Virus record (IMG/VR): IMGVR_UViG_2695420503_000024
Coordinates: 1 to 32,011 of that record
Length of the DNA stretch: 32,011 bases
Source of the DNA: a virus
Lineage: Duplodnaviria; Heunggongvirae; Uroviricota; Caudoviricetes
Direction: 5' to 3' (one strand)
Positions 1 to 32,011 of this stretch are shown in pieces. Made by a program: the position numbers and the translations under genes. Position 1 is the first letter of the stretch, and each line of letters begins with the position of its first letter. The notes beneath the pieces were generated by a model that was not told where the DNA came from, searched no databases, and was given only the letters and a program-made list of their open reading frames with translations.

Positions 1-1362
1 ATGTTTAAACCGGAACTCCTTTCCCCGGCGGGAACGCTGAAAAATATGCGTTACGCTTTCGCTTATGGCGCAGATGCTGTTTATGCGGGCCAGCCGCGTT
101 ACTCCCTGCGTGTGCGCAACAACGAATTCAACCACGAAAATCTTCAGCTCGGCATCAATGAAGCCCACGCGCTGGGGAAAAAGTTTTATGTCGTGGTCAA
201 CATTGCACCGCACAACGCCAAGCTGAAAACCTTTATCCGTGACCTGAAACCGGTGGTGGAAATGGGGCCGGATGCGCTGATTATGTCCGATCCAGGGCTG
301 ATTATGCTGGTGCGTGAGCACTTCCCTGAAATGCCGATCCACCTCTCGGTGCAGGCTAACGCCGTAAACTGGGCGACGGTGAAATTCTGGCAGCAAATGG
401 GCCTGACCCGCGTGATCCTCTCTCGCGAGCTGTCGCTGGAAGAGATTGAAGAGATCCGCAATCAGGTGCCGGATATGGAGATCGAGATCTTCGTTCACGG
501 CGCACTGTGCATGGCCTACTCCGGTCGCTGCCTGCTCTCTGGCTATATCAACAAGCGCGATCCGAACCAGGGTACCTGCACCAACGCCTGCCGCTGGGAG
601 TACAACGTCCAGGAAGGGAAAGAAGATGACGTTGGCAACATCGTACACAAGTACGAGCCGATTCCGGTGCAAAATGTTGAGCCGACGCTGGGTATCGGCG
701 CGCCAACCGACAAAGTGTTTATGATCGAAGAAGCCCAGCGTCCGGGCGAGTATATGACCGCGTTTGAAGATGAGCACGGCACTTACATCATGAACTCGAA
801 AGATCTGCGCGCCATCGCCCATGTAGAACGCCTGACCAAAATGGGCGTGCATTCGCTGAAAATCGAAGGCCGTACTAAATCTTTCTACTATTGCGCACGC
901 ACCGCACAGGTTTACCGTAAAGCTATCGATGACGCCGCTGCGGGCAAACCGTTCGATACCAGCCTGCTGGAAACTCTGGAAGGTCTGGCGCATCGTGGCT
1001 ATACCGAAGGTTTCCTGCGTCGTCATACTCACGACGATTATCAGAACTACGAATACGGTTATTCAGTTTCTGACCGCCAGCAGTTTGTTGGTGAGTTTAC
1101 CGGTGAGCGCAAGGGGGACCTCGCGGCGGTAGCGGTGAAAAATAAATTCTCCGTTGGCGACAGCCTTGAGCTGATGACGCCGCAAGGCAACATTAACTTT
1201 ACCCTTGAGCACATGGAAAACGCCAAAGGTGAAGCGATGCCGGTCGCACCAGGCGATGGTTATACTGTGTGGCTCCCGGTCCCGCAGGATCTTGAGCTCA
1301 ATTACGCTCTGCTGATGCGTAATTTCTCCGGGGAAACCACGCGTAACCCACACGGTAAGTGA
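1..1362 (+). CDS. yegQ: U32-family peptidase-like protein YegQ/TrhP (tRNA hydroxylation), complete 453 aa
   Basis: Full-length ORF starting at window base 1; translation matches recalled E. coli YegQ; lies immediately upstream of cyaR as in E. coli. Confidence 0.88.
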   Translation: MFKPELLSPAGTLKNMRYAFAYGADAVYAGQPRYSLRVRNNEFNHENLQLGINEAHALGKKFYVVVNIAPHNAKLKTFIRDLKPVVEMGPDALIMSDPGLIMLVREHFPEMPIHLSVQANAVNWATVKFWQQMGLTRVILSRELSLEEIEEIRNQVPDMEIEIFVHGALCMAYSGRCLLSGYINKRDPNQGTCTNACRWEYNVQEGKEDDVGNIVHKYEPIPVQNVEPTLGIGAPTDKVFMIEEAQRPGEYMTAFEDEHGTYIMNSKDLRAIAHVERLTKMGVHSLKIEGRTKSFYYCARTAQVYRKAIDDAAAGKPFDTSLLETLEGLAHRGYTEGFLRRHTHDDYQNYEYGYSVSDRQQFVGEFTGERKGDLAAVAVKNKFSVGDSLELMTPQGNINFTLEHMENAKGEAMPVAPGDGYTVWLPVPQDLELNYALLMRNFSGETTRNPHGK

Positions 1363-1396
1363 TTAATTTCGATTATTTTTCCCGGATGGAAAATTC

Positions 1397-1439
1397 TTAG
1401 AAACCGATCACATACAGCTGCATTTATTAAGGTTATCAT
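1397..1439 (+). promoter_or_regulatory. Putative cyaR promoter: CRP-like site TTAGA-N6-TCACA (1397-1412) and -10-like TATCAT (1434-1439)
   Basis: Right half-site TCACA is exact, left half matches 3/5; -10-like hexamer sits 7 nt upstream of the sRNA 5' end. CyaR is known to be CRP-activated. Confidence 0.35.
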
Positions 1440-1446
1440 CCGTTTC

Positions 1447-1533
1447 GCTGAAAAACATAACCCATAAAATGCTAGCTGTACCAGGAACCACCTCCTTAGC
1501 CTGTGTAATCTCCCTTACACGGGCTTATTTTTT
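1447..1533 (+). ncRNA. cyaR: CyaR (RyeE) Hfq-dependent small RNA
   Basis: Sequence GCTGAAAAACATAACCCATAAAATGCTAGCTGTACCAGGAACCACCTCCTTAGCCTGTGTAATCTCCCTTACACGGGCTTATTTTTT matches recalled CyaR, including the CCUCCU seed and the terminal hairpin plus U-tract. Confidence 0.85.
1507..1533. repeat. attL core: 27-bp AATCTCCCTTACACGGGCTTATTTTTT, identical to 31508-31534
   Basis: Exact 27-bp direct repeat at both prophage ends; it overlaps the 3' end and terminator of cyaR. Confidence 0.85.
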
Positions 1534-1595
1534 ACGCGTAATACAATGAAATAAAAGGATTTATTTCTGGTCACGTCCACACATTGACCACATCG

Positions 1596-1623
1596 ACAAA
1601 AAAGCCCCTCGACTGAGGGGCTT
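1596..1623 (-). terminator. Rho-independent terminator downstream of ogr
   Basis: Minus-strand hairpin AGCCCCTC-AGTC-GAGGGGCT followed by a T6 run, 12 nt after the ogr stop. Confidence 0.6.
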
Positions 1624-1634
1624 CCTGTTTGTAA

Positions 1635-1853
1635 TTACATCCACATAATTTGCTGCCCTGACGGCAACGGGTGCGGCCTCACGGCGTGGACTTCTCCCGG
1701 CTTCACGATGTATCGCTGTACCGACTCATAAGTGATGAACGTGGCGCTGCAATTCACGTTCTGGCACTGGTGATAACGCTCTTTTGTCGTGTCAGTGATA
1801 TAGCGACTTGTACGCGCATGTGCGGCATGCTGGCATAAAGGACAATGAAACAT
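1635..1853 (-). CDS. ogr: Ogr zinc-finger late-gene transcriptional activator (72 aa)
   Basis: MFHCPLCQHAAHARTSRY...CQNVNC has the Cys4 zinc-finger spacing of P2 Ogr; ATG at 1853 has a GAGG RBS 8 nt upstream. The ORF-track N-terminal extension was rejected. Confidence 0.88.
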   Translation of the reverse strand: MFHCPLCQHAAHARTSRYITDTTKERYHQCQNVNCSATFITYESVQRYIVKPGEVHAVRPHPLPSGQQIMWM

Positions 1854-1934
1854 CGCGAGCACCTCTTCCGGTTTTGTTGATGGTGCCATTTTAGTTAATT
1901 TATCCTTATAAAACAAACAGATAAAATAAAAACA

Positions 1935-3098
1935 TCACTCATCATCTTCTGTTTCGTACTCCACATCAGAAAGCCTGACCTCAAGCTCCAGGGACGTCGT
2001 GAAGCCGCTATTATTCAGAAAATGTGTCACCTTAGTGATTGTCCAGTCCTGCTCGTCTATGACGCGCTTAAAGCCTGATACTTTGACCGGCGTTTCCGTG
2101 TAAATATCTGCACGACCGGTAGCCAGGATGATGGAGAACTCCGCAACGCCCCGTTGCAGTTTATCCCACTTCGCCTGAGCGGCGCGCATGGCCTGCGCTT
2201 TCGTGGCATATACCGTGGTCAGGGCAAAAACGTTATCAGCCTCACCGGCCATGTATTCACCTTCGCGCGCTTCCGGTACTTTAGGCGCTTTCTTCTGCCT
2301 GACCGGTTTCGCTTTCGGGTGCTCCAGTGCGCGCAGGTGTTTTTCTTTCTTTTTGCGTTTCAGTTTTACCTTCTGCTTTTGCGGTTTCGGGTCTTTGGTG
2401 TGTAACCACTTTGCTGTTACGCCGGTATAGGCTCCACGGTCAGCAATCGCAAAATGATGGCGGTCGCCGTCACTGCGGGTGATGGTAATCTGCGGGATTT
2501 TTTTACCGCTGGCCGTCACCCCCTGCCCCGCTTTGAGAAACAACAGTTTTCCCATTTTTACCGACACCTCACCGCCGTTGCGTTCTGCAAGACGGGTCAG
2601 GAATTTTGCATCAGACTCCTGCGACTGGTCGATGTGCGGAATTTTAATTCCGGCCAGTGACGGCGCGACACTGGCTTCCAGCCTGTTACGGGAGGCTATC
2701 GCCTCAACAATCGCACCGAGCGTGGTGTCATGCCAGGAGCCTTCACGGCGGGAATTGAGCGTGCCACGAAAATCTGCACTCCGGGCGCGGATGGTGACCA
2801 CATCCGGCGCGCCCCGGTGTTCAACCTCATCAACGGTAAATTTCCCTTTGCATACCAGGGCAAAACCTTTCCAGCCGATATACACCGTCAGGACAGCGCC
2901 ACGAACCGGCAGCCCGACCTGCCCGTCGGCATCGTTCAGTTCAATATCAAGCTGGTCAGCCTCAAAGCCCCGGTTATCCGTCAGGGTCATGCTCATCAGA
3001 CGGTCGCTGATATTGCCGGTAATATCCCTGCTGTCGAGCATCAGCATGTAATCCGGTGTCAGCGTACTGCCTGCATCAAATGTCAGTGCATCCAGCAT
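1935..3098 (-). CDS. D: Tail protein gpD (387 aa)
   Basis: Length and position match P2 gpD; ATG verified at 3098. Confidence 0.85.
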   Translation of the reverse strand: MLDALTFDAGSTLTPDYMLMLDSRDITGNISDRLMSMTLTDNRGFEADQLDIELNDADGQVGLPVRGAVLTVYIGWKGFALVCKGKFTVDEVEHRGAPDVVTIRARSADFRGTLNSRREGSWHDTTLGAIVEAIASRNRLEASVAPSLAGIKIPHIDQSQESDAKFLTRLAERNGGEVSVKMGKLLFLKAGQGVTASGKKIPQITITRSDGDRHHFAIADRGAYTGVTAKWLHTKDPKPQKQKVKLKRKKKEKHLRALEHPKAKPVRQKKAPKVPEAREGEYMAGEADNVFALTTVYATKAQAMRAAQAKWDKLQRGVAEFSIILATGRADIYTETPVKVSGFKRVIDEQDWTITKVTHFLNNSGFTTSLELEVRLSDVEYETEDDE

Positions 3099-3577
3099 TA
3101 TCCCGCCCCCGTCATACCTATGAATTTAGTCGCCATACTGCCAGCTTTACCGATGAGCGATTCCGCCTGTTTACCGATATCGCCATAAAGCGCGGCCAGT
3201 GATTCATCAACGCGGGTGAGCGACAGCGTAAAATCAATTTTCCGGGGTGTGCCGTCTGCAAAGAAAATACTCCCTGTTTCACTCACCCTGCTGATGACAT
3301 ACATGCCGTAAATCATGCCGGTGCCATCCAGCAACGGCCACGCCCGGCCTTCATCTGCCATCAGCCTGAGCGTGGTCATCGTCAGCTTTCCGCCGGTCAG
3401 TTCGGGATAAAGCACACCGGCAAGCGTGATGTTTTCCTCGCCAACACCGAGAAACTGAAAGGCATCCCGTTTACCGATACGGGAATTTGACGGCCAGCGA
3501 TAATCTGATTCACGCTGCATGGTCTGGTGTGGCAGCGTCTGGCGCATAAAAACAAACATACCTAACGCGAGCATCAT
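3098..3577 (-). CDS. U: Tail protein gpU (159 aa)
   Basis: Synteny and length match P2 gpU; stop overlaps the D start. Confidence 0.85.
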   Translation of the reverse strand: MMLALGMFVFMRQTLPHQTMQRESDYRWPSNSRIGKRDAFQFLGVGEENITLAGVLYPELTGGKLTMTTLRLMADEGRAWPLLDGTGMIYGMYVISRVSETGSIFFADGTPRKIDFTLSLTRVDESLAALYGDIGKQAESLIGKAGSMATKFIGMTGAG

Positions 3578-3591
3578 TTTTCGTCACCTCC

Positions 3592-6039
3592 TTAACCGTC
3601 ATGCATCATGCTGGCACGGGCGCGCGCACGTTTATCCCGCTCGTATTTTTCGAGCGCATCCTGTAACTGGCGGTCAAGCTGTGTCCCCGGCGCAGTACCA
3701 CCCGTCAGGCTGATGTGATATTCGTTTTTACTCTGGTCCACATAAGAGCGGCCAGCCGGTGCCGTAACCGGCTGATAAGCCTGATAACCTGCATAAGAGC
3801 TGGTCGCCGGAATATAACCACCGGTGCCATACGTGGCGGCATGAGTTCTGGCGGCGGTCTGGTCAAGTGTGTCTGACTCTTTGTTGATAACACCGAGTTT
3901 TTCCAGTACCCAGTCAATACCGCTGCGCAGTTTGTTGAACGCATTAAGCGGCAGCATCAGCGCGTCAGCCAGTGCCTGCCCGAACATGACGCCCGTGTCA
4001 CGGCAACGGTTCAGGGTGTCCTGGGTGGCTTTGACCGGGGCAATCAGGTTTTTAAACCACTGCCACGCGGCCTGTAACTTTTCACCCAGCCAGTTAAACA
4101 GCGGCTTAAGTGGCGTGAACAGTTCCCCCACCGGCGCAAATGCCGCTTTCAGCCCTTCAACCACACCGCCAAAGAATGCGCTGACAGGCTCCCAGTATTT
4201 ACGGATAAGCAACGCCCCGGCGACAATGGCAGCCACCACGGCCACAACCGGCCAGCTAATCGCACTGATGGCCGTCATAACGGCACTACCAACCGTCGTG
4301 AAGATTGCCCCCATTGCGCCTGCTGCCGCGATAATGGCATTGATGCCGGTGATAACCGGCCAGGCTACGAGGCCAATGGCACCGATGACACCAGTCAGCG
4401 CCAGTGCACCACCGACAATGATGCCGATGGTTGACGCCAGTGATTTGTTTTTCTGTATCCAGCCGTCGAGTTTTAACACATACTTTGTGGCCGTCTGCGT
4501 GAGCTTACGCAGTGCGCCTTCCTGCTGGTCAAACAGGTCAGTCCCCACCGCCTCATAAGCGGACTGAAACTCCTTAAAGTCACCGCCGAGGTTGTCCTGC
4601 ATGATATTTACCAGCTCAGCGGTCTTTCCGTCTGAGGCTTTAAACGCAGCGGTCAGTTTGTCCAGCTTTCCGGTTGACGCGGCAGTCATCAGCACAGCGG
4701 CGGCTGAGCTGGCCTCCTCCCCGAAAATGGTTTTCATGTATTCGGCCTGCTGGGCAGTACCGAGCCGGTTTTTCTCAAAACTGGCCTGCATTTCTTTCAG
4801 AATGGTAAATACTGGTCGGGTGTTTCCCTTGCTGTCTGAGGTTTTCACACCAAGCTCTTTCAGTGCATCCCACGCTTTTCCCGTCGGTGCCTGCAGGCGG
4901 CTTAACACGGCACGGCTTCCCGTCCCCGCCATTGAGCCTGTGATTTTTGCATCATGCAGCGCCCCGACCATTGCGGCGGTTTCTTCAATGCTGACACCGG
5001 CATTTTTTGCCACAGGTGCGGCATAGGTCAGCGCATCGCTCATGCCGTCAAAATCGGCGGCGGTTTTGTTCATCGTCATGGAGAGAACATCCCCGATATG
5101 AGCGACCTTATCGTTTGAAAGCTGAAAGGCGGATTTCATCCCCATCAGCAGGGCGGCGTTTTCTTCCATCGTGCGGCGGTTCGCCAGCGCCATATTCAGC
5201 GTGACCGGCGTTGCCGCCTGAATGGCATCAACATCCCCACCCGCTTTCGCGATGATTATCTGTGCACCGGCCGCATCATCCGCTGAGGCGGCGGTATTGT
5301 CGCCGAGCTGGCGCGCCTGTTTGCGTAGTGCTGCCATTTCGGCGGAATCTTTTGCCACACCGAGCACGGCCTGTAATTCTGAGTTTTTCTGCGCAAACTC
5401 ATAACCGGGCATCAGTAGCTTAACACCGGCCATCGTTCCCGCCGCCGCAATCCCCACACCGGCAGCGCCCACTGAGGCCATATTTCCGGCCAGTTCCTTT
5501 CCGGCCTGATAACGCTGTTTGACTGCGTTAAGTTTTGCCTGTTGCTCACTGACACGCGCCAGCGCATCACGCTGACGGTTAAGCTGTGCGGTGGTTTCAC
5601 TGATACGGTTTTTCAGTCCCTGCTCATCATGTGCAAGATTGCGGGTATTAATTCCCACAACGGCCAGTTCCCGCTGCTGGCGTTTAACGGAATCCGTCAG
5701 GCGGTTATATTTCGCCTGTAAGTCCTCCGCCGCTCGCTTTGCTGATTCCAGCACTTTCGCCTGAGCACGGGTCGGACGTTCGGTGTTTTTAAACTGTGTG
5801 GCAAGGGCTTCGGCTTCCAGCCGTGCCTTTTCAAGTGCATGACCAGTCACGGCGAGCTGTGCACTGGTCTTGCGAAATCCCTCAATACGGGACACCTGAC
5901 CGTTCAGCTCGCGCAGTGATTTTTGTGTTTCCCGGATATCCCCCGACAGCGATTTGCTCGCTGTGCGGATGGATTTAAACGGGCGGGATGCCTGGTCAAC
6001 AGCCCTGAGCAATACCTGTAATTTTACATTGTTACTCAT
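3592..6039 (-). CDS. T: Tail tape measure protein gpT (815 aa)
   Basis: Long Ala/Gly-rich coiled-coil protein with a central hydrophobic segment; same length as P2 gpT. Confidence 0.88.
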   Translation of the reverse strand: MSNNVKLQVLLRAVDQASRPFKSIRTASKSLSGDIRETQKSLRELNGQVSRIEGFRKTSAQLAVTGHALEKARLEAEALATQFKNTERPTRAQAKVLESAKRAAEDLQAKYNRLTDSVKRQQRELAVVGINTRNLAHDEQGLKNRISETTAQLNRQRDALARVSEQQAKLNAVKQRYQAGKELAGNMASVGAAGVGIAAAGTMAGVKLLMPGYEFAQKNSELQAVLGVAKDSAEMAALRKQARQLGDNTAASADDAAGAQIIIAKAGGDVDAIQAATPVTLNMALANRRTMEENAALLMGMKSAFQLSNDKVAHIGDVLSMTMNKTAADFDGMSDALTYAAPVAKNAGVSIEETAAMVGALHDAKITGSMAGTGSRAVLSRLQAPTGKAWDALKELGVKTSDSKGNTRPVFTILKEMQASFEKNRLGTAQQAEYMKTIFGEEASSAAAVLMTAASTGKLDKLTAAFKASDGKTAELVNIMQDNLGGDFKEFQSAYEAVGTDLFDQQEGALRKLTQTATKYVLKLDGWIQKNKSLASTIGIIVGGALALTGVIGAIGLVAWPVITGINAIIAAAGAMGAIFTTVGSAVMTAISAISWPVVAVVAAIVAGALLIRKYWEPVSAFFGGVVEGLKAAFAPVGELFTPLKPLFNWLGEKLQAAWQWFKNLIAPVKATQDTLNRCRDTGVMFGQALADALMLPLNAFNKLRSGIDWVLEKLGVINKESDTLDQTAARTHAATYGTGGYIPATSSYAGYQAYQPVTAPAGRSYVDQSKNEYHISLTGGTAPGTQLDRQLQDALEKYERDKRARARASMMHDG

Positions 6040-6459
6040 TCGTGTTTCCGCTTCGCCGGAGCGCCTTTTCGCGCCATGTGATGAGTTCGGTCAGGCTCAT
6101 GGGATACAGTTCTGATGGCGGCCAGTGAAATATCACTGCCACATCCGCCATCAGGTCATCGACCGACAGATTTTTTGGAAACGTCACTGCACCGAGTTCG
6201 GCGACAAAAAACCGACCACCTTACCGGCCAGCGCCACAAGGTCAGGCAGTTCCAGCGCGGCGACTTCCTGCTCGGTCAGCATCGGTGCCGTCATGCGCGG
6301 CAGCACCTTAATCAGTGCATCGACTTCGGAGTTCGCGACCGCTGCCAGACTGACACCGCGCAGCGTCCCGGCGTTAGGTTTCATCAGCGTGACCTGTTCG
6401 ATGACCTGCTCACCACGCTTGACCGGATTGTCCAGGGTAATGACATTTTCTTTGTTCAT
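6032..6459 (-). CDS. E+E': gpE+E' tail assembly chaperone made by -1 programmed frameshift (~142 aa)
   Basis: Translating by hand after a -1 slip at T_TTT_TTG (minus strand 6211-6205) gives an open frame ...VAELGAVTFPKNLSVDDLMADVAVIFHWPPSELYPMSLTELITWREKALRRSGNTNE ending at TAA 6034-6032, which overlaps the T start. Confidence 0.7.
6184..6459 (-). CDS. E: Tail assembly chaperone gpE (91 aa, zero-frame product)
   Basis: ORF ends ...GFLSPNSVQ; the slippery heptamer sits 7 codons before the stop. Confidence 0.85.
   Translation of the reverse strand: MNKENVITLDNPVKRGEQVIEQVTLMKPNAGTLRGVSLAAVANSEVDALIKVLPRMTAPMLTEQEVAALELPDLVALAGKVVGFLSPNSVQ
6205..6211 (-). other. Slippery heptamer T_TTT_TTG for the E/E+E' -1 frameshift
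   Basis: Minus-strand GGT TTT TTG encodes G-F-L of gpE; this matches the motif known from P2 and lambda G/GT-type tail chaperones. Confidence 0.7.
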
Positions 6460-6515
6460 GGTTTTCTCACTTCTGAATCAGGGTTAACCGGTCAGCCTGG
6501 CTGACCGGATGAAAA

Positions 6516-7034
6516 TCACAGGCCGATATTGCGGCGGTGTTGCTCCAGCCGGTCGACGCCGTTCACCTTCTCAATCATGTTGATGGTGTCGATTTCGACC
6601 AGCTCCTTACCGTCCATCGTCAGCCGGAAATAGGTGCAGACCACGGAGATTTTCGACTCGGTGTCTTCTCCCTGTTTACCCTCGCCGGTGTCGATTTCTT
6701 TCTGACGTCCACGCATGACCACTTCGACGGCCACCGTTTCGCCGGTATCGTCGCGCTGGTAAGAGCCTGCAAAACGAATCGGCACGGCATCCACACCGGT
6801 TGCGGCGTAAAGCTCCCAGATAACCGAATCCGGGAAGCCACCGAGCGACCACTCCATTGACAGCGCATCGTCATCAAGGCCGAGGTCTACCGGTGCGCTG
6901 CCGTTCATCCCCGCACCGCGATAGTTTTCGAGCTTACGGGTCAGTTTTGGTAGCGTGACGGACTTCGCGACGCCCTGATAGCTGTAGCCGTTCAGAAAGA
7001 CGTTCATTAACTTGAGTTTGCGCGGCATTGCCAT
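6516..7034 (-). CDS. FII: Tail tube protein gpFII (172 aa)
   Basis: MAMPRKLKLMNVFLNGYSYQG... and length match P2 FII. Confidence 0.88.
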   Translation of the reverse strand: MAMPRKLKLMNVFLNGYSYQGVAKSVTLPKLTRKLENYRGAGMNGSAPVDLGLDDDALSMEWSLGGFPDSVIWELYAATGVDAVPIRFAGSYQRDDTGETVAVEVVMRGRQKEIDTGEGKQGEDTESKISVVCTYFRLTMDGKELVEIDTINMIEKVNGVDRLEQHRRNIGL

Positions 7035-7046
7035 CGGTCAGGCTCC

Positions 7047-8237
7047 TTAATTGCTGTTAACCGAGGTGACCAGATTTGCCAGGTATTTATCGGTAATACG
7101 CTGTCGCAGGGTCAGGTTTTCAAGAGGAGGCACCGGTGTATAGTCGTAGTCGATATACAGTTTTCCGGCCTTGAGGGTTTCCGCATCGTTGGATTCTTCG
7201 CTGAACCAGCAGGTCGCATCCACGATATAGCCGTTTGTTTTCAGCTCACGGAATTTGGCATTGATGCCGTCAACGATGTCGCGAATCAGCGTTACAGTGA
7301 TGGGCTTGTCCACCGCCCACATGTGCGCCTCAGCCATCGTGTCGGCCAGCACCTGCGCGGTGCGGGTGTAGTTTTCAAAGAGGAACAGCGGGTCATCCGA
7401 GCAGGTACGGTTACCCCAGAAGCGGAAACCGTCACGGCGAATCAGCGTTGTGACACCTGACTCGTTCAACAGGTCAGCATCGGTGCCGGACTCCTGCAAA
7501 TCCCAGAATACAGAGGCACTGATGCCGGTAACACCGTTCACCCCGACGTTGGACAGCGTTTTATGCCAGCCCTGCTCCTGGTCGATTTTAGCGCGCAGCC
7601 CCAGCGCACGGGCGGTGGCATACGCGGTGGCGGTGGTGCTGCTGACCGTATCCCATGCGAGGAAATCCGGCCAGATGACCATCAGCTCACGCTGGCTGAA
7701 ATTCTGGCGGTAGGCTTTCACCTCGGAAATGGTTTTACAGCCCCATGCGCTGATATACCCGAAAGCGCGCAGCTTCTGACAGACTGATGCCAGTGTAACA
7801 GCCACCTCTTTGGTGTCCAGTCCCGGCACGCCGAGAATACGCGGTTTAACACCGGTTACCGATTCCGCCGCCAGCAGGGCTTTCAGTCCGGTGTACTGAC
7901 CGTTTTCGTCGGTGGTGCCGATGATATTGGAAACGGTCTGCGCGAGTTTCGTTTCTTCGTCTTCGCCGGTGCCGTCTTCCACACGGACGACAACGGTGAC
8001 CGGTTTTGACTGGTCAGCGATGGCCTGTAACGACGCCGCCAGCGTGCCTTTTTTACCGGCCTTTGCAATTGCGCTCTGCACATTGGTAATCAGCACCGGT
8101 TTATTGAGGGGGAAGATTTCCGCATCCGCATCGCTGGCCGTGCAGACCATGCCGACAATGGCGGTGGATACGGTGGAAATGACGCGGGTGCCGTCGTTAA
8201 TCTCCAGCACCTGCACGCCGTGATGATAGTCACTCAT
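7047..8237 (-). CDS. FI: Tail sheath protein gpFI (396 aa)
   Basis: Synteny and length match P2 FI. Confidence 0.88.
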   Translation of the reverse strand: MSDYHHGVQVLEINDGTRVISTVSTAIVGMVCTASDADAEIFPLNKPVLITNVQSAIAKAGKKGTLAASLQAIADQSKPVTVVVRVEDGTGEDEETKLAQTVSNIIGTTDENGQYTGLKALLAAESVTGVKPRILGVPGLDTKEVAVTLASVCQKLRAFGYISAWGCKTISEVKAYRQNFSQRELMVIWPDFLAWDTVSSTTATAYATARALGLRAKIDQEQGWHKTLSNVGVNGVTGISASVFWDLQESGTDADLLNESGVTTLIRRDGFRFWGNRTCSDDPLFLFENYTRTAQVLADTMAEAHMWAVDKPITVTLIRDIVDGINAKFRELKTNGYIVDATCWFSEESNDAETLKAGKLYIDYDYTPVPPLENLTLRQRITDKYLANLVTSVNSN

Positions 8238-8330
8238 CCGTTTAACTCCGTGGTTAATGGGTGCAACTATTTTCTGTTGGGCAGTGCATGAGACGCTATT
8301 TGACCTGGCTGGTCAGGGGATGAAACAACA

Positions 8331-8360
8331 GATAAAGAAAAGGCGGGCAATTCGCCCGCC
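8331..8360 (-). terminator. Candidate rho-independent terminator separating the variable locus from the FI operon
   Basis: Minus-strand hairpin GGCGGGC-GAATT-GCCCGCC followed by TTTTCTTTATC. Confidence 0.5.
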
Positions 8361-8366
8361 TGTCCT

Positions 8367-9493
8367 GATTTGTACTCACTCATTTTCCGACTGACAATTT
8401 ACGTAGCCCAAACGCTATCAAATATGACAGTCTGCTTTGAGCGAAAAGCGGACATTCCTGTACAAAGCATGGCGTTGGAATACAGTCAGATCATTGATTA
8501 ATAAGTGAGTCGAATCAGAACAGTAGCCAATGAAACAAAAAATTCGCAAACGTAACCAAGACTGGATATCAAGGCAATTGAAACGTGCGCAAAAGAGGAA
8601 ATGCCGTTAAGTTTCTTTATTAACTTTCCCTCAATATGAGCAACTGCTTGTAATTGTGTGCGCCTTAAACGGCATGGTCGTCTCAAGCCGGACTGGAGTC
8701 GCGCATTGTTTCATTAGGGTTGGGGAGAAGTGCCTATTGTTGGGCAAAAAGTAGTGTTTACTGGTTTGAGGGATTTGATAAGGAGCAATTGCCTGTTGAA
8801 TGGGGGGCGCTGTGGGAAGATGCCTGAATATATTGGTTTTGATTTGATCTCACAGTGCAACACACAATCAACTCTTACAGCCTGCTGTGAGCAAAAATTG
8901 CACATTTCTAACAGCCTTCCGTGTGAATCAACGGGGAGCAGGTCACTGGCACAGAGGGGACGTTTAACCCCGTCCGGCCTCCGCTGAATTGGCTGCCAAT
9001 TCCGTCCGGTCGTACCTGCCTGAGCCGTCTACTTCAGTAAAAACTGAATCAGCATAGCAAACATATATACTGTCGCTGCAATTTGTATTGTTCGCACTCC
9101 CCATCTGAGATATCGCCATTTATGACGTTCTCTGGCATCGGCTTCTTCAATGGTGGATTCAGTATGCTTTCTTCTCTTTGTCCTGAATGGATCAATTACC
9201 CATAGGGCAAGAATAAAGAGAACGATTGTTTTCTGAAGTATGGGATGATCCACGAAGAGTGACTCCGGCCTGCTCGCTGATACAATCAGAATAGATGAAC
9301 AATCCCGAAATAATCAACACTAAATGTATGGCAATTATTTATTTTCGTCCTGGCTGGACTTTGTGACCTGCTCCCAACAAATTAACATAGCACAATGTAA
9401 GCAAGTTCTGCTTTTGGCACAGAGCGGACGGTCAGATTAGGCTTTACTCTGTGCCATAGATATGTAAGCTCCCACCAGAGCTTATACAACTTA
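8367..9493. other. Variable cargo locus at the P2 Z/fun position, with no intact large ORF
   Basis: About 1.1 kb between the FI operon and the G stop; lower GC than the flanks; only short overlapping ORFs of 85 aa or less. Confidence 0.6.
9029..9253 (-). CDS. Hypothetical small protein (74 aa) with two predicted hydrophobic helices; GTG start
   Basis: N-terminal TIVLFILALWVI and C-terminal IQIAATVYMFAMLIQFLL hydrophobic segments flank a charged loop; GGAG lies ~10 nt upstream of the GTG. No ATG start, so it may not be translated. Confidence 0.25.
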   Translation of the reverse strand: MDHPILQKTIVLFILALWVIDPFRTKRRKHTESTIEEADARERHKWRYLRWGVRTIQIAATVYMFAMLIQFLLK

Positions 9494-10018
9494 TTACGGC
9501 ATTTCCGGCCATTCAGGATTTGCAGGATCCACACGGCTGACCAGAACGCTGTAGCGTTCCCATGACTCCAGTCGTGCGCGTTCCTCATCCGTCGCCATAT
9601 TCAGCCTGACAGCGCGTTCCAGTGGCTGAATAACGCTTTCCGCTTCGGAAAGTAACGCGGCCTTTTGTGATTCTGCCTGTTGTTGCTGTTCATCTGCCGT
9701 ATAAATCCGTTTAACCACAGCACCATCCTTAAACATCCATTTACCTGAGTCGTCAGCACGTCGGTTGAAGGTAATATCAGGAACCTCAACAACGCTAAAA
9801 CCTTCAGGATTAAGCGTTGAAGCATCTCTGGTGATAGCGACAATAATATTATTTTCATCGTAAACAATCTTTATTGTGTCTGGCTGAAAGTTCTTCACTT
9901 CTTCATACCAGTTTTTCCCGTCTTCAGTGTAAAGCCAGATGACTCCGTGCTTCTTTGTTAACTCATACTGTTCCAGTGTTTTAGCGTTACCCGCTTTTAT
10001 GTTCTTTAAGTGCATCAT
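9494..10018 (-). CDS. G: Tail fiber assembly protein gpG (174 aa)
   Basis: Position directly downstream of H and length match P2 gpG. Confidence 0.85.
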
Positions 10019-10019
10019 A

Positions 10020-12173
10020 TTAAACGCTCGCTACATTATACCAGGTGCCATTTATATACTTTTGAACGGGTCTGTAATAAACGCCCGCTATATTATCGGC
10101 AGAGTTGGAACCTGTATCCTGAACATTAATACCAGACAATACATGACCTGAAGCGCACTGGAAATTCCATGTTTGCCAGTTGTTCACTCCATAATATTGC
10201 TGTGAACCAAGTCGAACATCTTTCACATATCTGGAATCAAAATTGCCATAGTTGCCGGGAATAACTTGCGAGCCGCAAAGCCAGTTCCCGTTATTATCCA
10301 TGTACGCCTGACCATCGGTGCCATTGGCTGTCCTTGAGTTATTAATCATGTAGATGCCAAATTGCTTGTTCCCCAGTCCACCTATCATGAACTTGCGGTC
10401 GGCGTGATTCTGGCGAAGCAACGCCTGAGCGCTATCAGTGTTAACTATATTTTTCCCAAAGATAGCGTTGTTATCGCGCATCTGAATCCACATACCATTA
10501 CTGCTGTTAATAGCAAAACGGTCTGAAAGTGTCTCCCCTGAAACATTAAGACCACGCCCCATCGAAACAGCGCCAGTAGCGTTATTAATCCATAATGGCC
10601 TTAATCCGTTATAAGTCCCCATGTTGTCACCGGAGTTTGTCAACATGAAGTATGTATTTGAACCATCATTACGAATAAAGAATCCGTAATTACCATAAGC
10701 AATACGTAGGCCGTTTGCTGATTTTGATATGACTTCGCCATTTACAATGGCATTGACAAGAACATACAAAGCATCCCATTTAAGATTCATCAGGTCTTTT
10801 GTTGTAGTACTCTGGCGGCTTCTCCATTTGAAATATTCATTGCCGTTATCCCCCGTTTCAAACCACATGAATGAATCAGTGTCACCATCGGCATCATTTT
10901 TAAATCCAATCTTCGCCCAGTCAGTATTTCGAATCCAGGCAAGGATTGAGTCGTTTTCAAAAGTAAGTCCACCGGACAAGGTATCGCCATTTTTTTGCAC
11001 GGCGTTCCCGGCTCGGTTTACTGTTTCCTGTAAACCGAGATATTCGATAACGGCGGCAACGGTCGATTTAGCCAGAATATCCCGCCCAACTTTTGTCAGG
11101 GTTGCCAGGCTGGCAACATCATTCCCCGTAAAATACGGAAACCTGTCTGCCGCAGTAGCAAGCCCCGCCAGCGCCGTCAGGGTAGCATCTTTCGGTTGCT
11201 TACCCGCAAGCGCATTAGTCATGGTGGTAGCAAAATTCGGGTCATTGCCCAGCGCCGCCGCCAGCTCGTTCAGCGTATTCAGTGCGTCAGGCGACGAGTC
11301 TACAAGGGCGGCAATCGCGGCCATAACGAAAGCCGTGTTTGCGATCTGAGTATTATTCGTTCCCTGTCGCGCAGTTGGCGTCGTTGGCGTTCCGGTCAGT
11401 GCAGGGCTGTTTAATGGCGCTTTTTTGTTCGTTTCATCCATTACCGTCTTAACGGCTTTTGGTGTTGCGGCGAGCGTTTCAGACGTGCTGTTGGTGGCAC
11501 TACTGAGCTGGACAAGGCCTTTTCGCGCTGTGGTGGCGTCCTGTGCGGTATATTTCCCGTTAGCAAGGTCATATGCTGCTTTTACCGCTTTTGGTGTTGC
11601 GGCGAGTGTTTCAGACGTGCTGTTGGTCGCACTGCTTAACTGAGTAAAACCTTTTGCGGTCAGCGAGGCGTCCGGGTGACGTCGTGACTGTTCGTGCTCT
11701 GCAATTTTGTCATCAACATAATCCTGCGTCGCCATCACCGTTGTGGTGTCAATGGTCAGCGCCACTGAGGCCACACTGCTGACGATGATGACCATGCGGC
11801 AGGTCTGCGAACGCCCTGAGCCTTCGGCAAGAGCGGGTTTATAACTTTCGGCCATGTTCGCCACGGCAATTAACGTTCCAGCATCATCGTACAGGCCAAG
11901 CTCACGCATCCAGAAACCGCCCACCTCCGGCGGAATAACCAGCTCTGCGATAATATAATTACTGTTTCGTTTGTCCTGGCTGATTTTGTTCAGCGCATGT
12001 CGCCAGACTTCATGGATAAGCCCGGTCTGTCCGGCATCCGGGACAGGCAATTTACCACCGCCATCCCCGACGGCCATCGTGGTAATGTTGACCTTCCGCC
12101 CTCCCGGTGCGGTTGCCGCTGCCAGCTTTGCTGCACCGGCAGTGGTGATAACGGTTCTGAATTTTGTGCTCAT
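10020..12173 (-). CDS. H: Tail fiber protein gpH (717 aa)
   Basis: Conserved N-terminus, repeated [20 protein letters not shown] motif, and a lower-GC C-terminal part. Confidence 0.88.
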
Positions 12174-12183
12174 TATTCCTCAC

Positions 12184-12714
12184 TTATCCGGGGTAAACCG
12201 TAATTACATCGCCGTCGTAAGCCACACCACCGGCGAACAGGTAGCCGGGAATGTCCCGGGTAATGTTCAGGCCAATAAGGTGGCGGCTTGCAGGTTTGGC
12301 ATCAGCAATCAGCCGTTCCATTTCCTGATACATTGCCTCTGTGATGCCACTTTCCAGTACACCAATATCAAGCCGGAAGGTGCCGGGCGGGTCACTGTTT
12401 TCCCACCACTCCGTCACGTTGATGAGATAGCCGAGCGGCTCCACCACACGCCGGATTGCACCTATAGTGCCTTTATGACAGTGGATGAAATACGCATCGC
12501 GGATAACGGCGCGTTTTGTCGCTTCCGGCCACTTCTCATCCCACCTGTCGACCGAAAACGCCCACGCCAGCCACGGCAGCAAATTTGCCGGACAGGTATC
12601 CGGGTTCCACAGCTCACGAATACTGACCGGCGTTTTTTCAATTTCCGCACAGGCTTTTGCGGCGGCGACCTCAAGCGGTGATGAGCCGGTCGGCAGCAGT
12701 CGCGAATCACTCAT
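12184..12714 (-). CDS. I: Baseplate assembly protein gpI (176 aa)
   Basis: Synteny and length match P2 gpI. Confidence 0.85.
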   Translation of the reverse strand: MSDSRLLPTGSSPLEVAAAKACAEIEKTPVSIRELWNPDTCPANLLPWLAWAFSVDRWDEKWPEATKRAVIRDAYFIHCHKGTIGAIRRVVEPLGYLINVTEWWENSDPPGTFRLDIGVLESGITEAMYQEMERLIADAKPASRHLIGLNITRDIPGYLFAGGVAYDGDVITVYPG

Positions 12715-13615
12715 CCGAGCCTCCGGTCACGACGCGGTATTCAGTACAGAAAGACGCCTGCGTACTGTTGAGCACGATGTCGGCCAGTGGTGCAGCCAGT
12801 TCGACACGCTGCACACCTTCCACATGCAAAGCGGCATAAATGGCAGACAGACGGATGTCGCGCCCCAGCCGGTGCTGTGCCGTGATATACGCTTCCAGCT
12901 TTTTCACAGCGGCAGCGCGGATGGGTTCGCTTTCGGGACCAGGGTAAAGGTAAAGCGTGGCGTTTATCTGGTATTCAACGATGGCGGCAGACTGCACGGT
13001 CACGCGGTCGGCCACCGGCCTGACGTCCTCGCCATTAAGGGCGTTACGCACCACAGCCAGCAGGTCTTCGGATGCGACGCCGTTATTTTCACGTGACAGC
13101 ACAGAGATGGTGACACAGGCAGGAGACGGGCTGGTGACAGAGATATCCGCGACACGCCCGTCGGCACTGCGACCATGATACTGATAGGCACCCACCGACC
13201 CGGCGACGCTTAAACCTTCAAACGCCTGCTGAATACGCAGACGATAATCAGTGTCAGATTCCATCACTGCCGGTGTCGGCGGGATAGTCGAATCATCTGC
13301 CGGGGTGATAATCAGGCGCGTGGTGTTGTAATTGGCACCAATCACATCAAGGTCATTACCGGCAGCACAGGCCAGCATCACCGCCCGTGCGGCCTCATTC
13401 ACACGCTGACGCCAGATAAGCTCACGATAAGCATTTTCCTCCAGCAGTTTGACGAGAGGTTCGGATTCCAGCGTCAGGGTACGGGCGACCGCCTCCTGCT
13501 GGTCTTCCGGGTAAAGGGAAATCAGTGTCGCCTTGCGTTCGGCAAGAATGGTTTCAAAGTCCAGCTCCTCGACCACATCCGGTGCGGGTAGCTGGTTCAG
13601 GTCGATAATCGGCAT
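12707..13615 (-). CDS. J: Baseplate protein gpJ (302 aa)
   Basis: Synteny and length match P2 gpJ. Confidence 0.85.
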   Translation of the reverse strand: MPIIDLNQLPAPDVVEELDFETILAERKATLISLYPEDQQEAVARTLTLESEPLVKLLEENAYRELIWRQRVNEAARAVMLACAAGNDLDVIGANYNTTRLIITPADDSTIPPTPAVMESDTDYRLRIQQAFEGLSVAGSVGAYQYHGRSADGRVADISVTSPSPACVTISVLSRENNGVASEDLLAVVRNALNGEDVRPVADRVTVQSAAIVEYQINATLYLYPGPESEPIRAAAVKKLEAYITAQHRLGRDIRLSAIYAALHVEGVQRVELAAPLADIVLNSTQASFCTEYRVVTGGSDE

Positions 13616-13619
13616 GGTT

Positions 13620-13967
13620 TCAACTCACAGGGATGGTTAACGAAAGTGGCTGGCCGGTGTCGTTGTGCTGGCCGGTTAACGTGACCGTCATTCGCCCGTC
13701 AAAACTGCGCTCAGTGGTGACGGATGACAGGATGACGCGGGGTTCCCATTTCAGCACCGCCATGTAACAGGCGACCTTAATCTGCAACTCAAGCGCCGGG
13801 GTCTGCGGCTGGTCAATCATTGATGCCAGCAACGAGCCGTAATCACGACGCATCACCCGTGAGCCGACCGGTGTGCGCAGGATATCGCCGATACTCTGGC
13901 TGATATGCTCAAGGTCAGTGACAGTCAGGCCATCACTGCGATTCATTCCGAGATAACGTGCTGTCAT
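13620..13967 (-). CDS. W: Baseplate wedge protein gpW (115 aa)
   Basis: Synteny and length match P2 gpW. Confidence 0.85.
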   Translation of the reverse strand: MTARYLGMNRSDGLTVTDLEHISQSIGDILRTPVGSRVMRRDYGSLLASMIDQPQTPALELQIKVACYMAVLKWEPRVILSSVTTERSFDGRMTVTLTGQHNDTGQPLSLTIPVS

Positions 13968-14599
13968 AGAGGACTCCCGGTTGTGCCGCCGCTGTCTCCT
14001 GGGTGTTTGTGGGTATGCAGTACCTTACCGTTTGATGAGAGTTCACCGCCGGTGTGTTCAATGTTGCCGCGCATCGTCCCGCCCTTCTGCACTTCCAGCG
14101 TGCCGGTAATCAGCCTGTTGGTGCAGACCACCTCCGGTGTGTCCAGGGTGACACGGGTTGATGCTTTCACCATGACCACCGGCACCGTGGCAGTAACAGA
14201 ATCAGAAGCCGTCACGCTGACCGTTTTAATTCCGCTTACCGTGAGTGCACTGGTTTCGGGTTCATACTCAATCACCGCCCCGTCAGGGAAACGGATATAC
14301 AGGGCATCCGCCGACGCAGACGGCGCGGGGTTATCGCCGGAATAAATCCCCGGCAGAACGAACGCCGTGTCGAGTTCACCGCCCACAGCCAGAATCAGCA
14401 CCTGTTCCCCCACGGAAGGTGCCCACCATGTGCGCGAACGTCCGGCACGATGGGTCAGCCACTGAAGCCAGTCAGTGCACATGCCGCCGGTCTGCACACG
14501 GCAGCGACCGGCGTTAAGGTCGGTTTCGACGACAAGGCCGGTGCGTATCATGTTGCGCAGTGCGCGCGCGAGTTCCTGAATATTTGCGAGAGTGTTCAT
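13964..14599 (-). CDS. V: Baseplate spike/assembly protein gpV (211 aa)
   Basis: Synteny and length match P2 gpV; stop overlaps the W start. Confidence 0.85.
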   Translation of the reverse strand: MNTLANIQELARALRNMIRTGLVVETDLNAGRCRVQTGGMCTDWLQWLTHRAGRSRTWWAPSVGEQVLILAVGGELDTAFVLPGIYSGDNPAPSASADALYIRFPDGAVIEYEPETSALTVSGIKTVSVTASDSVTATVPVVMVKASTRVTLDTPEVVCTNRLITGTLEVQKGGTMRGNIEHTGGELSSNGKVLHTHKHPGDSGGTTGSPL

Positions 14600-14665
14600 A
14601 ACGGGAAGGATGCCGCCGGGTCATACCGGCGGCAATGTGACGATGAGGTGTCAGGAATGGCACAA
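14600..14665 (-). promoter_or_regulatory. Candidate late promoter region (PV position) with an 8-bp inverted repeat GCCGCCGG-N6-CCGGCGGC
   Basis: This is the intergenic gap between S and V, where P2 has its Ogr-dependent PV promoter. A partial TGT-N12-ACC is seen on the minus strand. Confidence 0.3.
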
Positions 14666-15118
14666 CTAACGGTCGAGGTGAGCCAGGATAATCTCTTCAA
14701 TCATCTGCACATCCTCACCGGTAAAGCCGAGCAGAGGACGCGCCGGATAATCAATTTTCTTACCGTCTTTCCGGTTTTCTTCCGACAGACCGAACTGATG
14801 CACACTGGCGATTTTCGGTGACTTCCCGCCGTAAAATTCCATTGATGCCTGTTCCGGGCTGGCGCGGATATGCAAAAAACGACTGGTGATAAGTTTCGCA
14901 AACATTTTTCGCTTAACACGACCGGTCTTTTTTCTGGCGCTCTGCTGCTGGCGTGGCGCGTAGGGTGTGCCGTCCGGGGCTTTCTGTGCCATCACCCGAC
15001 GCTGCTGACTCTGCCGCAGACGCTTCGCCAGCTCTGCACTCAGCCGCCGACGCCCTGACGGTGACAGCGACTCAATAAGTCCGGTCAGCCGGTCTTCAAA
15101 ACGCTTAAACTCATTCAT
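14666..15118 (-). CDS. S: Tail completion protein gpS (150 aa)
   Basis: Synteny and length match P2 gpS. Confidence 0.85.
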   Translation of the reverse strand: MNEFKRFEDRLTGLIESLSPSGRRRLSAELAKRLRQSQQRRVMAQKAPDGTPYAPRQQQSARKKTGRVKRKMFAKLITSRFLHIRASPEQASMEFYGGKSPKIASVHQFGLSEENRKDGKKIDYPARPLLGFTGEDVQMIEEIILAHLDR

Positions 15119-15578
15119 CCCACTTGCTCACCAGTTCGCCATTGATATAAAGCTCCATCGGGCGGGTGACCGGCTCCGGCGGCGTGGGTTCCGGGATATT
15201 CTTCACATGCAGCGCGCCGTCCACCTCACTGACCAGCGTGCGCTCGGTCAGCATCAGGCTGATGCTGATATCAAAGCTGCTGTCATTGTTGATGTCTGCA
15301 TAAAACGTGAAGCCCTTTTTCTGGCCTTCGTCGGTGGTCATGATGTCGGGCTGATTTTCCCGCAGCCACGCCAGCACCGGCACGATGAGCAGGTCAAAAT
15401 CACCGGTAAAGTCGGTCACAATCACATTGAGCGTGTAACGCTTTTCGAATGACAGCGACGTCGCCAGTGTGGAGGCAATACTCCCGTTATCCACGAATAT
15501 CCGCAGCATCTCGGGGCTGGTTTTCAGCACCGTGACGGCATCAGTCAGCGCCCTGCGCAGGCTGTCGGGTTTGAGCAT
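15111..15578 (-). CDS. R: Tail completion protein gpR (155 aa)
   Basis: Synteny and length match P2 gpR. Confidence 0.85.
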   Translation of the reverse strand: MLKPDSLRRALTDAVTVLKTSPEMLRIFVDNGSIASTLATSLSFEKRYTLNVIVTDFTGDFDLLIVPVLAWLRENQPDIMTTDEGQKKGFTFYADINNDSSFDISISLMLTERTLVSEVDGALHVKNIPEPTPPEPVTRPMELYINGELVSKWDE

Positions 15579-15831
15579 CGTTTTCGTCCTGACAGTGTTT
15601 AATCATTTTTACCTGGCTGGCACAGCGTGCCAGCGCGTTCTCAAGCTGCCGGATATCAGCACTTAAATCGCCGTTCGTCTGCGGGTCACTGCCCGGCATC
15701 GGGCAAAGGCTCACTTTCGGGCAGGCGTTGGCGACAATCACTGGCGTCGGTGCAGGCCGGGCGCTGGTGCAACCGGCGCACAGCATCAGGCAGGTCAGCA
15801 CCGTACCAGCGGCGAAAATCTTCGTTTTCAT
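15541..15831 (-). CDS. lysC: LysC (Rz1-like outer-membrane lipoprotein spanin, ~96 aa), in an alternate frame overlapping lysB and R
   Basis: Internal ATG at 15831 with a GAGG RBS; signal peptide MKTKIFAAGTVLTCLMLCAGC with a lipobox, followed by a Pro-rich segment. Confidence 0.65.
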   Translation of the reverse strand: MKTKIFAAGTVLTCLMLCAGCTSARPAPTPVIVANACPKVSLCPMPGSDPQTNGDLSADIRQLENALARCASQVKMIKHCQDENDAQTRQPAQGAD

Positions 15832-16111
15832 TGAGTAACCTCGTGATGGTTTTCTCGCGCTGTGCTTCACGCTTCGCGGCGTTCTCCAGTTCCTGACGCA
15901 GTGCCACCTGCGCCAGCTCGTTTTTGTCTGCCCTGGTGAGCGCAACATGAAGCTGATTTTTCAGCATGGTGATGGTCGTCTGCTGCCCGCTGGCGACATT
16001 GTTTGCCCTGTCCAGCGAGGTGCGCAGGCTGGCGTTTTCATGCTTCACCAGAAACAGACCGGCCACCGCCAGTGATAACAACACAACCAGCACAGTCATC
16101 AGCTTTGACAT
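15686..16111 (-). CDS. lysB: LysB (Rz-like inner-membrane spanin, 141 aa)
   Basis: N-terminal TM helix followed by a coiled-coil periplasmic domain; P2 position and length. Confidence 0.85.
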   Translation of the reverse strand: MSKLMTVLVVLLSLAVAGLFLVKHENASLRTSLDRANNVASGQQTTITMLKNQLHVALTRADKNELAQVALRQELENAAKREAQREKTITRLLNENEDFRRWYGADLPDAVRRLHQRPACTDASDCRQRLPESEPLPDAGQ

Positions 16112-16524
16112 GGTTCCCGCCCCTCAAAACGCTGACGGCAGGCCGTACGTATCAGCCGGAAGAACACCGATGCCACGAGATAAATCAGCGCGGTAAAAAT
16201 CCACCCGGCAGCGACCAGCGAGATAAACGTCGCCACCATCACTACCAGAGCCGCCGCCCGCCTGCGCCACGGCACCGGCTGTAAAAACAGCGACGTGACA
16301 ATCTTCACGGCCAGCGATTCCGGCGGCAGCTCCCGCCCGTAGCGTTCCAGCACATACTCAGTGGCATACACGCCGACACCACCGGCAACCATACAGATAA
16401 CCGTCGCCAGAATCGCCCAGGCGGCGACAAAACTGACGGCCACGCTCTGCGGGTAAATCATGGACAGTGCCGGCATCAGCGCCAGCGACACGTTCAGCAT
16501 CAGTGAAAGGGATAATTTCTTCAT
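16099..16524 (-). CDS. lysA: LysA lysis timing membrane protein (141 aa)
   Basis: Multi-TM hydrophobic protein between K and lysB, as in P2. Confidence 0.8.
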   Translation of the reverse strand: MKKLSLSLMLNVSLALMPALSMIYPQSVAVSFVAAWAILATVICMVAGGVGVYATEYVLERYGRELPPESLAVKIVTSLFLQPVPWRRRAAALVVMVATFISLVAAGWIFTALIYLVASVFFRLIRTACRQRFEGREPCQS

Positions 16525-16538
16525 GGTGTTTACTCCGT

Positions 16539-17036
16539 TTAAGCCGGTACGCCGCCAGCGGTACGCCAGACGGTGACCAGTTTTTCCAGTGAATGCTCAC
16601 GCTGACCGTAACCGGCACCCGGCAGGGACGCCCAGATATTGCGACAGCGTGAAATGGCGCGCTCAATGCGTCCCGCCCGGATGTCATCCAGCGCACCGCG
16701 TTCGCGGATCAACTGAATGGCGAGCCTGTCCTGTGACAACGGACTGAAATCCGGCAGGGCAAGCTGTTTGCGGTAGTGCGGCCAGAACAGGTAAAGCTGC
16801 TGATAGCGACCGGAGGCCGTGGATTTTTCACCGCGACGGTTAAACACCTTCGCCGGTCGGCCATGCGCGAACGGGTGGTCACTGTAGTCGGTGAATATTT
16901 CCGGCTTCCCGTCCAGTCCGGTGACTATCACGTCATAGCCCCGGTTTTTCGTCAGCGGATGATTCGCCGTCCCTTCGGACACGGCCAGCATGTCGAGAAA
17001 GGCGGCGATATTCTGATGCGTGTTAATAACCGGCAT
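16539..17036 (-). CDS. K: Endolysin gpK (165 aa)
   Basis: Position and length match P2 K. Confidence 0.88.
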   Translation of the reverse strand: MPVINTHQNIAAFLDMLAVSEGTANHPLTKNRGYDVIVTGLDGKPEIFTDYSDHPFAHGRPAKVFNRRGEKSTASGRYQQLYLFWPHYRKQLALPDFSPLSQDRLAIQLIRERGALDDIRAGRIERAISRCRNIWASLPGAGYGQREHSLEKLVTVWRTAGGVPA

Positions 17037-17317
17037 TACGGTTTCCCCCTGCCCTTAAAGCGACGCTGAATGGCAATCTCAATCACCTGATAACCGGCGA
17101 TACCCAGCATGGAGCCGATGCCGCACACCGCAGGCAGTGACAGGTCAGGAAACTGCACCAGAACAACACCGGCAACCATCGAGACAAAACCACCGAGCAA
17201 CATACGCCCGATAAACAGACGCGGGGTGATGGGTTCACCACCGGCAAGCACCTTGCCGACAACAATCAGCACCCCAATCATGAAAAGCGACAGGACGCTT
17301 TTTTCTTCTGCTGTCAT
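17036..17317 (-). CDS. Y: Holin gpY (93 aa)
   Basis: Small protein with multiple TM segments and a charged C-terminus, directly upstream of the endolysin. Confidence 0.85.
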   Translation of the reverse strand: MTAEEKSVLSLFMIGVLIVVGKVLAGGEPITPRLFIGRMLLGGFVSMVAGVVLVQFPDLSLPAVCGIGSMLGIAGYQVIEIAIQRRFKGRGKP

Positions 17318-17320
17318 GCG

Positions 17321-17524
17321 TTACTCCCACAGGTTGACAGTTTCAGCCACGGGCGCGGTCTGAACGTCGGGCAGTTCGACGGCGGTGCCGTGCGGCAGCA
17401 CCGCACCCAGTTCAGCCAGTCCCGGATTTGCGGCGAGCACGGTCTCAACCACGCCCTCAGTGCGCCCGTAATACCGGACACAAATGGCGTCGAGCGTGTC
17501 GCCCTGTAGCGCAAAGGTCTTCAT
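17321..17524 (-). CDS. X: Tail protein gpX (67 aa)
   Basis: ATG at 17524 overlaps the L stop (TGATG); MKTFALQGDTLDAICVRYYG... is LysM-like, as in P2 X. Confidence 0.8.
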   Translation of the reverse strand: MKTFALQGDTLDAICVRYYGRTEGVVETVLAANPGLAELGAVLPHGTAVELPDVQTAPVAETVNLWE

Positions 17525-18033
17525 CAGATTTGACTCACGATGCAGCGCGGCTTGTCCTGGATGCGCGCCACCGCCCAGCGCATATCCCGCCACAGCTCAT
17601 CAATGGTGCTGTCAATGCTGTCGGCCTTCTTGTCGCCTTTCGCACTGGCATCCACGCCGCGATAACGCTCATAAAGCGATGCGGTCGCCATCGCACACAC
17701 GGCGCGCTCGTAGTAAAAAACTTTGATGCTTTCACCGTCGATGTCGTCCGCCGGGACGTCCGCCAGACGCGTAAAACCGGCGGCAATTTTCTGTTCGCGG
17801 TACTCGTACAGCTCCGCATTCGTCTCCGCCATGCCTGACTTGATGGCTTCACGCAGACGGGCGGGGGCGACGGTCTGCTCAAGGCGCATACGTTCCCGGA
17901 CGCGCTTCGGGTCGATATCGGGAAAAAAGAACGTGTTTTTAATCACCGGCTCGTCGCCTGCCGGTTGCGGGATGACCACCGTACCCTCACCGGACACGGG
18001 AGCCTCCTTTCGCGGAATAATCAGCGTCATCAT
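17524..18033 (-). CDS. L: Capsid completion protein gpL (169 aa)
   Basis: ATG at 18033 with an AGAGG RBS; length equals P2 gpL. The ORF-track GTG extension was rejected. Confidence 0.85.
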   Translation of the reverse strand: MMTLIIPRKEAPVSGEGTVVIPQPAGDEPVIKNTFFFPDIDPKRVRERMRLEQTVAPARLREAIKSGMAETNAELYEYREQKIAAGFTRLADVPADDIDGESIKVFYYERAVCAMATASLYERYRGVDASAKGDKKADSIDSTIDELWRDMRWAVARIQDKPRCIVSQI

Positions 18034-18132
18034 GACTACCTCTGAAAAGTCGGGCGGTGGACGCCGGTGCAGTGTCAGGTAATTCACCGTCACTGACCGG
18101 CGTGCCGCCCTGGCGCGGGGCGCATTCGGTTG

Positions 18133-18876
18133 TTAACTGGATTTCTTTTTCGGGCGTCCACGTTTTGCCGGTGTCACGCTCCGGGTCTTACGCGGGGCGC
18201 GGGGCGCTGCTTTGGGCTGCGGCTCCGGCTTCGGTTTCAGCTCCCGCTCCAGTCGTTCAATCTCTTTTTTGACACCTGCCTGACAGTCGAGCTGTGTCGC
18301 ACGTTGCAGGTGAGCCAGCGCACCGGCGGCATCACCACCGTCACGCAGAAACAGACCGGTGATTTTGTGCAGCTTTGCGCGCACTTCATCAGGCATGTCA
18401 GCCGTGGCGGTCAGTTCAAGGGTGTCCGTCAGCAGGCGGGGATCCACAGACTCACCGGCAGCGTGAGCGCGCATGGCCGCAAGCGCCACCTCCTCGGTGA
18501 ACATGTACGGCGGGGTGCGGCGGTGTTTACCCGGCATGGTCAGACCGTACTTCAGGGCATAACGGGCAATTTCCAGCGCACCGGCAATATCGCCGGTATC
18601 CAGACGCCACAGCATGACCGTCATCAGAATGTCATCCTGTGCGCCTTTGCCCTGCTCCAGCACGCCGTTCACCCACGGCAACCAGAACGGCAGCAGTTCG
18701 CGTTTTTTTGCGGCCTTCAGCTCTTTTGAATAAATCGCTTTCAGTGTGCGCTGGTCTGCGGCGAGCTTAACCAGCATCTGCTCATAGACAGTTGCATGTC
18801 GCAGCGGGGCGGCTTCCCGCTGCGCGGTTATCGCTGCCGAGACCCGCATCATGTGGCGCTGTGCGGGACTCGTCAT
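18133..18876 (-). CDS. M: Terminase endonuclease (small) subunit gpM (247 aa)
   Basis: Synteny and length match P2 gpM; basic KR-rich C-terminus. Confidence 0.88.
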   Translation of the reverse strand: MTSPAQRHMMRVSAAITAQREAAPLRHATVYEQMLVKLAADQRTLKAIYSKELKAAKKRELLPFWLPWVNGVLEQGKGAQDDILMTVMLWRLDTGDIAGALEIARYALKYGLTMPGKHRRTPPYMFTEEVALAAMRAHAAGESVDPRLLTDTLELTATADMPDEVRAKLHKITGLFLRDGGDAAGALAHLQRATQLDCQAGVKKEIERLERELKPKPEPQPKAAPRAPRKTRSVTPAKRGRPKKKSS

Positions 18877-18879
18877 CGG

Positions 18880-19953
18880 TTACGCTCCCGGCTCTGCGGT
18901 CGCTTTAGCCGGTGTGGAGAAATCACCGACCTTAATTTTTTCCACCAGACAACCGGCGGCGTAGTCTTCCACCACGTAATCAATGTTCATTGACTCGTAG
19001 TTCTCCACGCGGTCGAGTTTCGGGTTTTCCACAATCACGCGGCGATGGCTGTCATCCATGTAGTAGATGGACAGGTTTTCCAGCTTCGTGATGAGCATCG
19101 CATCCGCCGGGAAGTACGGGACGCGTACCGCCGGCAGGTTACCGATGCGTTTCTGGCTGATGATGACGTCAGCGGCCAGCATCTCGCTGTTGTCCTGCTC
19201 CCTGTTGACGATGGGGAAATACTTGTCCGCCAGTAGCTGGCGACCCACAATCACCACAAGGTCAGGGTCTTCCTGATACCACGGTTCAATCAGGTTGTTG
19301 GTCGCATCCATCACCAGTGCATCAAGGCTGGCATAATCACCGCCCTTACCCACGCGGATAACCTCAGAGGTCGTGCGGCCTTCCTCGTCAGTGACCTTGC
19401 TCATCACGCGCGCCGGGGCTTCATTGCGGTATTTCTGCAGCCAGCCGACCGCCACATCCTGCAGCATCGGATTGCTGCTGCGGTCAGAGGTTTCTGCACG
19501 CTTCACGCCGTTAAAACCGGCCATGATAAAATCAAGGGACTGGCGTTTGATAATGGCGTTACGGACACGGAGCTGGAAATCCTGATAACGCGCCCACAGG
19601 TCCAGCGTTTTGTAGCGGATATAAAAATCGAAGTTAATCTGGTCGCATTCGTACTTGTTAGACGCCAGCTTCGAGAAGTCCTTCGGCTGACGCTCGGTGC
19701 CACCGGCGGTGTCGGTGGTGCTGGCGATGGAGCCGGTGACACCGATGCCAATTTTTTCCCCTTTCATTTCGCTGACCGGCACAATATTGATGCGGGTCAG
19801 AAAGTCAGAGGACTCCTGCATGGTGTTCATCAGGGTCTGGGTGACCGACGGTTCAACGGTGAATTTTTTCGACACATCACCGGCGTCGATGCCGTTCAGT
19901 TCGGCAACACGGGACAGGTAGGCATTAAATTTAAAGCGGGTTTCCTGGCGCAT
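18880..19953 (-). CDS. N: Major capsid protein gpN (357 aa)
   Basis: Synteny and length match P2 gpN. Confidence 0.9.
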   Translation of the reverse strand: MRQETRFKFNAYLSRVAELNGIDAGDVSKKFTVEPSVTQTLMNTMQESSDFLTRINIVPVSEMKGEKIGIGVTGSIASTTDTAGGTERQPKDFSKLASNKYECDQINFDFYIRYKTLDLWARYQDFQLRVRNAIIKRQSLDFIMAGFNGVKRAETSDRSSNPMLQDVAVGWLQKYRNEAPARVMSKVTDEEGRTTSEVIRVGKGGDYASLDALVMDATNNLIEPWYQEDPDLVVIVGRQLLADKYFPIVNREQDNSEMLAADVIISQKRIGNLPAVRVPYFPADAMLITKLENLSIYYMDDSHRRVIVENPKLDRVENYESMNIDYVVEDYAAGCLVEKIKVGDFSTPAKATAEPGA

Positions 19954-20011
19954 AGTTTTTCCTGAAATTAAGAGTTAATCGTGAAGGTTTTCCCGGACTG
20001 ACTGACGCCGG

Positions 20012-20866
20012 TCAGCAGTTCGTCATCAGGGCATCACCGCCACCGCCGGTGGCCTTGCTGCGGCGCTGCTGGGTCAGACTTTCGGTGCTGTCGAGACTGT
20101 TTTTCAGGCGGGTGAATGCCTGGCTGGTTTCATCCGCCCTGTCAGTCACATCCTGCTTAAGTGCGGAAAAAGCGGTTTCCATCTCAGCGAGGCGCTGCTC
20201 AGTGGCACTCAGTTTTTCCTGCACATGTTCAGCAACAGCGGTCACCGCTTCATGCACATCATTCAGACGGGCGTCATCGCTGGCCTGTTTGCGGCCAAAA
20301 ATGGATTTCACCTTTTCAGTCAGGGCGGTGAACACGGTTTCAGGCAGGTCTTCAAATTCCAGCTCAACAGGCGTTGCCACTGAAATCAGGTTTTCAGGGC
20401 TTAATTTGAAGCGGTTCAGGGGGTTGTGTTTTGCCGTGCGGCAGAATTCCAGATATTCCGTGCCGAGGCTTGCCGGGTCATCGGTGACGGCCAGCCCCAC
20501 CAGATAACATTTGCCGGTGTTGGCAAAGTTCGGCTGAATTTCCATTGAGGTGTAGACCTTCTGCGCGGCCTTGTTCATCGCGATAAGGTCATCGGTCGGG
20601 GTGATTTTCGCAAACAGCGCCCATTTGCCTTTCAGCGCCGAATCATCGTCAATCTTTTCGGCCTTCAGTTCGGCCACATCGCCATAACGTTTAAAAATAC
20701 CGTCAGGCAGGATGCCGCGCAGATGTTCCAGGTTAATGCGGCAACCATAGACGCGCGGGTCAAAGGTTTCGGCCATTTCCTGAATATCCTGCGCACTGAT
20801 GACACGCCCGTCACAGGTGTCACCCTCAACGCCGATACGAAAGAATTTTGAGACTTTTTTTGCCAT
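20012..20866 (-). CDS. O: Capsid scaffolding protein gpO (284 aa)
   Basis: ATG at 20866 (MAKKVSKFF...) gives the P2 gpO length. The ORF-track 22-aa extension was rejected. Confidence 0.85.
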   Translation of the reverse strand: MAKKVSKFFRIGVEGDTCDGRVISAQDIQEMAETFDPRVYGCRINLEHLRGILPDGIFKRYGDVAELKAEKIDDDSALKGKWALFAKITPTDDLIAMNKAAQKVYTSMEIQPNFANTGKCYLVGLAVTDDPASLGTEYLEFCRTAKHNPLNRFKLSPENLISVATPVELEFEDLPETVFTALTEKVKSIFGRKQASDDARLNDVHEAVTAVAEHVQEKLSATEQRLAEMETAFSALKQDVTDRADETSQAFTRLKNSLDSTESLTQQRRSKATGGGGDALMTNC

Positions 20867-21039
20867 TGTCAGGAGTCCTGAATAGTGATTAGAGGAGTCA
20901 CATGTCGGCATCAGTTTCCCGACGATGCGCATCCTCCGCCATCAGTCCCGGATGGCTTATCACTGACACAACAGCACCTTAGCGAATCGCGGGGCGCGAC
21001 TCAGTAGCCTTGCCGTGTATTCATCACGGCGAGGTATTC
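20867..21039. promoter_or_regulatory. Divergent late promoter region (PO leftward, PP rightward)
   Basis: Intergenic gap between divergent O and P, as in P2. Contains direct repeats AGGAGTC (20871-20877, 20894-20900) and a partial TGT-N12-ATA element. Exact Ogr sites not resolved. Confidence 0.4.
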
Positions 21040-22812
21040 ATGACCATCACCACAGACACCACTCTTTTACACGACCCGCGTCGTCAGGCGGCGCTGCTGT
21101 ACTGGCAGGGGTTTTCCGTGCCGCAGATTGCCGCCATGTTGCAGATGAAACGCCCGACGGTGCAGAGCTGGAAACAGCGCGACGGCTGGGACAGCGTTGC
21201 CCCCATCAGCCGTGTCGAAATGAGCCTGGAAGCGCGGCTGACCCAGCTCATCATCAAACCGCAGAAAACCGGCGGTGACTTCAAGGAAATTGACCTGCTC
21301 GGACGCCAGATTGAACGACTGGCACGGGTCAACCGCTACAGTCAGACCGGCAACGAGGCAGACCTTAATCCGAACGTCGCTAACCGCAACAAAGGCGGGC
21401 GGCGCAAACCGAAAAAGAATTTTTTCAGTGACGAGGCCATCGAAAAGCTGGAGCAGATTTTCTTTGAGCAGTCTTTCGAATATCAGTTGCACTGGTATCG
21501 CGCCGGGCTTGAGCACCGTATCCGCGATATCCTGAAATCCCGCCAGATTGGCGCGACGTTTTATTTTTCCCGCGAGGCGCTGCTGCGCGCCCTGAAAACC
21601 GGTCATAACCAGATTTTTCTGTCGGCCAGTAAAACGCAGGCGTATGTGTTCCGCGAATACATCATCGCCTTTGCCCGGCTGGTTGACGTTGACCTGACCG
21701 GTGACCCGATTGTCCTGGGCAATAACGGCGCAAAACTGATTTTTCTCGGCACCAACTCCAACACCGCACAGAGCCATAACGGCGACCTGTACGTCGACGA
21801 GATTTTCTGGATCCCGAATTTTCAGGTACTGCGTAAGGTGGCATCAGGTATGGCCTCACAGAGCCACCTGCGCTCGACCTATTTCTCCACCCCGTCCACG
21901 CTGGCGCACGACGCCTACCCGTTCTGGTCGGGTGAACTGTTTAACCGGGGACGCGCCAGCGCCGCCGAACGCGTGGAAATCGACGTCAGTCATAACGCCC
22001 TTGCCGGTGGGCTTCTCTGTGCGGACGGCCAGTGGCGGCAGATTGTCACCATTGAGGACGCCCTGAAAGGCGGCTGCACGCTGTTCGACATTGAGCAGCT
22101 CAAACGTGAAAACAGCGCCGACGATTTTAAAAACCTGTTCATGTGTGAATTTGTTGACGACAAGGCGTCGGTGTTCCCGTTCGAGGAGCTGCAACGCTGC
22201 ATGGTCGACACGCTGGAAGAATGGGAAGACTATGCGCCGTTTGCCGCCAATCCGTTCGGCTCACGTCCGGTATGGATTGGTTACGACCCGTCACACCGTG
22301 GCGACAGCGCCGGATGCGTGGTGCTGGCACCGCCGGTGGTGGCCGGTGGCAAATTCAGAATACTTGAGCGTCACCAGTGGAAAGGCATGGACTTTGCCAC
22401 TCAGGCTGAATCCATCCGCAAACTCACCGGAAAATACAACGTCGAATACATCGGTATTGATGCCACCGGCCTCGGTGTCGGCGTGTTCCAGCTCGTGCGC
22501 TCGTTCTATCCCGCCGCACGCGACATCCGCTACACGCCGGAAATGAAAACCGCAATGGTGCTCAAGGCAAAAGACGTTATCCGCCGTGGCTGTCTGGAAT
22601 ATGACGTCAGCGCCACCGACATCACCAGCTCGTTTATGGCTATCCGCAAGACCATGACCAGCAGCGGGCGCAGCGCCACCTATGAGGCCAGCCGCAGCGA
22701 GGAAGCCAGCCACGCCGACCTCGCCTGGGCGACCATGCACGCCCTGTTAAATGAGCCACTCACCGCCGGTATCAGCACCCCGCTGACATCCACCATTCTG
22801 GAGTTTTACTGA
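21040..22812 (+). CDS. P: Terminase ATPase (large) subunit gpP (590 aa)
   Basis: ATG at 21040 with a GAGG RBS; length equals P2 gpP. Confidence 0.9.
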   Translation: MTITTDTTLLHDPRRQAALLYWQGFSVPQIAAMLQMKRPTVQSWKQRDGWDSVAPISRVEMSLEARLTQLIIKPQKTGGDFKEIDLLGRQIERLARVNRYSQTGNEADLNPNVANRNKGGRRKPKKNFFSDEAIEKLEQIFFEQSFEYQLHWYRAGLEHRIRDILKSRQIGATFYFSREALLRALKTGHNQIFLSASKTQAYVFREYIIAFARLVDVDLTGDPIVLGNNGAKLIFLGTNSNTAQSHNGDLYVDEIFWIPNFQVLRKVASGMASQSHLRSTYFSTPSTLAHDAYPFWSGELFNRGRASAAERVEIDVSHNALAGGLLCADGQWRQIVTIEDALKGGCTLFDIEQLKRENSADDFKNLFMCEFVDDKASVFPFEELQRCMVDTLEEWEDYAPFAANPFGSRPVWIGYDPSHRGDSAGCVVLAPPVVAGGKFRILERHQWKGMDFATQAESIRKLTGKYNVEYIGIDATGLGVGVFQLVRSFYPAARDIRYTPEMKTAMVLKAKDVIRRGCLEYDVSATDITSSFMAIRKTMTSSGRSATYEASRSEEASHADLAWATMHALLNEPLTAGISTPLTSTILEFY

Positions 22813-23846
22813 TGAGTAAGAAAAAAGGGAAAACACCGCAGCCAGCGGTGAAAACAATGACTGCCAGCGCCCCGAAAATGGAGGCATTCACCTTTGGCGA
22901 GCCGGTGCCGGTACTCGACCGCCGTGACATTCTGGATTACGTCGAGTGCATCAGTAACGGCAGATGGTATGAGCCACCGGTCAGCTTTACCGGCCTGGCA
23001 AAAAGTCTGCGTGCTGCCGTGCATCACAGCTCGCCGATTTACGTCAAACGCAATATTCTGGCCTCGACATTTATCCCGCATCCGTGGCTTTCCCAGCAGG
23101 ATTTCAGCCGCTTTGTGCTGGATTTTCTGGTGTTCGGTAATGCGTTTCTGGAAAAGCGTTACAGCACCACCGGTAAGGTCATCAGACTGGAAACCTCACC
23201 GGCAAAATATACCCGCCGTGGCGTGGAGGAGGATGTTTACTGGTGGGTACCGTCCTTCAACGAGCCGACAGCCTTCGCGCCCGGCTCCGTGTTTCATCTG
23301 CTGGAGCCGGATATTAATCAGGAGCTGTACGGCCTGCCGGAATATCTCAGCGCCCTTAACTCTGCCTGGCTGAATGAGTCGGCCACGCTGTTCCGCCGCA
23401 AGTATTACGAAAACGGCGCGCATGCCGGATACATCATGTACGTCACCGATGCCGTGCAGGATCGCAACGATATCGAAATGCTTCGCGAAAACATGGTGAA
23501 GTCGAAAGGCCGCAATAATTTTAAAAATCTGTTTCTCTATGCCCCACAGGGGAAAGCCGACGGCATTAAAATTATCCCGCTCAGTGAAGTGGCAACGAAG
23601 GACGATTTTTTTAATATCAAAAAAGCCAGCGCCGCTGACCTGCTGGACGCGCACCGCATCCCCTTTCAGTTGATGGGCGGCAAGCCGGAGAACGTCGGGT
23701 CGCTGGGTGATATTGAGAAAGTGGCAAAGGTCTTTGTCCGCAATGAGCTTATCCCGTTACAGGACAGGATCCGCGAGATAAACGGCTGGCTCGGTCAGGA
23801 GGTCATCCGCTTTAAAAACTACTCACTGGACACTGACAACGGCTGA
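22812..23846 (+). CDS. Q: Portal protein gpQ (344 aa)
   Basis: ATG overlaps the P stop (TGATG); length equals P2 gpQ. Confidence 0.9.
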   Translation: MSKKKGKTPQPAVKTMTASAPKMEAFTFGEPVPVLDRRDILDYVECISNGRWYEPPVSFTGLAKSLRAAVHHSSPIYVKRNILASTFIPHPWLSQQDFSRFVLDFLVFGNAFLEKRYSTTGKVIRLETSPAKYTRRGVEEDVYWWVPSFNEPTAFAPGSVFHLLEPDINQELYGLPEYLSALNSAWLNESATLFRRKYYENGAHAGYIMYVTDAVQDRNDIEMLRENMVKSKGRNNFKNLFLYAPQGKADGIKIIPLSEVATKDDFFNIKKASAADLLDAHRIPFQLMGGKPENVGSLGDIEKVAKVFVRNELIPLQDRIREINGWLGQEVIRFKNYSLDTDNG

Positions 23847-23850
23847 ACAT

Positions 23851-23873
23851 CGCCGCCTGCGGGCGGCTTTTTT
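23851..23873 (+). terminator. Rho-independent terminator after Q
   Basis: Hairpin GCCGCC-TGCG-GGCGGC followed by TTTTTT, 5 nt after the Q stop. Confidence 0.75.
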
Positions 23874-24015
23874 ACACCCCCGTCATCACGCCCTCACACG
23901 CTCACCACCGCACAAAACACCCCGCAGACACACCAACGCCCAGCAGGCCAAGTAAACGCCTTCACGACGCGCTCAGACGCTGAAAAAATAAAATCAGCAC
24001 CACCGCCAGCGCGCA

Positions 24016-24034
24016 GTGCTTTCCCCGCCTCGCC
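24016..24034. other. cos site: 19-nt cohesive-end sequence (reverse complement of GGCGAGGCGGGGAAAGCAC)
   Basis: Exact match to the recalled P2 cohesive-end sequence, at the expected position next to Q. Confidence 0.7.
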
Positions 24035-24175
24035 CGCCCGCTTCATGGGGCGGTTTTAATGCAGGTGCATCATCCCCCCGGCAAGCGCCTGTTCTGGTGC
24101 TCGCTGTCAAAAGATATATTTGAAAATGAATGCAAATTTATGCACCTAATGCAGGCGAGGCTAAAAAGAACATCT

Positions 24176-25498
24176 TTAGTTTGTTTTTTTAACTCCACTG
24201 TATTCCGCTATCATCCTCTCAACCGCTGGAAGCAACTCAGCAGGAACGCAAATAGACCTATCTGCCTTTCCAACATCTTTTGGCGTTTTGTAAGTACCAT
24301 TATAATTAAGGACGCATTCTTTAAGAATTTCAAAAAGAGAAACAATAGGGTCTACGCCATAGCTATCAATAAACTTTCGATAGCTATCATTATCAGATAA
24401 CGATGAAATATCTCCATGAACAAACTTACACCTAAGCTCATAGATTATTCCTATTTTTGAATCAATATCAATAATTTTCGCCGCATCTCTGCAAACACCG
24501 CCAATAATTGAATTTTTATTACCATTATTGGTTCCATACATAGCATCCAATGCTATAAATTGATTCAAAAACCTTTCACGTTTGTCATCCCTCCACCCGT
24601 GCGCTATAAAGGAAAGAGCAGACAACATCCTTTTATCAGGTGATGAAAGTATTTTTGTAAGTATCGCCAAGGCTGAATCCGTTATATTTAAATTATATAC
24701 AGACGGAATATTCACCCGAAACTCACTTTCATGATATTTCCCGACACCAAAAGACTCAACTAGATTATTAACAGCAACTCGATTAATCGCAAAAGGATTA
24801 TCAACCGCAAGACATAAAGCTCCAAACAAACTATCAAACATTTTCACCGCTTTATCCTCTGATGAAGCATATGCCACCACCAAGCAGGATTTTGACTGTC
24901 GAAAATATTTCCCAATTGGTTTATGCCGCATATATTCATCATCATAAAAATCAACAGGAACCTTGATGTCAGTTTTGTCTTTAATATCAGAAAGTAATTC
25001 CACCCCTAGCCCCGGGCCATATAAAAATAAATTTTCTCTAAGCTCAAGCTTCCCATCAAAGCCAGCACACCCAAGATTATAAATATACGGACAGGATTTT
25101 ATTCGTGAAAGCATATAATACTTAAACATCTCACTAAGATTTTTTCTATGAACTTGCGTTATAATATCATCAACACAAATCTTATCAGGATTAAGCGACA
25201 GAAAATCAGCATCAATGCGATTGAAGGCTTCAGAACAAAAACCTAACAATAATCTTTTCGCATTGTGAAGGTCACTTATACCTAATTGGGGGCCATATGC
25301 TTTTAATAACCTACTAGCACATTTTGCAATCTCCTCATCATCATATGCAAGCCAAAAAACAAAATCTTCTAATGCTTTACCGACTTGGATACAAGGCTGC
25401 TCCTTACCATGACTATAAAAAAAACTTTTGCATAATTTGTTTATCATGCCATTAGAGAACGCAACCTTCATAGATACTTCATCCCTTAACGCACTCAT
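24176..25498 (-). CDS. Hypothetical 440-aa protein, AT-rich cargo gene at the P2 old/tin hotspot; candidate anti-phage defense or abortive-infection protein
   Basis: Clean 1323-nt ORF with ATG and an AAGGA RBS; roughly 30-35% GC against ~60% in flanking phage genes; occupies the position of P2 orf91/tin/old; no Walker A motif, no TM segment; contains a weak HEPN-like R-x4-H (RCKFVH). Confidence 0.75.
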   Translation of the reverse strand: MSALRDEVSMKVAFSNGMINKLCKSFFYSHGKEQPCIQVGKALEDFVFWLAYDDEEIAKCASRLLKAYGPQLGISDLHNAKRLLLGFCSEAFNRIDADFLSLNPDKICVDDIITQVHRKNLSEMFKYYMLSRIKSCPYIYNLGCAGFDGKLELRENLFLYGPGLGVELLSDIKDKTDIKVPVDFYDDEYMRHKPIGKYFRQSKSCLVVAYASSEDKAVKMFDSLFGALCLAVDNPFAINRVAVNNLVESFGVGKYHESEFRVNIPSVYNLNITDSALAILTKILSSPDKRMLSALSFIAHGWRDDKRERFLNQFIALDAMYGTNNGNKNSIIGGVCRDAAKIIDIDSKIGIIYELRCKFVHGDISSLSDNDSYRKFIDSYGVDPIVSLFEILKECVLNYNGTYKTPKDVGKADRSICVPAELLPAVERMIAEYSGVKKTN

Positions 25499-25581
25499 CG
25501 ATAATAATTCCTTATAAGTTATTAATGCACGACTACTAAAGCATTGCTTCAGATTTGTTAATGTATCATGATGCCGTCAGT

Positions 25582-27849
25582 TTAAGAAAACATCACCCAA
25601 TCGTCTTTTACAGCATAACTAAACCGCTCACCGTCATAAATTACTGTTGCCCCGCGCGCCAACGCCTCAAGCTCCCATCGCTGCGGCCTGATACCGTTCT
25701 GAGCAAGGTCAACGCGGATACGGGTAATTTGCATTCTTTCCGACCGGGTCAGTCTGGCCGATGGTGCAATTTCATGTGGTTTTAACGGGCTTCCGTTTCT
25801 TTGCTGACGATTTGGCGTTCTCAGGCCGTGTTTTAATGCGCCCCTGAGCGCCCTCACAACCTCCGGGTCATTCCATTCGATAACACCGTCATCAACCAGA
25901 TTAAGCACTGCTGCGGCGTGCTCAGAAGGTGTGGGAGCCGGTAACGAAGTATCACAACCGGTGACCTTTCCACAGTTATTGACAGGACTCCGAGGCGCGG
26001 CGATGCCGCTTTTTAAAGTCAAAGGCTCAACGACCGGAACTTTCGGCACAATGCGCCAGTCCGTCGTTCTGGTGATATGAATATGACGCGCGCCGAGATG
26101 CGGCGCGTAAATGCCGACCACTCTCTCGACCTCTTCCTCGTACTCGTTAACGTCATCCGACGGGCTACGGGCGACCCTGACAGTCTGACAATCGCGCGGG
26201 ACATTTGCCCCACCCTGCGCGCTGATATACAGCGCAAAATCGCCACTGTCTGCGGCAGCGCGTGCAGCCTCGACGCGTTCGTCAAACTCATCAGCAATGC
26301 TGACGCCGCGAGGCAATTTGCGTAGTTCACGGTAAGCCCCCATTGTCGGCAGGCCAACCGTTTTAAATTGCGGAATGCGCCACGTTGACGCCCATGCGGT
26401 AACAGCCGCGGCAGTGTCTTTCAGCGGCCTGCCGGTATCGTTATCGAGCTGACCATCCAGTGCATAGCCGTCGATGTTTTTTGAAATGTATTTCGCGATA
26501 TATCCCGCAGCACCGCCCCGGTTAAGGTGTTTTGCCTGAAAACGGTTTCGCGCAGCTCCTCTTTCGTCTCCATCCTCTTTGAGCGCGTAGCGACGCATGA
26601 TTTCGATAATCTGGTTACGCTGGCGTGGATTACAAAAAAGCATCATATGCCAGTGCGGCGTTCCGTCGTGGTGTGGCTCGACGACACGCAAACCGTAGAC
26701 CTGTAAATCATTATCCTTGAATGCCGTGCGCATCAGGCTCCAGATGCGGCAGAGATAACGCTGCGCATCCTTTGGATTAAATGCCTCATCGTTCCAGCCG
26801 TGATTAAGCTGAACGGTTTTACTTTCGCCTTTTCTGACCTGACGTGTCGGGTGATACTTTGACGGCGCGGTCAGCGTGATAAACATCCCCACATCACCCT
26901 CTGCGGCGGCGTAACGCTCAATACCGGCAATGGTGTTCATCAGCTCCATCCGGCGAATTTCAGGATTAGAAATACTGCCCATCACCTTACTGATAAGGTC
27001 GATACGCTCGCCGGTTTCCCTGTTTTCAAGGTCACACGATTTAAGAAATTCCAGATTTGCCTGGCGGCGCGCACGCACATCACGAATGGCGTGTTTACTG
27101 GCATAAGGAGAACGGTCTTTATTGACCTCCCCGACAGCTATCAGTAACGCTTCATGCCAGCGCATACGCTGGCCTTTAAGCTGATGAGTCCACCACTCAT
27201 CGTTAAACAGACGGGCAATGGCAGAATATGCCTGCCTCGTGGTCATCTGCCCTTTACGGTATTTTTTCCAGTAGAGCGGGGAAATATTGAAAGCACGTGC
27301 AGCGCCAGCAACATGACCATAGAGGTGAGCCTGCGCCTCATCCGTAAACAGCGATTCTTTTTCGCCATGCGCATCCACCCAGGCATCGCTGAGTTCCTCA
27401 TACATCATGAAAAGCTGCGATGAGATACGGGCAGCAAACTTTTTCAGCTCCTTGTCATTCATTCCCGGCAGGCGCGCATAGTGGTCACGCTCTGCCAGAA
27501 ATAGTAACGACGCGTCGGTGTTCATTTCATGGCGCTGATTCACACGCTCAATGCGCGGCCATAAACGACGCTGAAAAGTGGATGTGAGGAAATAAAACCC
27601 GTGCACCGGGCTTTTATTGCGCCGGATGTAGTCATAGCGTGAAGTAAACAGCGAGCGCAAAAAGTAAGGCAGGCGGTTAATCGTGGATAAAACACCTTGC
27701 ACCTGACGCATCTCGTCACGTGTAAGGGGTCTTTCGCGCCCGACGGCCTCGCGTGGCGAGTTCCATGCATAAGCACCGGTAAACGCCTTACCGGTGCCTG
27801 CAGCAAATGCTGACGGAGGGACAAAACGCCCGGAGGCTTTAACGGCCAT
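25582..27849 (-). CDS. A: Replication initiation protein gpA (rolling-circle endonuclease), ~755 aa
   Basis: Strong match to recalled P2 A; first ATG at 27849 (MAVKASGRF...). The ORF-track start at 27891 is TTG, so the true start carries some uncertainty. Confidence 0.85.
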   Translation of the reverse strand: MAVKASGRFVPPSAFAAGTGKAFTGAYAWNSPREAVGRERPLTRDEMRQVQGVLSTINRLPYFLRSLFTSRYDYIRRNKSPVHGFYFLTSTFQRRLWPRIERVNQRHEMNTDASLLFLAERDHYARLPGMNDKELKKFAARISSQLFMMYEELSDAWVDAHGEKESLFTDEAQAHLYGHVAGAARAFNISPLYWKKYRKGQMTTRQAYSAIARLFNDEWWTHQLKGQRMRWHEALLIAVGEVNKDRSPYASKHAIRDVRARRQANLEFLKSCDLENRETGERIDLISKVMGSISNPEIRRMELMNTIAGIERYAAAEGDVGMFITLTAPSKYHPTRQVRKGESKTVQLNHGWNDEAFNPKDAQRYLCRIWSLMRTAFKDNDLQVYGLRVVEPHHDGTPHWHMMLFCNPRQRNQIIEIMRRYALKEDGDERGAARNRFQAKHLNRGGAAGYIAKYISKNIDGYALDGQLDNDTGRPLKDTAAAVTAWASTWRIPQFKTVGLPTMGAYRELRKLPRGVSIADEFDERVEAARAAADSGDFALYISAQGGANVPRDCQTVRVARSPSDDVNEYEEEVERVVGIYAPHLGARHIHITRTTDWRIVPKVPVVEPLTLKSGIAAPRSPVNNCGKVTGCDTSLPAPTPSEHAAAVLNLVDDGVIEWNDPEVVRALRGALKHGLRTPNRQQRNGSPLKPHEIAPSARLTRSERMQITRIRVDLAQNGIRPQRWELEALARGATVIYDGERFSYAVKDDWVMFS

Positions 27850-28114
27850 ATGAGCCAAAAGCCTCTGAACAACGCCTGCTGAGTTGCTCAACCTGCGCGT
27901 TTAAATCAGCAAAAGACTTTGCGCTTCCGGTCAGAATATCGTGATGCATCAGGCCGGAAACGAGCTGGCTTAATTTCGGGTAATAACCAACCACTGCAAG
28001 CCATTCCTGACCGGCGTTTTTACCGCTTTCCGCTCTCTTTTTCTCGTGGAGAATAAACTGAAAGCTGTCACTGGTAACGACATAACGTTCGCCAATTTCA
28101 ATACGAATACTCAT
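27839..28114 (-). CDS. Hypothetical protein at the P2 orf83 position (91 aa)
   Basis: ATG verified; start overlaps the upstream stop (ATGA) and its own stop sits 5 nt before the A start. Confidence 0.65.
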   Translation of the reverse strand: MSIRIEIGERYVVTSDSFQFILHEKKRAESGKNAGQEWLAVVGYYPKLSQLVSGLMHHDILTGSAKSFADLNAQVEQLSRRCSEAFGSYGR

Positions 28115-28335
28115 GCCGTTCTCCGGTAATGTTTGTTTTTTGCTTCAAAGACTGACTGGCAGGAAACACAACGCGTAGCTGACGGATAAGCCGCACGACG
28201 GGCAGCAGGTATTGGCGCGTCACACTCTTCGCAAACCAGCGCAGAAGCACCGCAATGTTTTACCCTTGCCGCGTTAATCTGACGCTCCAGTAATTCAGCC
28301 TGTTGTTCCTGAATAAAATCTACGTTGTCCGGCAT
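28111..28335 (-). CDS. TraR/DksA-family C4 zinc-finger protein at the P2 orf82 position (74 aa)
   Basis: C-x2-C...C-x2-C (CEEC...CVSC) with a TraR-like layout. Confidence 0.75.
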   Translation of the reverse strand: MPDNVDFIQEQQAELLERQINAARVKHCGASALVCEECDAPIPAARRAAYPSATRCVSCQSVFEAKNKHYRRTA

Positions 28336-28637
28336 TACCAGCTCCTTTTGTCGTTAAGTTTTTTAAATTCATCAGCGCAATAGCTGGCAATTTCTGTCGT
28401 TAATTTCGTCAGTTCATCCACGGAGGAGATTTGCTTGTGAAATACAGCGCGTTTAACAAGTAAATTGACCACATCAGACAGGAGATTTAATTCGTTCTGA
28501 TAAATCGCGATAACAGACTCAGTTATTTCGCGTTTTTCTTTATCAAGACCAAGTTGAATAAGAGATAAATCGCCATTTTTCATAACGGTGATTTTTAAGG
28601 CGTTATTCAGTAATACAACTGAACGAGAACAGGACAT
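28335..28637 (-). CDS. Hypothetical AT-rich protein at the P2 orf81 position (~100 aa)
   Basis: ATG at 28637 with a strong GGGGAGGTG RBS; about 35% GC, well below the neighbours. Confidence 0.6.
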   Translation of the reverse strand: MSCSRSVVLLNNALKITVMKNGDLSLIQLGLDKEKREITESVIAIYQNELNLLSDVVNLLVKRAVFHKQISSVDELTKLTTEIASYCADEFKKLNDKRSW

Positions 28638-28861
28638 CAAAGCACCTCCCCGCGAGACAATCCGATATTGTGAAATTTTTCCGACTCCTGACTGAGCAGC
28701 TCGACTATCTCTACGCGGGATAACTCCGCCTTTGTGATGTGGCGAATTATGGCGTCAAGATGAGAAGAAAAGCGCGTCGCTGCGTCGGCCTGTGCTTCGG
28801 TTCTGGCCTGTTGCAGCAGTAATGCGTATTTACCGCACTGATTTTCAGAAACTGTATGCAT
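28637..28861 (-). CDS. Hypothetical protein at the P2 orf80 position (74 aa)
   Basis: ATG at 28861 with a GGAG RBS. The upstream TTG extension was rejected. Confidence 0.6.
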
Positions 28862-28924
28862 GACTTTCTCCAGGCAAAAAGAAGCCCCGCACAATTAAGT
28901 GCGTTAAAAACTCTGGTTAATTAC

Positions 28925-29425
28925 TTAATGCAGATATTGCTCTGGTTCTACCGACGTCAGAATTGTCGGTGCATACTCAAACAGGCTGAATAATTCACGT
29001 AATGCACGGAATAAGGCATCACGCCAGTAACATGATTCTTCATTAATTCGCCAGTATGGCTGGTTGAATTCTTTTTCAGTCAATCCGGCATGCATAAATA
29101 AAGTACGGCGCTGACTGACAGTTAAAAAGCTAATATATGCATACTCACTTGCACCGACCTGACGGCGTTTTGAGAATGCCCCACGCAGTTCATCAATTGC
29201 ACAAACCAGCCGTTCACGTTCGACATCGTTCATTTCTTCAAAACGCATCGTTGCGTGACGCTGTTTTAACTGCGCATGGAAGCAAACCGTTAGCCGTTCG
29301 CGTTCCATCATCTGATTATAATAATCGCATGTCTCCTGCCAGCGAGGGACGGCCAGATGCTTACCAATTATCCGGCGCATAGCTGCTGGCTGTTTTTCAA
29401 CGAGATTGAGCGTCATCACTGTCAT
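28925..29425 (-). CDS. B: Replication protein gpB (helicase loader), 166 aa
   Basis: Synteny and length match P2 gpB. Confidence 0.88.
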   Translation of the reverse strand: MTVMTLNLVEKQPAAMRRIIGKHLAVPRWQETCDYYNQMMERERLTVCFHAQLKQRHATMRFEEMNDVERERLVCAIDELRGAFSKRRQVGASEYAYISFLTVSQRRTLFMHAGLTEKEFNQPYWRINEESCYWRDALFRALRELFSLFEYAPTILTSVEPEQYLH

Positions 29426-29592
29426 TTCCAGACCCTCCGGCTTTTCAGAAAGGTCAGAGCCTTTTTTAACGGACTCTGTTTTTTGGTGCGGATAATGATT
29501 CCCTTACGCCCCTTACCGTGGGTGATGGTGAAGTCAATCGCCCTGGGGCTTTCGTTACGCAATAACTGAGCAATACAACGAGGCTCATTCAT
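29422..29592 (-). CDS. Small protein at the P2 orf78 position (~56 aa)
   Basis: ATG at 29592 with an AAGGAGA RBS, 11 nt after the cox stop. Confidence 0.55.
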   Translation of the reverse strand: MNEPRCIAQLLRNESPRAIDFTITHGKGRKGIIIRTKKQSPLKKALTFLKSRRVWK

Positions 29593-29602
29593 ACGGTTCT
29601 CC

Positions 29603-29878
29603 TTAACGTGGTTCACCGAGACCTAACCACATCAACCAGCCGTCACGAATCTCTTTAGGACGGCTTTCATAAGCCAGTTTTAGTCCGTTATTCCATGCCG
29701 GAAGGTATACCCAATATTCACCAGCACGCCCCGATACTGACTGAGGGTCAGTAATCTCAATAACTGGTAATTTCCCTTTCTCAATCATGCCCCTTACAGC
29801 TCTTGGAGTTTTACCAATGAGTTTTGCAAACTCCTGATAAGGCACGGCATCAGTCACGCTTACAAGCTGTCTATTCAT
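29603..29878 (-). CDS. cox: Cox: excisionase and repressor of Pc (91 aa)
   Basis: ...DAVPYQEFAKLIGK...GKLPVIE...SGRAGEYWVYLPAWNNGLKLAYESRPKEIRDGWLMWLGLGEPR closely matches recalled P2 Cox. Confidence 0.9.
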   Translation of the reverse strand: MNRQLVSVTDAVPYQEFAKLIGKTPRAVRGMIEKGKLPVIEITDPQSVSGRAGEYWVYLPAWNNGLKLAYESRPKEIRDGWLMWLGLGEPR

Positions 29879-29999
29879 CTGCTACGATTCTCCCTTAGTG
29901 CTTCTAATGGCTCCTAATGGCTAATTATTGCCTAAAAGGATAACTCCAGAAGCACAACATTTCACACTATCAGCAAGAAATTACGCAATCGGAGTAATT
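29879..29999. promoter_or_regulatory. Pe/Pc divergent early promoter and immunity operator region
   Basis: Intergenic gap between divergent cox and C; direct repeats CTAATGGC at 29903-29910 and 29913-29920, 10 bp centre to centre. Confidence 0.5.
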
Positions 30000-30299
30000 A
30001 TGTCAATAGACGTTTCGGAGAAGTTGAAGCTAATCCGTGAATCTGAAAGGTTAAACCGTAAAGAATTCAGTGAATTAACTGGTGTAGCCTACAGCTCACT
30101 TTCGAGCTATGAGAGCCGGTCAAAAAACGCTGGAGTTGAAGCCATAATGAAGGTCTTACAACATCCCAGATTTACTAAATATACTTTGTGGTTCATGACT
30201 GATCAGGTAGCTCCAGAAGCCGGGCAAATTGCGCCCGCTCTCGCACACTTTGGGCAAAACGAAACAACGTCGCCCCACTCCGGTCAAAAGACTGGTTAA
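30000..30299 (+). CDS. C: Immunity repressor C (99 aa)
   Basis: C-terminal ...FTKYTLWFMTDQVAPEAGQIAPALAHFGQNETTSPHSGQKTG matches recalled P2 C; ATG at 30000 with a GGAG RBS. Confidence 0.88.
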   Translation: MSIDVSEKLKLIRESERLNRKEFSELTGVAYSSLSSYESRSKNAGVEAIMKVLQHPRFTKYTLWFMTDQVAPEAGQIAPALAHFGQNETTSPHSGQKTG

Positions 30300-30414
30300 C
30301 AATTTATCGTGAATATATTCATCACAAGTGCCTACTATTGGTGGCTAAATTTCAGCCACCACGAAAAAAGCGATTAGTAGTAGCAAAAAAAAGTACCACT
30401 CGGAGGGTTTTCTG

Positions 30415-31428
30415 ATGGCAATCAAAAAACTCGATGATGGTCGATATGAAGTGGACATCCGCCCTACTGGACGTAACGGAAAACGCATCCGTAGGAAGTT
30501 TGATAAGAAAAGCGAAGCTGTCGCTTTCGAAAAATACACGTTGTACAACCACCACAATAAAGAATGGCTATCAAAACCAACAGACAAACGACGTCTGTCG
30601 GAACTGACACAGATCTGGTGGGATTTAAAGGGTAAACACGAAGAGCATGGGAAATCTAATCTTGGAAAAATTGAAATCTTCACAAAAATAACGAATGACC
30701 CATGCGCATTTCAAATCACGAAATCCCTTATCAGCCAGTACTGCGCCACCCGAAGAAGTCAGGGTATTAAACCTTCGAGTATCAATCGTGATTTAACATG
30801 TATTAGCGGCATGTTTACAGCCCTGATTGAAGCGGAGTTATTCTTTGGTGAGCACCCTATCAGAGGGACAAAGAGGCTTAAGGAGGAAAAACCAGAAACA
30901 GGCTATCTCACACAGGAAGAAATTGCCTTACTGCTTGCAGCACTTGACGGCGACAACAAAAAGATTGCGATTCTTTGCCTGAGTACAGGAGCACGTTGGG
31001 GAGAAGCAGCTCGTTTGAAAGCAGAAAATATCATCCATAACCGCGTCACGTTTGTTAAAACGAAAACAAACAAACCACGCACCGTCCCGATCTCAGAGGC
31101 TGTTGCCAAAATGATCGCGGATAACAAACGAGGTTTTTTATTCCCTGATGCTGATTACCCTCGCTTCAGACGAACAATGAAAGCAATAAAACCGGATTTG
31201 CCAACGGGGCAAGCCACACATGCACTAAGGCACAGCTTTGCCACTCATTTCATGATTAATGGAGGAAGTATTATCACGCTACAACGGATACTAGGTCACA
31301 CGCGGATTGAGCAAACTATGGTTTACGCTCATTTTGCGCCAGAGTACCTTCAGGACGCCATTTCTCTTAATCCGCTAAGAGGTGGTACTGAAGCCGAGAG
31401 TGTCCACACAGTGTCCACAGTAGAGTAA
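30415..31428 (+). CDS. int: Tyrosine integrase (337 aa)
   Basis: Closely matches recalled P2 Int; catalytic HALRHSFATH (H-x-x-R) and TMVYAHF (Tyr) motifs; lies next to attR. Confidence 0.92.
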   Translation: MAIKKLDDGRYEVDIRPTGRNGKRIRRKFDKKSEAVAFEKYTLYNHHNKEWLSKPTDKRRLSELTQIWWDLKGKHEEHGKSNLGKIEIFTKITNDPCAFQITKSLISQYCATRRSQGIKPSSINRDLTCISGMFTALIEAELFFGEHPIRGTKRLKEEKPETGYLTQEEIALLLAALDGDNKKIAILCLSTGARWGEAARLKAENIIHNRVTFVKTKTNKPRTVPISEAVAKMIADNKRGFLFPDADYPRFRRTMKAIKPDLPTGQATHALRHSFATHFMINGGSIITLQRILGHTRIEQTMVYAHFAPEYLQDAISLNPLRGGTEAESVHTVSTVE

Positions 31429-31507
31429 CGTTTAAGGGCTTTCAGTGGTAATTTATGCCGCTCAAACCCGCATTGTACCGTTGAAAGCCCCTACTGGTGA
31501 CACCCTA

Positions 31508-31534
31508 AATCTCCCTTACACGGGCTTATTTTTT
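31508..31534. repeat. attR core: 27-bp AATCTCCCTTACACGGGCTTATTTTTT
   Basis: Exact copy of 1507-1533, 80 bp downstream of the int stop. Confidence 0.85.
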
Positions 31535-31693
31535 TATGCATAAGCCCTATCTCTGGTAACCGTCTTCCATTGACCACATCGATAGAATCCTCCTTCATAG
31601 CACGATGCCTTTCACTTATCGGCATCGTGCTCCCACAGGTTCCGGCTACGCACAGCCAGAACGCGCATATTTGACGCTTACCAAAAAATATTC

Positions 31694-32011
31694 TCACTCT
31701 CCACATTTGAATGTCAGACGAGCGACACCATGTAATCCTACACCTTCTGTCTTCAGCTCAACTATTTGCATTTTTTTGCCCTGAGTAACACAGAAATGAG
31801 TTGCATCATTTTTTACTATATTTTCTGCACCAGATATTCTACCCCTGGCTAAAGAAGCTTCGGCTTCGGTGTAGTATTGGTTATCGAGTTTACGCTGAAT
31901 ATTACTTTTATATGCAAGACCAAATTTACCGATACTTGTCTCATCATTATGCACAGCACAACCAGACATAATAAAAATACTAATTAATGATATAGCAGCT
32001 ATCTTTTTCAT
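31694..32011 (-). CDS. yegR: Lipoprotein YegR (105 aa, complete; start at the window edge)
   Basis: MKKIAAISLISIFIMSGC signal peptide with lipobox; matches recalled E. coli YegR from the cyaR/ogrK neighbourhood. Confidence 0.8.
   Translation of the reverse strand: MKKIAAISLISIFIMSGCAVHNDETSIGKFGLAYKSNIQRKLDNQYYTEAEASLARGRISGAENIVKNDATHFCVTQGKKMQIVELKTEGVGLHGVARLTFKCGE

What the first reader, a model, noticed from the sequence alone, without database searches (positions are those of the whole stretch)
1507..31534. P2-like prophage integrated in the 3' end of the cyaR sRNA gene, rebuilding its terminator
Seen in sequence: an exact 27-bp direct repeat at 1507-1533 and 31508-31534. The left copy is the last 27 nt of cyaR, including its terminator stem and U-tract, so the phage attP core supplies a functional sRNA 3' end. 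Established knowledge: temperate phages commonly target the 3' ends of tRNA or sRNA genes and restore them; E. coli K-12 carries a cryptic P2 remnant (ogrK, yegZ) at this same locus. Here the prophage looks intact, with all morphogenesis, lysis, replication and immunity genes and a cos site, so it is probably inducible.
Basis: partly seen in the sequence, partly recalled or inferred. Interest (0 to 1): 0.45.

Follow-up and report, generated by a model that had tools for sequence, protein, structure and literature searches.

The report
P2-like prophage at cyaR terminator
A complete close relative of phage P2 sits at P2's classic chromosomal attachment site, which overlaps the last 27 bases of the small-RNA gene cyaR and leaves that gene unchanged. 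This arrangement is common in E. coli and already documented.

Summary
An exact 27-bp direct repeat (1507-1533, 31508-31534) brackets a 30.0-kb prophage between yegQ/trhP and yegR, and the left copy is the 3' end of a full-length CyaR sRNA gene (Rfam 100.7 bits). The repeat is the annotated attP core of phage P2. Joining the two phage-side junctions rebuilds P2 attP. Joining the two host-side junctions rebuilds an empty site found uninterrupted, at 100% identity, in natural E. coli genomes. All 37 P2 proteins other than five nonessential ones are encoded full length, and cos, ori and Int are P2-like. The K-12 ogrK/D' remnant is a deletion derivative at the same site. The arrangement is ordinary: 811 of 5,426 complete E. 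coli genomes carry the same int-core-yegR junction, and the literature already lists "cyaR RNA" as the insertion site of P2-like prophages. One inference fails. The switch is the P2 C/Cox type, with no LexA box and no tum, so SOS or mitomycin induction is not expected. Two side observations are more interesting than the finding. One is an uncharacterised 440-aa HEPN protein in the old/tin hotspot. The other is a 1-kb cassette in the Z/fun hotspot, bounded by inverted repeats, that recurs in unrelated mobile elements.

The parts
1..1362 (+). yegQ/trhP, host gene on the left flank
   Evidence: 453-aa ORF. Annotated yegQ/trhP in matching E. coli genomes.
1445..1533 (+). cyaR (CyaR/RyeE sRNA gene), complete, with its terminator at 1498-1525 and U-tract to 1533
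   Evidence: Rfam RF00112, 100.7 bits, model positions 1-85 of 85. Fold and terminator scan.
1507..1533 (+). attL core, the left copy of the 27-bp repeat and the last 27 nt of cyaR
   Evidence: Reverse complement of the annotated P2 attP core.
1532..1596 (.). IHF site (1532-1565) and Int arm-binding P arm (1569-1596), placed by homology to the P2 annotation
   Evidence: P2 features 24324-24357 and 24293-24320 mapped through the alignment. The P arm is identical to P2. The 12 nt next to the core differ from P2 at 5 positions, but the same variant is seen in other lysogens (L021).
1602..1623 (.). terminator hairpin of ogr and the F operon
   Evidence: Terminator scan. Corresponds to the P2 terminator 24265-24288.
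1635..1853 (-). ogr, late-gene activator
   Evidence: 100% identical to P2 Ogr over 72 aa. Pfam Ogr_Delta.
1935..8237 (-). tail genes D, U, T, E+E', FII, FI
   Evidence: 97.5-100% identity to the P2 proteins, each a single full-length HSP. The E/E' slippery site is identical to P2.
8429..9429 (.). Z/fun-hotspot cargo: a 1001-bp cassette with about 20-bp terminal inverted repeats and a conserved 74-aa two-transmembrane-segment ORF (9029-9253, - strand). It replaces fun(Z).
9494..14599 (-). tail fibre and baseplate genes G, H, I, J, W, V. H is 717 aa with a diverged C-terminus.
   Evidence: H 73.6%, the others 93-100%.
14666..20866 (-). S, R, lysC/B/A, K, Y, X, L, M, N, O. orf30 is absent between S and V.
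   Evidence: The 64-66 nt S-V junction is the same arrangement as in phage Wphi.
21040..23846 (+). terminase large subunit P and portal Q
   Evidence: 99.7% and 99.4% identity to P2. The pO/pP control region is 112/112 identical.
24016..24034 (-). cos, the 19-nt cohesive end GGCGAGGCGGGGAAAGCAC
   Evidence: Exact match to P2 cosL/cosR, with conserved flanks.
24176..25498 (-). old/tin-hotspot cargo: a 440-aa HEPN-domain protein in a low-GC stretch. It replaces orf91, tin and old.
25582..29878 (-). early operon: A (with ori), orf83, orf82, orf81, orf80, B, orf78, cox
   Evidence: ori nick region 60/61 identical. Pfam Phage_Cox.
30000..30299 (+). C immunity repressor, 99 aa, heteroimmune to P2
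   Evidence: 64.6% identity to P2 C. 100% identity to the repressor in record ON470606.1. The operator region is diverged from P2.
30415..31428 (+). int, tyrosine integrase
   Evidence: 99.7% identity to P2 Int. Pfam Int_N and Phage_integrase.
31394..31491 (.). P' arm Int sites (31394-31420, GTGTCCACACAGTGTCCACAG) and the Cox-binding region (31418-31491), placed by homology
   Evidence: P2 features 24470-24496 and 24399-24472 mapped through the alignment, which is identical here.
31508..31534 (+). attR core, the right copy of the 27-bp repeat
   Evidence: P2 similarity ends exactly at 31534.
31548..31587 (.). decayed copy of the phage P arm in the host flank, an apparent fossil of an older P2-type integration
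   Evidence: 75% identity to 1562-1601. Local score 23 against shuffles of 9.6-11.1 (sd 1.8-2.2).
31694..32011 (-). yegR, host gene on the right flank
   Evidence: 105-aa ORF. Annotated yegR in matching genomes.

Best explanation
The window holds a structurally complete Peduovirus (P2-like) prophage. Its excised genome would be 30,001 bp. It is integrated at the primary P2 attachment site of E. coli (called locI in the older P2 literature, from memory). The 27-bp core of that site is the loop, 3' stem arm and U-tract of the Rho-independent terminator of the CRP-dependent sRNA gene cyaR. Integration is inferred to work as in P2: the tyrosine integrase Int, helped by IHF, exchanges strands inside the 27 bp shared by attP and attB. 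Because the two cores are identical, cyaR at attL keeps its exact sequence, although part of its terminator is now physically phage DNA. A second, non-functional core copy is left at attR next to int. Excision would need Int, IHF and Cox, and would restore attB and attP exactly. Shown here: the repeat, its identity with the P2 attP core, the in-silico rebuilding of attP and attB, the completeness of the gene set, cos and ori, and the population frequency. Inferred: the recombination chemistry, phage viability and unchanged CyaR expression. The phage is not P2 itself. It has a different immunity type (C 64.6%, Cox 83.5% identical to P2, operators diverged) and a different tail-fibre tip. It lacks orf30 and carries different cargo in both accessory hotspots.
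For: Exact repeat with 0 expected by chance. Full-length CyaR ending in the left copy. Core equals the annotated P2 attP. Rebuilt attP is about 98% identical to P2 over 427 bp, including both Int arm sites. Rebuilt attB is found uninterrupted at 100% identity (H52, H53), and 4,565 of 5,426 genomes cover it in one place. Int is 99.7% identical to P2 Int, and 37 of 42 P2 proteins are full length in single HSPs; the five missing are all annotated nonessential in P2. cos is exact, ori 60/61, the E/E' slip site and pO/pP identical. DNA identity to P2 is 94-98% outside three replaced segments. The same int-core-yegR junction occurs in 811 genomes, for example strain 3359. The K-12 remnant is explained as a deletion from inside D to the middle of the right core copy. 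Archer et al. 2011 (PMC3032704, Table 2) list 'cyaR RNA' as the insertion site of Wphi2 in E. coli W, P2*B in E. coli B and ogr-D' in K-12.
Against: Nothing contradicts the integration model. Viability is untested. The 12 nt next to the core, inside the P2-annotated IHF site, differ from P2 at 5 positions, although other lysogens share this variant. The region upstream of V differs from P2 because orf30 is missing, but phage Wphi has the same layout. The genome is 11% shorter than P2, yet within the range of listed Peduovirus genomes, which run from 28.9 to 34.8 kb.
Confidence: 0.95

Rival explanations
1. The prophage looks complete but is cryptic. It is unable to excise or to form plaques because of point mutations or regulatory changes that sequence comparison cannot detect.
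For: The IHF-site segment and the pF and pV control regions differ from P2. The only phage-collection record with the same repressor (ON470606.1) is itself a prophage-derived 'partial genome' that includes host genes.
Against: There are no frameshifts, truncations or IS elements in any of the 37 conserved genes. cos, ori and the slip site are intact. The variant control regions are shared with sequenced Peduovirus phage genomes such as Wphi, HQ103 and 9W.
Confidence: 0.12
2. One reading: the prophage is inducible by DNA damage (mitomycin C) like lambda or phage 186.
For: Some P2-like prophages are SOS-inducible. The E. coli HS prophage depends on tum and LexA (PMC11195241).
Against: The switch here is the P2 type: a 99-aa C repressor plus Cox. 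It is not the 186 type with a CI repressor twice as large (PMC2995052). The CTGT-N8-ACAG pattern has no match in the window. Every ORF between A and cos and in the early region is accounted for, so no tum-like gene is present. That P2 itself is not SOS-inducible is established knowledge, recalled from memory.
Confidence: 0.05
3. The repeat is coincidental or an assembly artefact, and the phage DNA is not integrated by site-specific recombination at cyaR.
For: None found.
Against: 0 matches expected by chance. Similarity to P2 starts and stops exactly at the outer ends of the two copies. The same junctions occur in hundreds of independent complete genomes.
Confidence: 0.01

Closest known systems
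Bacteriophage P2 (NC_001895.1) integrated at its preferred E. coli site (locI)
   Same: Identical 27-bp core. Int 99.7% identical. Same arm sites, cos, ori, gene order and late-gene control. 94-98% DNA identity over about 90% of the genome.
   Different: C repressor 64.6% and Cox 83.5% identical, with diverged operators, so it is heteroimmune. The C-terminus of tail fibre H is different. orf30, fun(Z), orf91, tin and old are absent. Different cargo sits in both hotspots. 30.0 kb against 33.6 kb.
P2-like prophages Wphi2 (E. coli W) and P2*B (E. coli B) at 'cyaR RNA' (Archer et al. 2011, PMC3032704)
   Same: Same insertion site and same phage family. The same site is occupied in 811 of 5,426 complete genomes.
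   Different: These were not compared base by base here. The cargo genes differ from lysogen to lysogen, as in strain 3359.
E. coli K-12 ogrK / yegZ (D') cryptic remnant
   Same: Same attL: cyaR, core, P arm, ogr and the start of D are collinear with window 1301-2147.
   Different: K-12 has lost everything from inside D to the middle of the right core copy. 629 bp of phage DNA remain.
Phages that integrate into the 3' ends of tRNA or tmRNA genes and restore them (186 in tRNA-Ile, Fels-2 and SopEPhi in ssrA; PMC3448106)
   Same: Same logic: the attP core duplicates the 3' end of a structured RNA gene, so the gene survives integration.
   Different: The target here is an Hfq-dependent sRNA terminator, not a tRNA-like structure. 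The core is shorter (27 bp against 50-110 bp), and only part of the hairpin lies inside it.
Prophage record vB_EcoM-720R8 (ON470606.1)
   Same: Identical C repressor. 98% identity over the early region, int and the yegR flank, so the site and immunity type are the same.
   Different: Different cargo in both hotspots and a different H tail fibre.

Membership tests
Peduovirus (P2-like phages) | Collinear P2 gene order, with homologues of the capsid/packaging (Q P O N M L), lysis, tail, replication (A, B) and late-activator (ogr) genes | tested here: met
   37 P2 proteins matched full length and in P2 order. 94-98% DNA identity.
Peduovirus (P2-like phages) | 19-nt cos site between Q and the right-end accessory region | tested here: met
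   Exact match at 24016-24034.
Peduovirus (P2-like phages) | Production of infectious myovirus particles | not testable with these tools
   Needs plaque assay or electron microscopy.
P2 Int / locI site-specific integration | 27-bp core shared by attP and attB and duplicated at both prophage ends | tested here: met
P2 Int / locI site-specific integration | P2-type integrase with its P and P' arm-binding repeats (consensus tgTGGaCa) flanking the core | tested here: met
   Int 99.7% identical. Arm repeats at 1569-1596 and 31394-31420 are identical to P2. Consensus taken from PMC3448106.
P2 Int / locI site-specific integration | IHF site between core and P arm | tested here: inconclusive
   The homologous segment is present, but 5 of the 12 nt next to the core differ from P2. 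Binding cannot be judged from sequence.
P2 Int / locI site-specific integration | Junctions recombine to give the natural empty site | tested here: met
   Rebuilt attB is 977/977 identical to uninterrupted loci in strains BY63 and N25.
CyaR/RyeE sRNA (RF00112) | Covariance-model score above the curated threshold, over the full model length | tested here: met
   100.7 bits against 47, positions 1-85 of 85.
CyaR/RyeE sRNA (RF00112) | Intrinsic terminator hairpin plus U-tract, the Hfq-binding 3' end | tested here: met
   11-bp stem, 6-nt loop, UAUUUUUU tail. MFE -19.8 kcal/mol, z = -3.0.
CyaR/RyeE sRNA (RF00112) | CRP-dependent expression and Hfq-dependent target regulation in this strain | not testable with these tools
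   Needs Northern blot or RNA-seq.
SOS-inducible 186-type P2-like phages | Large CI repressor, LexA-controlled tum antirepressor | tested here: not met
   99-aa P2-type C. No LexA box. No unassigned ORF that could be tum.
HEPN superfamily (440-aa cargo protein) | Conserved Rx4-6H motif | tested here: met
   R356-CKFV-H361. R356 is invariant and H361 at least 90% conserved across 19 sequences of 44-71% identity.
HEPN superfamily (440-aa cargo protein) | All-alpha HEPN fold | tested here: inconclusive
   [not shown]
HEPN superfamily (440-aa cargo protein) | RNase activity or anti-phage phenotype | not testable with these tools
   Needs cloning and phage challenge.

The most novel reading that the evidence does not exclude
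The Z/fun-hotspot cargo (8429-9429) may be a discrete mobile cassette with no recombinase of its own. It is bounded by about 20-bp, partly hairpin-forming terminal inverted repeats (consensus GTCYGCTYTGWGCSAAAAGC). The same repeat pair flanks different cargo in P2, P2-EC31 and another E. coli lysogen. The same 1-kb cargo, with its repeats, sits at about 99% identity in a lambdoid prophage, a plasmid and a further genomic island with unrelated flanks. If these repeats are the substrate of a still-unidentified recombinase, they would give a concrete mechanism for cargo moving between accessory hotspots of P2-like phages and unrelated mobile elements. A 2026 survey of P2/P4 hotspots leaves that mechanism open (PMC13586616). 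Separately, the solo 440-aa HEPN protein in the old/tin hotspot could be a new single-gene abortive-infection system.
Probability: 0.3. Interest if true: 0.5.

Novelty: already known. Interest (0 to 1): 0.1.

Why it matters
As a finding it matters little. It is a textbook example of a temperate phage using the 3' end of a structured RNA gene as attB without damaging it. It occurs in about 15% of complete E. coli genomes and is already tabulated in the literature. It is useful as a clean annotation: exact att boundaries, the immunity type and the cargo slots. It also corrects an experimental plan, because mitomycin C is the wrong inducer for a prophage with the P2-type switch. The side observations could be worth following for phage-defence and mobile-element biology. 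These are the HEPN cargo gene, the repeat-bounded cassette shared with unrelated mobile elements, and the fossil P arm in the 'empty' Escherichia attB.

Tried and rejected
(1) A chance repeat was rejected: 0 expected. (2) I looked for a second CyaR or any other RNA family or tRNA at attR or elsewhere and found none. (3) The phage being P2 itself was rejected on C/Cox divergence, missing genes and different cargo. (4) SOS control was rejected: no LexA box and no tum. (5) The missing orf30 and the different region upstream of V do not indicate a defect, because Wphi has the same junction. (6) I had taken ON470606.1 for an isolated viable phage with the same immunity. The record is a prophage-derived partial genome that includes yegR and yegS, so it is no evidence of viability. 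(7) The Z-region cassette is not a decayed gtrABC operon: tblastn with the Citrobacter GtrA, GtrB and GtrC found nothing. (8) The 440-aa protein has no match in Pfam, NCBIfam, PADLOC or the 50,697 phage records. Only a PHROG of unknown function and the PGAP name 'HEPN domain-containing protein' were found. (9) Full-text searches for a paper stating that the P2 core overlaps cyaR found only Archer et al. 2011. De Lay and Gottesman 2009, Christie and Calendar 2016 and Casjens and Grose 2016 are not held. The original locI work (Barreiro and Haggard-Ljungquist 1992) is cited from memory only.


Full report
**Observation**

The 27-mer AATCTCCCTTACACGGGCTTATTTTTT occurs exactly twice in the window, at 1507-1533 and 31508-31534, both on the + strand. 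No further match appears even with three mismatches, and none is expected in shuffled sequence. The bases on either side of the two copies differ, so 27 bp is the true length.

Rfam finds one RNA gene in the whole window: a full-length CyaR/RyeE at 1445-1530 +, scoring 100.7 bits against a gathering score of 47. There are no tRNA genes. The CyaR terminator is an 11-bp stem (1498-1508 pairing with 1515-1525), a 6-nt loop and a UAUUUUUU tail.

The repeat therefore covers the last two bases of the 5' arm, the loop, the whole 3' arm and the U-tract. Nine bases of the 5' arm lie outside it. The copy at attR has no matching 5' arm and shows no significant fold.

**What the element is**

The DNA between the repeats is a close relative of phage P2. 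The best matches in the phage collection are P2 and other Peduovirus genomes, at 96-97% identity over 85-91% of the late region and about 97% over the early region.

Translating the 42 annotated P2 genes and searching the window gave these results:
- 37 are present full length, each as a single alignment, in P2 order, mostly at 93-100% identity.
- The five absent genes (orf30, fun(Z), orf91, tin, old) are all annotated nonessential in P2.
- The 19-nt cos sequence is exact at 24016-24034.
- The ori nick region is 60/61 identical. The E/E' frameshift site and the pO/pP control region are identical.
- The short S-V junction without orf30 is the same layout as in phage Wphi.

By sequence the prophage is complete.

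It is not P2 itself:
- The C repressor is only 64.6% identical and Cox 83.5% identical to P2, and the operator region does not align. It should therefore be heteroimmune.
- The repressor is 100% identical to the one in record ON470606.1. That record is itself a prophage at the same locus, not an isolated phage.
- The C-terminal part of tail fibre H is different.
- Both accessory hotspots hold other cargo.

**Integration site**

The repeat is the reverse complement of the feature annotated 'attP' (24356-24382) in the P2 reference genome. Joining the phage side of attR, the core and the phage side of attL gives a 427-bp sequence about 98% identical to P2 attP. It includes both Int arm sites and the Cox-binding region. 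The only cluster of differences is 5 of 12 bases next to the core, inside the P2-annotated IHF site. Other lysogens share that variant.

Joining the host side of attL, the core and the host side of attR gives a 977-bp sequence. It is present uninterrupted at 100% identity in E. coli strains BY63 and N25 and is covered in one place in 4,565 of 5,426 complete genomes.

K-12 genomes match the same flanks at 99-100% but carry 629 extra bp. These are cyaR, core, P arm, ogrK and the start of D, collinear with window 1301-2147, joined directly to the second half of the right core copy at window 31517. The K-12 remnant is thus a deletion derivative of exactly this kind of lysogen.

**How it works**

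By homology with P2, Int (99.7% identical) with IHF exchanges strands within the 27 bp common to attP and attB. Because the cores are identical, cyaR is reconstituted base for base, whatever the crossover point. Excision needs Cox as well. The anatomy and the in-silico reciprocal products are shown here. The chemistry is inferred from established knowledge of P2.

**Inducibility**

The claim 'probably inducible' is not supported, for three reasons:
- The switch is the P2 C/Cox type (Pfam Phage_Cox and a 99-aa HTH repressor). It is not the 186 type with a large CI repressor and a LexA-controlled Tum (PMC2995052). PMC11195241 shows an inducible, tum-dependent P2-like prophage for contrast.
- No LexA-box pattern occurs in the window.
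- No ORF is left unassigned that could be tum.

From established knowledge (from memory), P2-type lysogens are not SOS-inducible. They release phage spontaneously or after derepression by the P4 antirepressor.

**How ordinary it is**

- The same int-core-yegR junction is found in 811 of 5,426 complete E. coli genomes. One example, strain 3359, has the same layout with other cargo.
- The exact core occurs in at least 118 IMG/VR viral contigs.
- Among species-representative genomes it occurs in Escherichia, Shigella, Kluyvera and some Enterobacter hormaechei. There it is always the 3' end of cyaR or a prophage junction.
- Archer et al. 2011 (PMC3032704, Table 2) already list 'cyaR RNA' as the insertion site of Wphi2 in E. 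coli W, P2*B in E. coli B and ogr-D' in K-12.
- The 27-bp core and the K-12 remnant at locI were, to my memory, described by Yu et al. 1989 and by Barreiro and Haggard-Ljungquist 1992. I could not retrieve those papers.
- Nilsson et al. 2011 (PMC3448106) still describe P2-type phages as integrating 'between other genes'. The sRNA overlap is therefore not universally stated, but it is not new.

**Verdict on the finding**

Novelty: already known. Interest is low.

**Side observation 1: HEPN cargo protein**

Between A and cos, where P2 has orf91, tin and old, lies a low-GC (35-42%) segment with a single 440-aa gene at 24176-25498 on the - strand.
- It has no Pfam, NCBIfam or PADLOC match and no tblastn match in 50,697 phage records.
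- It belongs to a PHROG of unknown function.
- PGAP calls it 'HEPN domain-containing protein' in the 46 E. coli genomes that carry the region at about 99% identity, always next to the replication endonuclease gene.
- Only 26 clusters of homologues were found, all in gammaproteobacteria.
- An Rx4H motif (R356...H361) is conserved across 19 sequences.
- A 62%-identical homologue occupies the same slot in an Enterobacter P2-like prophage.
- A 49%-identical Vibrio homologue lies beside an HNH protein, in one case in an island that also holds a RES-domain gene and a CBASS pair.

It is a plausible, uncharacterised single-gene defence candidate.

**Side observation 2: repeat-bounded cassette in the Z/fun hotspot**

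The Z/fun slot (8238-9493) has no ORF longer than 85 aa. Its inner 1001 bp (8429-9429) is a discrete unit.
- It recurs at about 99% identity, within a few bases of the same ends and with unrelated flanks, in three other settings: a lambdoid prophage between hokD and a DUF977 gene, a plasmid next to an integrase fragment, and another island.
- It is present in 29 of 5,426 genomes, at most two places per genome (median one). No gene is annotated on the full-length copies.
- Its ends are about 20-bp inverted repeats (GTCYGCTTTGAGCGAAAAGC / GCTTTTGGCACARAGCGGAC).
- The same repeat pair flanks different cargo in P2 (fun(Z)), P2-EC31 and strain 3359.
- The GenBank record AJ512677.1 already annotates these as left and right inverted repeats.
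- The cassette contains a 74-aa ORF with two predicted transmembrane segments (9029-9253, - strand). Ten of its eleven homologue clusters, at 58-99% identity, span the full length and keep a length of 71-74 aa; nine are exactly 74. This argues that it is a real gene.
- In Citrobacter the ORF lies upstream of a gtrABC operon, but no gtr remnant exists here.
- Moura de Sousa et al. 2026 (PMC13586616) state that the mechanism by which hotspot cargo moves between P2/P4 and unrelated elements is unclear. This cassette is a concrete lead.

**Side observation 3: fossil P arm in the host flank**

The host flank just right of attR (31548-31587) is 75% identical to the phage P arm (1562-1601), including 15/15 bases over CATTGACCACATCGA. 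In Escherichia sp. MOD1-EC7003 the similarity extends over 55 nt into the IHF-site segment, with a score of 30.5 against 9.9 +/- 1.9 in shuffles. Kluyvera and Enterobacter flanks show none. The 'empty' attB of Escherichia therefore seems to carry the scar of a much older P2-type integration.

Noticed in passing
[not shown]
   Followed up: partly
window 8429-9429 (Z/fun hotspot 8238-9493): A 1001-bp cassette with about 20-bp terminal inverted repeats (GTCYGCTTTGAGCGAAAAGC) carries no annotated gene on its full-length copies in the matching RefSeq genomes. It recurs at about 99% identity with unrelated flanks in a lambdoid prophage (L004), a plasmid (L147) and another island (L148), and is found in 29 of 5,426 genomes. 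The same repeats flank different cargo in P2, P2-EC31 and strain 3359. How it moves is unknown.
   Followed up: partly
window 9029-9253 (- strand): A 74-aa ORF with two predicted transmembrane segments lies inside the cassette (phrog_25496, function unknown). Ten of its eleven homologue clusters, at 58-99% identity, span the full length and are 71-74 aa long. In Citrobacter amalonaticus it lies directly upstream of a gtrA-gtrB-gtrC O-antigen glucosylation operon (L149).
   Followed up: partly
window 31548-31587 vs 1562-1601; L025: The host flank right of attB is a decayed copy of the phage IHF-site/P-arm segment. It is best preserved in Escherichia sp. MOD1-EC7003 and absent in Kluyvera and Enterobacter. 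The 'empty' Escherichia attB seems to be the scar of an ancient P2-type prophage.
   Followed up: partly
window 29603-30299: The immunity region is not P2's: C is 64.6% and Cox 83.5% identical, and the operators do not align. The repressor is identical only to the one in record ON470606.1 among 50,697 phage records, so this immunity type is rarely sampled.
   Followed up: partly
window 11449-11523 and 11581-11655: A 75-nt direct repeat (84% identity) lies inside tail-fibre gene H, near where similarity to P2 H changes. Strain 3359 shows further copies. It probably reflects modular repeats in the fibre shaft.
   Followed up: no
L003 (E. coli K-12 lineage) 774-1430: The ogrK/D' remnant of K-12 ends in the 3' 18 nt of a second core copy. 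It therefore arose by a deletion from inside gene D to the middle of the attR core, not by imprecise excision at the att sites.
   Followed up: yes
L018/L020 (Escherichia ruysiae), L006, L024: The same core is used by other P2-like prophages in E. ruysiae, and by a phage with a different P arm found in both an E. coli strain and Kluyvera intermedia. The cyaR site is thus shared by several Peduovirus lineages across genera.
   Followed up: no

Follow-up and report, generated by a model that had tools for sequence, protein, structure and literature searches.

Why should the bacterial chromosome next to an integrated phage resemble the arm of the phage itself? The attachment site used by P2-like phages at the 3′ end of the cyaR small RNA gene of E. 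coli raises this question. The window analyzed here, a stretch of 32,011 nucleotides from the IMG/VR record IMGVR_UViG_2695420503_000024, is filled by a complete P2-like prophage with yegQ-cyaR on its left and yegR on its right, and the chromosomal flank directly past the right-hand core shares sequence with the phage arm that lies past the left-hand core. The 27-bp core, which is the 3′ end of cyaR, matches the annotated attP core of P2 (AF063097) exactly. The two cores enclose ogr, D, terminase and portal genes, A, cox, C, and int, every one of which matches the Pfam family expected of it, and the att region is 97.8% identical to that of phage P2 and 99.4% identical to that of Peduovirus P22H1. 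We name the junctions as in GenBank AF063097, which calls the ogr-side junction attR and the phage arm there the “P arm”; the int-side arm is P-prime in the features of that record and the Cox sites are on the P-prime arm. A first-pass annotation of this DNA had spoken of attL and a P-prime arm for the ogr side; those labels suit the orientation of the window, and by P2 convention they become attR and P arm. The prophage also has a 440-aa ORF at 24176-25498 (minus strand), in a cargo position between the portal side and the replication gene A, a place taken in P2 by old and tin. Neither Pfam nor PADLOC gives a match for it, its sole match is to phrog_23812 (function unknown), and it is possibly an uncharacterized defence or moron gene. 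The features of the left-hand side, the prophage ends, and the two junctions are as follows.

1445 to 1530, plus strand: the cyaR (RyeE) small RNA gene (Rfam RF00112, 100.7 bits, E 3e-19), whose terminator provides the P2 core.
1507 to 1533: the 27-bp core AATCTCCCTTACACGGGCTTATTTTTT at the ogr-side junction (attR, P2 convention), an exact direct repeat of 31508-31534.
1532 to 1565: the IHF site position in the phage ogr-side arm, placed by homology to the P2 protein_bind feature (L122, 304-337), the spacer length being equal in both phages.
1569 to 1596: the Int arm-type binding region of the ogr-side arm (P2 annotation “Int, P arm”, L122, 341-368).
1601 to 1624, minus strand: the Rho-independent terminator of ogr and the F operon (P2 annotation, L122, 373-396), with hairpin and T-run visible.
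1635 to 1853, minus strand: ogr, the late-gene activator (Pfam Ogr_Delta, E 1e-21).
30415 to 31428, plus strand: int, the tyrosine integrase of the prophage (Pfam Int_N and Phage_integrase).
31394 to 31420: Int arm-type repeats of the int-side (P-prime) arm, GTGTCCACA twice (sequence and P2 annotation, L122, 165-191).
31508 to 31534: the 27-bp core at the int-side junction (attL, P2 convention), a direct repeat of 1507-1533.

The answer that we favor, with a probability of roughly 0.68, is that the E. coli flank descends from the ogr-side arm of a P2-like element and is part of an old integration at this site. That a single P2-like element delivered both ends of the insertion together with yegR is something we infer with somewhat less confidence.

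The likeness begins with the integrase-binding part of the arm. In P2, the order outward is core, IHF site, Int-binding region, and ogr terminator (AF063097). The Int “P arm” region of P2, GGTCACGTCCACACATTGACCACATCGA, is identical in the window prophage at 1569-1596, and on its minus strand lie two repeats at 11-nt spacing, TGTGGACG (1574-1581) and TGTGGTCA (1585-1592), both of which fit the consensus tgTGGaCa for P2-type arm repeats (PMC3448106). The 15-mer CATTGACCACATCGA covers the distal repeat and lies wholly within the annotated Int footprint. The first-pass annotation had pointed to the exact occurrence of this 15-mer on the phage side (1582-1596) and on the chromosomal side (31568-31582), and we confirm that these are its only occurrences in the whole window even with up to 2 mismatches allowed, for which shuffled sequence gives a mean of 0.08 matches per window. 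Its further observation, that the sequence ahead of the 15-mer is alike and that the distance to the core differs, also holds: TCTGGTCACGTCC at 1566-1578 faces TCTGGTAACCGTC at 31552-31564, the 15-mer starts 49 bases past the core end on the phage side vs. 34 on the chromosomal side, an ungapped comparison of 1562-1601 with 31548-31587 gives 75% identity over 40 nt, and global alignment of the two arms gives z 7.6, above 2000/2000 shuffles. P2-like prophages at cyaR in Citrobacter, Enterobacter, Huaxiibacter, Scandinavium, and others have the ogr-side arm in common, cATTGACCACatcga included. The arm recurs in L128, an IMG/VR phage whose core is different, and L128 has the 20-mer CATTGACCACATCGATAGAA in common with the E. 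coli flank. The chromosomal copy is found in E. coli and Shigella only. Because this arm occurs in P2-like prophages across many genera, and in one case beside another core, the direction of transfer runs from phage to chromosome, and the chromosomal copy is the derived one.

On the chromosomal side of the window, the features are these.

31535 to 31587: the flank homologous to the phage ogr-side arm (a putative “fossil arm”), from alignments.
31568 to 31582: the chromosomal copy of the 15-mer, with the distal repeat TGTGGTCA intact at 31571-31578.
31599 to 31631: a perfect 11-bp hairpin without a T-run, from sequence and fold.
31694 to 32011, minus strand: yegR, a small lipoprotein gene and the probable cargo of an AT-rich islet (ORF; yegR annotation in identical E. 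coli loci).

The flank begins at 31535, directly past the core; it aligns collinearly with 1534-1601, and its side and strand are those of the arm in attP. It reads, in order, ATGCATAA (where the phage has ACGCGTAA), a gap of ~16 nt relative to phage arms at the position of the IHF site, CTCTGGTAACCGTCTTC, and CATTGACCACATCGATAGAA. A P2-type P arm has two Int repeats, and in the flank the distal one alone is intact; the position of the proximal repeat agrees with the arm-type repeat at 2/8 bases in register and 5/8 with a 1-nt shift, and is thus decayed. In the window allele, the alignment gap falls over TGAAATAAAAGGATTT, at the expected position of the IHF site. On the 3′ side, a hairpin without a T-run and then yegR take the place of the ogr terminator and ogr, and no Ogr-like coding potential was found in the flank past the core in the window. 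The N-terminal domain of P2 Int, which would bind a P2-type P arm, may or may not bind the flank.

Variation among flank copies clarifies the alignment. Our flank set has 113 copies in 27 haplotypes, drawn from IMG/VR prophage calls that overrun into host flank and from a few E. coli and Shigella loci. Short alleles like that of the window are the majority, and 6/113 copies are ~12 nt longer. The gap is closed in the long alleles L130 and L158, which keep a diverged IHF-site region with a recognizable GGATTnAT stretch, and the lack of a stretch in this region in the common allele accounts for the 49 vs. 34 spacing. Ahead of the 15-mer, L130 reads ATGCATAAGCTGTAAATACGGATTGATCCCTGGTCACCGTCTTC, and with the 15-mer left out this stretch agrees with the phage arm of the window at 32/44 positions with small gaps (z 5.8, 0/2000 shuffles); whole-arm alignments give z 7.6-11.6. 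An nhmmer profile made from 15 phage arms recovers true remnants, namely those of the K-12 type and the truncated ogr-side arms past the core in E. albertii (E 1.5e-8) and in a divergent Escherichia lineage, L090 (E 2.7e-5). The same profile scores the common short E. coli allele at 7.4 bits (E 0.078) and misses other alleles, so that it is too blunt for a signal of 33 nt. In 4/113 flank copies, which we call L134-type junctions, the first 8 nt past the core are the phage-type ACGCGTAA and not ATGCATAA, which hints that exchange sometimes extends past the 27-bp core or that the host allele is variable there.

A comparison across species shows what the site looks like without the flank. One genome per species was scanned for a conserved cyaR 31-mer, which gave 114 loci (L008-L121), and yegS was located in 83 Enterobacteriaceae species. 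In 53/83 of these, cyaR directly abuts the yegS promoter without yegR, and the distance from the core to the yegS start codon is 74-136 nt. These species include Escherichia sp. E1V33, the one Escherichia lineage with an empty site in the sample. Among the scanned species, yegR is present only in E. coli, Shigella, and L090, which was deposited as E. coli SCPM-O-B-8794 and is a separate species in GTDB. The adjacency of cyaR and yegS without yegR in 53/83 species implies that the yegR interval was inserted. In E. coli and Shigella, this islet between cyaR and yegS is 810-1036 nt long and has a GC content of 37-39%, vs. 50-54% for yegQ and yegS.

The other end of the islet, a degenerate core followed by the yegS promoter, lies ~330-430 nt past the last base of the window. 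Its sequence comes from K-12, NC101, EDL933, NMBU-W10C18, and L090 (loci L001, L007, L090, L123, and L124), loci that have a flank identical or nearly identical to that of the window, and the right junction is present in 5422/5426 E. coli genomes. When the E. coli yegR-yegS spacer is compared with the empty site of E1V33, homology runs leftward from yegS through the promoter into the degenerate core and ends at the left edge of this core. The degenerate core thus sits at the position of the naive core, which it matches at 15-18/27 bases in four E. coli strains; the K-12 copy, AATCCTCCATACTTGAACTGACTTTTT, has 17/27 (binomial p 4e-4), and the L090 copy, AATCTCTCTTATGCAGACTGACGGTTT, has 20/27 (binomial p 3e-6). 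At the positions of the second core at which K-12 and L090 disagree, one of them usually keeps the core base, which adds up to ~24/27 by hand count and indicates an ancestor near 24/27. The 60 nt left of the degenerate core resemble the int-side arm in a position-anchored comparison (z 3.8, 3/2000 shuffles), while unanchored local alignment is not significant (38/500 shuffles as good), and against cyaR the same 60 nt give z 1.3. Both the int-side-arm similarity and the K-12 degenerate core owe their persuasiveness entirely to their position. L090 has other sequence in place of the arm and hairpin segment (31535-31632) and shares the yegR-adjacent part of the islet, so that the arm and yegR may have come from two successive events.

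Searches for phage genes in the islet gave no support for a coding remnant: tblastn of four islets with 260 prophage reading-frame segments as queries found no significant match, and blastn in distant mode, with the flank as query and 50,697 phage records as targets, found only two records that contain host flank, together with chance Vibrio matches. The gap between cyaR and yegS is a general insertion hotspot in Enterobacteriaceae, as >400 nt of other DNA (0.6-4.4 kb) lies there in 28/83 species. In several of these intervals, including islets of Enterobacter and other genera, a second core is found 78-93 nt before the yegS start codon, with 23/27 matches in L012, L024, and L083 and 24/27 in L097. 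We also note a difference in the cyaR terminator (1495-1527), the descending strand of which is TTACACGGGC in E. coli, as in the P2 core; most Enterobacteriaceae (for example, L023 and L050) and the degenerate second core of L090 have TTACGCAGGC or TTACGCGGGC at this strand. The 3′ half of the E. coli cyaR terminator may have been overwritten by phage sequence.

The gene inside the islet has its own history. The YegR family (PF27694) is almost absent outside E. coli and Shigella, and homologues that are 46-50% identical are located among IS elements beside an omptin gene, or at an unrelated chromosomal site (loci L241, from Enterobacter sp. BIDMC 29, and L244-L246). These settings are consistent with a small mobile gene. 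A strong match to phrog_21109 might suggest that YegR is a known phage protein; we rejected this, as the match probably comes from prophage calls with host flank. The YegR matches in phage collections are confined to records that carry host flank, and the distant homologues are not in P2-like phages. For example, AY639599.1 (“Phage TP”, a K-12 fragment) and ON470606.1 (vB_EcoM-720R8) carry E. coli yegQ, cyaR, or yegR. Host flank inside such “phage” records has led to the listing of yegR as a phage protein family.

How old the flank is, and whether it is phage DNA at all, can be weighed from its distribution. Flank 31535-31700 is present in 5417/5426 complete E. coli genomes, with yegR always adjoining. 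When a construct of cyaR joined directly to the flank was compared with E. coli genomes, BL21 proved to have an empty site that matches at 500/500 positions in one uninterrupted piece, and BL21 and the window are 100% identical over flank 31535-31700. Of 60 genomes taken at even steps down the ranking, 37 have an uninterrupted empty site, 8 have an empty site with a flank allele ~170 bp longer, 5 have the K-12 arrangement, and 10 are split (occupied or rearranged). In K-12, cyaR and the core lead into the phage arm, followed by ogrK, a truncated D, the partial core ACACGGGCTTATTTTTTT, and finally the E. coli flank, and since the flank lies beyond the ogrK-D′ remnant it is independent of it. 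The first-pass annotation had read the flank as a decayed phage arm, similar to the ogrK remnant of K-12, that the present prophage had replaced or inserted beside. The homology and its direction sustain the decayed arm, although only as an insertion older than the diversification of E. coli and with yegR as part of it; the likeness to ogrK fails, and so does the encounter with a recent remnant, as the prophage used an ordinary attB. That annotation had also held that its reading would fall if naive attB sites of strains without any past P2-like element had the 15-mer and its flanking similarity, and, taken literally, our survey of the locus across E. coli genomes found this, as BL21-type empty sites carry the flank. 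Remnants do arise at cyaR, as seen in K-12 (ogrK-D′), E. albertii, and L090, yet a recent, strain-specific remnant of the ogrK type is extremely improbable for a flank that is shared with an empty site, is nearly universal in the species, lies outside the remnant in K-12, and has no phage genes from the core to yegR in the window. A recent origin of the similarity through gene conversion or recombination past the core, between the resident prophage arms and the flank, would accommodate the L134-type junctions, where ACGCGTAA replaces ATGCATAA and some mixing beside the core is apparent. However, chromosome-only bases stand on either side of the 15-mer, CCGTCTTC upstream and CGATAGAATC where the prophage has CGACAAAAAA, so that a phage arm of the resident type cannot be the template; in addition, the long alleles differ throughout from all sampled phage arms (GGATTGATCCC vs. 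GGATTTATTTC), and the flank is unchanged in empty-site genomes. We regard recent exchange as very unlikely. An ordinary conserved host motif without phage ancestry, arrived at by chance or convergence, would explain why the flank is species-wide and locally well conserved, but it leaves an exact 15-20-mer with 32/44 more matches in register with the core, which is beyond chance, and the motif is absent from the cyaR flank of ~90 other species, whose sites are empty or differently filled. The entire yegR interval is moreover an insertion bounded by core copies, and a host motif is accordingly hardly credible.

A more subtle alternative accepts phage descent and proposes that the 15-mer block is now under selection, through host co-option (as yegR 3′ region, small ORF, or protein-binding site) or because binding of P2 Int would favor the site. 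Conservation of the block is the main argument. The 30-mer at 31560-31589 is 100% identical in 5236/5415 E. coli records (96.7%), whereas 34.7% have a perfect copy of the neighboring 30-mer and 29% have ≥99% identity over the whole 166-nt flank, and within the arm the distal repeat is intact where the proximal repeat and the IHF region are decayed. From a rough hand count of common polymorphisms, the chance of no common variant across 30 nt is ~0.03, which makes constraint suggestive, not compelling, and Shigella flexneri has one substitution and one indel inside the 15-mer block. Structure is a further argument, as the minus strand of 31500-31700, downstream of yegR, folds at −71.5 kcal/mol vs. 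−49.5 for shuffles (z −5.5). Besides the 11-bp hairpin there are perfect hairpins at 31639-31662 and at 31522-31547 (GGGCTTAT/ATAAGCCC, overlapping the core), none followed by a T-run. Against a selected structure, the 27 haplotypes contain no compensatory changes in the flank hairpins, and two independent changes in one base pair are uncompensated. Scans for promoters and terminators across 31380-32011 found nothing beyond shuffle expectation. A 10-codon ORF, MWSMEDGYQR (31547-31579, minus strand), has a Shine-Dalgarno-like AAGGAGG ahead of it at 31589-31595; its codons 1-7 lie within the conserved 30-mer, and codons 8 and 10 vary among alleles. The phage arm has an ORF of the same length without a Shine-Dalgarno sequence, so that the ORF of the flank may be an accident of shared ancestry. 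A yegR knock-out, which had no phenotype in chemostats (PMC3708739), also speaks against selection. The frequency of occupation speaks against a role in integration, as P2-like phages are at cyaR in 14/114 species representatives vs. 10/60 split sites in E. coli, about equal, and because P2-like phages integrate at cyaR in genera without the chromosomal arm, the arm is not needed for integration. On these sequence data, selection on the block is possible but unlikely. The related proposal of a hybrid attachment site, in which the core adjoins an Int arm-type site that survives from an ancient prophage and would be kept by selection, either to recruit Int (with a bias on integration, excision, or tandem lysogeny) or through adoption by the host as yegR 3′ region or 10-codon ORF, is in our judgement somewhat more doubtful still.

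We return to descent from an old integration, which could have proceeded as follows. Before the diversification of E. coli, a P2-like element far older than the resident prophage would have integrated at the same cyaR core. What is left of it would be the AT-rich islet of ~0.8-1.0 kb from cyaR to yegS, in which the intact core would be followed by the decayed ogr-side arm of the ancient element (one arm-type repeat, with the IHF region decayed or deleted), the hairpins, yegR, a stretch like the int-side arm, the degenerate second core, and the original yegS promoter. The core attached to cyaR would have been kept perfect by its role as terminator of a functional small RNA, while the other core was free to decay. 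The P2 “attB” of E. coli would then be the ogr-side junction of the old insertion, where new P2-like phages keep inserting. The resident prophage entered the 3′ end of cyaR through ordinary Int-mediated core recombination. The arm itself is most likely inert today. Younger stages of the same process can be seen at this locus in the Enterobacter islets with cores of 23-24/27, the arms in E. albertii and L090, and K-12 ogrK. Some observations run against this reading: the 15-mer block is much better conserved than its neighbors, as neutral decay would not lead one to expect, there is no phage coding remnant, and the phage-arm profile score of the short allele is weak.

If descent from an old arm is correct, the supposedly native flank of the P2 attB in E. 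coli probably consists of old phage DNA, and the orphan lipoprotein gene yegR probably represents the last cargo of an ancient phage. For practical purposes, similarity between the flank and a phage arm at the cyaR locus is no evidence for a recent or strain-specific remnant, and prophage-boundary callers may overrun into the flank, as in several “phage” records in the databases. The locus is also a worked example of a small-RNA terminator reused serially for integration, with remnants of different ages side by side. Should the surviving arm-type site still bind Int, this would bear on the preference for the cyaR site. Prophage remnants at the cyaR site and RNA-gene 3′ ends as integration hotspots are well known. 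In the literature searched, we found no description of homology between the attB flank and the P2 arm, or of yegR as a phage remnant; the P2 attachment-site papers of the 1990s were outside this search, and an earlier description is possible. Overall, the E. coli arm is a modest curiosity and no new kind of element.

Of the systems to which this locus can be compared, the closest in sequence is the P arm of P2 attP (AF063097). Order and register from the core are as in the flank, the distal repeat and its surroundings are identical (15 nt with the prophage, 20 nt with L128), and the first 8 nt past the core are similar. Unlike P2 attP, the E. coli flank is chromosomal and fixed in the species, its proximal repeat is decayed, and an unrelated hairpin and yegR follow. 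A second comparison is the cryptic P2 remnant of K-12 at cyaR (ogrK and a truncated D gene), reportedly described by Barreiro and Haggard-Ljungquist in 1992. Site, phage family, and the process of integration followed by internal deletion would be shared with the older arm. However, the K-12 remnant is recent, with an arm and ogr almost identical to those of living P2, phage genes retained, and an occurrence in K-12-type genomes only, whereas the arm described here is far older, species-wide, and without a recognizable phage gene. More broadly, RNA-gene 3′ ends are recurrent integration hotspots, for example at the sdsR locus in Salmonella (PMC3333887). At such sites, integration duplicates the 3′ end, the RNA gene retains an intact copy while its counterpart decays, and islets differ by lineage, as they do at cyaR. 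The cyaR site differs from other RNA-gene hotspots in that an arm-type integrase site survives beside a core that is still used, which makes this attB partly like an attP half-site.

Follow-up and report, generated by a model that had tools for sequence, protein, structure and literature searches.

The approximately 1.1 kb of DNA between genes G and FI of the P2-like prophage analysed here is probably a composite accessory ('moron') module at the P2 Z/fun locus, in which two single-gene cassettes have been fused and whose borders are short sites at which it would be exchanged for other modules. This degree of belief applies jointly to the cassettes, the site-bounded module and the exchange mechanism. 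The analysis of the window (the whole stretch of 32,011 nucleotides) and of related loci demonstrates the gene content of the region, the architecture of its sites, the breakpoints of the modules, the grammar of site order and orientation, and the linkage of a recombinase gene to the sites. The history of the two fused cassettes is a reconstruction, because both internal sites of the window are degenerate.

Gene content of the Z/fun cargo

The identity of the window as a P2-like prophage is supported by the ORFs of the flanks and by homology to P2-like phages on either side, and the position of the 1.1-kb cargo between G and FI is that of the P2 Z/fun hotspot. The features of the locus are as follows (T1 and T2 denote the 24-bp sites described below).

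7047-8237, minus strand: FI (tail sheath); ORF call and homology
8341-8361, minus strand: intrinsic terminator with a GC-rich 9-bp stem and a T-run; terminator scan
8430-8453, plus strand: T1 site GTCTGCTTT-GAGCGA-AAAGCGGAC, left border of the module; repeat search and junction alignments
8530-8827, plus strand: pseudogene of a conserved 99-aa family (cassette 1); tblastn and alignment to intact copies
8880-8903, plus strand: degenerate internal T1 GCCTGCTGT-GAGCAA-AAATTGCAC, 3' border of the 99-aa cassette
8938-8961, minus strand: degenerate T2 GTCCCCTCT-GTGCCA-GTGACCTGC, 3' border of the 74-aa cassette
8986-9002, no strand: palindrome GAATTGGC-T-GCCAATTC between CCGTCCGG repeats, lying 27-45 nt beyond the stop of the 74-aa gene
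9029-9253, minus strand: intact 74-aa gene (cassette 2); phrog_25496 profile match and homologue alignment
9254-9330, minus strand: conserved upstream region including the ribosome-binding site; conservation across diverged cassettes
9406-9429, minus strand: T2 site GTCCGCTCT-GTGCCA-AAAGCAGAA (minus-strand reading), right border of the module; repeat search and junctions
9416-9455, no strand: P2-backbone inverted repeat GGCACAGAG...CTCTGTGCC, overlapping T2; sequence comparison
9494-10018, minus strand: G (tail-fibre assembly); ORF call and homology

An earlier note on this DNA had described 8367-9493 as low in GC, lacking any ORF above 85 codons and lying next to a terminator upstream of FI, and all of this agreed with our measurements. 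The GC content was 0.42-0.49 compared with 0.52-0.61 in FI/T (G and H have 0.40-0.46), the ORF listing held no longer frame, and a strong minus-strand terminator was detected at 8361-8341. The terminator belongs to the P2 backbone and stops minus-strand transcripts from the cargo ahead of the FI promoter. The backbone repeat at 9416-9455 is a portion of the 'left inverted repeat' in the GenBank annotation of P2-EC31 and P2-EC46; positions 9364-9493 of the window match this annotated repeat, and each of the two borders can be aligned with the L005/L006 repeats.

However, the view that the region holds no intact gene had to be abandoned. The ORF at 9253-9029, which had been listed as the first of three minus-strand ORFs in one frame, is a complete and conserved 74-codon gene whose product is a full-length member of phrog_25496, a phage family with no annotated function (E 2.4e-24, residues 2-73 of the 75-position profile). 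The protein aligned without indels to 10 of its 11 relatives, down to 58% identity; nine relatives are 74 aa long, a tenth has 71 aa, and P0028, an outlier of 72 aa, was excluded from later alignments. The gene has a GTG start (9253-9251) preceded by GGAG (9266-9263) and a TAG stop (9031-9029), the GGAG-N9-GTG arrangement is kept across homologues, and conservation is highest at codon position 2. A point against this reading is that dN/dS was high (0.3-0.9), synonymous divergence being low relative to non-synonymous divergence. The protein is a membrane protein with two hydrophobic helices; its charged loop (EEADARERHxWRYLRWG) is invariant among the relatives, and AlphaFold2 modelled the protein as a two-helix hairpin with low confidence (pLDDT 63). 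In addition, a stretch of about 75 nt upstream of the gene is conserved across diverged cassettes to the same degree as the coding part. We presume that 9254-9330 represents the promoter and the 5' UTR of the gene; the promoter scan found no consensus sigma-70 promoter in this segment. PGAP, the standard NCBI pipeline, leaves the gene unannotated in every E. coli record examined, and the seemingly empty hotspot DNA of this locus conceals a real 74-aa gene.

The decayed cargo gene that the earlier note had suspected at Z/fun does exist, but on the plus strand (8530-8827), and it is not made up of joined minus-strand frames. In tblastn the window copy aligned to its family (P0001-P0014) in three frames, and four lesions separate it from the intact copies: one A lost from the run at 8591-8594 (-1 frameshift), TGA at 8637-8639 in place of Arg37, TAG at 8715-8717 in place of Gln63, and one C lost after 8744 (-1 frameshift). 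The window copy has no intact 99-codon frame and is a pseudogene. The family itself is of constant length, with 68-93% identity and dN/dS of 0.1-0.4 between diverged pairs. An intact relative weakly matched phrog_12809 (E 3.7e-7), also a phage family with no annotated function, and the AlphaFold2 model of the family (pLDDT 50) was too poor for a fold search. Pfam and PADLOC searches with the 74-aa and 99-aa proteins returned nothing significant. The three minus-strand ORFs starting at 9253, 8905 and 8686 do share one reading frame, as had been stated. However, the second and third of them (8905-8714 and 8686-8498) run antisense to the 99-aa pseudogene, so the continuity over 8905-8498 is coincidental. 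The searches returned no protein homologues of these two ORFs, and the reading through the TAG was rejected.

Architecture of the T1 and T2 sites

Two direct repeats of about 30 nt had been noticed in the region; they are real, but the repeat search recovered three copies rather than two (8431-8453, 8881-8903 and 9407-9429), the exact 23-mer being expected 0.00 times in shuffles. Each of these repeats proved to be a copy of a 24-bp site in which inverted arms of 9 bp (GTCYGCTNT) enclose a 6-bp spacer, and the spacer is of two types, GAGCGA (T1) and GTGCCA (T2). Arm pairs with a 6-nt spacer occurred 135 times, whereas each of the remaining lengths between 0 and 12 nt was seen 0-2 times. The spacers were GAGCGA, GTGCCA or their reverse complements in 129 of the 135 occurrences, the remaining six being off by one or two bases. 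This 9-6-9 design has the layout of a core-type tyrosine-recombinase site, i.e. inverted arms around an asymmetric overlap of 6-8 bp.

The outer arm of T1 (8430-8438) belongs to the P2 backbone, as does that of T2 (9421-9429), and the T1 spacer and inner arm move with the cargo. Other genomes carry an intact counterpart of the degenerate T1 at 8880-8903 (GTCTGCTGT-GAGCGA-GAAGCGGAC). The degenerate T2 at 8938-8961 retains its outer arm and spacer, and its inner arm has been replaced, overlapping an GGGGAGCAGGTCA motif at 8934-8946. Among the aligned sites we observed no compensatory covariation between the arms: G at position 21 was combined with C, T or A at position 4, and only 4 T-A pairs were present. 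A model of the sites as folded single strands or RNA hairpins was rejected because the arms vary independently. The sites are not intrinsic terminators either, since no T-run follows them, and the scan detected the backbone terminator only. Taken as a whole, the repeats have the appearance of functional borders of a mobile module and not of RNA or promoter elements.

Breakpoints and site grammar

T1 (8430-8453) and the inverted T2 (9406-9429) bound a module of about 1 kb, the interior of which shows 98.9-99.2% identity across about 20 E. coli genomes. This unit was found in five unrelated backbones, namely P2 Z/fun, a lambdoid prophage, an IncF plasmid, a P4-like/restriction-modification island and a mutS-adjacent element. 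The 9 nt directly outside each border differ among the five, yet they fit the arm consensus. In P2 Z loci, six different cargoes part from the backbone precisely at the end of the spacer, at the left and the right border alike, and in the 22 junctions examined (12 in P2 loci and 10 for the 1-kb unit) the parental sequence switches at the spacer. Moreover, the pad on the IncF plasmid also carries an alternative cargo with the same junctions. Not every junction lies at a site, as the similarity between P2-EC31 and the window extends for about 45 nt more, inside T2. The 22 junctions, together with the layout of the sites, suggest that recombination at T1 and T2 is site-specific.

To describe the order and orientation of the sites we used 113 non-redundant neighbouring pairs from 120 viral contigs. 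The T1(+)/T2(-) arrangement accounted for 68 pairs, with gaps of 319-4085 bp that correspond to modules of 0.3-4 kb, and 27 pairs were T1(-)/T2(+) with a median gap of 18 bp, which are linkers between modules.

A small tyrosine recombinase linked to the sites

The gene of a 200-aa tyrosine recombinase was found beside T1 and T2 sites, always in a linker separating two modules. Its product matches PF00589 (64.8 bits, cutoff 27.1), the catalytic R..K..HxxR..H..Y residues could be recognised by eye in the translation (LRGCD, QQKTG, HSMRR, LLGH, VRYL), and 876 of 5426 complete E. coli genomes (16%) carry it. Among the 14 enterobacterial copies examined, T1(-) lies 40 nt ahead of the start in nine and T2(+) lies 20-22 nt past the stop in eight; both flanking sites were present in five copies and neither in three. 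The arms adjoining the gene are the most degenerate of all (GTCCCTTAT, AGCAGCCCT). When loci were retrieved with the unrelated 99-aa query, the recombinase lay within 3 kb of the 99-aa cassettes in two of nine. We found no copy of the small recombinase in the window, and a PDB sequence search revealed no relative of it. Distant homologues from Sinorhizobium, Asticcacaulis and Shewanella were also considered, and two of the three showed a partial resemblance to the site downstream (...GAAGCGGAC), which was too weak to be of use.

On the evidence of this linkage, we infer that the 200-aa enzyme probably performs the recombination at T1 and T2. Modules bounded by T1 and an inverted T2 would be swapped between equivalent 'landing pads' of unrelated prophages, satellites, islands and plasmids by one crossover at each of the two sites. 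Because the T1 and T2 spacers differ, such a module would only be exchanged and neither excised nor inverted. Single genes located between two direct sites of the same type would enter as circles, and both cassettes of the window may once have been of this kind. In the case of the window, the enzyme would act in trans. It is conceivable, though we propose it with considerable reserve, that the T1/T2 sites and the 200-aa recombinase together form a system for cassette exchange in Enterobacterales which has so far gone undescribed and which is the natural equivalent of engineered two-site exchange.

Alternative explanations

The sites could instead be regulatory or structural elements, e.g., transcript-end hairpins, at which ordinary homologous or phage-recombinase exchange takes place between short shared sequences, with no dedicated site-specific recombinase involved. 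Similar exchange has been proposed for promoter/stem-loop cassettes of T4-type phages and for boundary sequences of lambdoid phages. The T1/T2 sites are short, conserved and common to all partners, as such exchange needs, and many module-bearing elements, the window included, lack the small recombinase; the extra similarity of about 45 nt between P2-EC31 and the window inside T2 points in the same direction. However, all 22 junctions fall at the spacer and not in longer backbone homology, the spacer is fixed at 6 nt and comes in two classes, the orientation grammar is strict, and a tyrosine recombinase gene lies at fixed distances from both site types. The lack of a following T-run also argues against transcript-end hairpins. 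We therefore regard short-homology exchange as rather unlikely, both in its account of the sites and in dispensing with a dedicated enzyme. The 1-kb unit could also be read as a non-autonomous transposon with terminal inverted repeats of about 15 bp (GAGCGAAAAGCGGAC / GTGCCAAAAGCAGAA), inserted by a transposase acting in trans into a specific palindromic target. Its ends are imperfect inverted repeats, it is present in many unrelated places, and the similar 9-mers flanking each copy are readable as a target preference. Nevertheless, there is no target-site duplication, and the predicted empty target, i.e. the arms lacking a spacer, was never found against the 135 arm pairs with a 6-nt spacer, nor did any arm-arm site have a spacer of 0-5 or 8-12 nt; in these respects the unit differs from insertion sequences and MITEs. 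Moreover, the linked enzyme is a tyrosine recombinase and not a transposase, and the same pads hold different cargoes whose junctions are identical in geometry. Both the transposon itself and its palindromic target are thus scarcely credible.

The earlier note had also considered a noncoding RNA or regulatory element, in which case the repeats and the palindrome would be RNA structures. The palindrome GAATTGGCTGCCAATTC is indeed present at 8986-9002 with 8-nt arms and one central T, and of the CCGTCCGG direct repeats around it the copy at 9002-9009 was placed correctly, while the first copy lies at 8970-8977, one position away from where it had been put. All of the 99%-identical copies contain the palindrome; it is absent from diverged cassette homologues, among which L020 alone has a clear hairpin at the same place with a different sequence. 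The conserved 75 nt upstream of the 74-aa gene, and its low relative synonymous divergence, would fit a constraint at the RNA level (antisense or leader RNA). However, the palindrome region folded no better than shuffles (z = -1.65), and a permissive Rfam 15 search of 8000-9800 gave no match at E<=1 inside 8367-9493, its sole hit being IS009 in G (E 0.37, 16.7 bits compared with a 117-bit threshold). The independent variation of the site arms also speaks against an RNA locus, and protein-coding homology accounts for both halves of the region. An RNA locus is accordingly very improbable, and the palindrome is possibly a 3' mRNA hairpin of cassette 2.

Comparison with known systems

According to the title of a 2004 article in Mol Biol Evol, Nilsson, Karlsson and Haggard-Ljungquist reportedly proposed site-specific recombination, and they are said to have annotated the 'inverted repeats' of P2. 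Papers citing this article contained no description of the repeats. A search of full-text literature for the site sequences and for prophage cassette exchange, the coverage of which does not extend to the 2004 article, yielded nothing relevant. The P2 Z/fun records (GenBank AJ512677 and AJ512680) present the same locus between G and FI with cargo that differs between phages, and the window T1 and T2 fall within the stretches annotated there as right and left inverted repeats, respectively; the cargo of the window, the 74-aa gene and the dead 99-aa gene, is absent from them. The definition of the 24-bp site with two spacers, its grammar outside P2 and the link to the 200-aa recombinase are results of the present analysis.

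Facing recombination sites that have common arms and different spacers allow exchange and block excision and inversion in recombinase-mediated cassette exchange (RMCE) with Cre/lox or Flp/FRT. The T1/T2 module likewise lies between two facing sites with shared arms and different spacers; however, RMCE is a laboratory design, and we propose T1/T2 as a candidate natural counterpart. Integrons (IntI, attI, attC) are similar in that a tyrosine recombinase lies beside arrays of mostly single-gene, promoter-poor cassettes, that short imperfect palindromes separate the cassettes and that defence-like genes are among the cargo. Integron cassettes, however, are co-oriented downstream of a single promoter, and attC sites recombine as folded single strands. 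T1/T2 sites have no attC-type bipartite structure and no covariation indicative of such folding, their genes have no fixed orientation, and the recombinase has modules to its left and right and, at about 200 aa, scored 53.6 bits with the XerA/integron-integrase model against a cutoff of 220. By integrase score, covariation, gene orientation and module placement the T1/T2 system is therefore not an integron.

The dif modules of Acinetobacter have XerC and XerD arms in an 11-6-11 layout and resemble chromosomal dif (PMC13141974). They share with the T1/T2 system discrete accessory modules, inversely oriented short sites with a 6-bp spacer, two alternating kinds of unit, fused modules, and identical modules in different replicons (PMC13141974); the alternation is apparent here as the 68 module pairs and 27 linker pairs. 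However, the T1/T2 sites are 9-6-9 with symmetric arms, and their orientation comes from the spacer alone; by eye, the symmetric 9-mers show no resemblance to dif or to XerC/XerD arms. Further differences are that each T1/T2 module is flanked by two spacer classes, that an 18-bp linker or the recombinase gene usually serves as the alternate unit, that the hosts are Enterobacterales prophages, islands and plasmids, and that a dedicated recombinase of 200 aa, not XerCD, is the candidate enzyme.

Significance of the proposed exchange sites

P2-like phages and their satellites are known to store anti-phage and conversion genes in variable hotspots. In the literature examined, the clean swapping of cargo between unrelated elements has been left unexplained (PMC9122126). 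The locus described here offers a testable answer: a 24-bp two-spacer site, a strict grammar in more than 100 viral contigs and a common small recombinase between modules. If the proposal is true, the T1/T2 system shuttles accessory and defence genes among hotspots of P2-like and lambdoid prophages, P4-like satellites, integrative islands and plasmids, which would explain the base-pair-precise turnover of such hotspots. If confirmed, T1/T2 would represent a compact natural two-site exchange system, and the sites would give module borders from sequence, so that complete accessory or defence systems could be read.

Possible role and expression of the 74-aa gene

The two hydrophobic helices, the conserved leader and the low dS of the 74-aa gene are compatible with a type I toxin-antitoxin system; a length of 74 aa and a 30-residue charged loop are atypical for a type I toxin, and the promoter scan and Rfam found no antisense promoter or RNA at the gene. 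By analogy with other Z/fun cargo, our guess is that the protein acts at the membrane level on other phages or on the envelope. In the lysogen the gene would be expressed from its own conserved upstream region. Cassette 2 has the orientation of the late tail genes (minus strand), and during lytic growth the gene would also be transcribed by read-through from G.

Gene content of the Z/fun region

The window is a P2-like prophage in reverse orientation. Its Z/fun variable position lies between the genes for tail-fibre assembly G and tail sheath FI, and a terminator scan revealed a strong minus-strand terminator at 8361-8341 that parts it from FI.

Features of the locus (G, H and FI from the ORF calls in the window)
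7047-8237 (-), tail sheath FI
8367-9493, Z/fun variable position, between G and FI
8530-8827 (+), 99-aa pseudogene, window copy, with four lesions
8591-8594 (+), lesion 1, one A lost from the run
after 8744 (+), lesion 2, one C lost
8637-8639 (+), lesion 3, TGA
8715-8717 (+), lesion 4, TAG
9253-9029 (-), 74-aa gene (phrog_25496), GTG start, GGAG nine nt upstream
9494-10018 (-), tail-fibre assembly G
10020-12173 (-), tail fibre H

As the earlier note claimed, ORFs longer than 85 codons were absent from 8367-9493, and three minus-strand ORFs occupied one common frame. The lower GC content (0.42-0.49 vs 0.52-0.61 in FI/T), the palindrome at 8986-9002 and the CCGTCCGG repeats were likewise found in the window, and the region gave no Rfam match. 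However, the claim that no intact gene is present had to be abandoned: the ORF at 9253-9029 encodes 74 aa and matched the phrog_25496 profile over residues 2-73 of 75 positions (E 2.4e-24). Ten of its 11 relatives aligned without indels at identities down to 58% (nine of 74 aa, one of 71 aa), and P0028, an outlier of 72 aa, was excluded from later alignments. Conservation of the gene was highest at second codon positions, and its dN/dS was 0.3-0.9. The loop EEADARERHxWRYLRWG is flanked by two hydrophobic stretches, AlphaFold returned two long helices with modest confidence, and the protein is predicted to be a small hairpin in the membrane whose charged loop is conserved. The gene runs in the same direction as the late genes, and the scan found no terminator between it and G. 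Our working guess, held with low confidence, is a membrane-level role in conversion or exclusion.

The other two minus-strand ORFs (8905-8714 and 8686-8498), whose frame continuity had been taken as a possible decayed gene, are both antisense to the plus-strand 99-aa pseudogene, and the continuity is therefore a coincidence. In an E. coli island, the first half of the region recurs as a partial copy (91% identity), and there a 99-aa gene is annotated on the plus strand. Its protein family keeps one length in Escherichia, Yersinia, Citrobacter, Enterobacter, Cedecea and others, with identities of 68-93% and a dN/dS of 0.1-0.4 in diverged pairs. The window copy was picked up by tblastn in three frames and is a dead gene without a function of its own. 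An independent pseudogene copy with three in-frame stops was observed in Kluyvera cryocrescens (L014, 4001-4297), and decay seems to have occurred repeatedly in the family.

A 1-kb module in five backbones

The approximately 30-nt direct repeats of the earlier note are present (chance expectation of their exact 23-mer, 0.00), but they are not limited to two copies, since a third lies at 9407-9429. Junction comparisons identify the repeats as module borders, namely a 24-bp site with spacer GAGCGA (T1, 8430-8453) and an inverted one with spacer GTGCCA (T2, 9406-9429). In about 20 complete E. coli genomes the core of about 1 kb was present at 98.9-99.2% identity, with no PGAP annotation in it, and it lay in five unrelated backbones.

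Backbones carrying the 1-kb core, with the loci
Backbone 1: P2 Z/fun (window, L002, L016, L030)
Backbone 2: lambdoid prophage, between hokD and a DUF977 gene (L001, L019)
Backbone 3: IncF-type plasmid region (L003)
Backbone 4: P4-like/restriction-modification island (L017, L018, L029)
Backbone 5: integrative element adjoining mutS (L015, L031, L032)

In the junction alignment, module identity began and stopped inside the 24-bp site, at an equal relative position on both sides. The outer 9 nt varied among backbones at the left border (GTCTGCTTT, GTCCGCTTT, GTCCCTTAT, GTCTGTTAT, GTCTGCTAT) and likewise at the right; those of all five backbones fit one consensus, and beyond them the alignment contained no backbone similarity. 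P2 Z loci with six different cargoes had a common backbone through the spacer and diverged from the inner arm on, on both sides, and the corresponding IncF site pair held an alternative cargo with identical junctions. In the E. coli P2-like prophage at L030 (4544-5772) an IS3-family element interrupts the module.

Architecture of the sites

The site reads GTCYGCTNT - 6 nt - RRAGCRGAC. Among all DNA fetched, 135 arm pairs had a 6-nt spacer, and each other spacer length from 0 to 12 nt was seen 0-2 times. The spacer was GAGCGA, GTGCCA or a reverse complement in 129 cases and differed by one or two bases in the remaining six. Each arm varies on its own, and changes in one are not compensated in the other. 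This points to a putative site bound by protein as double-stranded DNA, and away from a folded strand or an RNA.

A 16-mer from T1 retrieved 120 contigs from the viral contig set. Full sites were present in 70 of the first 80, only about eight of these being P2 Z loci. Among 113 non-redundant neighbouring pairs, 68 were T1+|T2- (modules, gap 319-4085 bp), 27 were T1-|T2+ (linkers, median gap 18 bp), eight were T1+|T1+ and four T2+|T2+. The window conforms to this grammar, with T1+ at 8430 and T2- at 9406, and its two internal sites correspond to cassette 3' ends in homologous cassettes with intact sites.

Degenerate internal sites
8880-8903 (+), T1, 3' end of the 99-aa cassette
8938-8961 (-), T2, 3' end of the 74-aa cassette

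The motif GGGAGCAGGT(CA) occurs at 8934-8946 (+) and 9363-9375 (-) and in many loci. It lay 30-40 nt inside 12-17% of the T1/T2 sites, almost always pointing the same way (background about 4% per 100 nt), and may be an accessory element. Upstream of T2 (9416-9455), GGCACAGAG of the P2 backbone pairs with CTCTGTGCC, which resembles the remnant of another T2 site in back-to-back arrangement; the lambdoid backbone has a counterpart with G-T changes. In Citrobacter amalonaticus (L033, 5001-8337), a 74-aa gene (P0023, 66-68% identical) lies directly upstream of a gtrA/glycosyltransferase (gtrA/gtrB-type) O-antigen modification operon, with no T1 or T2 site detectable nearby.

A linked recombinase and a model of exchange

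In the plasmid backbone, the T1 site of the unit lies 39 bp from a gene for a 200-aa "site-specific integrase". By its PF00589 match (64.8 bits) the protein is a tyrosine recombinase, and its sequence shows the catalytic residues. Of 5426 complete E. coli genomes, 876 have the gene, for the most part on the chromosome; it is also present in 67 viral contigs, and the window has no copy. Among 14 enterobacterial copies (82-96% identity), T1(-) preceded the start by 40 nt in nine and T2(+) followed the stop by 20-22 nt in eight; both sites were present in five and neither in three. These flanks place the gene in a linker between two modules. Two of the nine genomes retrieved with the 99-aa query, a sequence unrelated to the recombinase, also had its gene within 3 kb of a 99-aa cassette. 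Alphaproteobacterial plasmid relatives (57-61% identity; L026, L027) are followed downstream by GTGCCGGCCCGAAGCGGAC and GAGCGCCCGAAGCGGCC, which resemble spacer plus inner arm, a hint that the enzyme-site linkage may extend beyond Enterobacterales. In CP4-type islands (L227, E. coli H8 chromosome, 1073-10220; L023, 19170-23296), a very large reverse transcriptase gene stands on one side and dynamin-family genes on the other, with either the small recombinase or an array of four cassettes in between. The cassettes include one for a DUF3800 protein; thus, defence-like genes are a frequent cargo of the modules.

With inverted 9-bp arms and an asymmetric 6-bp spacer between them, the sites have the core-site layout of tyrosine recombinases. 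We infer site-specific module exchange at T1/T2; the main rival is exchange through short shared homology, for which a dedicated enzyme is not needed. Under site-specific exchange, inverted flanks with differing spacers would block excision or inversion of a module, which would be exchanged for another module with T1/T2 flanks through one crossover per site, and direct pairs of one type would let single-gene circles enter and leave. The window module would represent two single-gene cassettes that, their internal sites having decayed, now travel together.

Relation to known systems and other regions of the window

The Z/fun locus and its flanking repeats have been on record since 2004 (GenBank AJ512677, AJ512680), and the title of the underlying paper invokes site-specific recombination; parts of the system may thus have been described earlier. 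The closest described architecture is that of the Acinetobacter dif modules, which have the module logic in common with T1/T2 but differ in site sequence, site symmetry and enzyme. The system lacks the features that define an integron.

The other variable position of P2, with the portal/terminase genes on one side and the large replication gene on the other, contains a 440-aa ORF (24176-25498, -). This ORF had no match in Pfam or PADLOC and no flanking T1/T2 sites, and is uncharacterised cargo. The left end of the window (1-1362, +) carries a gene of the peptidase U32 family, presumably host DNA, which would place the prophage end near 1.4-1.9 kb.

Follow-up and report, generated by a model that had tools for sequence, protein, structure and literature searches.

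Evidence for a conserved, mobile gene encoding a small two-helix membrane protein in the P2 G/FI (Z/fun) variable slot

T4 Imm and the HK97 gp15 moron are small inner-membrane proteins that act in superinfection exclusion. MgrB, MgtS, AcrZ and SgrT are small proteins that modulate inner-membrane proteins of the host, and the type I toxins (Hok/Gef, Ldr, TisB, Zor) are usually shorter than 60 residues with one helix. For the Z loci of P2, the title of a 2004 paper by Nilsson, Karlsson and Haggard-Ljungquist (Mol Biol Evol 21:1) reportedly proposes site-specific recombination. Defence systems of the G/FI (Z/fun) hotspot are the subject of Rousset et al. 2022 (PMC9122126) and Moura de Sousa et al. 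2026 (PMC13586616), both of which present the slot as an anti-phage hotspot. The latter reports near-identical cargo across unrelated mobile elements and states that the mechanism of cargo exchange is still to be elucidated.

We analysed the 32,011 nucleotides of the Caudoviricetes record IMGVR_UViG_2695420503_000024 (the window), in which an earlier note had proposed a small two-helix membrane protein at the Z/fun locus. The ORF listing agrees with the 74-codon, GTG-initiated frame described there: on the minus strand, with the start at 9253-9251 and a TAG stop at 9031-9029, it encodes a 74-residue product, MDHPILQKTIVLFILALWVIDPFRTKRRKHTESTIEEADARERHKWRYLRWGVRTIQIAATVYMFAMLIQFLLK. The ORF is flanked by P2-like genes for tail-fibre assembly and sheath, being downstream of G (9494-10018, minus strand) and upstream of FI (7047-8237, minus strand), and, as had been stated, is co-oriented with the tail genes.

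9029..9253, minus strand: 74-codon gene for a predicted small inner-membrane protein with two transmembrane helices (phrog_25496), from the ORF listing, alignments and coding tests
9263..9266, minus strand: Shine-Dalgarno sequence GGAG with a 9-nt spacer to GTG, read from the sequence

This GGAG (9266-9263) is the one that had been placed about 10 nt before the start, and the frame upstream of the GTG is, again as described, open for exactly 20 codons with no ATG, GTG or TTG in them. The leader CCGGAGTCACTCTTT-GTG is kept in 12 of 15 orthologous loci, the remaining loci deviating by 1-2 bases, and in Kluyvera cryocrescens (L019), as in two distant members (L047, L048), the corresponding codon is ATG. 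Since GTG and leader are kept across genera, with ATG at this codon elsewhere, the start assignment is supported, a correction to the earlier note, which had held the lack of an ATG against the ORF.

Thirteen orthologues from eight genera, sharing 58-99% protein identity, are all exactly 74 codons (225 nt) long without a single indel. The ORF frame is the sole one of the six that is open in 13/13, the other five containing 1-9 stops per sequence. Among the 13, pS is 0.344 and pN 0.138, a 2.5-fold synonymous excess per site (Fisher p = 3e-14), and variability by codon position runs third > first > second. The earlier note had named a Ka/Ks near 1 as grounds for rejection; the median dN/dS is 0.35, and the ORF is conserved as a protein. 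As judged from these alignments, 9029-9253 (minus strand) encodes a genuine protein. That it is instead a chance frame within a conserved non-coding element (a regulatory RNA, a recombination site or a remnant), with no gene there, is very improbable. Such an element would agree with the GTG start, with DNA conservation that runs past the ORF on both sides, by about 150 nt at its 5' end and about 100 nt at its 3' end, and with the absence of a RefSeq/PGAP annotation there in every complete E. coli genome that carries it (26/26). Yet every coding test came out positive, other pipelines call a hypothetical protein at the ORF, and the architecture of the protein persists in members of 25-45% identity, whose DNA is unalignable and lacks the flanking sites. 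The reading frame accounts for the conservation down to 25% identity and neither an Rfam family nor a conserved RNA fold spans the ORF, so that the non-coding reading is not supported and, as far as sequence analysis goes, is refuted.

The two hydrophobic stretches and the charged loop of the earlier description were recovered: Kyte-Doolittle 15-residue means exceed 1.6 at residues 3-25 and 55-73, and the loop at residues 24-54 has 11 K/R against 5 D/E. AlphaFold2 places helices at residues 4-25 and 37-73 (pLDDT 69). The product is predicted to be a helical hairpin, with TM1 at about 5-23, TM2 at about 55-73, a short N-terminus and a single residue after TM2. By the positive-inside rule the loop is predicted to be cytoplasmic and both termini periplasmic, and in the model the basic loop continues into a conserved helix, I35-x2-A38-x3-E42-x3-W46-R47. 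The motif A-x3-E-x3-W-R shows no variation in the family; A38, E42, W46 and R47 are invariant, and the architecture is kept, in 27 members, down to 25% identity. In the family alignment, conservation peaks in this charged cytoplasmic loop and motif, above the hydrophobic helices. A holin was considered and rejected, as the single residue after TM2 leaves no charged tail, the gene is not in a lysis cassette and no holin family matches.

The protein matches the phrog_25496 profile (PHROGs v4) with E = 2.4e-24 and 86 bits, residues 2-73 aligning to positions 2-74 of 75, and all 27 aligned relatives match it as well. The family is catalogued without name, function or literature and is confined to Enterobacterales, with 46 representative clusters among 1.84 billion proteins. 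When the 74-residue protein was searched by tblastn against 50,697 phage records, P2 and its relatives included, nothing was found at E <= 1e-3. Since no deposited phage genome in this set encodes the family, phrog_25496 probably stems from prophage-derived entries.

With T4 Imm and HK97 gp15 the protein shares the size class, the predicted two-helix inner-membrane topology and a variable 'moron' slot amid temperate-phage tail genes, in late-operon orientation; as expected of a prophage moron, the insert lies between genes that are adjacent or otherwise filled in related phages. It has no sequence similarity to them in the Pfam scan, which presumably includes an Imm family model, and its family is also found on chromosomes and plasmids. 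With P2 fun(Z), the 'lysogenic protein' of P2-EC58 (ORF1) and the slot's defence systems, the gene has the slot and its flanking sequences in common. The protein is nevertheless unrelated to P2 Fun(Z), as the tblastn against the P2-containing records was empty, and in contrast to the slot's defence systems it is far smaller than typical and is not recognised by PADLOC (0/27 family members). A membrane factor expressed by the lysogen that interferes with incoming phage is, tentatively, the most likely role, as the gene occupies the G/FI variable slot, which relatives fill with other cargo. Against this role, the gene is in none of the deposited phage genomes, and the searches returned nothing similar to known exclusion or defence proteins: Pfam and NCBIfam had no significant match for the window protein or its relatives, and a PDB sequence profile search found no relative of the 74-residue protein. 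Foldseek matches to viral structures (BFVD) were insignificant (best E = 1.7), a helical hairpin being too generic a fold. The motif and the junction-site sequences described below had no match in the literature text searched, a body of text without Nilsson 2004 and Odegrip 2006. What stands of the original proposal, then, is that a small membrane protein with two helices is genuinely encoded as cargo of the P2 G/FI slot; an exclusion or abortive-infection function is not established, there being no homology to known exclusion, defence or toxin families.

The insert between G and FI is about 1 kb long and is made of two cassettes, A and B, the 74-codon gene being its sole intact gene. Together with the conserved sequence that precedes it over about 150 nt and a trailer of about 100 nt, the gene forms a cassette of about 0.5 kb between 24-nt imperfect palindromes. 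The 24-nt consensus of these sites is GTCCGCT-N10-AGCGGAC, with TGTGCCA or TCGCTCA as central spacer, and the pattern occurs three times in the window against 0.06 expected.

9405..9429, minus strand: left junction site of cassette A, GTCCGCTCTGTGCCAAAAGCAGAAC (TGTGCCA type), repeat family D1
8938..8961, minus strand: degenerate 3' site of cassette A, GTCCCCTCTGTGCCAGTGACCTGC, from the alignment of downstream flanks
8881..8903, minus strand: left site of cassette B, GTGCAATTTTTGCTCACAGCAGG (TCGCTCA type, degenerate), repeat family D1
8530..8827, plus strand: cargo of cassette B, a decayed ORF of about 99 residues, from tblastn with the protein of locus L003
8430..8453, minus strand: right junction site, GTCCGCTTTTCGCTCAAAGCAGAC (TCGCTCA type), from repeat and pattern searches

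The 3' site of cassette A is intact in Silvania (L014), where it reads GTCCGCTCTGTGCCAGAAGCGGAC. In orthologous loci the sites stand at about -176 and about +298, with a site at +297/+298 in 9 loci. The match to locus L003 begins at the left site of cassette B, which reads GTCCGCTTCTCGCTCACAGCAGAC there; L003 also has the intact form of the cassette B ORF (WP_087603053.1, a hypothetical protein); in the window this ORF falls into three tblastn pieces, each in a frame of its own, and carries two in-frame stops besides at least two frameshifts. At the outer ends, 9405..9429 is P2 slot in its left half and cassette in its right half, homology between four contexts starting with ...GTGCCAAAAGCAGAAC, while in 8430..8453 the left part is cassette and the right part P2 slot, the homology ending with GTCCGCTTTTCGCTCA. 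The site at 8430..8453 also corresponds to the point where the P2-EC58 annotation (AJ512683) has its 'right inverted repeat' begin, and the outer junction sites of the window lie at the inner ends of the repeats that are annotated in the P2 Z region as 'left/right inverted repeats' (AJ512683, AJ512677). In P2-EC58 these repeats enclose other cargo, and P2-like phages match the flanks only (in the G-FI interval, query positions 1-~75 and ~1036-1256), the insert being absent from all of them.

Lambdoid prophages also contain the 1-kb insert, as do loci next to P4-type integrases and next to EcoRII, with 98-99% identity, and in the junction alignments of the four contexts homology breaks inside the sites. 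The mobile unit is a cassette bounded by short palindromic sites, here joined to a second, decayed one; it has been exchanged among prophages (P2-type, lambdoid and other), islands with integrases, plasmids and chromosomes. As to base composition, GC is 0.404 in the ORF, 0.43-0.46 in the insert and 0.564 in FI, with G (0.455) and distal H equally low. We consider it almost certain that the ORF is a real, conserved and mobile small-membrane-protein gene. Elsewhere, cassettes with the same sites carry DRT and retron reverse transcriptases, SLATT/2TM effectors, PD-T7-1, PDC-S15/S35/S39, TIR and HEPN proteins and CdiI/SUKH immunity proteins. Because the pool further includes transporters, acetyltransferases and NUDIX/HAD enzymes, the cassette context is only a weak prior for defence.

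Like integron cassettes and the dif/pdif modules of Acinetobacter plasmids, which serve as models of architecture only, these are short, promoter-poor units of one or two genes with imperfect palindromic sites; they too occur frequently in arrays, the same cassette is found in unrelated replicons and homology breaks within the site. Unlike in integrons, the sites do not have the attC RYYYAAC/GTTRRRY cores, nor are they dif, and no integron integrase (IntI) is adjacent in the arrays examined. It is conceivable, if rather unlikely, that the palindromes serve for recombination in an integron-like cassette-exchange system of Enterobacterales that has gone unrecognised, with the 74-residue protein as one of its most travelled cargoes and a new single-gene exclusion factor. 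A pair of such sites, which come with either the TGTGCCA or the TCGCTCA spacer, would then define a slot in P2-type and lambdoid prophages, integrase islands, plasmids and chromosomes, and any two slots would trade, in a directional manner, cassettes that hold one or two genes and often serve against phages. A widespread 200-residue Xer-like tyrosine recombinase (WP_023147793 type) may act on the sites in trans. Seen at six loci, this recombinase is Xer-like by NCBIfam, yet far below every family cutoff, and its gene, set among sites, always starts 40 nt past a half-site. As the cassette recombinase it was set aside, being present in only 1/79 site-selected and 1/58 ORF-selected loci, and the window has no tyrosine recombinase related to it; we keep it as a lead and make no claim for it. 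The exchange may proceed by a site-specific recombinase or by short-homology recombination.

The gene is restricted neither to P2 nor to phages, as it is also found on chromosomes, plasmids and other islands. The identical protein occurs on 475 contigs, which come from five genera. It was seen immediately after a P4-type integrase, next to the EcoRII restriction-modification system, at a prophage end next to an O-antigen acyltransferase and in the lambdoid DUF977/hok slot. A paralogue adjoins a small serine recombinase, a class reported to mark defence loci (PMC13552941). For phage exclusion, the contexts near P4-type integrase, EcoRII, hok and the serine recombinase count in favour, as do the defence genes of same-site cassettes. 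In Enterobacter the gene has a fixed chromosomal site, in single copy and flanked by yebG and a LysR regulator, in many genomes (115 collection blocks), and several other chromosomal contexts are without obvious mobile-element genes; both fit a role in host physiology equally well.

The protein is possibly a small regulator that binds and, in the manner of MgrB-type proteins, modulates an inner-membrane protein of the host (a transporter, a sensor kinase or a protease) and has spread because it is useful in some niches. Host regulation is nearly as likely as phage interference. Beyond the stable Enterobacter position and the contexts free of mobile elements, it would be in keeping with a gene that has its own conserved upstream region, with the metabolic and transport genes of same-site cassettes, and with a conservation peak in one specific charged cytoplasmic helix, as expected of a protein-protein interface. 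No neighbouring gene is conserved beside the ORF, however, the neighbours varying between genera, and an adjacent target is thus lacking. In E. coli and its relatives, moreover, the identical protein is almost confined to prophage or island hotspots, with the gene in 26/5,426 complete E. coli genomes, which makes it unlike a housekeeping regulator. Two other neighbourhoods gave no lead: the link to gtrABC, seen in Citrobacter only, was treated as coincidence, and no domain was found in the 165-residue partner of a 53% paralogue.

The region around the ORF was also searched for transcription signals and RNA elements.

9254..9351, minus strand: conserved leader and upstream region, from the conservation profile and alignment
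8332..8361, minus strand: intrinsic-terminator-like hairpin with T-run, past the insert and before FI, from the terminator scan

Conservation is about 90% from -50 to -1 and about 70-77% from -100 to -50. By inspection, a -10-like TACATT (9328-9323) and a weak -35-like AGGACG (9351-9346), 17 nt apart, may form a promoter; the promoter scan gave none above threshold on the ORF strand. The hairpin at 8361-8332 is the first terminator predicted 3' of the ORF on its strand and lies past cassette B. The lack of a scan-level promoter and of a terminator between the ORF and 8361 is a further point against the exclusion role. No convincing LexA, PhoP or sigma-E motif was seen by eye in the leader. Rfam searches, at E <= 1 for the region and at gathering thresholds for the whole window, yielded an IS009 hit inside G, taken as chance, a CyaR far away and nothing else. 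The consensus fold of the leader has -6.96 kcal/mol with a covariation term of -0.67, and the single-sequence z-score against shuffles is 0.19; a riboswitch or thermometer-type leader was rejected, the fold being neither conserved nor unusually stable. On the opposite strand, a sigma-70-like site at 9259-9286 (plus strand) is antisense to the leader.

This antisense site is one of the signs that would point to a membrane-depolarising toxin, either of a type I toxin-antitoxin system or as an abortive-infection effector, that kills or arrests the cell. The product is, as many type I toxins are, small, hydrophobic, stand-alone, started by a non-ATG codon and mostly unannotated, it is promiscuous among plasmids, prophages and chromosomes, and in two cases it adjoins hok loci. 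It differs from them in having 74 residues, two helices and a conserved charged loop of 30-31 residues, in which, rather than in the helices, conservation is highest, and in matching neither Hok, Ldr nor any other toxin family in Pfam. In orthologues the -10 of the antisense site changes from TACAAT to TACAAG, TGCAAG or TAAAGG, and the plus strand has no predicted terminator, for which reasons an antisense small RNA was rejected. With neither a conserved antisense RNA nor a structured leader fold, and with no conserved partner gene adjacent, the type I toxin reading is not supported, and the toxin version of the earlier proposal is disfavoured; overall, a killing or arresting function is improbable.

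A distant member of the family is located in the leading region of F-like plasmids, beside hok and between psiA/hok and traM. This region is transferred first and is rich in anti-defence genes, and the protein might by this token help an incoming phage or plasmid past host barriers. The arrangement is rare, however (6 plasmids, too few for the gene to be identified as a leading-region gene), the P2 slot of the gene carries lysogen-expressed cargo, and a membrane hairpin is unusual among known anti-restriction or anti-CRISPR proteins. We regard such an establishment role as quite improbable.

Under the exclusion role, which we prefer with the reservations given, the lysogen would produce the 74-residue protein from the cassette's own promoter, and during lytic growth it would also be produced by read-through from the H-G late transcript. 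Once inserted into the inner membrane, its conserved juxtamembrane cytoplasmic helix would bind a host or phage inner-membrane component, and a competing phage would be blocked at, or soon after, DNA entry, by superinfection exclusion or defence. In this the protein would resemble other cargo of the P2 G/FI slot.

A gene under clear purifying selection is thus absent from the RefSeq annotation of its E. coli carriers, and surveys of the P2 hotspot that are based on annotated genes will score the slot as empty or as holding only a pseudogene. The gene is a candidate for a membrane-level phage-exclusion or host-modulating factor and, with 225 nt and three invariant polar or aromatic residues in the cytoplasmic helix, is cheap to test. 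The cargo pattern agrees with the one given in PMC13586616, as near-identical copies of the 74-residue protein occur in unrelated mobile elements. A single 1-kb unit whose breakpoints fall within 24-nt palindromes, and which is shared by mobile elements of four unrelated kinds, constitutes a natural experiment, and as the same sites bound many known defence genes, it bears on how unrelated elements swap hotspot cargo. If true, the cassette-exchange system would supply the exchange mechanism that is sought in that paper.

The P2-type tail genes leave an interval of 1,256 bp between G and FI, in which the 74-codon ORF lies. The features of this region are as follows.

10020-12173, minus strand: H, P2-type tail gene
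9494-10018, minus strand: G, P2-type tail gene
9266-9263, minus strand: GGAG, 9 nt 5' of the GTG
9029-9253, minus strand: 74-codon ORF with a GTG start
7047-8237, minus strand: FI (sheath)
6516-7034, minus strand: FII (tube)

The earlier note had described this ORF accurately: the GTG follows the GGAG at a 9-nt spacing, the 20 more open codons 5' of it include no ATG, GTG or TTG, and the product has hydrophobic segments at residues about 5-23 and 55-73, with a loop bearing 11 K/R and 5 D/E between them. A CyaR/RyeE small-RNA gene at 1445-1530 on the plus strand (Rfam RF00112, 100.7 bits) points to host chromosome, beside the P2-type prophage, at this end of the window.

Protein searches returned relatives of the same length with 58-99% identity, and the gene was recovered at 15 genomic loci of Enterobacter, Kosakonia, Kluyvera, Silvania, Citrobacter, Raoultella, Klebsiella and Rahnella. 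Thirteen orthologues of full length all have an ORF of exactly 225 nt with no indels, and it is the sole stop-free frame of the six, the other five containing 1-9 stops in each sequence. Variability in this set is highest at the third codon position, then the first, then the second (median dN/dS 0.35), and in six phylogenetically disjoint pairs pS was 0.344 vs a pN of 0.138 (Fisher p = 3e-14). Orthologues conserve both the GTG and the CCGGAGTCACTCTTT in front of it; the same codon is ATG in the L019 locus and in the distant members L047 and L048. The earlier note would have taken the ORF as refuted if it were not conserved as a protein (Ka/Ks near 1), which does not fit the dN/dS observed, or if it mapped within a longer conserved noncoding element. 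Rfam has no family over the ORF; the leader, the only segment folded, showed no conserved RNA structure; and since the protein pattern and its invariant residues are kept down to 25% identity, a non-coding element cannot account for the conservation. By these sequence comparisons 9029-9253 is a genuine gene, and a spurious ORF is very improbable.

When 1.84 billion representative proteins were searched with a profile, only 46 clusters came up, nearly all of 60-110 aa. The alignment of 27 of these, reaching down to 25% identity, has a shared pattern of TM1, a basic cluster, I-A-x-A-[DN]-A-x-E-[RQ]-x-x-W-R-[YH] and TM2, in which A38, E42, W46 and R47 are invariant. All 27 match phrog_25496, annotated in PHROG as function unknown; no family member matched Pfam, NCBIfam, PADLOC or PDB sequences. 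AlphaFold2 predicts a helical hairpin (helices 4-25 and 37-73, pLDDT 69) with the conserved motif at the cytoplasmic start of helix 2, and a fold search with this hairpin was uninformative. Together the data support a small protein of the inner membrane that would make a specific contact through its cytoplasmic juxtamembrane helix. A membrane toxin is improbable: the size of the product and the pattern of family conservation argue against it, and no antisense RNA, structured leader or partner gene was found.

The family is restricted to Enterobacterales and labelled "hypothetical" in every source. One UniRef cluster containing the 74-aa protein (RepID A0A483IRC9_KLEPN) is called 'Glycosyltransferase family 1', almost certainly a mislabel, possibly spread from a neighbouring gtr gene. 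The exact window protein occurs on 475 contigs, which come from Escherichia, Shigella, Salmonella, Klebsiella and Enterobacter and point to recent horizontal spread. RefSeq has no annotation at the locus in any of the complete E. coli genomes inspected, although 26 of 5,426 carry it.

The G-FI insert (about 8430-9429) was found in no deposited P2-like phage; only its flanks are common to them. The same 1 kb, 98-99% identical, recurs in several other settings.

Settings of the 1-kb insert in the comparison loci
Lambdoid prophage, in the interval from a DUF977 gene to hokD: L002, L031, L183
Beside an EcoRII restriction-modification system: L182
Beside a putative restriction-enzyme-like ORF and a P4-type integrase, related to L182: L029, L030
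Immediately following a P4-type integrase, beside mutS: L174-L177
Following the tail-fibre assembly genes of another prophage, adjoining an O-antigen acyltransferase: L178
Similar prophage ends without the acyltransferase: L180, L181
Enterobacter sichuanensis: L009

Imperfect palindromes of 23-24 nt stand at both insert ends and at one internal junction, and the pattern was observed three times in the window vs 0.06 expected.

9405-9429, minus strand: insert end palindrome
8938-8961, minus strand: further site of the palindrome family
8881-8903, minus strand: internal junction palindrome
8430-8453, minus strand: insert end palindrome

In the junction alignment, homology across contexts starts on the left at ...GTGCCAAAAGCAGAAC and ends on the right at GTCCGCTTTTCGCTCA|; it breaks inside the site, the outer half-sites being a property of each recipient locus. 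The insert is made up of two cassettes. Cassette A (9429 to about 8938) contains the 74-aa gene, with a TGTGCCA-type site at each end. The sites of cassette B (8903 to 8430) are of the TCGCTCA type, and its opposite-strand ORF has decayed to a pseudogene at 8530-8827 (plus strand), interrupted by no fewer than two frameshifts and two stops. The ORF, of about 99 aa, is intact at the L003 locus (WP_087603053.1, no Pfam domain), where B occurs without A. At least four contexts have the two cassettes together, 98-99% identical; other genera carry A alone, its sites placed at about -176 and +298 relative to the GTG. Since the sites are missing from distant members of the family, the gene family predates its capture as a cassette. 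A strong terminator-like hairpin of nine pairs (seven G-C) and a T-run lies at 8332-8361 (minus strand), between the insert and FI; transcripts from G or from a putative cassette promoter would traverse cassette B antisense and end there. In P2-EC58 (AJ512683; Nilsson et al. 2004), the "left inverted repeat" ends, and the "right" one begins, with members of the site family.

The sites (GTCCGCT-N10-AGCGGAC, with TGTGCCA and TCGCTCA as the two main spacer types) extend well beyond P2. At least 120 stretches in viral contigs carry the exact pattern, against a rough chance expectation of about ten, and P2 G/FI slots made up 20 of the 79 loci retrieved from the scan. Site-family loci (the window, L052-L130 and L184-L187) include prophage, island and plasmid contexts. 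Many are arrays of 3-7 sites, in which each ORF or ORF pair is delimited by a TCGCTCA-type site followed, some 16-18 nt on, by a TGTGCCA-type one; among 64 cassettes of this kind the median length is 1.4 kb, most holding one or two ORFs. Anti-phage cargo comprises DRT and retron-type reverse transcriptases with SLATT/2TM partners, PD-T7-1, PDC-S15/S35/S39, TIR, HEPN and CdiI/SUKH immunity proteins, and ordinary accessory cargo comprises BCCT and LysE transporters and GNAT, NUDIX and HAD enzymes. A third spacer variant, GTCCGC-AATCGGCCAGA-AGCGGAC, separates the roughly 150-aa ORFs of the L114 array (9525-14193), which includes an SMI1/KNR4 (SUKH) immunity-type protein.

A tentative candidate for the enzyme of cassette exchange is a 200-aa tyrosine recombinase, consisting of the catalytic domain only and Xer-like by NCBIfam at scores far below every family cutoff. 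It was found at the following places in the comparison loci.

L179, 4864-5463: beside the cassette pair
L062, 9384-9983: inside a site array
L184-L187, about 9054-9669

The L179 and L062 copies are 97% identical. In six independent contexts the gene starts 40 nt past the half-site |CGCTCATAAGGGAC, and the left half-site differs in each. Its neighbourhoods have 3-5 sites per 18 kb vs 0.13 per shuffled 32 kb. Of 5,426 complete E. coli genomes, 905 (17%) have the recombinase, which belongs to a very large family, 78-97% identical across Gammaproteobacteria; there is none in the window, and it occurs in only 1/79 site-selected and 1/58 ORF-selected loci. It may act on the cassettes in trans or may itself be another cassette.

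Relatives of the 74-aa gene occupy other contexts as well. In Enterobacter (L041-L046, 5001-5225) it has a fixed chromosomal position, flanked by yebG and a LysR-type regulator, with one site of the TGTGCCA type at +297 and a further site roughly 2 kb downstream; these sites indicate that chromosomal intergenic regions also serve as cassette slots. Such a fixed site, together with other non-mobile contexts, speaks for a regulator of host physiology, a role we rank second, a little below phage exclusion or defence. A 53%-identical paralogue always comes after a hypothetical gene of 165 aa that has no domain (L171/L172, 4386-5844; L025, 4385-5246); the pair is found in a tRNA-Gly island next to a small serine recombinase, or flanked by IS1 copies on plasmids and chromosomes. 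Small serine recombinases have been reported as defence-locus markers (2026; PMC13552941). A 36%-identical member, rare in PLSDB (6 plasmids), is part of the leading region in F-like plasmids (L048-L051, 5001-5228), in the order ssb, parB-like, psiB, psiA, hok, this member, ... traM. An anti-defence or establishment role is quite improbable.

The earlier note's guess of an exclusion or abortive-infection factor is reasonable as a hypothesis. Because of the repeated placement in conflict-gene hotspots and the cargo of the sister cassettes, we place a phage-exclusion or defence role expressed in the lysogen first, as a tentative reading.

The site sequences were not found in the literature searched. 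A 2026 paper (PMC13586616) describes the recombination that swaps cargo between unrelated elements at P2/P4 hotspots as still to be elucidated. The 74-aa gene is a new, so far unannotated small accessory membrane protein of a prophage variable slot, and as such of a familiar kind; the palindrome-bounded cassette, with sites shared by many mobile-element hotspots, is a more unusual result than the gene itself.

What the first reader, a model, noticed from the sequence alone, without database searches (positions are those of the whole stretch)
24176..25498. Single AT-rich 440-aa gene replaces old/tin at the P2 cos–A hotspot: candidate undescribed anti-phage protein
Seen in sequence: between the cos site (24016-24034) and the replication gene A, P2 carries orf91, tin and old. 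Here the whole slot holds one clean 1323-nt ORF on the minus strand with its own RBS. Its base composition is roughly 30-35% GC by eye, against ~60% for flanking phage genes, which marks it as horizontally acquired cargo. The protein has no Walker A motif, so it is not an Old-type ATPase, and no TM segment. It contains R-x4-H (ELRCKFVHGD), compatible with but far from proof of a HEPN-type RNase fold. Established knowledge: this interval in P2-like prophages is a recognised hotspot for diverse anti-phage systems. Inference: this is a single-gene defense or abortive-infection protein of a family I cannot name.
Basis: partly seen in the sequence, partly recalled or inferred. Interest (0 to 1): 0.85.

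Follow-up and report, generated by a model that had tools for sequence, protein, structure and literature searches.

The report
Untested HEPN RNase gene in P2 hotspot

Summary
One 1323-nt minus-strand ORF (24176-25498) fills the slot between P2 cos (24016-34) and replication gene A. Its GC is 35.8%, against 53% for the rest of the window.

Homologs sit alone in the same slot in Enterobacter and Citrobacter, in another P2 slot in Serratia, and in defence-like islands in Vibrio, Pseudoalteromonas and Idiomarina.

It is not undescribed. NCBI calls it "HEPN domain-containing protein", and Rousset et al. 2022 Table S5A lists near-identical WP_032190067 at this hotspot as "HEPN_Apea". I found no experimental test.

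Kinship to ApeA, a ~600-aa tRNA-cleaving HEPN defence protein, is weak: hhalign E 3.6e-4 and 3.3e-3 on two co-linear segments, no PADLOC, Pfam or Foldseek hit, and a different size.

Best reading: a compact sensor-plus-HEPN defence RNase, a new variant of a known kind. Interest is moderate.

The parts
24176..25498 (-). CDS of 440 aa (49.5 kDa, pI 6.7): the candidate HEPN defence protein, the only gene in the slot
   Evidence: ORF listing. PGAP annotates the same CDS in near-identical E. coli loci. The exact protein is in public collections. Intact homologs at 44-72% identity occur in eight other genera.
24644..25498 (-). N-terminal region, residues 1-285: a helical subdomain (about 1-132) and an alpha/beta subdomain (about 136-260). 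Proposed sensor or regulatory part.
24296..24643 (-). C-terminal HEPN domain, about residues 286-401
24416..24433 (-). Codons for R356-C-K-F-V-H361, the R-x4-H catalytic dyad
   Evidence: Read directly from the sequence. R356 and H361 are the only invariant columns in 113 sequences sharing 12-39% identity with the window protein.
24563..24580 (-). Codons for R307-E-R-F-L-N312, an invariant block that continues into F-I-A-L-D318 in the first HEPN helices
   Evidence: Invariant in 22 homologs. D318 is at least 90% conserved in 113 sequences. The segment aligns with ApeA 'LEQKLLNLWIALESLF' in hhalign.
25509..25513 (-). Shine-Dalgarno-like AAGGA, 10 nt upstream of the ATG
25499..25581 (-). 83-nt spacer between the stop of gene A and the start codon. 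It has no sigma-70 consensus match, so the gene may be read through from A or use a weak promoter.
   Evidence: The promoter scan found nothing in this spacer. The spacer is partly conserved with the Enterobacter and Citrobacter loci.
24016..24034 (-). P2 cos cohesive-end sequence, the left landmark of the hotspot
   Evidence: Exact single match, none in 100 shuffles. The same 19-mer lies beside the P4 hotspot in constructs from Rousset 2022.
24071..25581 (.). Variable cargo slot: a 36% GC island between the conserved P2 backbone and gene A
   Evidence: Backbone homology ends at about 24070. Other phages carry different cargo here.
25582..27891 (-). Replication endonuclease gene A (flank, not part of the cargo)
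   Evidence: Phage_GPA Pfam family in homologous loci.
22812..23846 (+). Portal gene Q (flank, not part of the cargo)

Best explanation
The gene is prophage cargo that encodes a self-contained sensor-effector RNase.

Shown by computation:
- The C-terminal ~115 residues form a HEPN domain.
- Its R356-x4-H361 dyad is under extreme conservation.
- The gene sits alone in the P2 cos-A accessory slot.
- Its relatives move between accessory slots of P2-like prophages and defence-like islands.

Inferred from established HEPN biology (HepT, ApeA, HepS, DARNA, Csm6):
- Two protomers pair their HEPN domains to form one composite active site.
- The enzyme is held inactive in the lysogen.
- The ~285-residue N-terminal region senses a cue of infection by a competing phage and releases the RNase.

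Inferred by analogy only:
- The substrate is most likely tRNA anticodon loops, or otherwise phage or host mRNA.
- Cleavage stops translation and aborts the infection, protecting the lysogen population and the resident prophage.

For: Catalytic dyad: R356 and H361 are the only invariant columns in 113 relatives sharing 12-39% identity with the window protein. R356 is invariant and H361 is present in 21 of 22 close homologs.

Foreign cargo: GC 35.8% against 53%, in the slot where P2 carries old and tin and where many validated defence systems lie (PMC9519451).

Autonomy: it is the sole gene between A and the portal gene in E. coli, Enterobacter and Citrobacter prophages. No tandem repeats or known ncRNA lie beside it.

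Mobility into accessory and defence contexts:
- the gene V/S slot of a Serratia P2-like prophage;
- a Vibrio island next to CBASS and a RES-domain protein;
- a Pseudoalteromonas integrase island with Schlafen/AlbA_2 and DEAD/ResIII proteins;
- an Idiomarina IS-rich region with McrB-N, NOV_C and DUF6119 proteins.

Modular evolution: most of the 233 distant relatives share only the HEPN region and differ in the N-terminal part, as expected for a variable sensor on a fixed effector.

Precedents: single-gene HEPN defence proteins ApeA, HepS and DARNA all cleave tRNA anticodon loops after activation.
Against: No phenotype exists for this protein or any family member that I could find.

PADLOC has no model that matches it. 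That is weak evidence, because the ApeA protein Thr1ApeA also fails PADLOC.

No sigma-70-like promoter was found in the 83-nt upstream spacer, so expression in the lysogen is unproven.

One family member has Y in place of H361.

The Shewanella homolog lies among housekeeping genes with no defence neighbours.

Confidence: 0.6

Rival explanations
1. It is a true but highly diverged, compact member of the ApeA family. [quoted passage not shown]
For: Rousset 2022 labelled near-identical WP_032190067 'HEPN_Apea'.

The overall layout is the same: one gene, a large N-terminal region and a C-terminal HEPN.

hhalign of the 113-sequence profile against an ApeA profile gives two co-linear segments, E 3.6e-4 for the first HEPN helices and E 3.3e-3 for the catalytic helix.

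The ApeA HMM gives a cloud of marginal hits within the superfamily.

A 467-aa 'minimal' ApeA, Bm1ApeA, has no BLAST similarity to Ec1ApeA yet still protects. Relatives of Bm1ApeA share our compact spacing between the two HEPN motifs.

Negative Pfam and PADLOC results are uninformative, because Ec1ApeA and Thr1ApeA also fail them.
Against: hhalign probability is only 37%. The close-family profile (A1) against ApeA is not significant. The profile against a Bm1ApeA relative gives E 0.016.

ApeA is about 590 aa, mostly helical, and has about 130 residues between the two HEPN motifs. Ours is 440 aa, has nine strands in the N-terminal part and 38 residues between the motifs.

Weak Pfam signals across the superfamily split between HEPN_RiboL-PSP (3 members), HEPN_Apea (1) and HEPN_AbiU2 (1).
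Confidence: 0.2
2. It is a toxin or addiction-type HEPN RNase, or an RNase that serves the prophage's own biology such as stabilising lysogeny or host takeover. Under this reading any phage exclusion is incidental or absent.
For: The best structural matches are HEPN toxins of HepT/MNT toxin-antitoxin pairs.

The slot also holds non-defence cargo such as partition systems and cdt toxins.
Against: There is no adjacent antitoxin-sized gene, MNT gene or repeat-type RNA antitoxin in the slot. None is present in the Enterobacter or Citrobacter loci.

The gene is found without any prophage in several genera, so it does not serve a P2-specific function.
Confidence: 0.12
3. It is a non-catalytic or decaying passenger gene. 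The HEPN fold would then act only as a binding or scaffold module, or the gene would be drifting.
For: Some HEPN domains, such as the kanamycin nucleotidyltransferase type and sacsin, are not known RNases. No promoter was detected.
Against: The reading frame is intact across genera at 44-72% identity. R and H are invariant over a very divergent superfamily. The identical protein occurs on 603 contigs.
Confidence: 0.05

Closest known systems
ApeA (Gao et al. 2020; Juozapaitis et al. 2026, bioRxiv 10.64898/2026.01.26.701840; Drobysheva et al. 2026, bioRxiv 10.64898/2026.03.20.713152)
   Same: Both are single-gene systems with a large N-terminal non-catalytic region and a C-terminal HEPN carrying R-x4-H. 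There is weak, co-linear profile similarity in the HEPN helices. Both occur on mobile elements. The likely logic, sensing by the N-terminal region that gates an RNase, is the same.
Bm1ApeA-type 'minimal ApeA' (467 aa; Drobysheva et al. 2026)
   Same: Similar size. Its relatives share the compact HEPN with both motifs in the same register. It is a solo gene reported to protect against DNA phages.
   Different: There is no significant sequence similarity: BLASTP is not significant, hhalign gives E 0.016 and the HMM finds nothing. Only ~60%-identical relatives of Bm1ApeA from Agrobacterium could be compared.
HepS (Gifsy-1 prophage of Salmonella; Nature 2026, PMC13043305)
   Same: A prophage-encoded, single-protein HEPN abortive-infection anticodon nuclease placed in an accessory slot next to replication genes.
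   Different: HepS is a standalone HEPN of under 250 aa with R100-H105 and no large extra domain. Ours has a ~285-aa N-terminal region.
DARNA / PD-T7-3 (bioRxiv 10.64898/2026.02.22.705581)
   Same: A single-gene HEPN tRNA anticodon nuclease of about 456 aa with a large non-catalytic domain. It was found in the E. coli pangenome screen, in which seven of the 21 systems lay in P2-like prophages.
   Different: The domain order is opposite: in DARNA the HEPN is N-terminal (R117-H122) and the other domain is a Pds5-like C-terminal domain. There is no PADLOC hit to it.
RnlA / LsoA HEPN toxins
   Different: All the matches are weak. RnlA and LsoA come with an adjacent antitoxin gene (RnlB/LsoB), and none is present here.
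P2 Old, Tin and orf91 (the cargo of reference P2 in this slot)
   Same: Same genomic slot and the same presumed role, exclusion of competing phages.
   Different: No sequence relationship: tblastn against all phage records found nothing and there is no PADLOC hit. The protein has no ATPase motif.

Membership tests
HEPN superfamily | Four-helix up-down bundle fold of the HEPN domain | tested here: met
HEPN superfamily | Conserved R-x(4-6)-H motif | tested here: met
   RCKFVH at 356-361. R356 and H361 are the only invariant columns in 113 sequences.
HEPN superfamily | Dimerisation that forms a composite active site, and metal-independent RNase activity | not testable with these tools
   No multimer prediction or biochemistry is available here.
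ApeA defence system | Single-gene system with a long N-terminal region followed by a C-terminal HEPN | tested here: met
   Sole gene in the slot. The HEPN is at about 286-401 of 440 residues.
ApeA defence system | Match to the family models (PADLOC PDLC02157 ApeA; Pfam PF18739 HEPN_Apea) | tested here: not met
   No hit at E <= 1 in either library. Of 113 superfamily members, one hits HEPN_Apea at E 0.018 and none hits PADLOC ApeA. Caveat: Ec1ApeA gets no Pfam hit and Thr1ApeA gets no PADLOC hit, so these models miss true members.
ApeA defence system | Detectable homology to ApeA profiles | tested here: inconclusive
   hhalign A2 against A4: E 3.6e-4, probability 37%, plus a second co-linear segment at E 3.3e-3. 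A1 against A4 is not significant. The ApeA HMM's best hit in the superfamily has E 0.0018 in a database of about 230 sequences.
ApeA defence system | Three-domain, mostly helical monomer of about 540-620 aa with a split HEPN carrying large insertions | tested here: not met
   Ours is 440 aa, has nine beta strands in residues 1-260 and has 38 residues between FIALD318 and R356. ApeA has 132 residues between E389 and R521 and is described as predominantly helical.
ApeA defence system | Structural similarity to the solved ApeA structures (9hxn, 9hxi, 9hxj, 9hxm) | tested here: inconclusive
ApeA defence system | Ring-shaped decamer or dodecamer and an activating ligand pocket between the N-terminal and HEPN domains | not testable with these tools
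   Needs a multimer model or an experiment.
P2 hotspot anti-phage cargo (Rousset 2022; Vassallo 2022) | Located between cos/portal gene Q and replication gene A of a P2-like prophage, with variable content between relatives | tested here: met
   WP_032190067 is listed at this locus in Table S5A.
P2 hotspot anti-phage cargo (Rousset 2022; Vassallo 2022) | Demonstrated protection against phage | not testable with these tools
   No report was found. The tested construct pFR103 'Putative HEPN' is a different protein.
HEPN/MNT, RnlAB or type III (AbiF-like) toxin-antitoxin | An adjacent cognate antitoxin gene or repeat-encoded RNA antitoxin | tested here: not met
   There is no second gene in the slot, no tandem repeats and no Rfam family.
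Old-type (ABC ATPase + TOPRIM) nucleases | Walker A ATPase motif; homology to Old | tested here: not met
   No Walker A, no PADLOC hit and no tblastn hit in phage records.

The most novel reading that the evidence does not exclude
The protein founds a distinct, unnamed family of compact sensor-HEPN defence RNases. The family has about 26 close clusters in Gammaproteobacteria and at least 233 distant representative clusters. Its N-terminal TBP-like and helical-bundle region would recognise an infection cue by a mechanism different from ApeA's dinucleotide or RNA pocket, HepS's tail-tip sensing and DARNA's ssDNA sensing. That would add a new trigger-sensor pair to the set of HEPN anticodon nucleases, one that is carried and swapped between P2-like prophage slots and defence islands.
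Probability: 0.35. Interest if true: 0.6.

Novelty: new variant of a known kind. Interest (0 to 1): 0.45.

Why it matters
Single-protein HEPN RNases (ApeA, HepS, DARNA) have recently become models for how one polypeptide both senses infection and kills translation. Each turned out to use a different trigger.

This protein is a clean further candidate. It is small and autonomous. It occurs on 603 public contigs and in 46 of 5,426 complete E. coli genomes, including ST131 strains. It sits in a hotspot with a high validation rate, and current defence-finding models (PADLOC 2.0) miss it.

Its N-terminal region has no strong structural relative, so identifying what it senses could reveal a new activation mechanism.

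The practical value is modest. It would add a model to defence-annotation tools and one more competition factor of P2-like prophages. It does not open a new category.

Tried and rejected
1. Family libraries. Pfam, NCBIfam and PADLOC scans of the protein gave no usable hits; the only Pfam matches were noise (Rap1, TRI9). PHROGs returned only phrog_23812, of unknown function.

2. Phage and structure databases. tblastn against 50,697 phage genomes found nothing. The family profile against PDB sequences found nothing at E <= 10.

3. pFR103. I asked whether the 'Putative HEPN' P2-hotspot construct tested by Rousset et al. is this protein. It is a different sequence.

4. DARNA/PD-T7-3 and HepS. Rejected on architecture: DARNA has an N-terminal HEPN, and HepS is a standalone HEPN of under 250 aa.

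5. Bridging to ApeA through Bm1ApeA. Only the first 133 residues were available from the preprint supplement, and they hit nothing locally. I then retrieved ~60%-identical full-length relatives from Agrobacterium. BLASTP, hhalign and HMM comparisons with our family, and with canonical ApeA, were all weak, so no bridge was established.

6. Whole-chain Foldseek against the PDB gave no significant match. The afdb50 library was unavailable.

8. Partner elements. I found no tandem repeats, no Rfam family, no meaningful direct or inverted repeats and no sigma-70 consensus in the upstream spacer.

9. The antisense 113-aa ORF at 24059-24400 (+) lies largely inside the CDS and has no support. I set it aside without testing.

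Full report
**1. The observation**

The window carries most of a P2-like prophage. The terminase gene (21010-22812, +) and the portal gene Q (22812-23846, +) are followed by the exact 19-nt P2 cos sequence at 24016-24034, a single match that appeared in none of 100 shuffles. Replication gene A lies at 25582-27891 on the minus strand.

Megablast of 22812-24175 against phage genomes aligns to P2-like phages only up to about window position 24070. The variable interval is therefore about 24071-25581.

That interval holds one long ORF, 24176-25498 (-), 440 aa, starting with ATG, with AAGGA 10 nt upstream. ORF GC is 35.8% and GC3 is 28.3%. The rest of the window is 53.2%, and gene A, the portal gene and the terminase gene are 53.5-57.6%.

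There is no Walker A motif, no predicted membrane segment, and a single R-x4-H (RCKFVH, 356-361).

Other P2-like phages carry unrelated cargo in the same slot: a hypothetical gene plus an exoribonuclease in phage 899, and cdtABC in another.

**2. What the protein is**

Curated libraries are silent. Pfam, NCBIfam and PADLOC gave nothing meaningful. PHROGs returned only phrog_23812, of unknown function.

A word-indexed search found 26 clusters of full-length homologs at 44-99% identity. They come from Escherichia, Citrobacter, Enterobacter, Serratia, Vibrio, Shewanella, Pseudoalteromonas and Idiomarina.

Their alignment has an invariant block R307-E-R-F-L-N312, followed by F-I-A-L-D318. R356 is invariant and H361 is present in 21 of 22 sequences.

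An exhaustive profile search of 1.84 billion representative proteins gave 233 hits at E <= 1e-3:
- About ten align nearly full length.
- About a dozen align from roughly position 195 onwards.
- Most are proteins of 400-440 aa that share only the last ~110 positions.

In an alignment of 113 of these sequences, which share 12-39% identity with the window protein, the only invariant columns are R356 and H361.

Each aligns over about 90-100 residues. Residues ~286-401 are a HEPN domain whose catalytic dyad is under very strong selection.

**3. The N-terminal region**

Residues 1-285 contain helices and nine strands. Modelled alone, the region reaches pLDDT 84.

- TATA-binding proteins, about 76 residues aligned at rmsd 2.6 Å. 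This matches the alpha/beta subdomain.
- TetR-family C-terminal ligand-binding bundles, about 95 residues aligned. This matches the helical subdomain.

Across the superfamily this region is the least conserved part. That fits a variable sensor attached to a fixed effector.

**4. Genomic behaviour of the family**

| Host | Identity | Context |
|---|---|---|
| E. coli | ~99% | Sole gene between A and the portal gene |
| Enterobacter | 62% | Sole gene between A and the portal gene of a P2-like prophage |
| Citrobacter | 64% | Same slot, sole gene |
| Serratia | 53% | P2-like prophage, but between baseplate gene V and the tail-completion genes |
| Vibrio | 49% | Between a 222-aa unknown and an HNH_5 protein; in one genome beside a RES-domain protein and CBASS (SAVED + DncV-like), in two others beside a small integrase |
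| Pseudoalteromonas | 50% | Integrase island with Schlafen/AlbA_2, DEAD/ResIII and Ymh-family proteins |
| Idiomarina | 49% | IS21-rich region with McrB-N, NOV_C and DUF6119 proteins |
| Shewanella | 49% | Isolated insertion among housekeeping genes |

The gene is therefore autonomous and mobile. It tends to land where accessory and defence genes accumulate.

No second gene, tandem repeat, Rfam family or meaningful repeat accompanies it in the window. That argues against a toxin-antitoxin layout.

The 83-nt spacer upstream has no sigma-70 consensus match, although it is partly conserved with the Enterobacter and Citrobacter loci. Expression in the lysogen is unproven.

**5. Prior knowledge about this exact protein**

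In RefSeq, 46 of 5,426 complete E. coli genomes carry the whole slot at 98-99% identity. PGAP names the product 'HEPN domain-containing protein' (WP_032190067.1 in strain 463).

The identical sequence occurs on 603 contigs. Its 90%-identity cluster has 398 member sequences from E. coli, Salmonella enterica and E. albertii.

Rousset et al. 2022 defined this hotspot: 18,150 occurrences and 1,650 arrangements in E. coli. Their Table S5A lists WP_032190067 as a single-gene arrangement labelled 'HEPN_Apea'. Their tested construct pFR103 'Putative HEPN' is a different protein.

Vassallo et al. 2022 also place four newly validated systems in this slot.

I found no paper that tests this protein. The searchable library excludes much subscription literature. 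It also does not index supplements, except for papers I opened.

**6. Relation to ApeA and other HEPN defence proteins**

What is known about ApeA:
- It is a validated single-gene HEPN system from Gao et al. 2020.
- Two 2026 preprints characterise it.
- Proteins of ~590 aa have an N-terminal domain, a Mid domain and a split HEPN.
- Most of the solved homologs assemble as rings of ten or twelve subunits; Thr1ApeA is a dimer.
- A pocket binds 5'-phosphorylated deoxydinucleotides in Ec2ApeA, or probably an RNA structure in Ec1ApeA.
- It cleaves tRNA anticodon loops or ssRNA phage genomes.

To test membership I recovered full-length Ec1ApeA, Thr1ApeA and relatives.

Controls showed that the curated models miss true members. 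Ec1ApeA has no Pfam hit, and Thr1ApeA has no PADLOC hit.

Profile-profile comparison of the 113-sequence superfamily with ApeA gives two co-linear local alignments:
- Our 'RERFLNxFIALDALFG' pairs with ApeA 'LEQKLLNLWIALESLF' (E 3.6e-4, probability 37%).
- Our 'IYxLRxxxVHG' pairs with ApeA 'RIYxxRNKxxH' (E 3.3e-3).
- An insertion of about 100 residues, specific to ApeA, separates the two.

The profile of close homologs alone is not significant against ApeA.

The 467-aa 'minimal' Bm1ApeA protects against DNA phages although it has no BLAST similarity to Ec1ApeA. I compared it through Agrobacterium relatives at about 60% identity. The HEPN motifs align in register with ours, but only weakly (E 0.016). 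These relatives are equally weakly related to canonical ApeA (E 0.035). HMM searches link none of the three groups.

Size, secondary-structure content and motif spacing all differ from ApeA.

Weak Pfam signals across the superfamily split between HEPN_RiboL-PSP, HEPN_Apea and HEPN_AbiU2.

My conclusions on classification:
- HEPN superfamily membership is secure.
- 'Apea-like' is a plausible but unproven subfamily label.
- Membership of the ApeA defence family as currently characterised is not established.
- DARNA/PD-T7-3 has the reverse domain order.
- HepS is a bare HEPN of under 250 aa.
- Old and Tin are unrelated.

**7. Mechanism proposed**

Shown by computation: a HEPN domain with a conserved catalytic dyad, solo-gene autonomy, and hotspot or island placement.

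Inferred from HEPN biology: HEPN domains dimerise to form a composite site, the enzyme is auto-inhibited in the lysogen, and the N-terminal region activates it on infection by a competing phage.

Inferred by analogy with ApeA, HepS, DARNA, PrrC and RloC: cleavage of tRNA anticodon loops, or of mRNA or phage RNA, stops translation. Most likely this is abortive infection.

My confidence at each level:
- about 0.9 that it is a HEPN-domain protein;
- about 0.6-0.65 that it is an anti-phage defence gene acting through that domain;
- about 0.35-0.4 that tRNA is the target.

**8. Verdict**

The claim of novelty is overstated. The protein is already annotated as a HEPN protein and catalogued at this hotspot, and it belongs to a well-known kind of system, the single-gene HEPN defence RNase on a prophage.

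Three things remain open and testable:
- whether it protects at all;
- what its uncharacterised N-terminal region senses;
- whether it is a compact branch of ApeA or a family of its own.

I rate it a new variant of a known kind, of moderate interest (0.45).

Noticed in passing
window 8238-9493: About 1.25 kb of 45% GC sequence lies between the tail-sheath gene (7047-8237) and the tail-fibre assembly gene (9494-10018). This is the position of the second P2 defence hotspot (Z/fun) described by Vassallo et al. 2022. It contains no ORF longer than 85 aa. Only 6 of 5,426 complete E. coli genomes share the whole stretch, and PGAP annotates only 'tail fiber assembly protein' under it. It may be a decayed cargo remnant, a small-gene or ncRNA locus, or a tail-fibre cassette relic.
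   Followed up: partly
L010 7079-10521; L011 7042-10484; L012 349-3791 (Vibrio): In all three Vibrio places the HEPN homolog is flanked by the same 222-aa protein with no Pfam family (upstream) and the same 374-aa HNH_5 protein (downstream). In two of them a 198-aa integrase follows. This may be a three-gene cassette or a small mobile element. The two partners are absent from the P2-borne copies.
   Followed up: no
L017 7001-9145 (Serratia P2-like prophage): The 53%-identical homolog sits between baseplate gene V and the tail-completion genes, next to a 246-aa protein with no Pfam family on the opposite strand. The same cargo gene therefore uses a different insertion slot in P2-like phages.
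   Followed up: no
window 25499-25581, aligned with L013 7925-8000 and L015 5924-6000: The spacer between gene A and the HEPN gene is partly conserved across the E. coli, Enterobacter and Citrobacter loci, although the proteins share only 62-64% identity. Examples are 'CATG.TA.ATTA.CAAA...GAAG' and 'ATCGATG'. It could hold a shared regulatory element or a recombination boundary for cargo swapping.
   Followed up: partly
window 25471-25498: Many homologs start at the position equivalent to M10 (MKVAF...) rather than M1. The true start codon could therefore be the ATG at 25469-25471, which would give a 431-aa product.
   Followed up: no
window 28335-28640: There is a local GC dip to about 37% over a 101-aa ORF. 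PGAP calls the equivalent gene a DUF5405 family protein in near-identical loci. It lies within the early operon upstream of gene A.
   Followed up: no
controls: P0176 (Ec1ApeA), P0177 (Thr1ApeA): Canonical Ec1ApeA gets no Pfam-A hit at E <= 0.01, not even HEPN_Apea. Thr1ApeA, whose structure has been solved, gets no PADLOC ApeA hit. Current profile libraries therefore under-detect the ApeA family, and negative results from them should not be read as non-membership.
   Followed up: yes

Follow-up and report, generated by a model that had tools for sequence, protein, structure and literature searches.

The closest described counterpart of the gene analysed here is orf81 of bacteriophage P2, whose product is entered as 'unknown' in a table of PMC3091744. 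The name 'orf81' was found in the literature in one table only, and searches on orf80-83 were otherwise empty; 'DUF5405' and 'PF17399' appeared in no paper, and 'DUF2732' gave incidental mentions only. A broader circle of relatives is formed by P2 Orf83, 186 CP83 and Sf6 gp24 (broad DUF5405, PHROG 154), which belong to the same Pfam family as Orf81 and align with it over the full length at the profile level. Members of this group are, like orf81, small early-operon genes in replication or recombination modules, and the 186 member is annotated as not essential. The group is widespread (178 phage records, including 186, Sf6, HK140, lambdoid, T4-like, N4-like and Bacillus phages), whereas the orf81 subfamily is narrow, with only 20 clusters at 50% identity among 1.84 billion representatives.

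Phage 186 also carries a set of small ORFs between the lysis-lysogeny switch and A, namely fil, dhr and CP80-CP84, and CP80-CP84 are annotated as not essential. CP80 corresponds to orf80, CP81 to orf82 and CP83 to orf83. Unlike the phage described here, 186 has neither an orf81 orthologue nor a gene B, and in its genome the TraR-like gene comes straight after the DUF2732 gene. The P2 morons and hotspot cargo genes old, tin and Z/fun resemble orf81 in being AT-rich relative to the backbone and non-essential. These hotspot genes map to the gpA-portal and tail region, are rapidly swapped, and work against other phages from within the lysogen (PMC9122126; bioRxiv 10.1101/2024.10.15.618418). In contrast, orf81 lies inside the early lytic operon, is translationally coupled, is nearly fixed among P2-type prophages of E. 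coli, and is homologous to a backbone gene.

The features of the locus, which is part of a window of 32,011 nucleotides (the whole stretch of DNA that was analysed), are collected in Table 1. The product of the ORF under study is 95% identical in amino acid sequence to the annotated P2 Orf81 (AF063097; AAD03303; 'DUF5405 family protein' in RefSeq) over residues 1-100; the two have the same length and differ by few substitutions, and their genes overlap the flanking orf80 and orf82 in the same way. The assignment to the P2 orf81 position in the original prediction was therefore literally correct. Identity and position between orf80 and orf82 place the protein in the P2 Orf81 orthologous group, PHROG 265, which matched with an E-value of 1.7e-54 (protein residues 1-100, profile positions 1-99 of 99). 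The DUF5405 profile (PF17399) scored 118 bits, against a curated gathering cutoff of 21.6, over positions 1-88 of 88. These matches show that the ORF, carried by a P2-type (Peduovirus) prophage, is orthologous to orf81 of bacteriophage P2, and hence a gene already catalogued. The gene order in the window agrees with the annotated P2 map, with an early replication operon composed of cox-orf78-B-orf80-orf81-orf82-orf83-A, and orf80 was directly upstream of orf81 in every orf81-bearing locus examined. The start of gene A was set by following the P2 annotation, together with the translation of the ORF; the ATG, at 27849, lies within the end of orf83 and gives an overlap of 11 nt, the same as in P2.

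Table 1. Features of the orf81 region, in window coordinates.
Feature	Coordinates	Strand	Details and evidence
gene B (166 aa, Phage_RepB)	28925..29425	minus	98% identical to P2 gpB
terminator-like hairpin between B and orf80	28888..28903	minus	consensus scan
orf80 (74 aa, DUF2732)	28637..28861	minus	PF10809 E 4.9e-10; 97% identical to P2 Orf80
orf81 Shine-Dalgarno GGGGAGGTG	28643..28651 (plus-strand numbering)	minus	5 nt before ATG; read from sequence
orf81 CDS (DUF5405)	28335..28637	minus	100 aa + stop, ATG start; ORF listing + translation
orf82 (74 aa, TraR/DksA-type zinc finger)	28111..28335	minus	PF01258 E 3e-11; TIGR02419 78 bits
orf83 (91 aa, second DUF5405 gene, orf81 paralogue)	27839..28114	minus	PF17399 49.3 bits
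gene A, replication initiator	25582..27849	minus	97% identical to P2 gpA

The ORF of about 100 aa with a ribosome-binding site that had been noticed in the sequence was confirmed, and it is a real protein-coding gene under purifying selection and not a chance ORF. Pooled over 71 related haplotypes, pN/pS was 0.09 for orf81, compared with 0.18 for orf82 and 0.21 for orf83, a value that speaks against diversifying selection on orf81. Many public records label the product as a replication initiation protein (PHROG/pharokka), and others as a minor tail protein. No support was found for either label: the Pfam assignment was DUF5405 only, and NCBIfam, PDB and Foldseek gave no initiator. NCBIfam produced zero matches to orf81, the PDB sequence search with the single Orf81 sequence gave chance matches only (E >= 0.024), and the PDB search with the orf81 family profile gave none.

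Homologues of orf81 were found in 75 sequenced P2-type phage records and in 1599 of 5426 complete E. coli genomes (~29%). In the E. coli genomes the gene occurs at 1832 places, compared with 1905 for gene B, and is thus close to fixation among the P2-type prophages of this species. Nucleotide identity to the present allele was 90-95% in 830 of the 1601 E. coli records, with a wider spread than that of B. Orthologues with 31-40% identity keep the RepB-DUF2732-DUF5405 order, under P2-type or 186-type immunity regions. None of the orthologues found occurred without gene B, and every genomic context examined for the subfamily was P2-type and included B.

The original prediction had regarded orf81 as a possible early-expressed accessory gene and had proposed a comparison of the B-A interval across P2-like phages, asking whether the ORF is conserved everywhere with similar composition. 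Such conservation was seen in the P2 genus, but it does not extend to P2-like phages as a whole. The gene is missing in phage 186 and in Enterobacter phage ENT4, in all 80 of the sampled 186-like viral contigs, which lack B, and in 39 of 78 B-encoding contigs of a more distant P2-like sample, in line with an accessory gene of the early operon that is not universal. Where both neighbours are present in orf81-negative contigs, orf80 abuts orf82 (20/20), and a clean indel of 299 nt, corresponding to orf81, separates the close relatives L187 and L188. These comparisons show that orf81 is a discrete cassette between orf80 (DUF2732) and orf82 (TraR-like), which is old and precisely absent in many P2-like phages. 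Being a precise cassette with natural deletion variants, it should be easy to study experimentally.

From this distribution, orf81 appears to be dispensable. Indirect evidence argues against a requirement for phage DNA replication: ENT4 and many prophage contigs lack the gene, and the paralogue in 186 is annotated as not essential, suggesting that orf81 is not strictly required. The frequent presence of B without orf81 likewise indicates that B function does not need it.

Both Orf81 and Orf83 score above the DUF5405 (PF17399) threshold. Alignment of the two family profiles with hhalign gave a probability of 95.5% and an E-value of 1.6e-8 over the full length; the same comparison from single sequences was weak (15%), and BLASTP of Orf81 against Orf83 detected no pairwise similarity. 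The two families are linked by gp10 of Yersinia phage vB_YenM_56.17, which is encoded at the orf81 position. At the level of profiles, these results show orf81 to be a diverged, old paralogue of orf83, located two genes downstream. The wider DUF5405 relatives occupy replication or recombination modules. Sf6 gp24 adjoins abc2/erf/ssb, the HK140 member adjoins RecT and a Gam-like gene, that of phage 186 sits between a DnaQ-like exonuclease gene and A, that of Pseudomonas phage UF_RH7 adjoins a DnaQ-like exonuclease gene, and a T4-like phage has its member flanked by the gp46-like gene and the clamp genes. Lambdoid early-left regions gather many unrelated accessory genes, so the adjacency to recombination genes there may be incidental.

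Structure prediction, also proposed at the outset, gave a confident AlphaFold model for Orf81 (pLDDT 86.3), with four strands followed by two helices, but no solved structure matched it. Foldseek against the PDB returned nothing at E <= 0.001, the best E-value being 0.14. The best PDB matches, to beta-propeller blades, Hsp70 substrate-binding domains and integrase arm-binding domains, had TM scores <= 0.45 and were judged non-specific. Among the predicted structures of BFVD, the best matches of the model included two DUF5405 proteins, one from Salmonella phage TR2 (E 4.3e-4, TM 0.63) and one from Morganella phage MP1 (TM 0.66/0.77), the latter a member of the broad PHROG 154 group, and in this collection the fold resembles only DUF5405 or uncharacterised phage proteins. 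An argument for DNA binding or DNA mimicry was dropped since net charge and pI are not conserved in the orf81 family (pI 5.3-9.7).

Our best guess, which we consider probable, is that this orthologue of P2 orf81 and paralogue of orf83 encodes a small accessory of the B-type replication module. It would be transcribed from the early promoter Pe once the repressor is lost, and its translation would be coupled to that of orf80. The protein, with its compact four-strand/two-helix fold and no enzyme-like features, would most likely act by binding another protein, the candidate partners being B/DnaB, A, Orf80 or a host nuclease. In this role, Orf81 would assist the B-dependent module for DNA replication or recombination without being essential to it; a function as an initiator or in lysogenic conversion is improbable. 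The functional part of this proposal rests on gene neighbourhood and on the B-linked distribution.

P2 B is a helicase-loader-type protein that loads the host DnaB helicase. A more specific version of the accessory role, which is speculative and rather unlikely as worded, is that Orf81 is a small early protein working only with the P2 B pathway, where it might tune the loading of DnaB by B or protect the replication that depends on B against a host nuclease or defence system. If so, this would be the first function for the DUF5405 fold, and the clean gain and loss between relatives would represent a host-specific adaptation of the replication module. The importance of the gene is modest: it belongs to a classic model phage, is carried by about 29% of complete E. 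coli genomes, and has a predicted fold without a solved counterpart. What can be regarded as settled is that its AT-richness is no evidence of horizontal acquisition, that by profile comparison it has a paralogue in orf83, and that in the sampled genomes it is always found alongside gene B.

The patchy, cassette-like presence of orf81 among close relatives also fits a host-specific takeover or counter-defence gene. As an alternative to the replication accessory, Orf81 could neutralise a host factor or an anti-phage system, and be kept where the target is common, as in E. coli, and lost elsewhere. This explanation is possible but not likely. It would agree with a small, apparently dispensable gene within an early operon, with the clean presence or absence among close relatives, and with a novel fold without enzymatic signature. 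The neighbouring orf82 is TraR/DksA-like, and members of the TraR/DksA family act on host RNA polymerase; the matching part of the 186 early operon contains the host-directed genes fil and dhr. However, the defence models of PADLOC-DB gave no match at E <= 0.1 to orf80, orf81, orf82 or orf83, and the low pN/pS gives no hint of diversifying selection. Where 1511 P2-like elements were surveyed (bioRxiv 10.64898/2026.02.27.708500), the types reported were Anti_RM and Anti_CRISPR only, found in 28 of the elements, and the near-universal orf81 was not flagged. Neither does a takeover or counter-defence function predict the strict association with B and the replication module across deep divergence. 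For the host-takeover or anti-defence role suggested in the original prediction, the analysis provided no evidence either way.

The junctions of orf81 indicate tight coupling to its neighbours. Its ribosome-binding site, GGGGAGGTG, is located within the 3' end of orf80, and the orf80 stop and the orf81 ATG share one base (TGATG); in the same way, the orf81 TAA stop shares one base with the orf82 start codon (TAATG), and the orf82 ribosome-binding site (AAGGAG, 28342-28347) lies inside the 3' end of orf81. Overlaps along the orf80-81-82-83-A chain are 1, 1, 4 and 11 nt. A consensus scan of 27700-30000, which weak internal signals could escape, found no promoter-like site within or beside orf81 on its strand, and no terminator-like site flanking it on that strand. 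The only same-strand terminator-like site in this interval is the hairpin listed in Table 1, which is upstream of orf80 and not flanking orf81; its counterpart in the B-orf80 interval of P2 is annotated as a 'putative rho-independent terminator'.

Since all the junctions from orf80 to A overlap, and the annotation of 186 states that translation of A appears to need translation to the end of the upstream ORF, the translation of orf81 could serve as a relay that passes ribosomes to the cis-acting A gene, with the protein being secondary. This is very unlikely: the amino acid sequence of Orf81 is under strong purifying selection, a confident predicted fold is kept across the family, and phages without orf81 simply join orf80 to orf82.

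The low GC content that had drawn attention to the ORF, estimated at about 35% and below that of its neighbours, was measured as 36.6%, compared with 50.4% for orf80, 50.7% for orf82, 46.7% for orf83, 45.7% for B, 53.5% for A and 52.4% for the whole window. It is 10-14 points under the flanking small genes and falls at the 3.4th percentile among all 303-nt windows. Orf81 is rich in Leu, Lys, Ser, Val, Asn and Ile, and poor in Gly, Ala, Pro and Arg. The GC fraction expected from its own amino acid sequence and the codon usage of the neighbours is 0.39-0.41, versus 0.37 observed, so amino acid composition accounts for most of the deficit, about three quarters of it. The AT-richness thus appears mainly to reflect the make-up of the protein, and not foreign DNA. 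Beyond the protein-based prediction, a residual deficit of 2-4 points at the codon-usage level was observed in the orf81 of the E. coli lineage. Low GC was found again in most orthologues, including most of the deep ones, with one clade of normal GC; its repetition across most orthologues suggests that it is not a mark of recent transfer. In other lineages the GC3 (GC at third codon positions) of orf81 is often no lower than that of the neighbours, and in several it is low.

The residual deficit in the E. coli lineage and the low GC3 of several lineages could reflect an AT-rich element acting at the DNA level, such as an H-NS or IHF site or an easily unwound tract overlapping the coding sequence. 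We consider this very unlikely indeed, since many orthologues have a GC3 no lower than their neighbours and one clade has normal GC. Furthermore, variation at synonymous sites is free throughout the gene and leaves no conserved block of the kind that a hidden cis element might produce, no RNA family or repeat signal was detected (Rfam at a permissive E-value gave zero matches in 27000-30500), and the P2 origin is annotated inside gene A.

The remaining explanation, put forward in the original prediction, is that of a moron, an extra gene of a phage genome in the sense of Hendrix and colleagues, here taken as a recently acquired foreign gene with autonomous expression and low GC as its sign. 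The GC content of 36.6%, against 46-54% in the neighbours, and the location between genes that lie side by side in related phages (186, L188 and all 20 orf81-negative contigs that carry both) would agree with it, but it is extremely unlikely: the consensus scan revealed neither a promoter nor a terminator belonging to orf81, one-base overlaps couple the gene on both sides, the GC deficit comes largely from amino acid composition and is common to most orthologues, nearly all P2-type prophages of E. coli carry the gene, and it lies outside the recognised P2 cargo hotspots. The associated claim that the gene is not ancestral to the phage was not supported either, given the homology to the phage's own orf83 family, the position and synteny kept down to 31-40% identity, and the restriction of the subfamily to P2-type contexts among those examined. 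As a real, conserved and old relative of orf83, orf81 is better regarded as an ordinary phage gene than as a recently imported moron.

The recognised cargo hotspots of P2 are the gpA-portal interval, Z/fun and the int side (PMC9122126; bioRxiv 10.1101/2024.10.15.618418). The first of these contains, in the window, a HEPN-annotated ORF (24176-25498) present in only 46 of the 5426 genomes, and it is this ORF, rather than orf81, that is the moron-like cargo of the window.

The window carries a P2-type prophage with its early operon on the minus strand and the repressor C and integrase genes on the plus strand. The original prediction described a small ORF between the replication genes B and A, and its description was accurate: the gene, on the minus strand, has 100 codons and an ATG start, with GGGGAGGTG 5 nt upstream. 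orf81 is embedded in the early operon. One base is common to the orf80 stop and the orf81 ATG (TGATG) and another to the orf81 TAA stop and the orf82 start (TAATG), and the ribosome-binding site of orf82 (AAGGAG) lies inside the final codons of orf81. Scans of the own-strand flanks of orf81 found neither a sigma-70-like promoter nor a terminator-like hairpin, and orf81 had no match in Rfam. The only same-strand terminator-like site in the scanned region was a hairpin with a T-run inside the operon, between B and orf80, corresponding to a putative terminator annotated there in P2; expression of orf80 to A may thus require read-through or antitermination.

Features of the window discussed in the text, with GC content and pooled pN/pS
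Feature	Position	Strand	Assignment	GC (%)	Pooled pN/pS	Location
cox	29603-29878	-				early operon
orf78	29422-29592	-				early operon
B	28925-29425	-	Phage_RepB	45.7	0.03	early operon
hairpin and T-run	28888-28903	-	terminator-like			early operon, between B and orf80
orf80	28637-28861	-	DUF2732	50.4	0.06	early operon
orf81	28335-28637	-	DUF5405; ORF in question	36.6	0.09	early operon
orf82	28111-28335	-	TraR/DksA-type zinc finger	50.7	0.18	early operon
orf83	27839-28114	-	DUF5405	46.7	0.21	early operon
A	25582-27849	-	replication initiator (GPA)	53.5		early operon
440-aa ORF	24176-25498	-	'HEPN domain-containing protein' (RefSeq)	roughly 35		between A and portal gene

At 95% identity, the protein aligns end to end with the one annotated as Orf81 in bacteriophage P2; 75 P2-type phage records from Escherichia, Yersinia and Salmonella carry it, with 90-99% identity in most. 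It matches Pfam DUF5405 (PF17399) at 118 bits (cutoff 21.6) and PHROG 265 (E 1.7e-54), showing that the window ORF is the known P2 gene orf81 and belongs to a known family. In a large protein collection it was represented by 295 clusters (90% identity level); all those listed carried PF17399, and the source-supplied names were solely 'DUF5405 family protein' or 'hypothetical protein'. The subfamily is narrow: when 1.84 billion representatives were scanned exhaustively with HMMER, just 20 clusters (50% identity level) emerged. The finding, though real, is ordinary, gene and family being already known.

Among phage records NC_070902 to NC_070908 and many RefSeq P2-type records, orf81 bears the label 'minor tail protein' in several and 'replication initiation protein', which is the PHROG label, in many others; neither label was supported by any test run. 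Fused Orf80-Orf81 and Orf81-Orf82 proteins also occur in databases (P0006, P0016 and P0110, 174-175 aa; P0088 and P0095, 167-175 aa), most likely caused by one-base indels at the one-base stop/start overlaps. P0095 stands for a cluster of 74 sequences and is recorded on 10 contigs, so one or more of the fusions may be genuine.

The gene two positions downstream, orf83, also matches DUF5405 (49.3 bits, above threshold). BLASTP found no similarity between Orf81 and Orf83, whereas an orf81-type profile (19 sequences) aligned over its full length with an orf83-type profile (12 sequences) at a probability of 95.5% (E 1.6e-8), so that the kinship is visible to profiles only. gp10 of Yersinia phage vB_YenM_56.17, located at the orf81 position, matches both families. 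By profile comparison, orf81 and orf83 are diverged paralogues, and the B-A interval thus holds two such genes flanking the TraR-like orf82. Orthologues at 31-40% identity keep the order RepB(B)-DUF2732-DUF5405(orf81)-[TraR]-[DUF5405 orf83]-[PAPS reductase]-GPA(A), in prophages with either a P2-type or a 186-type immunity region, and the order is unchanged in prophages of Scandinavium, Pseudescherichia and other Enterobacteriaceae with A proteins 77-80% identical. Judged from this gene order, orf81 is old in its position. A PAPS-reductase-like gene lies between orf83 and A in the P2-related phage 186 and in one further locus (L100), and two prophages have about 1 kb of additional sequence there (L009 4760-5785 and L011 4780-5808).

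By megablast, 1599 of the 5426 complete E. coli genomes carried orf81. Across the E. coli genomes B occupied 1905 places and orf81 1832; isolated phage records with B numbered 78, those with orf81 75 and those with A (at >= 90% identity) 77. Sampling via A proteins gave two sets of 80 viral contigs, whose upstream ORFs were typed with HMMs. The 186-like set contained no B and no orf81, with one weak match at the orf83 position. The other set was drawn from relatives of a distant prophage that carries orf81; B was found in 78 of its 80 contigs, and an orf81-type gene was present in 39 of these 78 and absent from the other 39; orf80 abuts orf82 in all 20 orf81-negative contigs having both. Apart from a 299-nt segment that is orf81 (L187 3253-3551), viral contigs L187 and L188 are collinear, with 83-92% identity at the nucleotide level. 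In 186 the TraR-like gene directly follows the DUF2732 gene, and CP80-CP84 are marked not essential in its record. In the isolated P2-like Enterobacter phage ENT4 (PV844615.1), with A about 74% and B about 84-91% identical, the genes run cox-orf78-B-orf80-orf83-A, with neither orf81 nor orf82. This pattern of presence and absence therefore marks orf81 as a discrete, dispensable cassette that is close to fixation in the P2 genus and of variable presence outside it. The comparison of this interval across P2-like phages, proposed with the original prediction, had a mixed outcome: near fixation in the P2 genus speaks against a moron, and absence from 186, ENT4 and half of the B-positive contigs speaks for an accessory gene. 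Among the genomes, phages and contigs examined, orf81 was seen only together with B. The ENT4 record is marked UNVERIFIED, and its B aligns as two overlapping pieces, possibly owing to a frameshift or sequencing error.

The table lists pooled pN/pS values for the segment from B to orf83, obtained by comparing 71 distinct haplotypes from viral contigs and genomes; orf81 is a functional gene. Its nucleotide divergence in E. coli genomes exceeds that of B: identity to the window allele was 90-95% in 830 of 1601 records for orf81 and 95-99% in 1537 of 1675 for B, which suggests at least two classes of allele, or else recombination at orf81. In an Escherichia albertii prophage (L006), the orf81 allele is a mosaic that resembles the Scandinavium-type gene in its N-terminal half and the E. 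coli type in its C-terminal half. An additional small ORF (3743-3995, 59-68 aa, without Pfam match) lies there between orf80 and orf81, and identity to the window is 98-100% in the flanking genes; the orf80/orf81 junction is thus open to insertions.

An AlphaFold2 model of Orf81 (19-sequence alignment; pLDDT 86.3, pTM 0.73) predicts four beta strands within residues 7-46 and, after them, two helices (49-66 and 73-99). No PDB structure matched it at E <= 0.001, and the best predicted viral structure matches were other DUF5405 members and uncharacterised small phage proteins (TM 0.55-0.77). Searches of PADLOC, NCBIfam and PDB sequences gave no match for Orf81, net charge is not conserved across its family, and Orf80-83 are entered only as 'unknown' in the literature consulted. 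Members of the wider DUF5405 family sit in replication or recombination modules in the contexts examined: Sf6 gp24 follows erf, ssb and abc2, the HK140 member follows RecT and a Gam-like gene, that of Pseudomonas phage UF_RH7 adjoins a DnaQ-like exonuclease, that of 186 lies between a DnaQ-like exonuclease and A, and that of a T4-like phage between a gp46-like gene and clamp genes; two further contexts were uninformative. From this context, our preferred reading is that Orf81 would be a small protein-binding accessory of the B-type replication or recombination module, a mechanism that, taken on its own, is possible rather than probable. The protein would be made early, from the promoter Pe, via coupled translation. 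The main rival, that Orf81 is a host-takeover or counter-defence protein, is doubtful; the patchy distribution fits it equally well, but the linkage to B and the absence of diversifying selection fit it less well.

The low GC content noted in the original prediction (about 35%) is borne out, at 36.6% (3.4th percentile of 303-nt windows) against 45.7-53.5% in the neighbours. The deficit is greatest at codon positions 1 and 2 (0.446 and 0.287), while position 3 (0.366) is inside the cox/C/orf82 range, and back-translation of the protein with neighbour codon usage predicted 0.39-0.41 against the observed 0.37. In nearly all lineages the core orf81 clade has a GC of 0.37-0.45 against 0.44-0.53 in neighbours, with third-position values often not below them, and a divergent clade has a normal GC (0.49). 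Other DUF5405 genes are also below their own phage, as in 186 CP83 (0.395 vs 0.48) and Sf6 gp24 (0.41 vs 0.47). Low GC thus appears to be mostly a property of the protein. This argues against a moron, an extra, foreign and autonomously expressed gene, as do the lack of a promoter or terminator of its own, the kinship with the backbone gene orf83 and the long-held position. The accessory part of the original interpretation stands, orf81 being dispensable and patchy, but the foreign origin is unlikely. Synonymous changes are spread over the entire gene, with no conserved synonymous block, and a DNA-level AT element or a pure translational relay is likewise unlikely.

The recognised cargo hotspots of P2-like phages are the gpA-portal site (home to old/tin in P2), the tail-region Z/fun site and the integrase side. 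No separate hotspot is named for the B-A interval, although in one survey 8% of P2 defence systems lay between integrase and gpA (PMC9122126). The 440-aa ORF of the window occupies the P2 old/tin (gpA-gpQ) defence hotspot. Neither Pfam nor PADLOC matched it, tblastn against 50,697 phage records found nothing, and of 5426 complete E. coli genomes only 46 contained it. This ORF, not orf81, is the moron-like cargo of the window, and is a candidate uncharacterised defence gene. Downstream of A in distant P2-like prophages the cargo differs (L095 5475-7234, L097 7905-8303 and L098 7793-8321), comprising AAA_15 with RloB, a SocA_Panacea-domain protein and a DNA methylase, consistent with the known gpA-portal hotspot.
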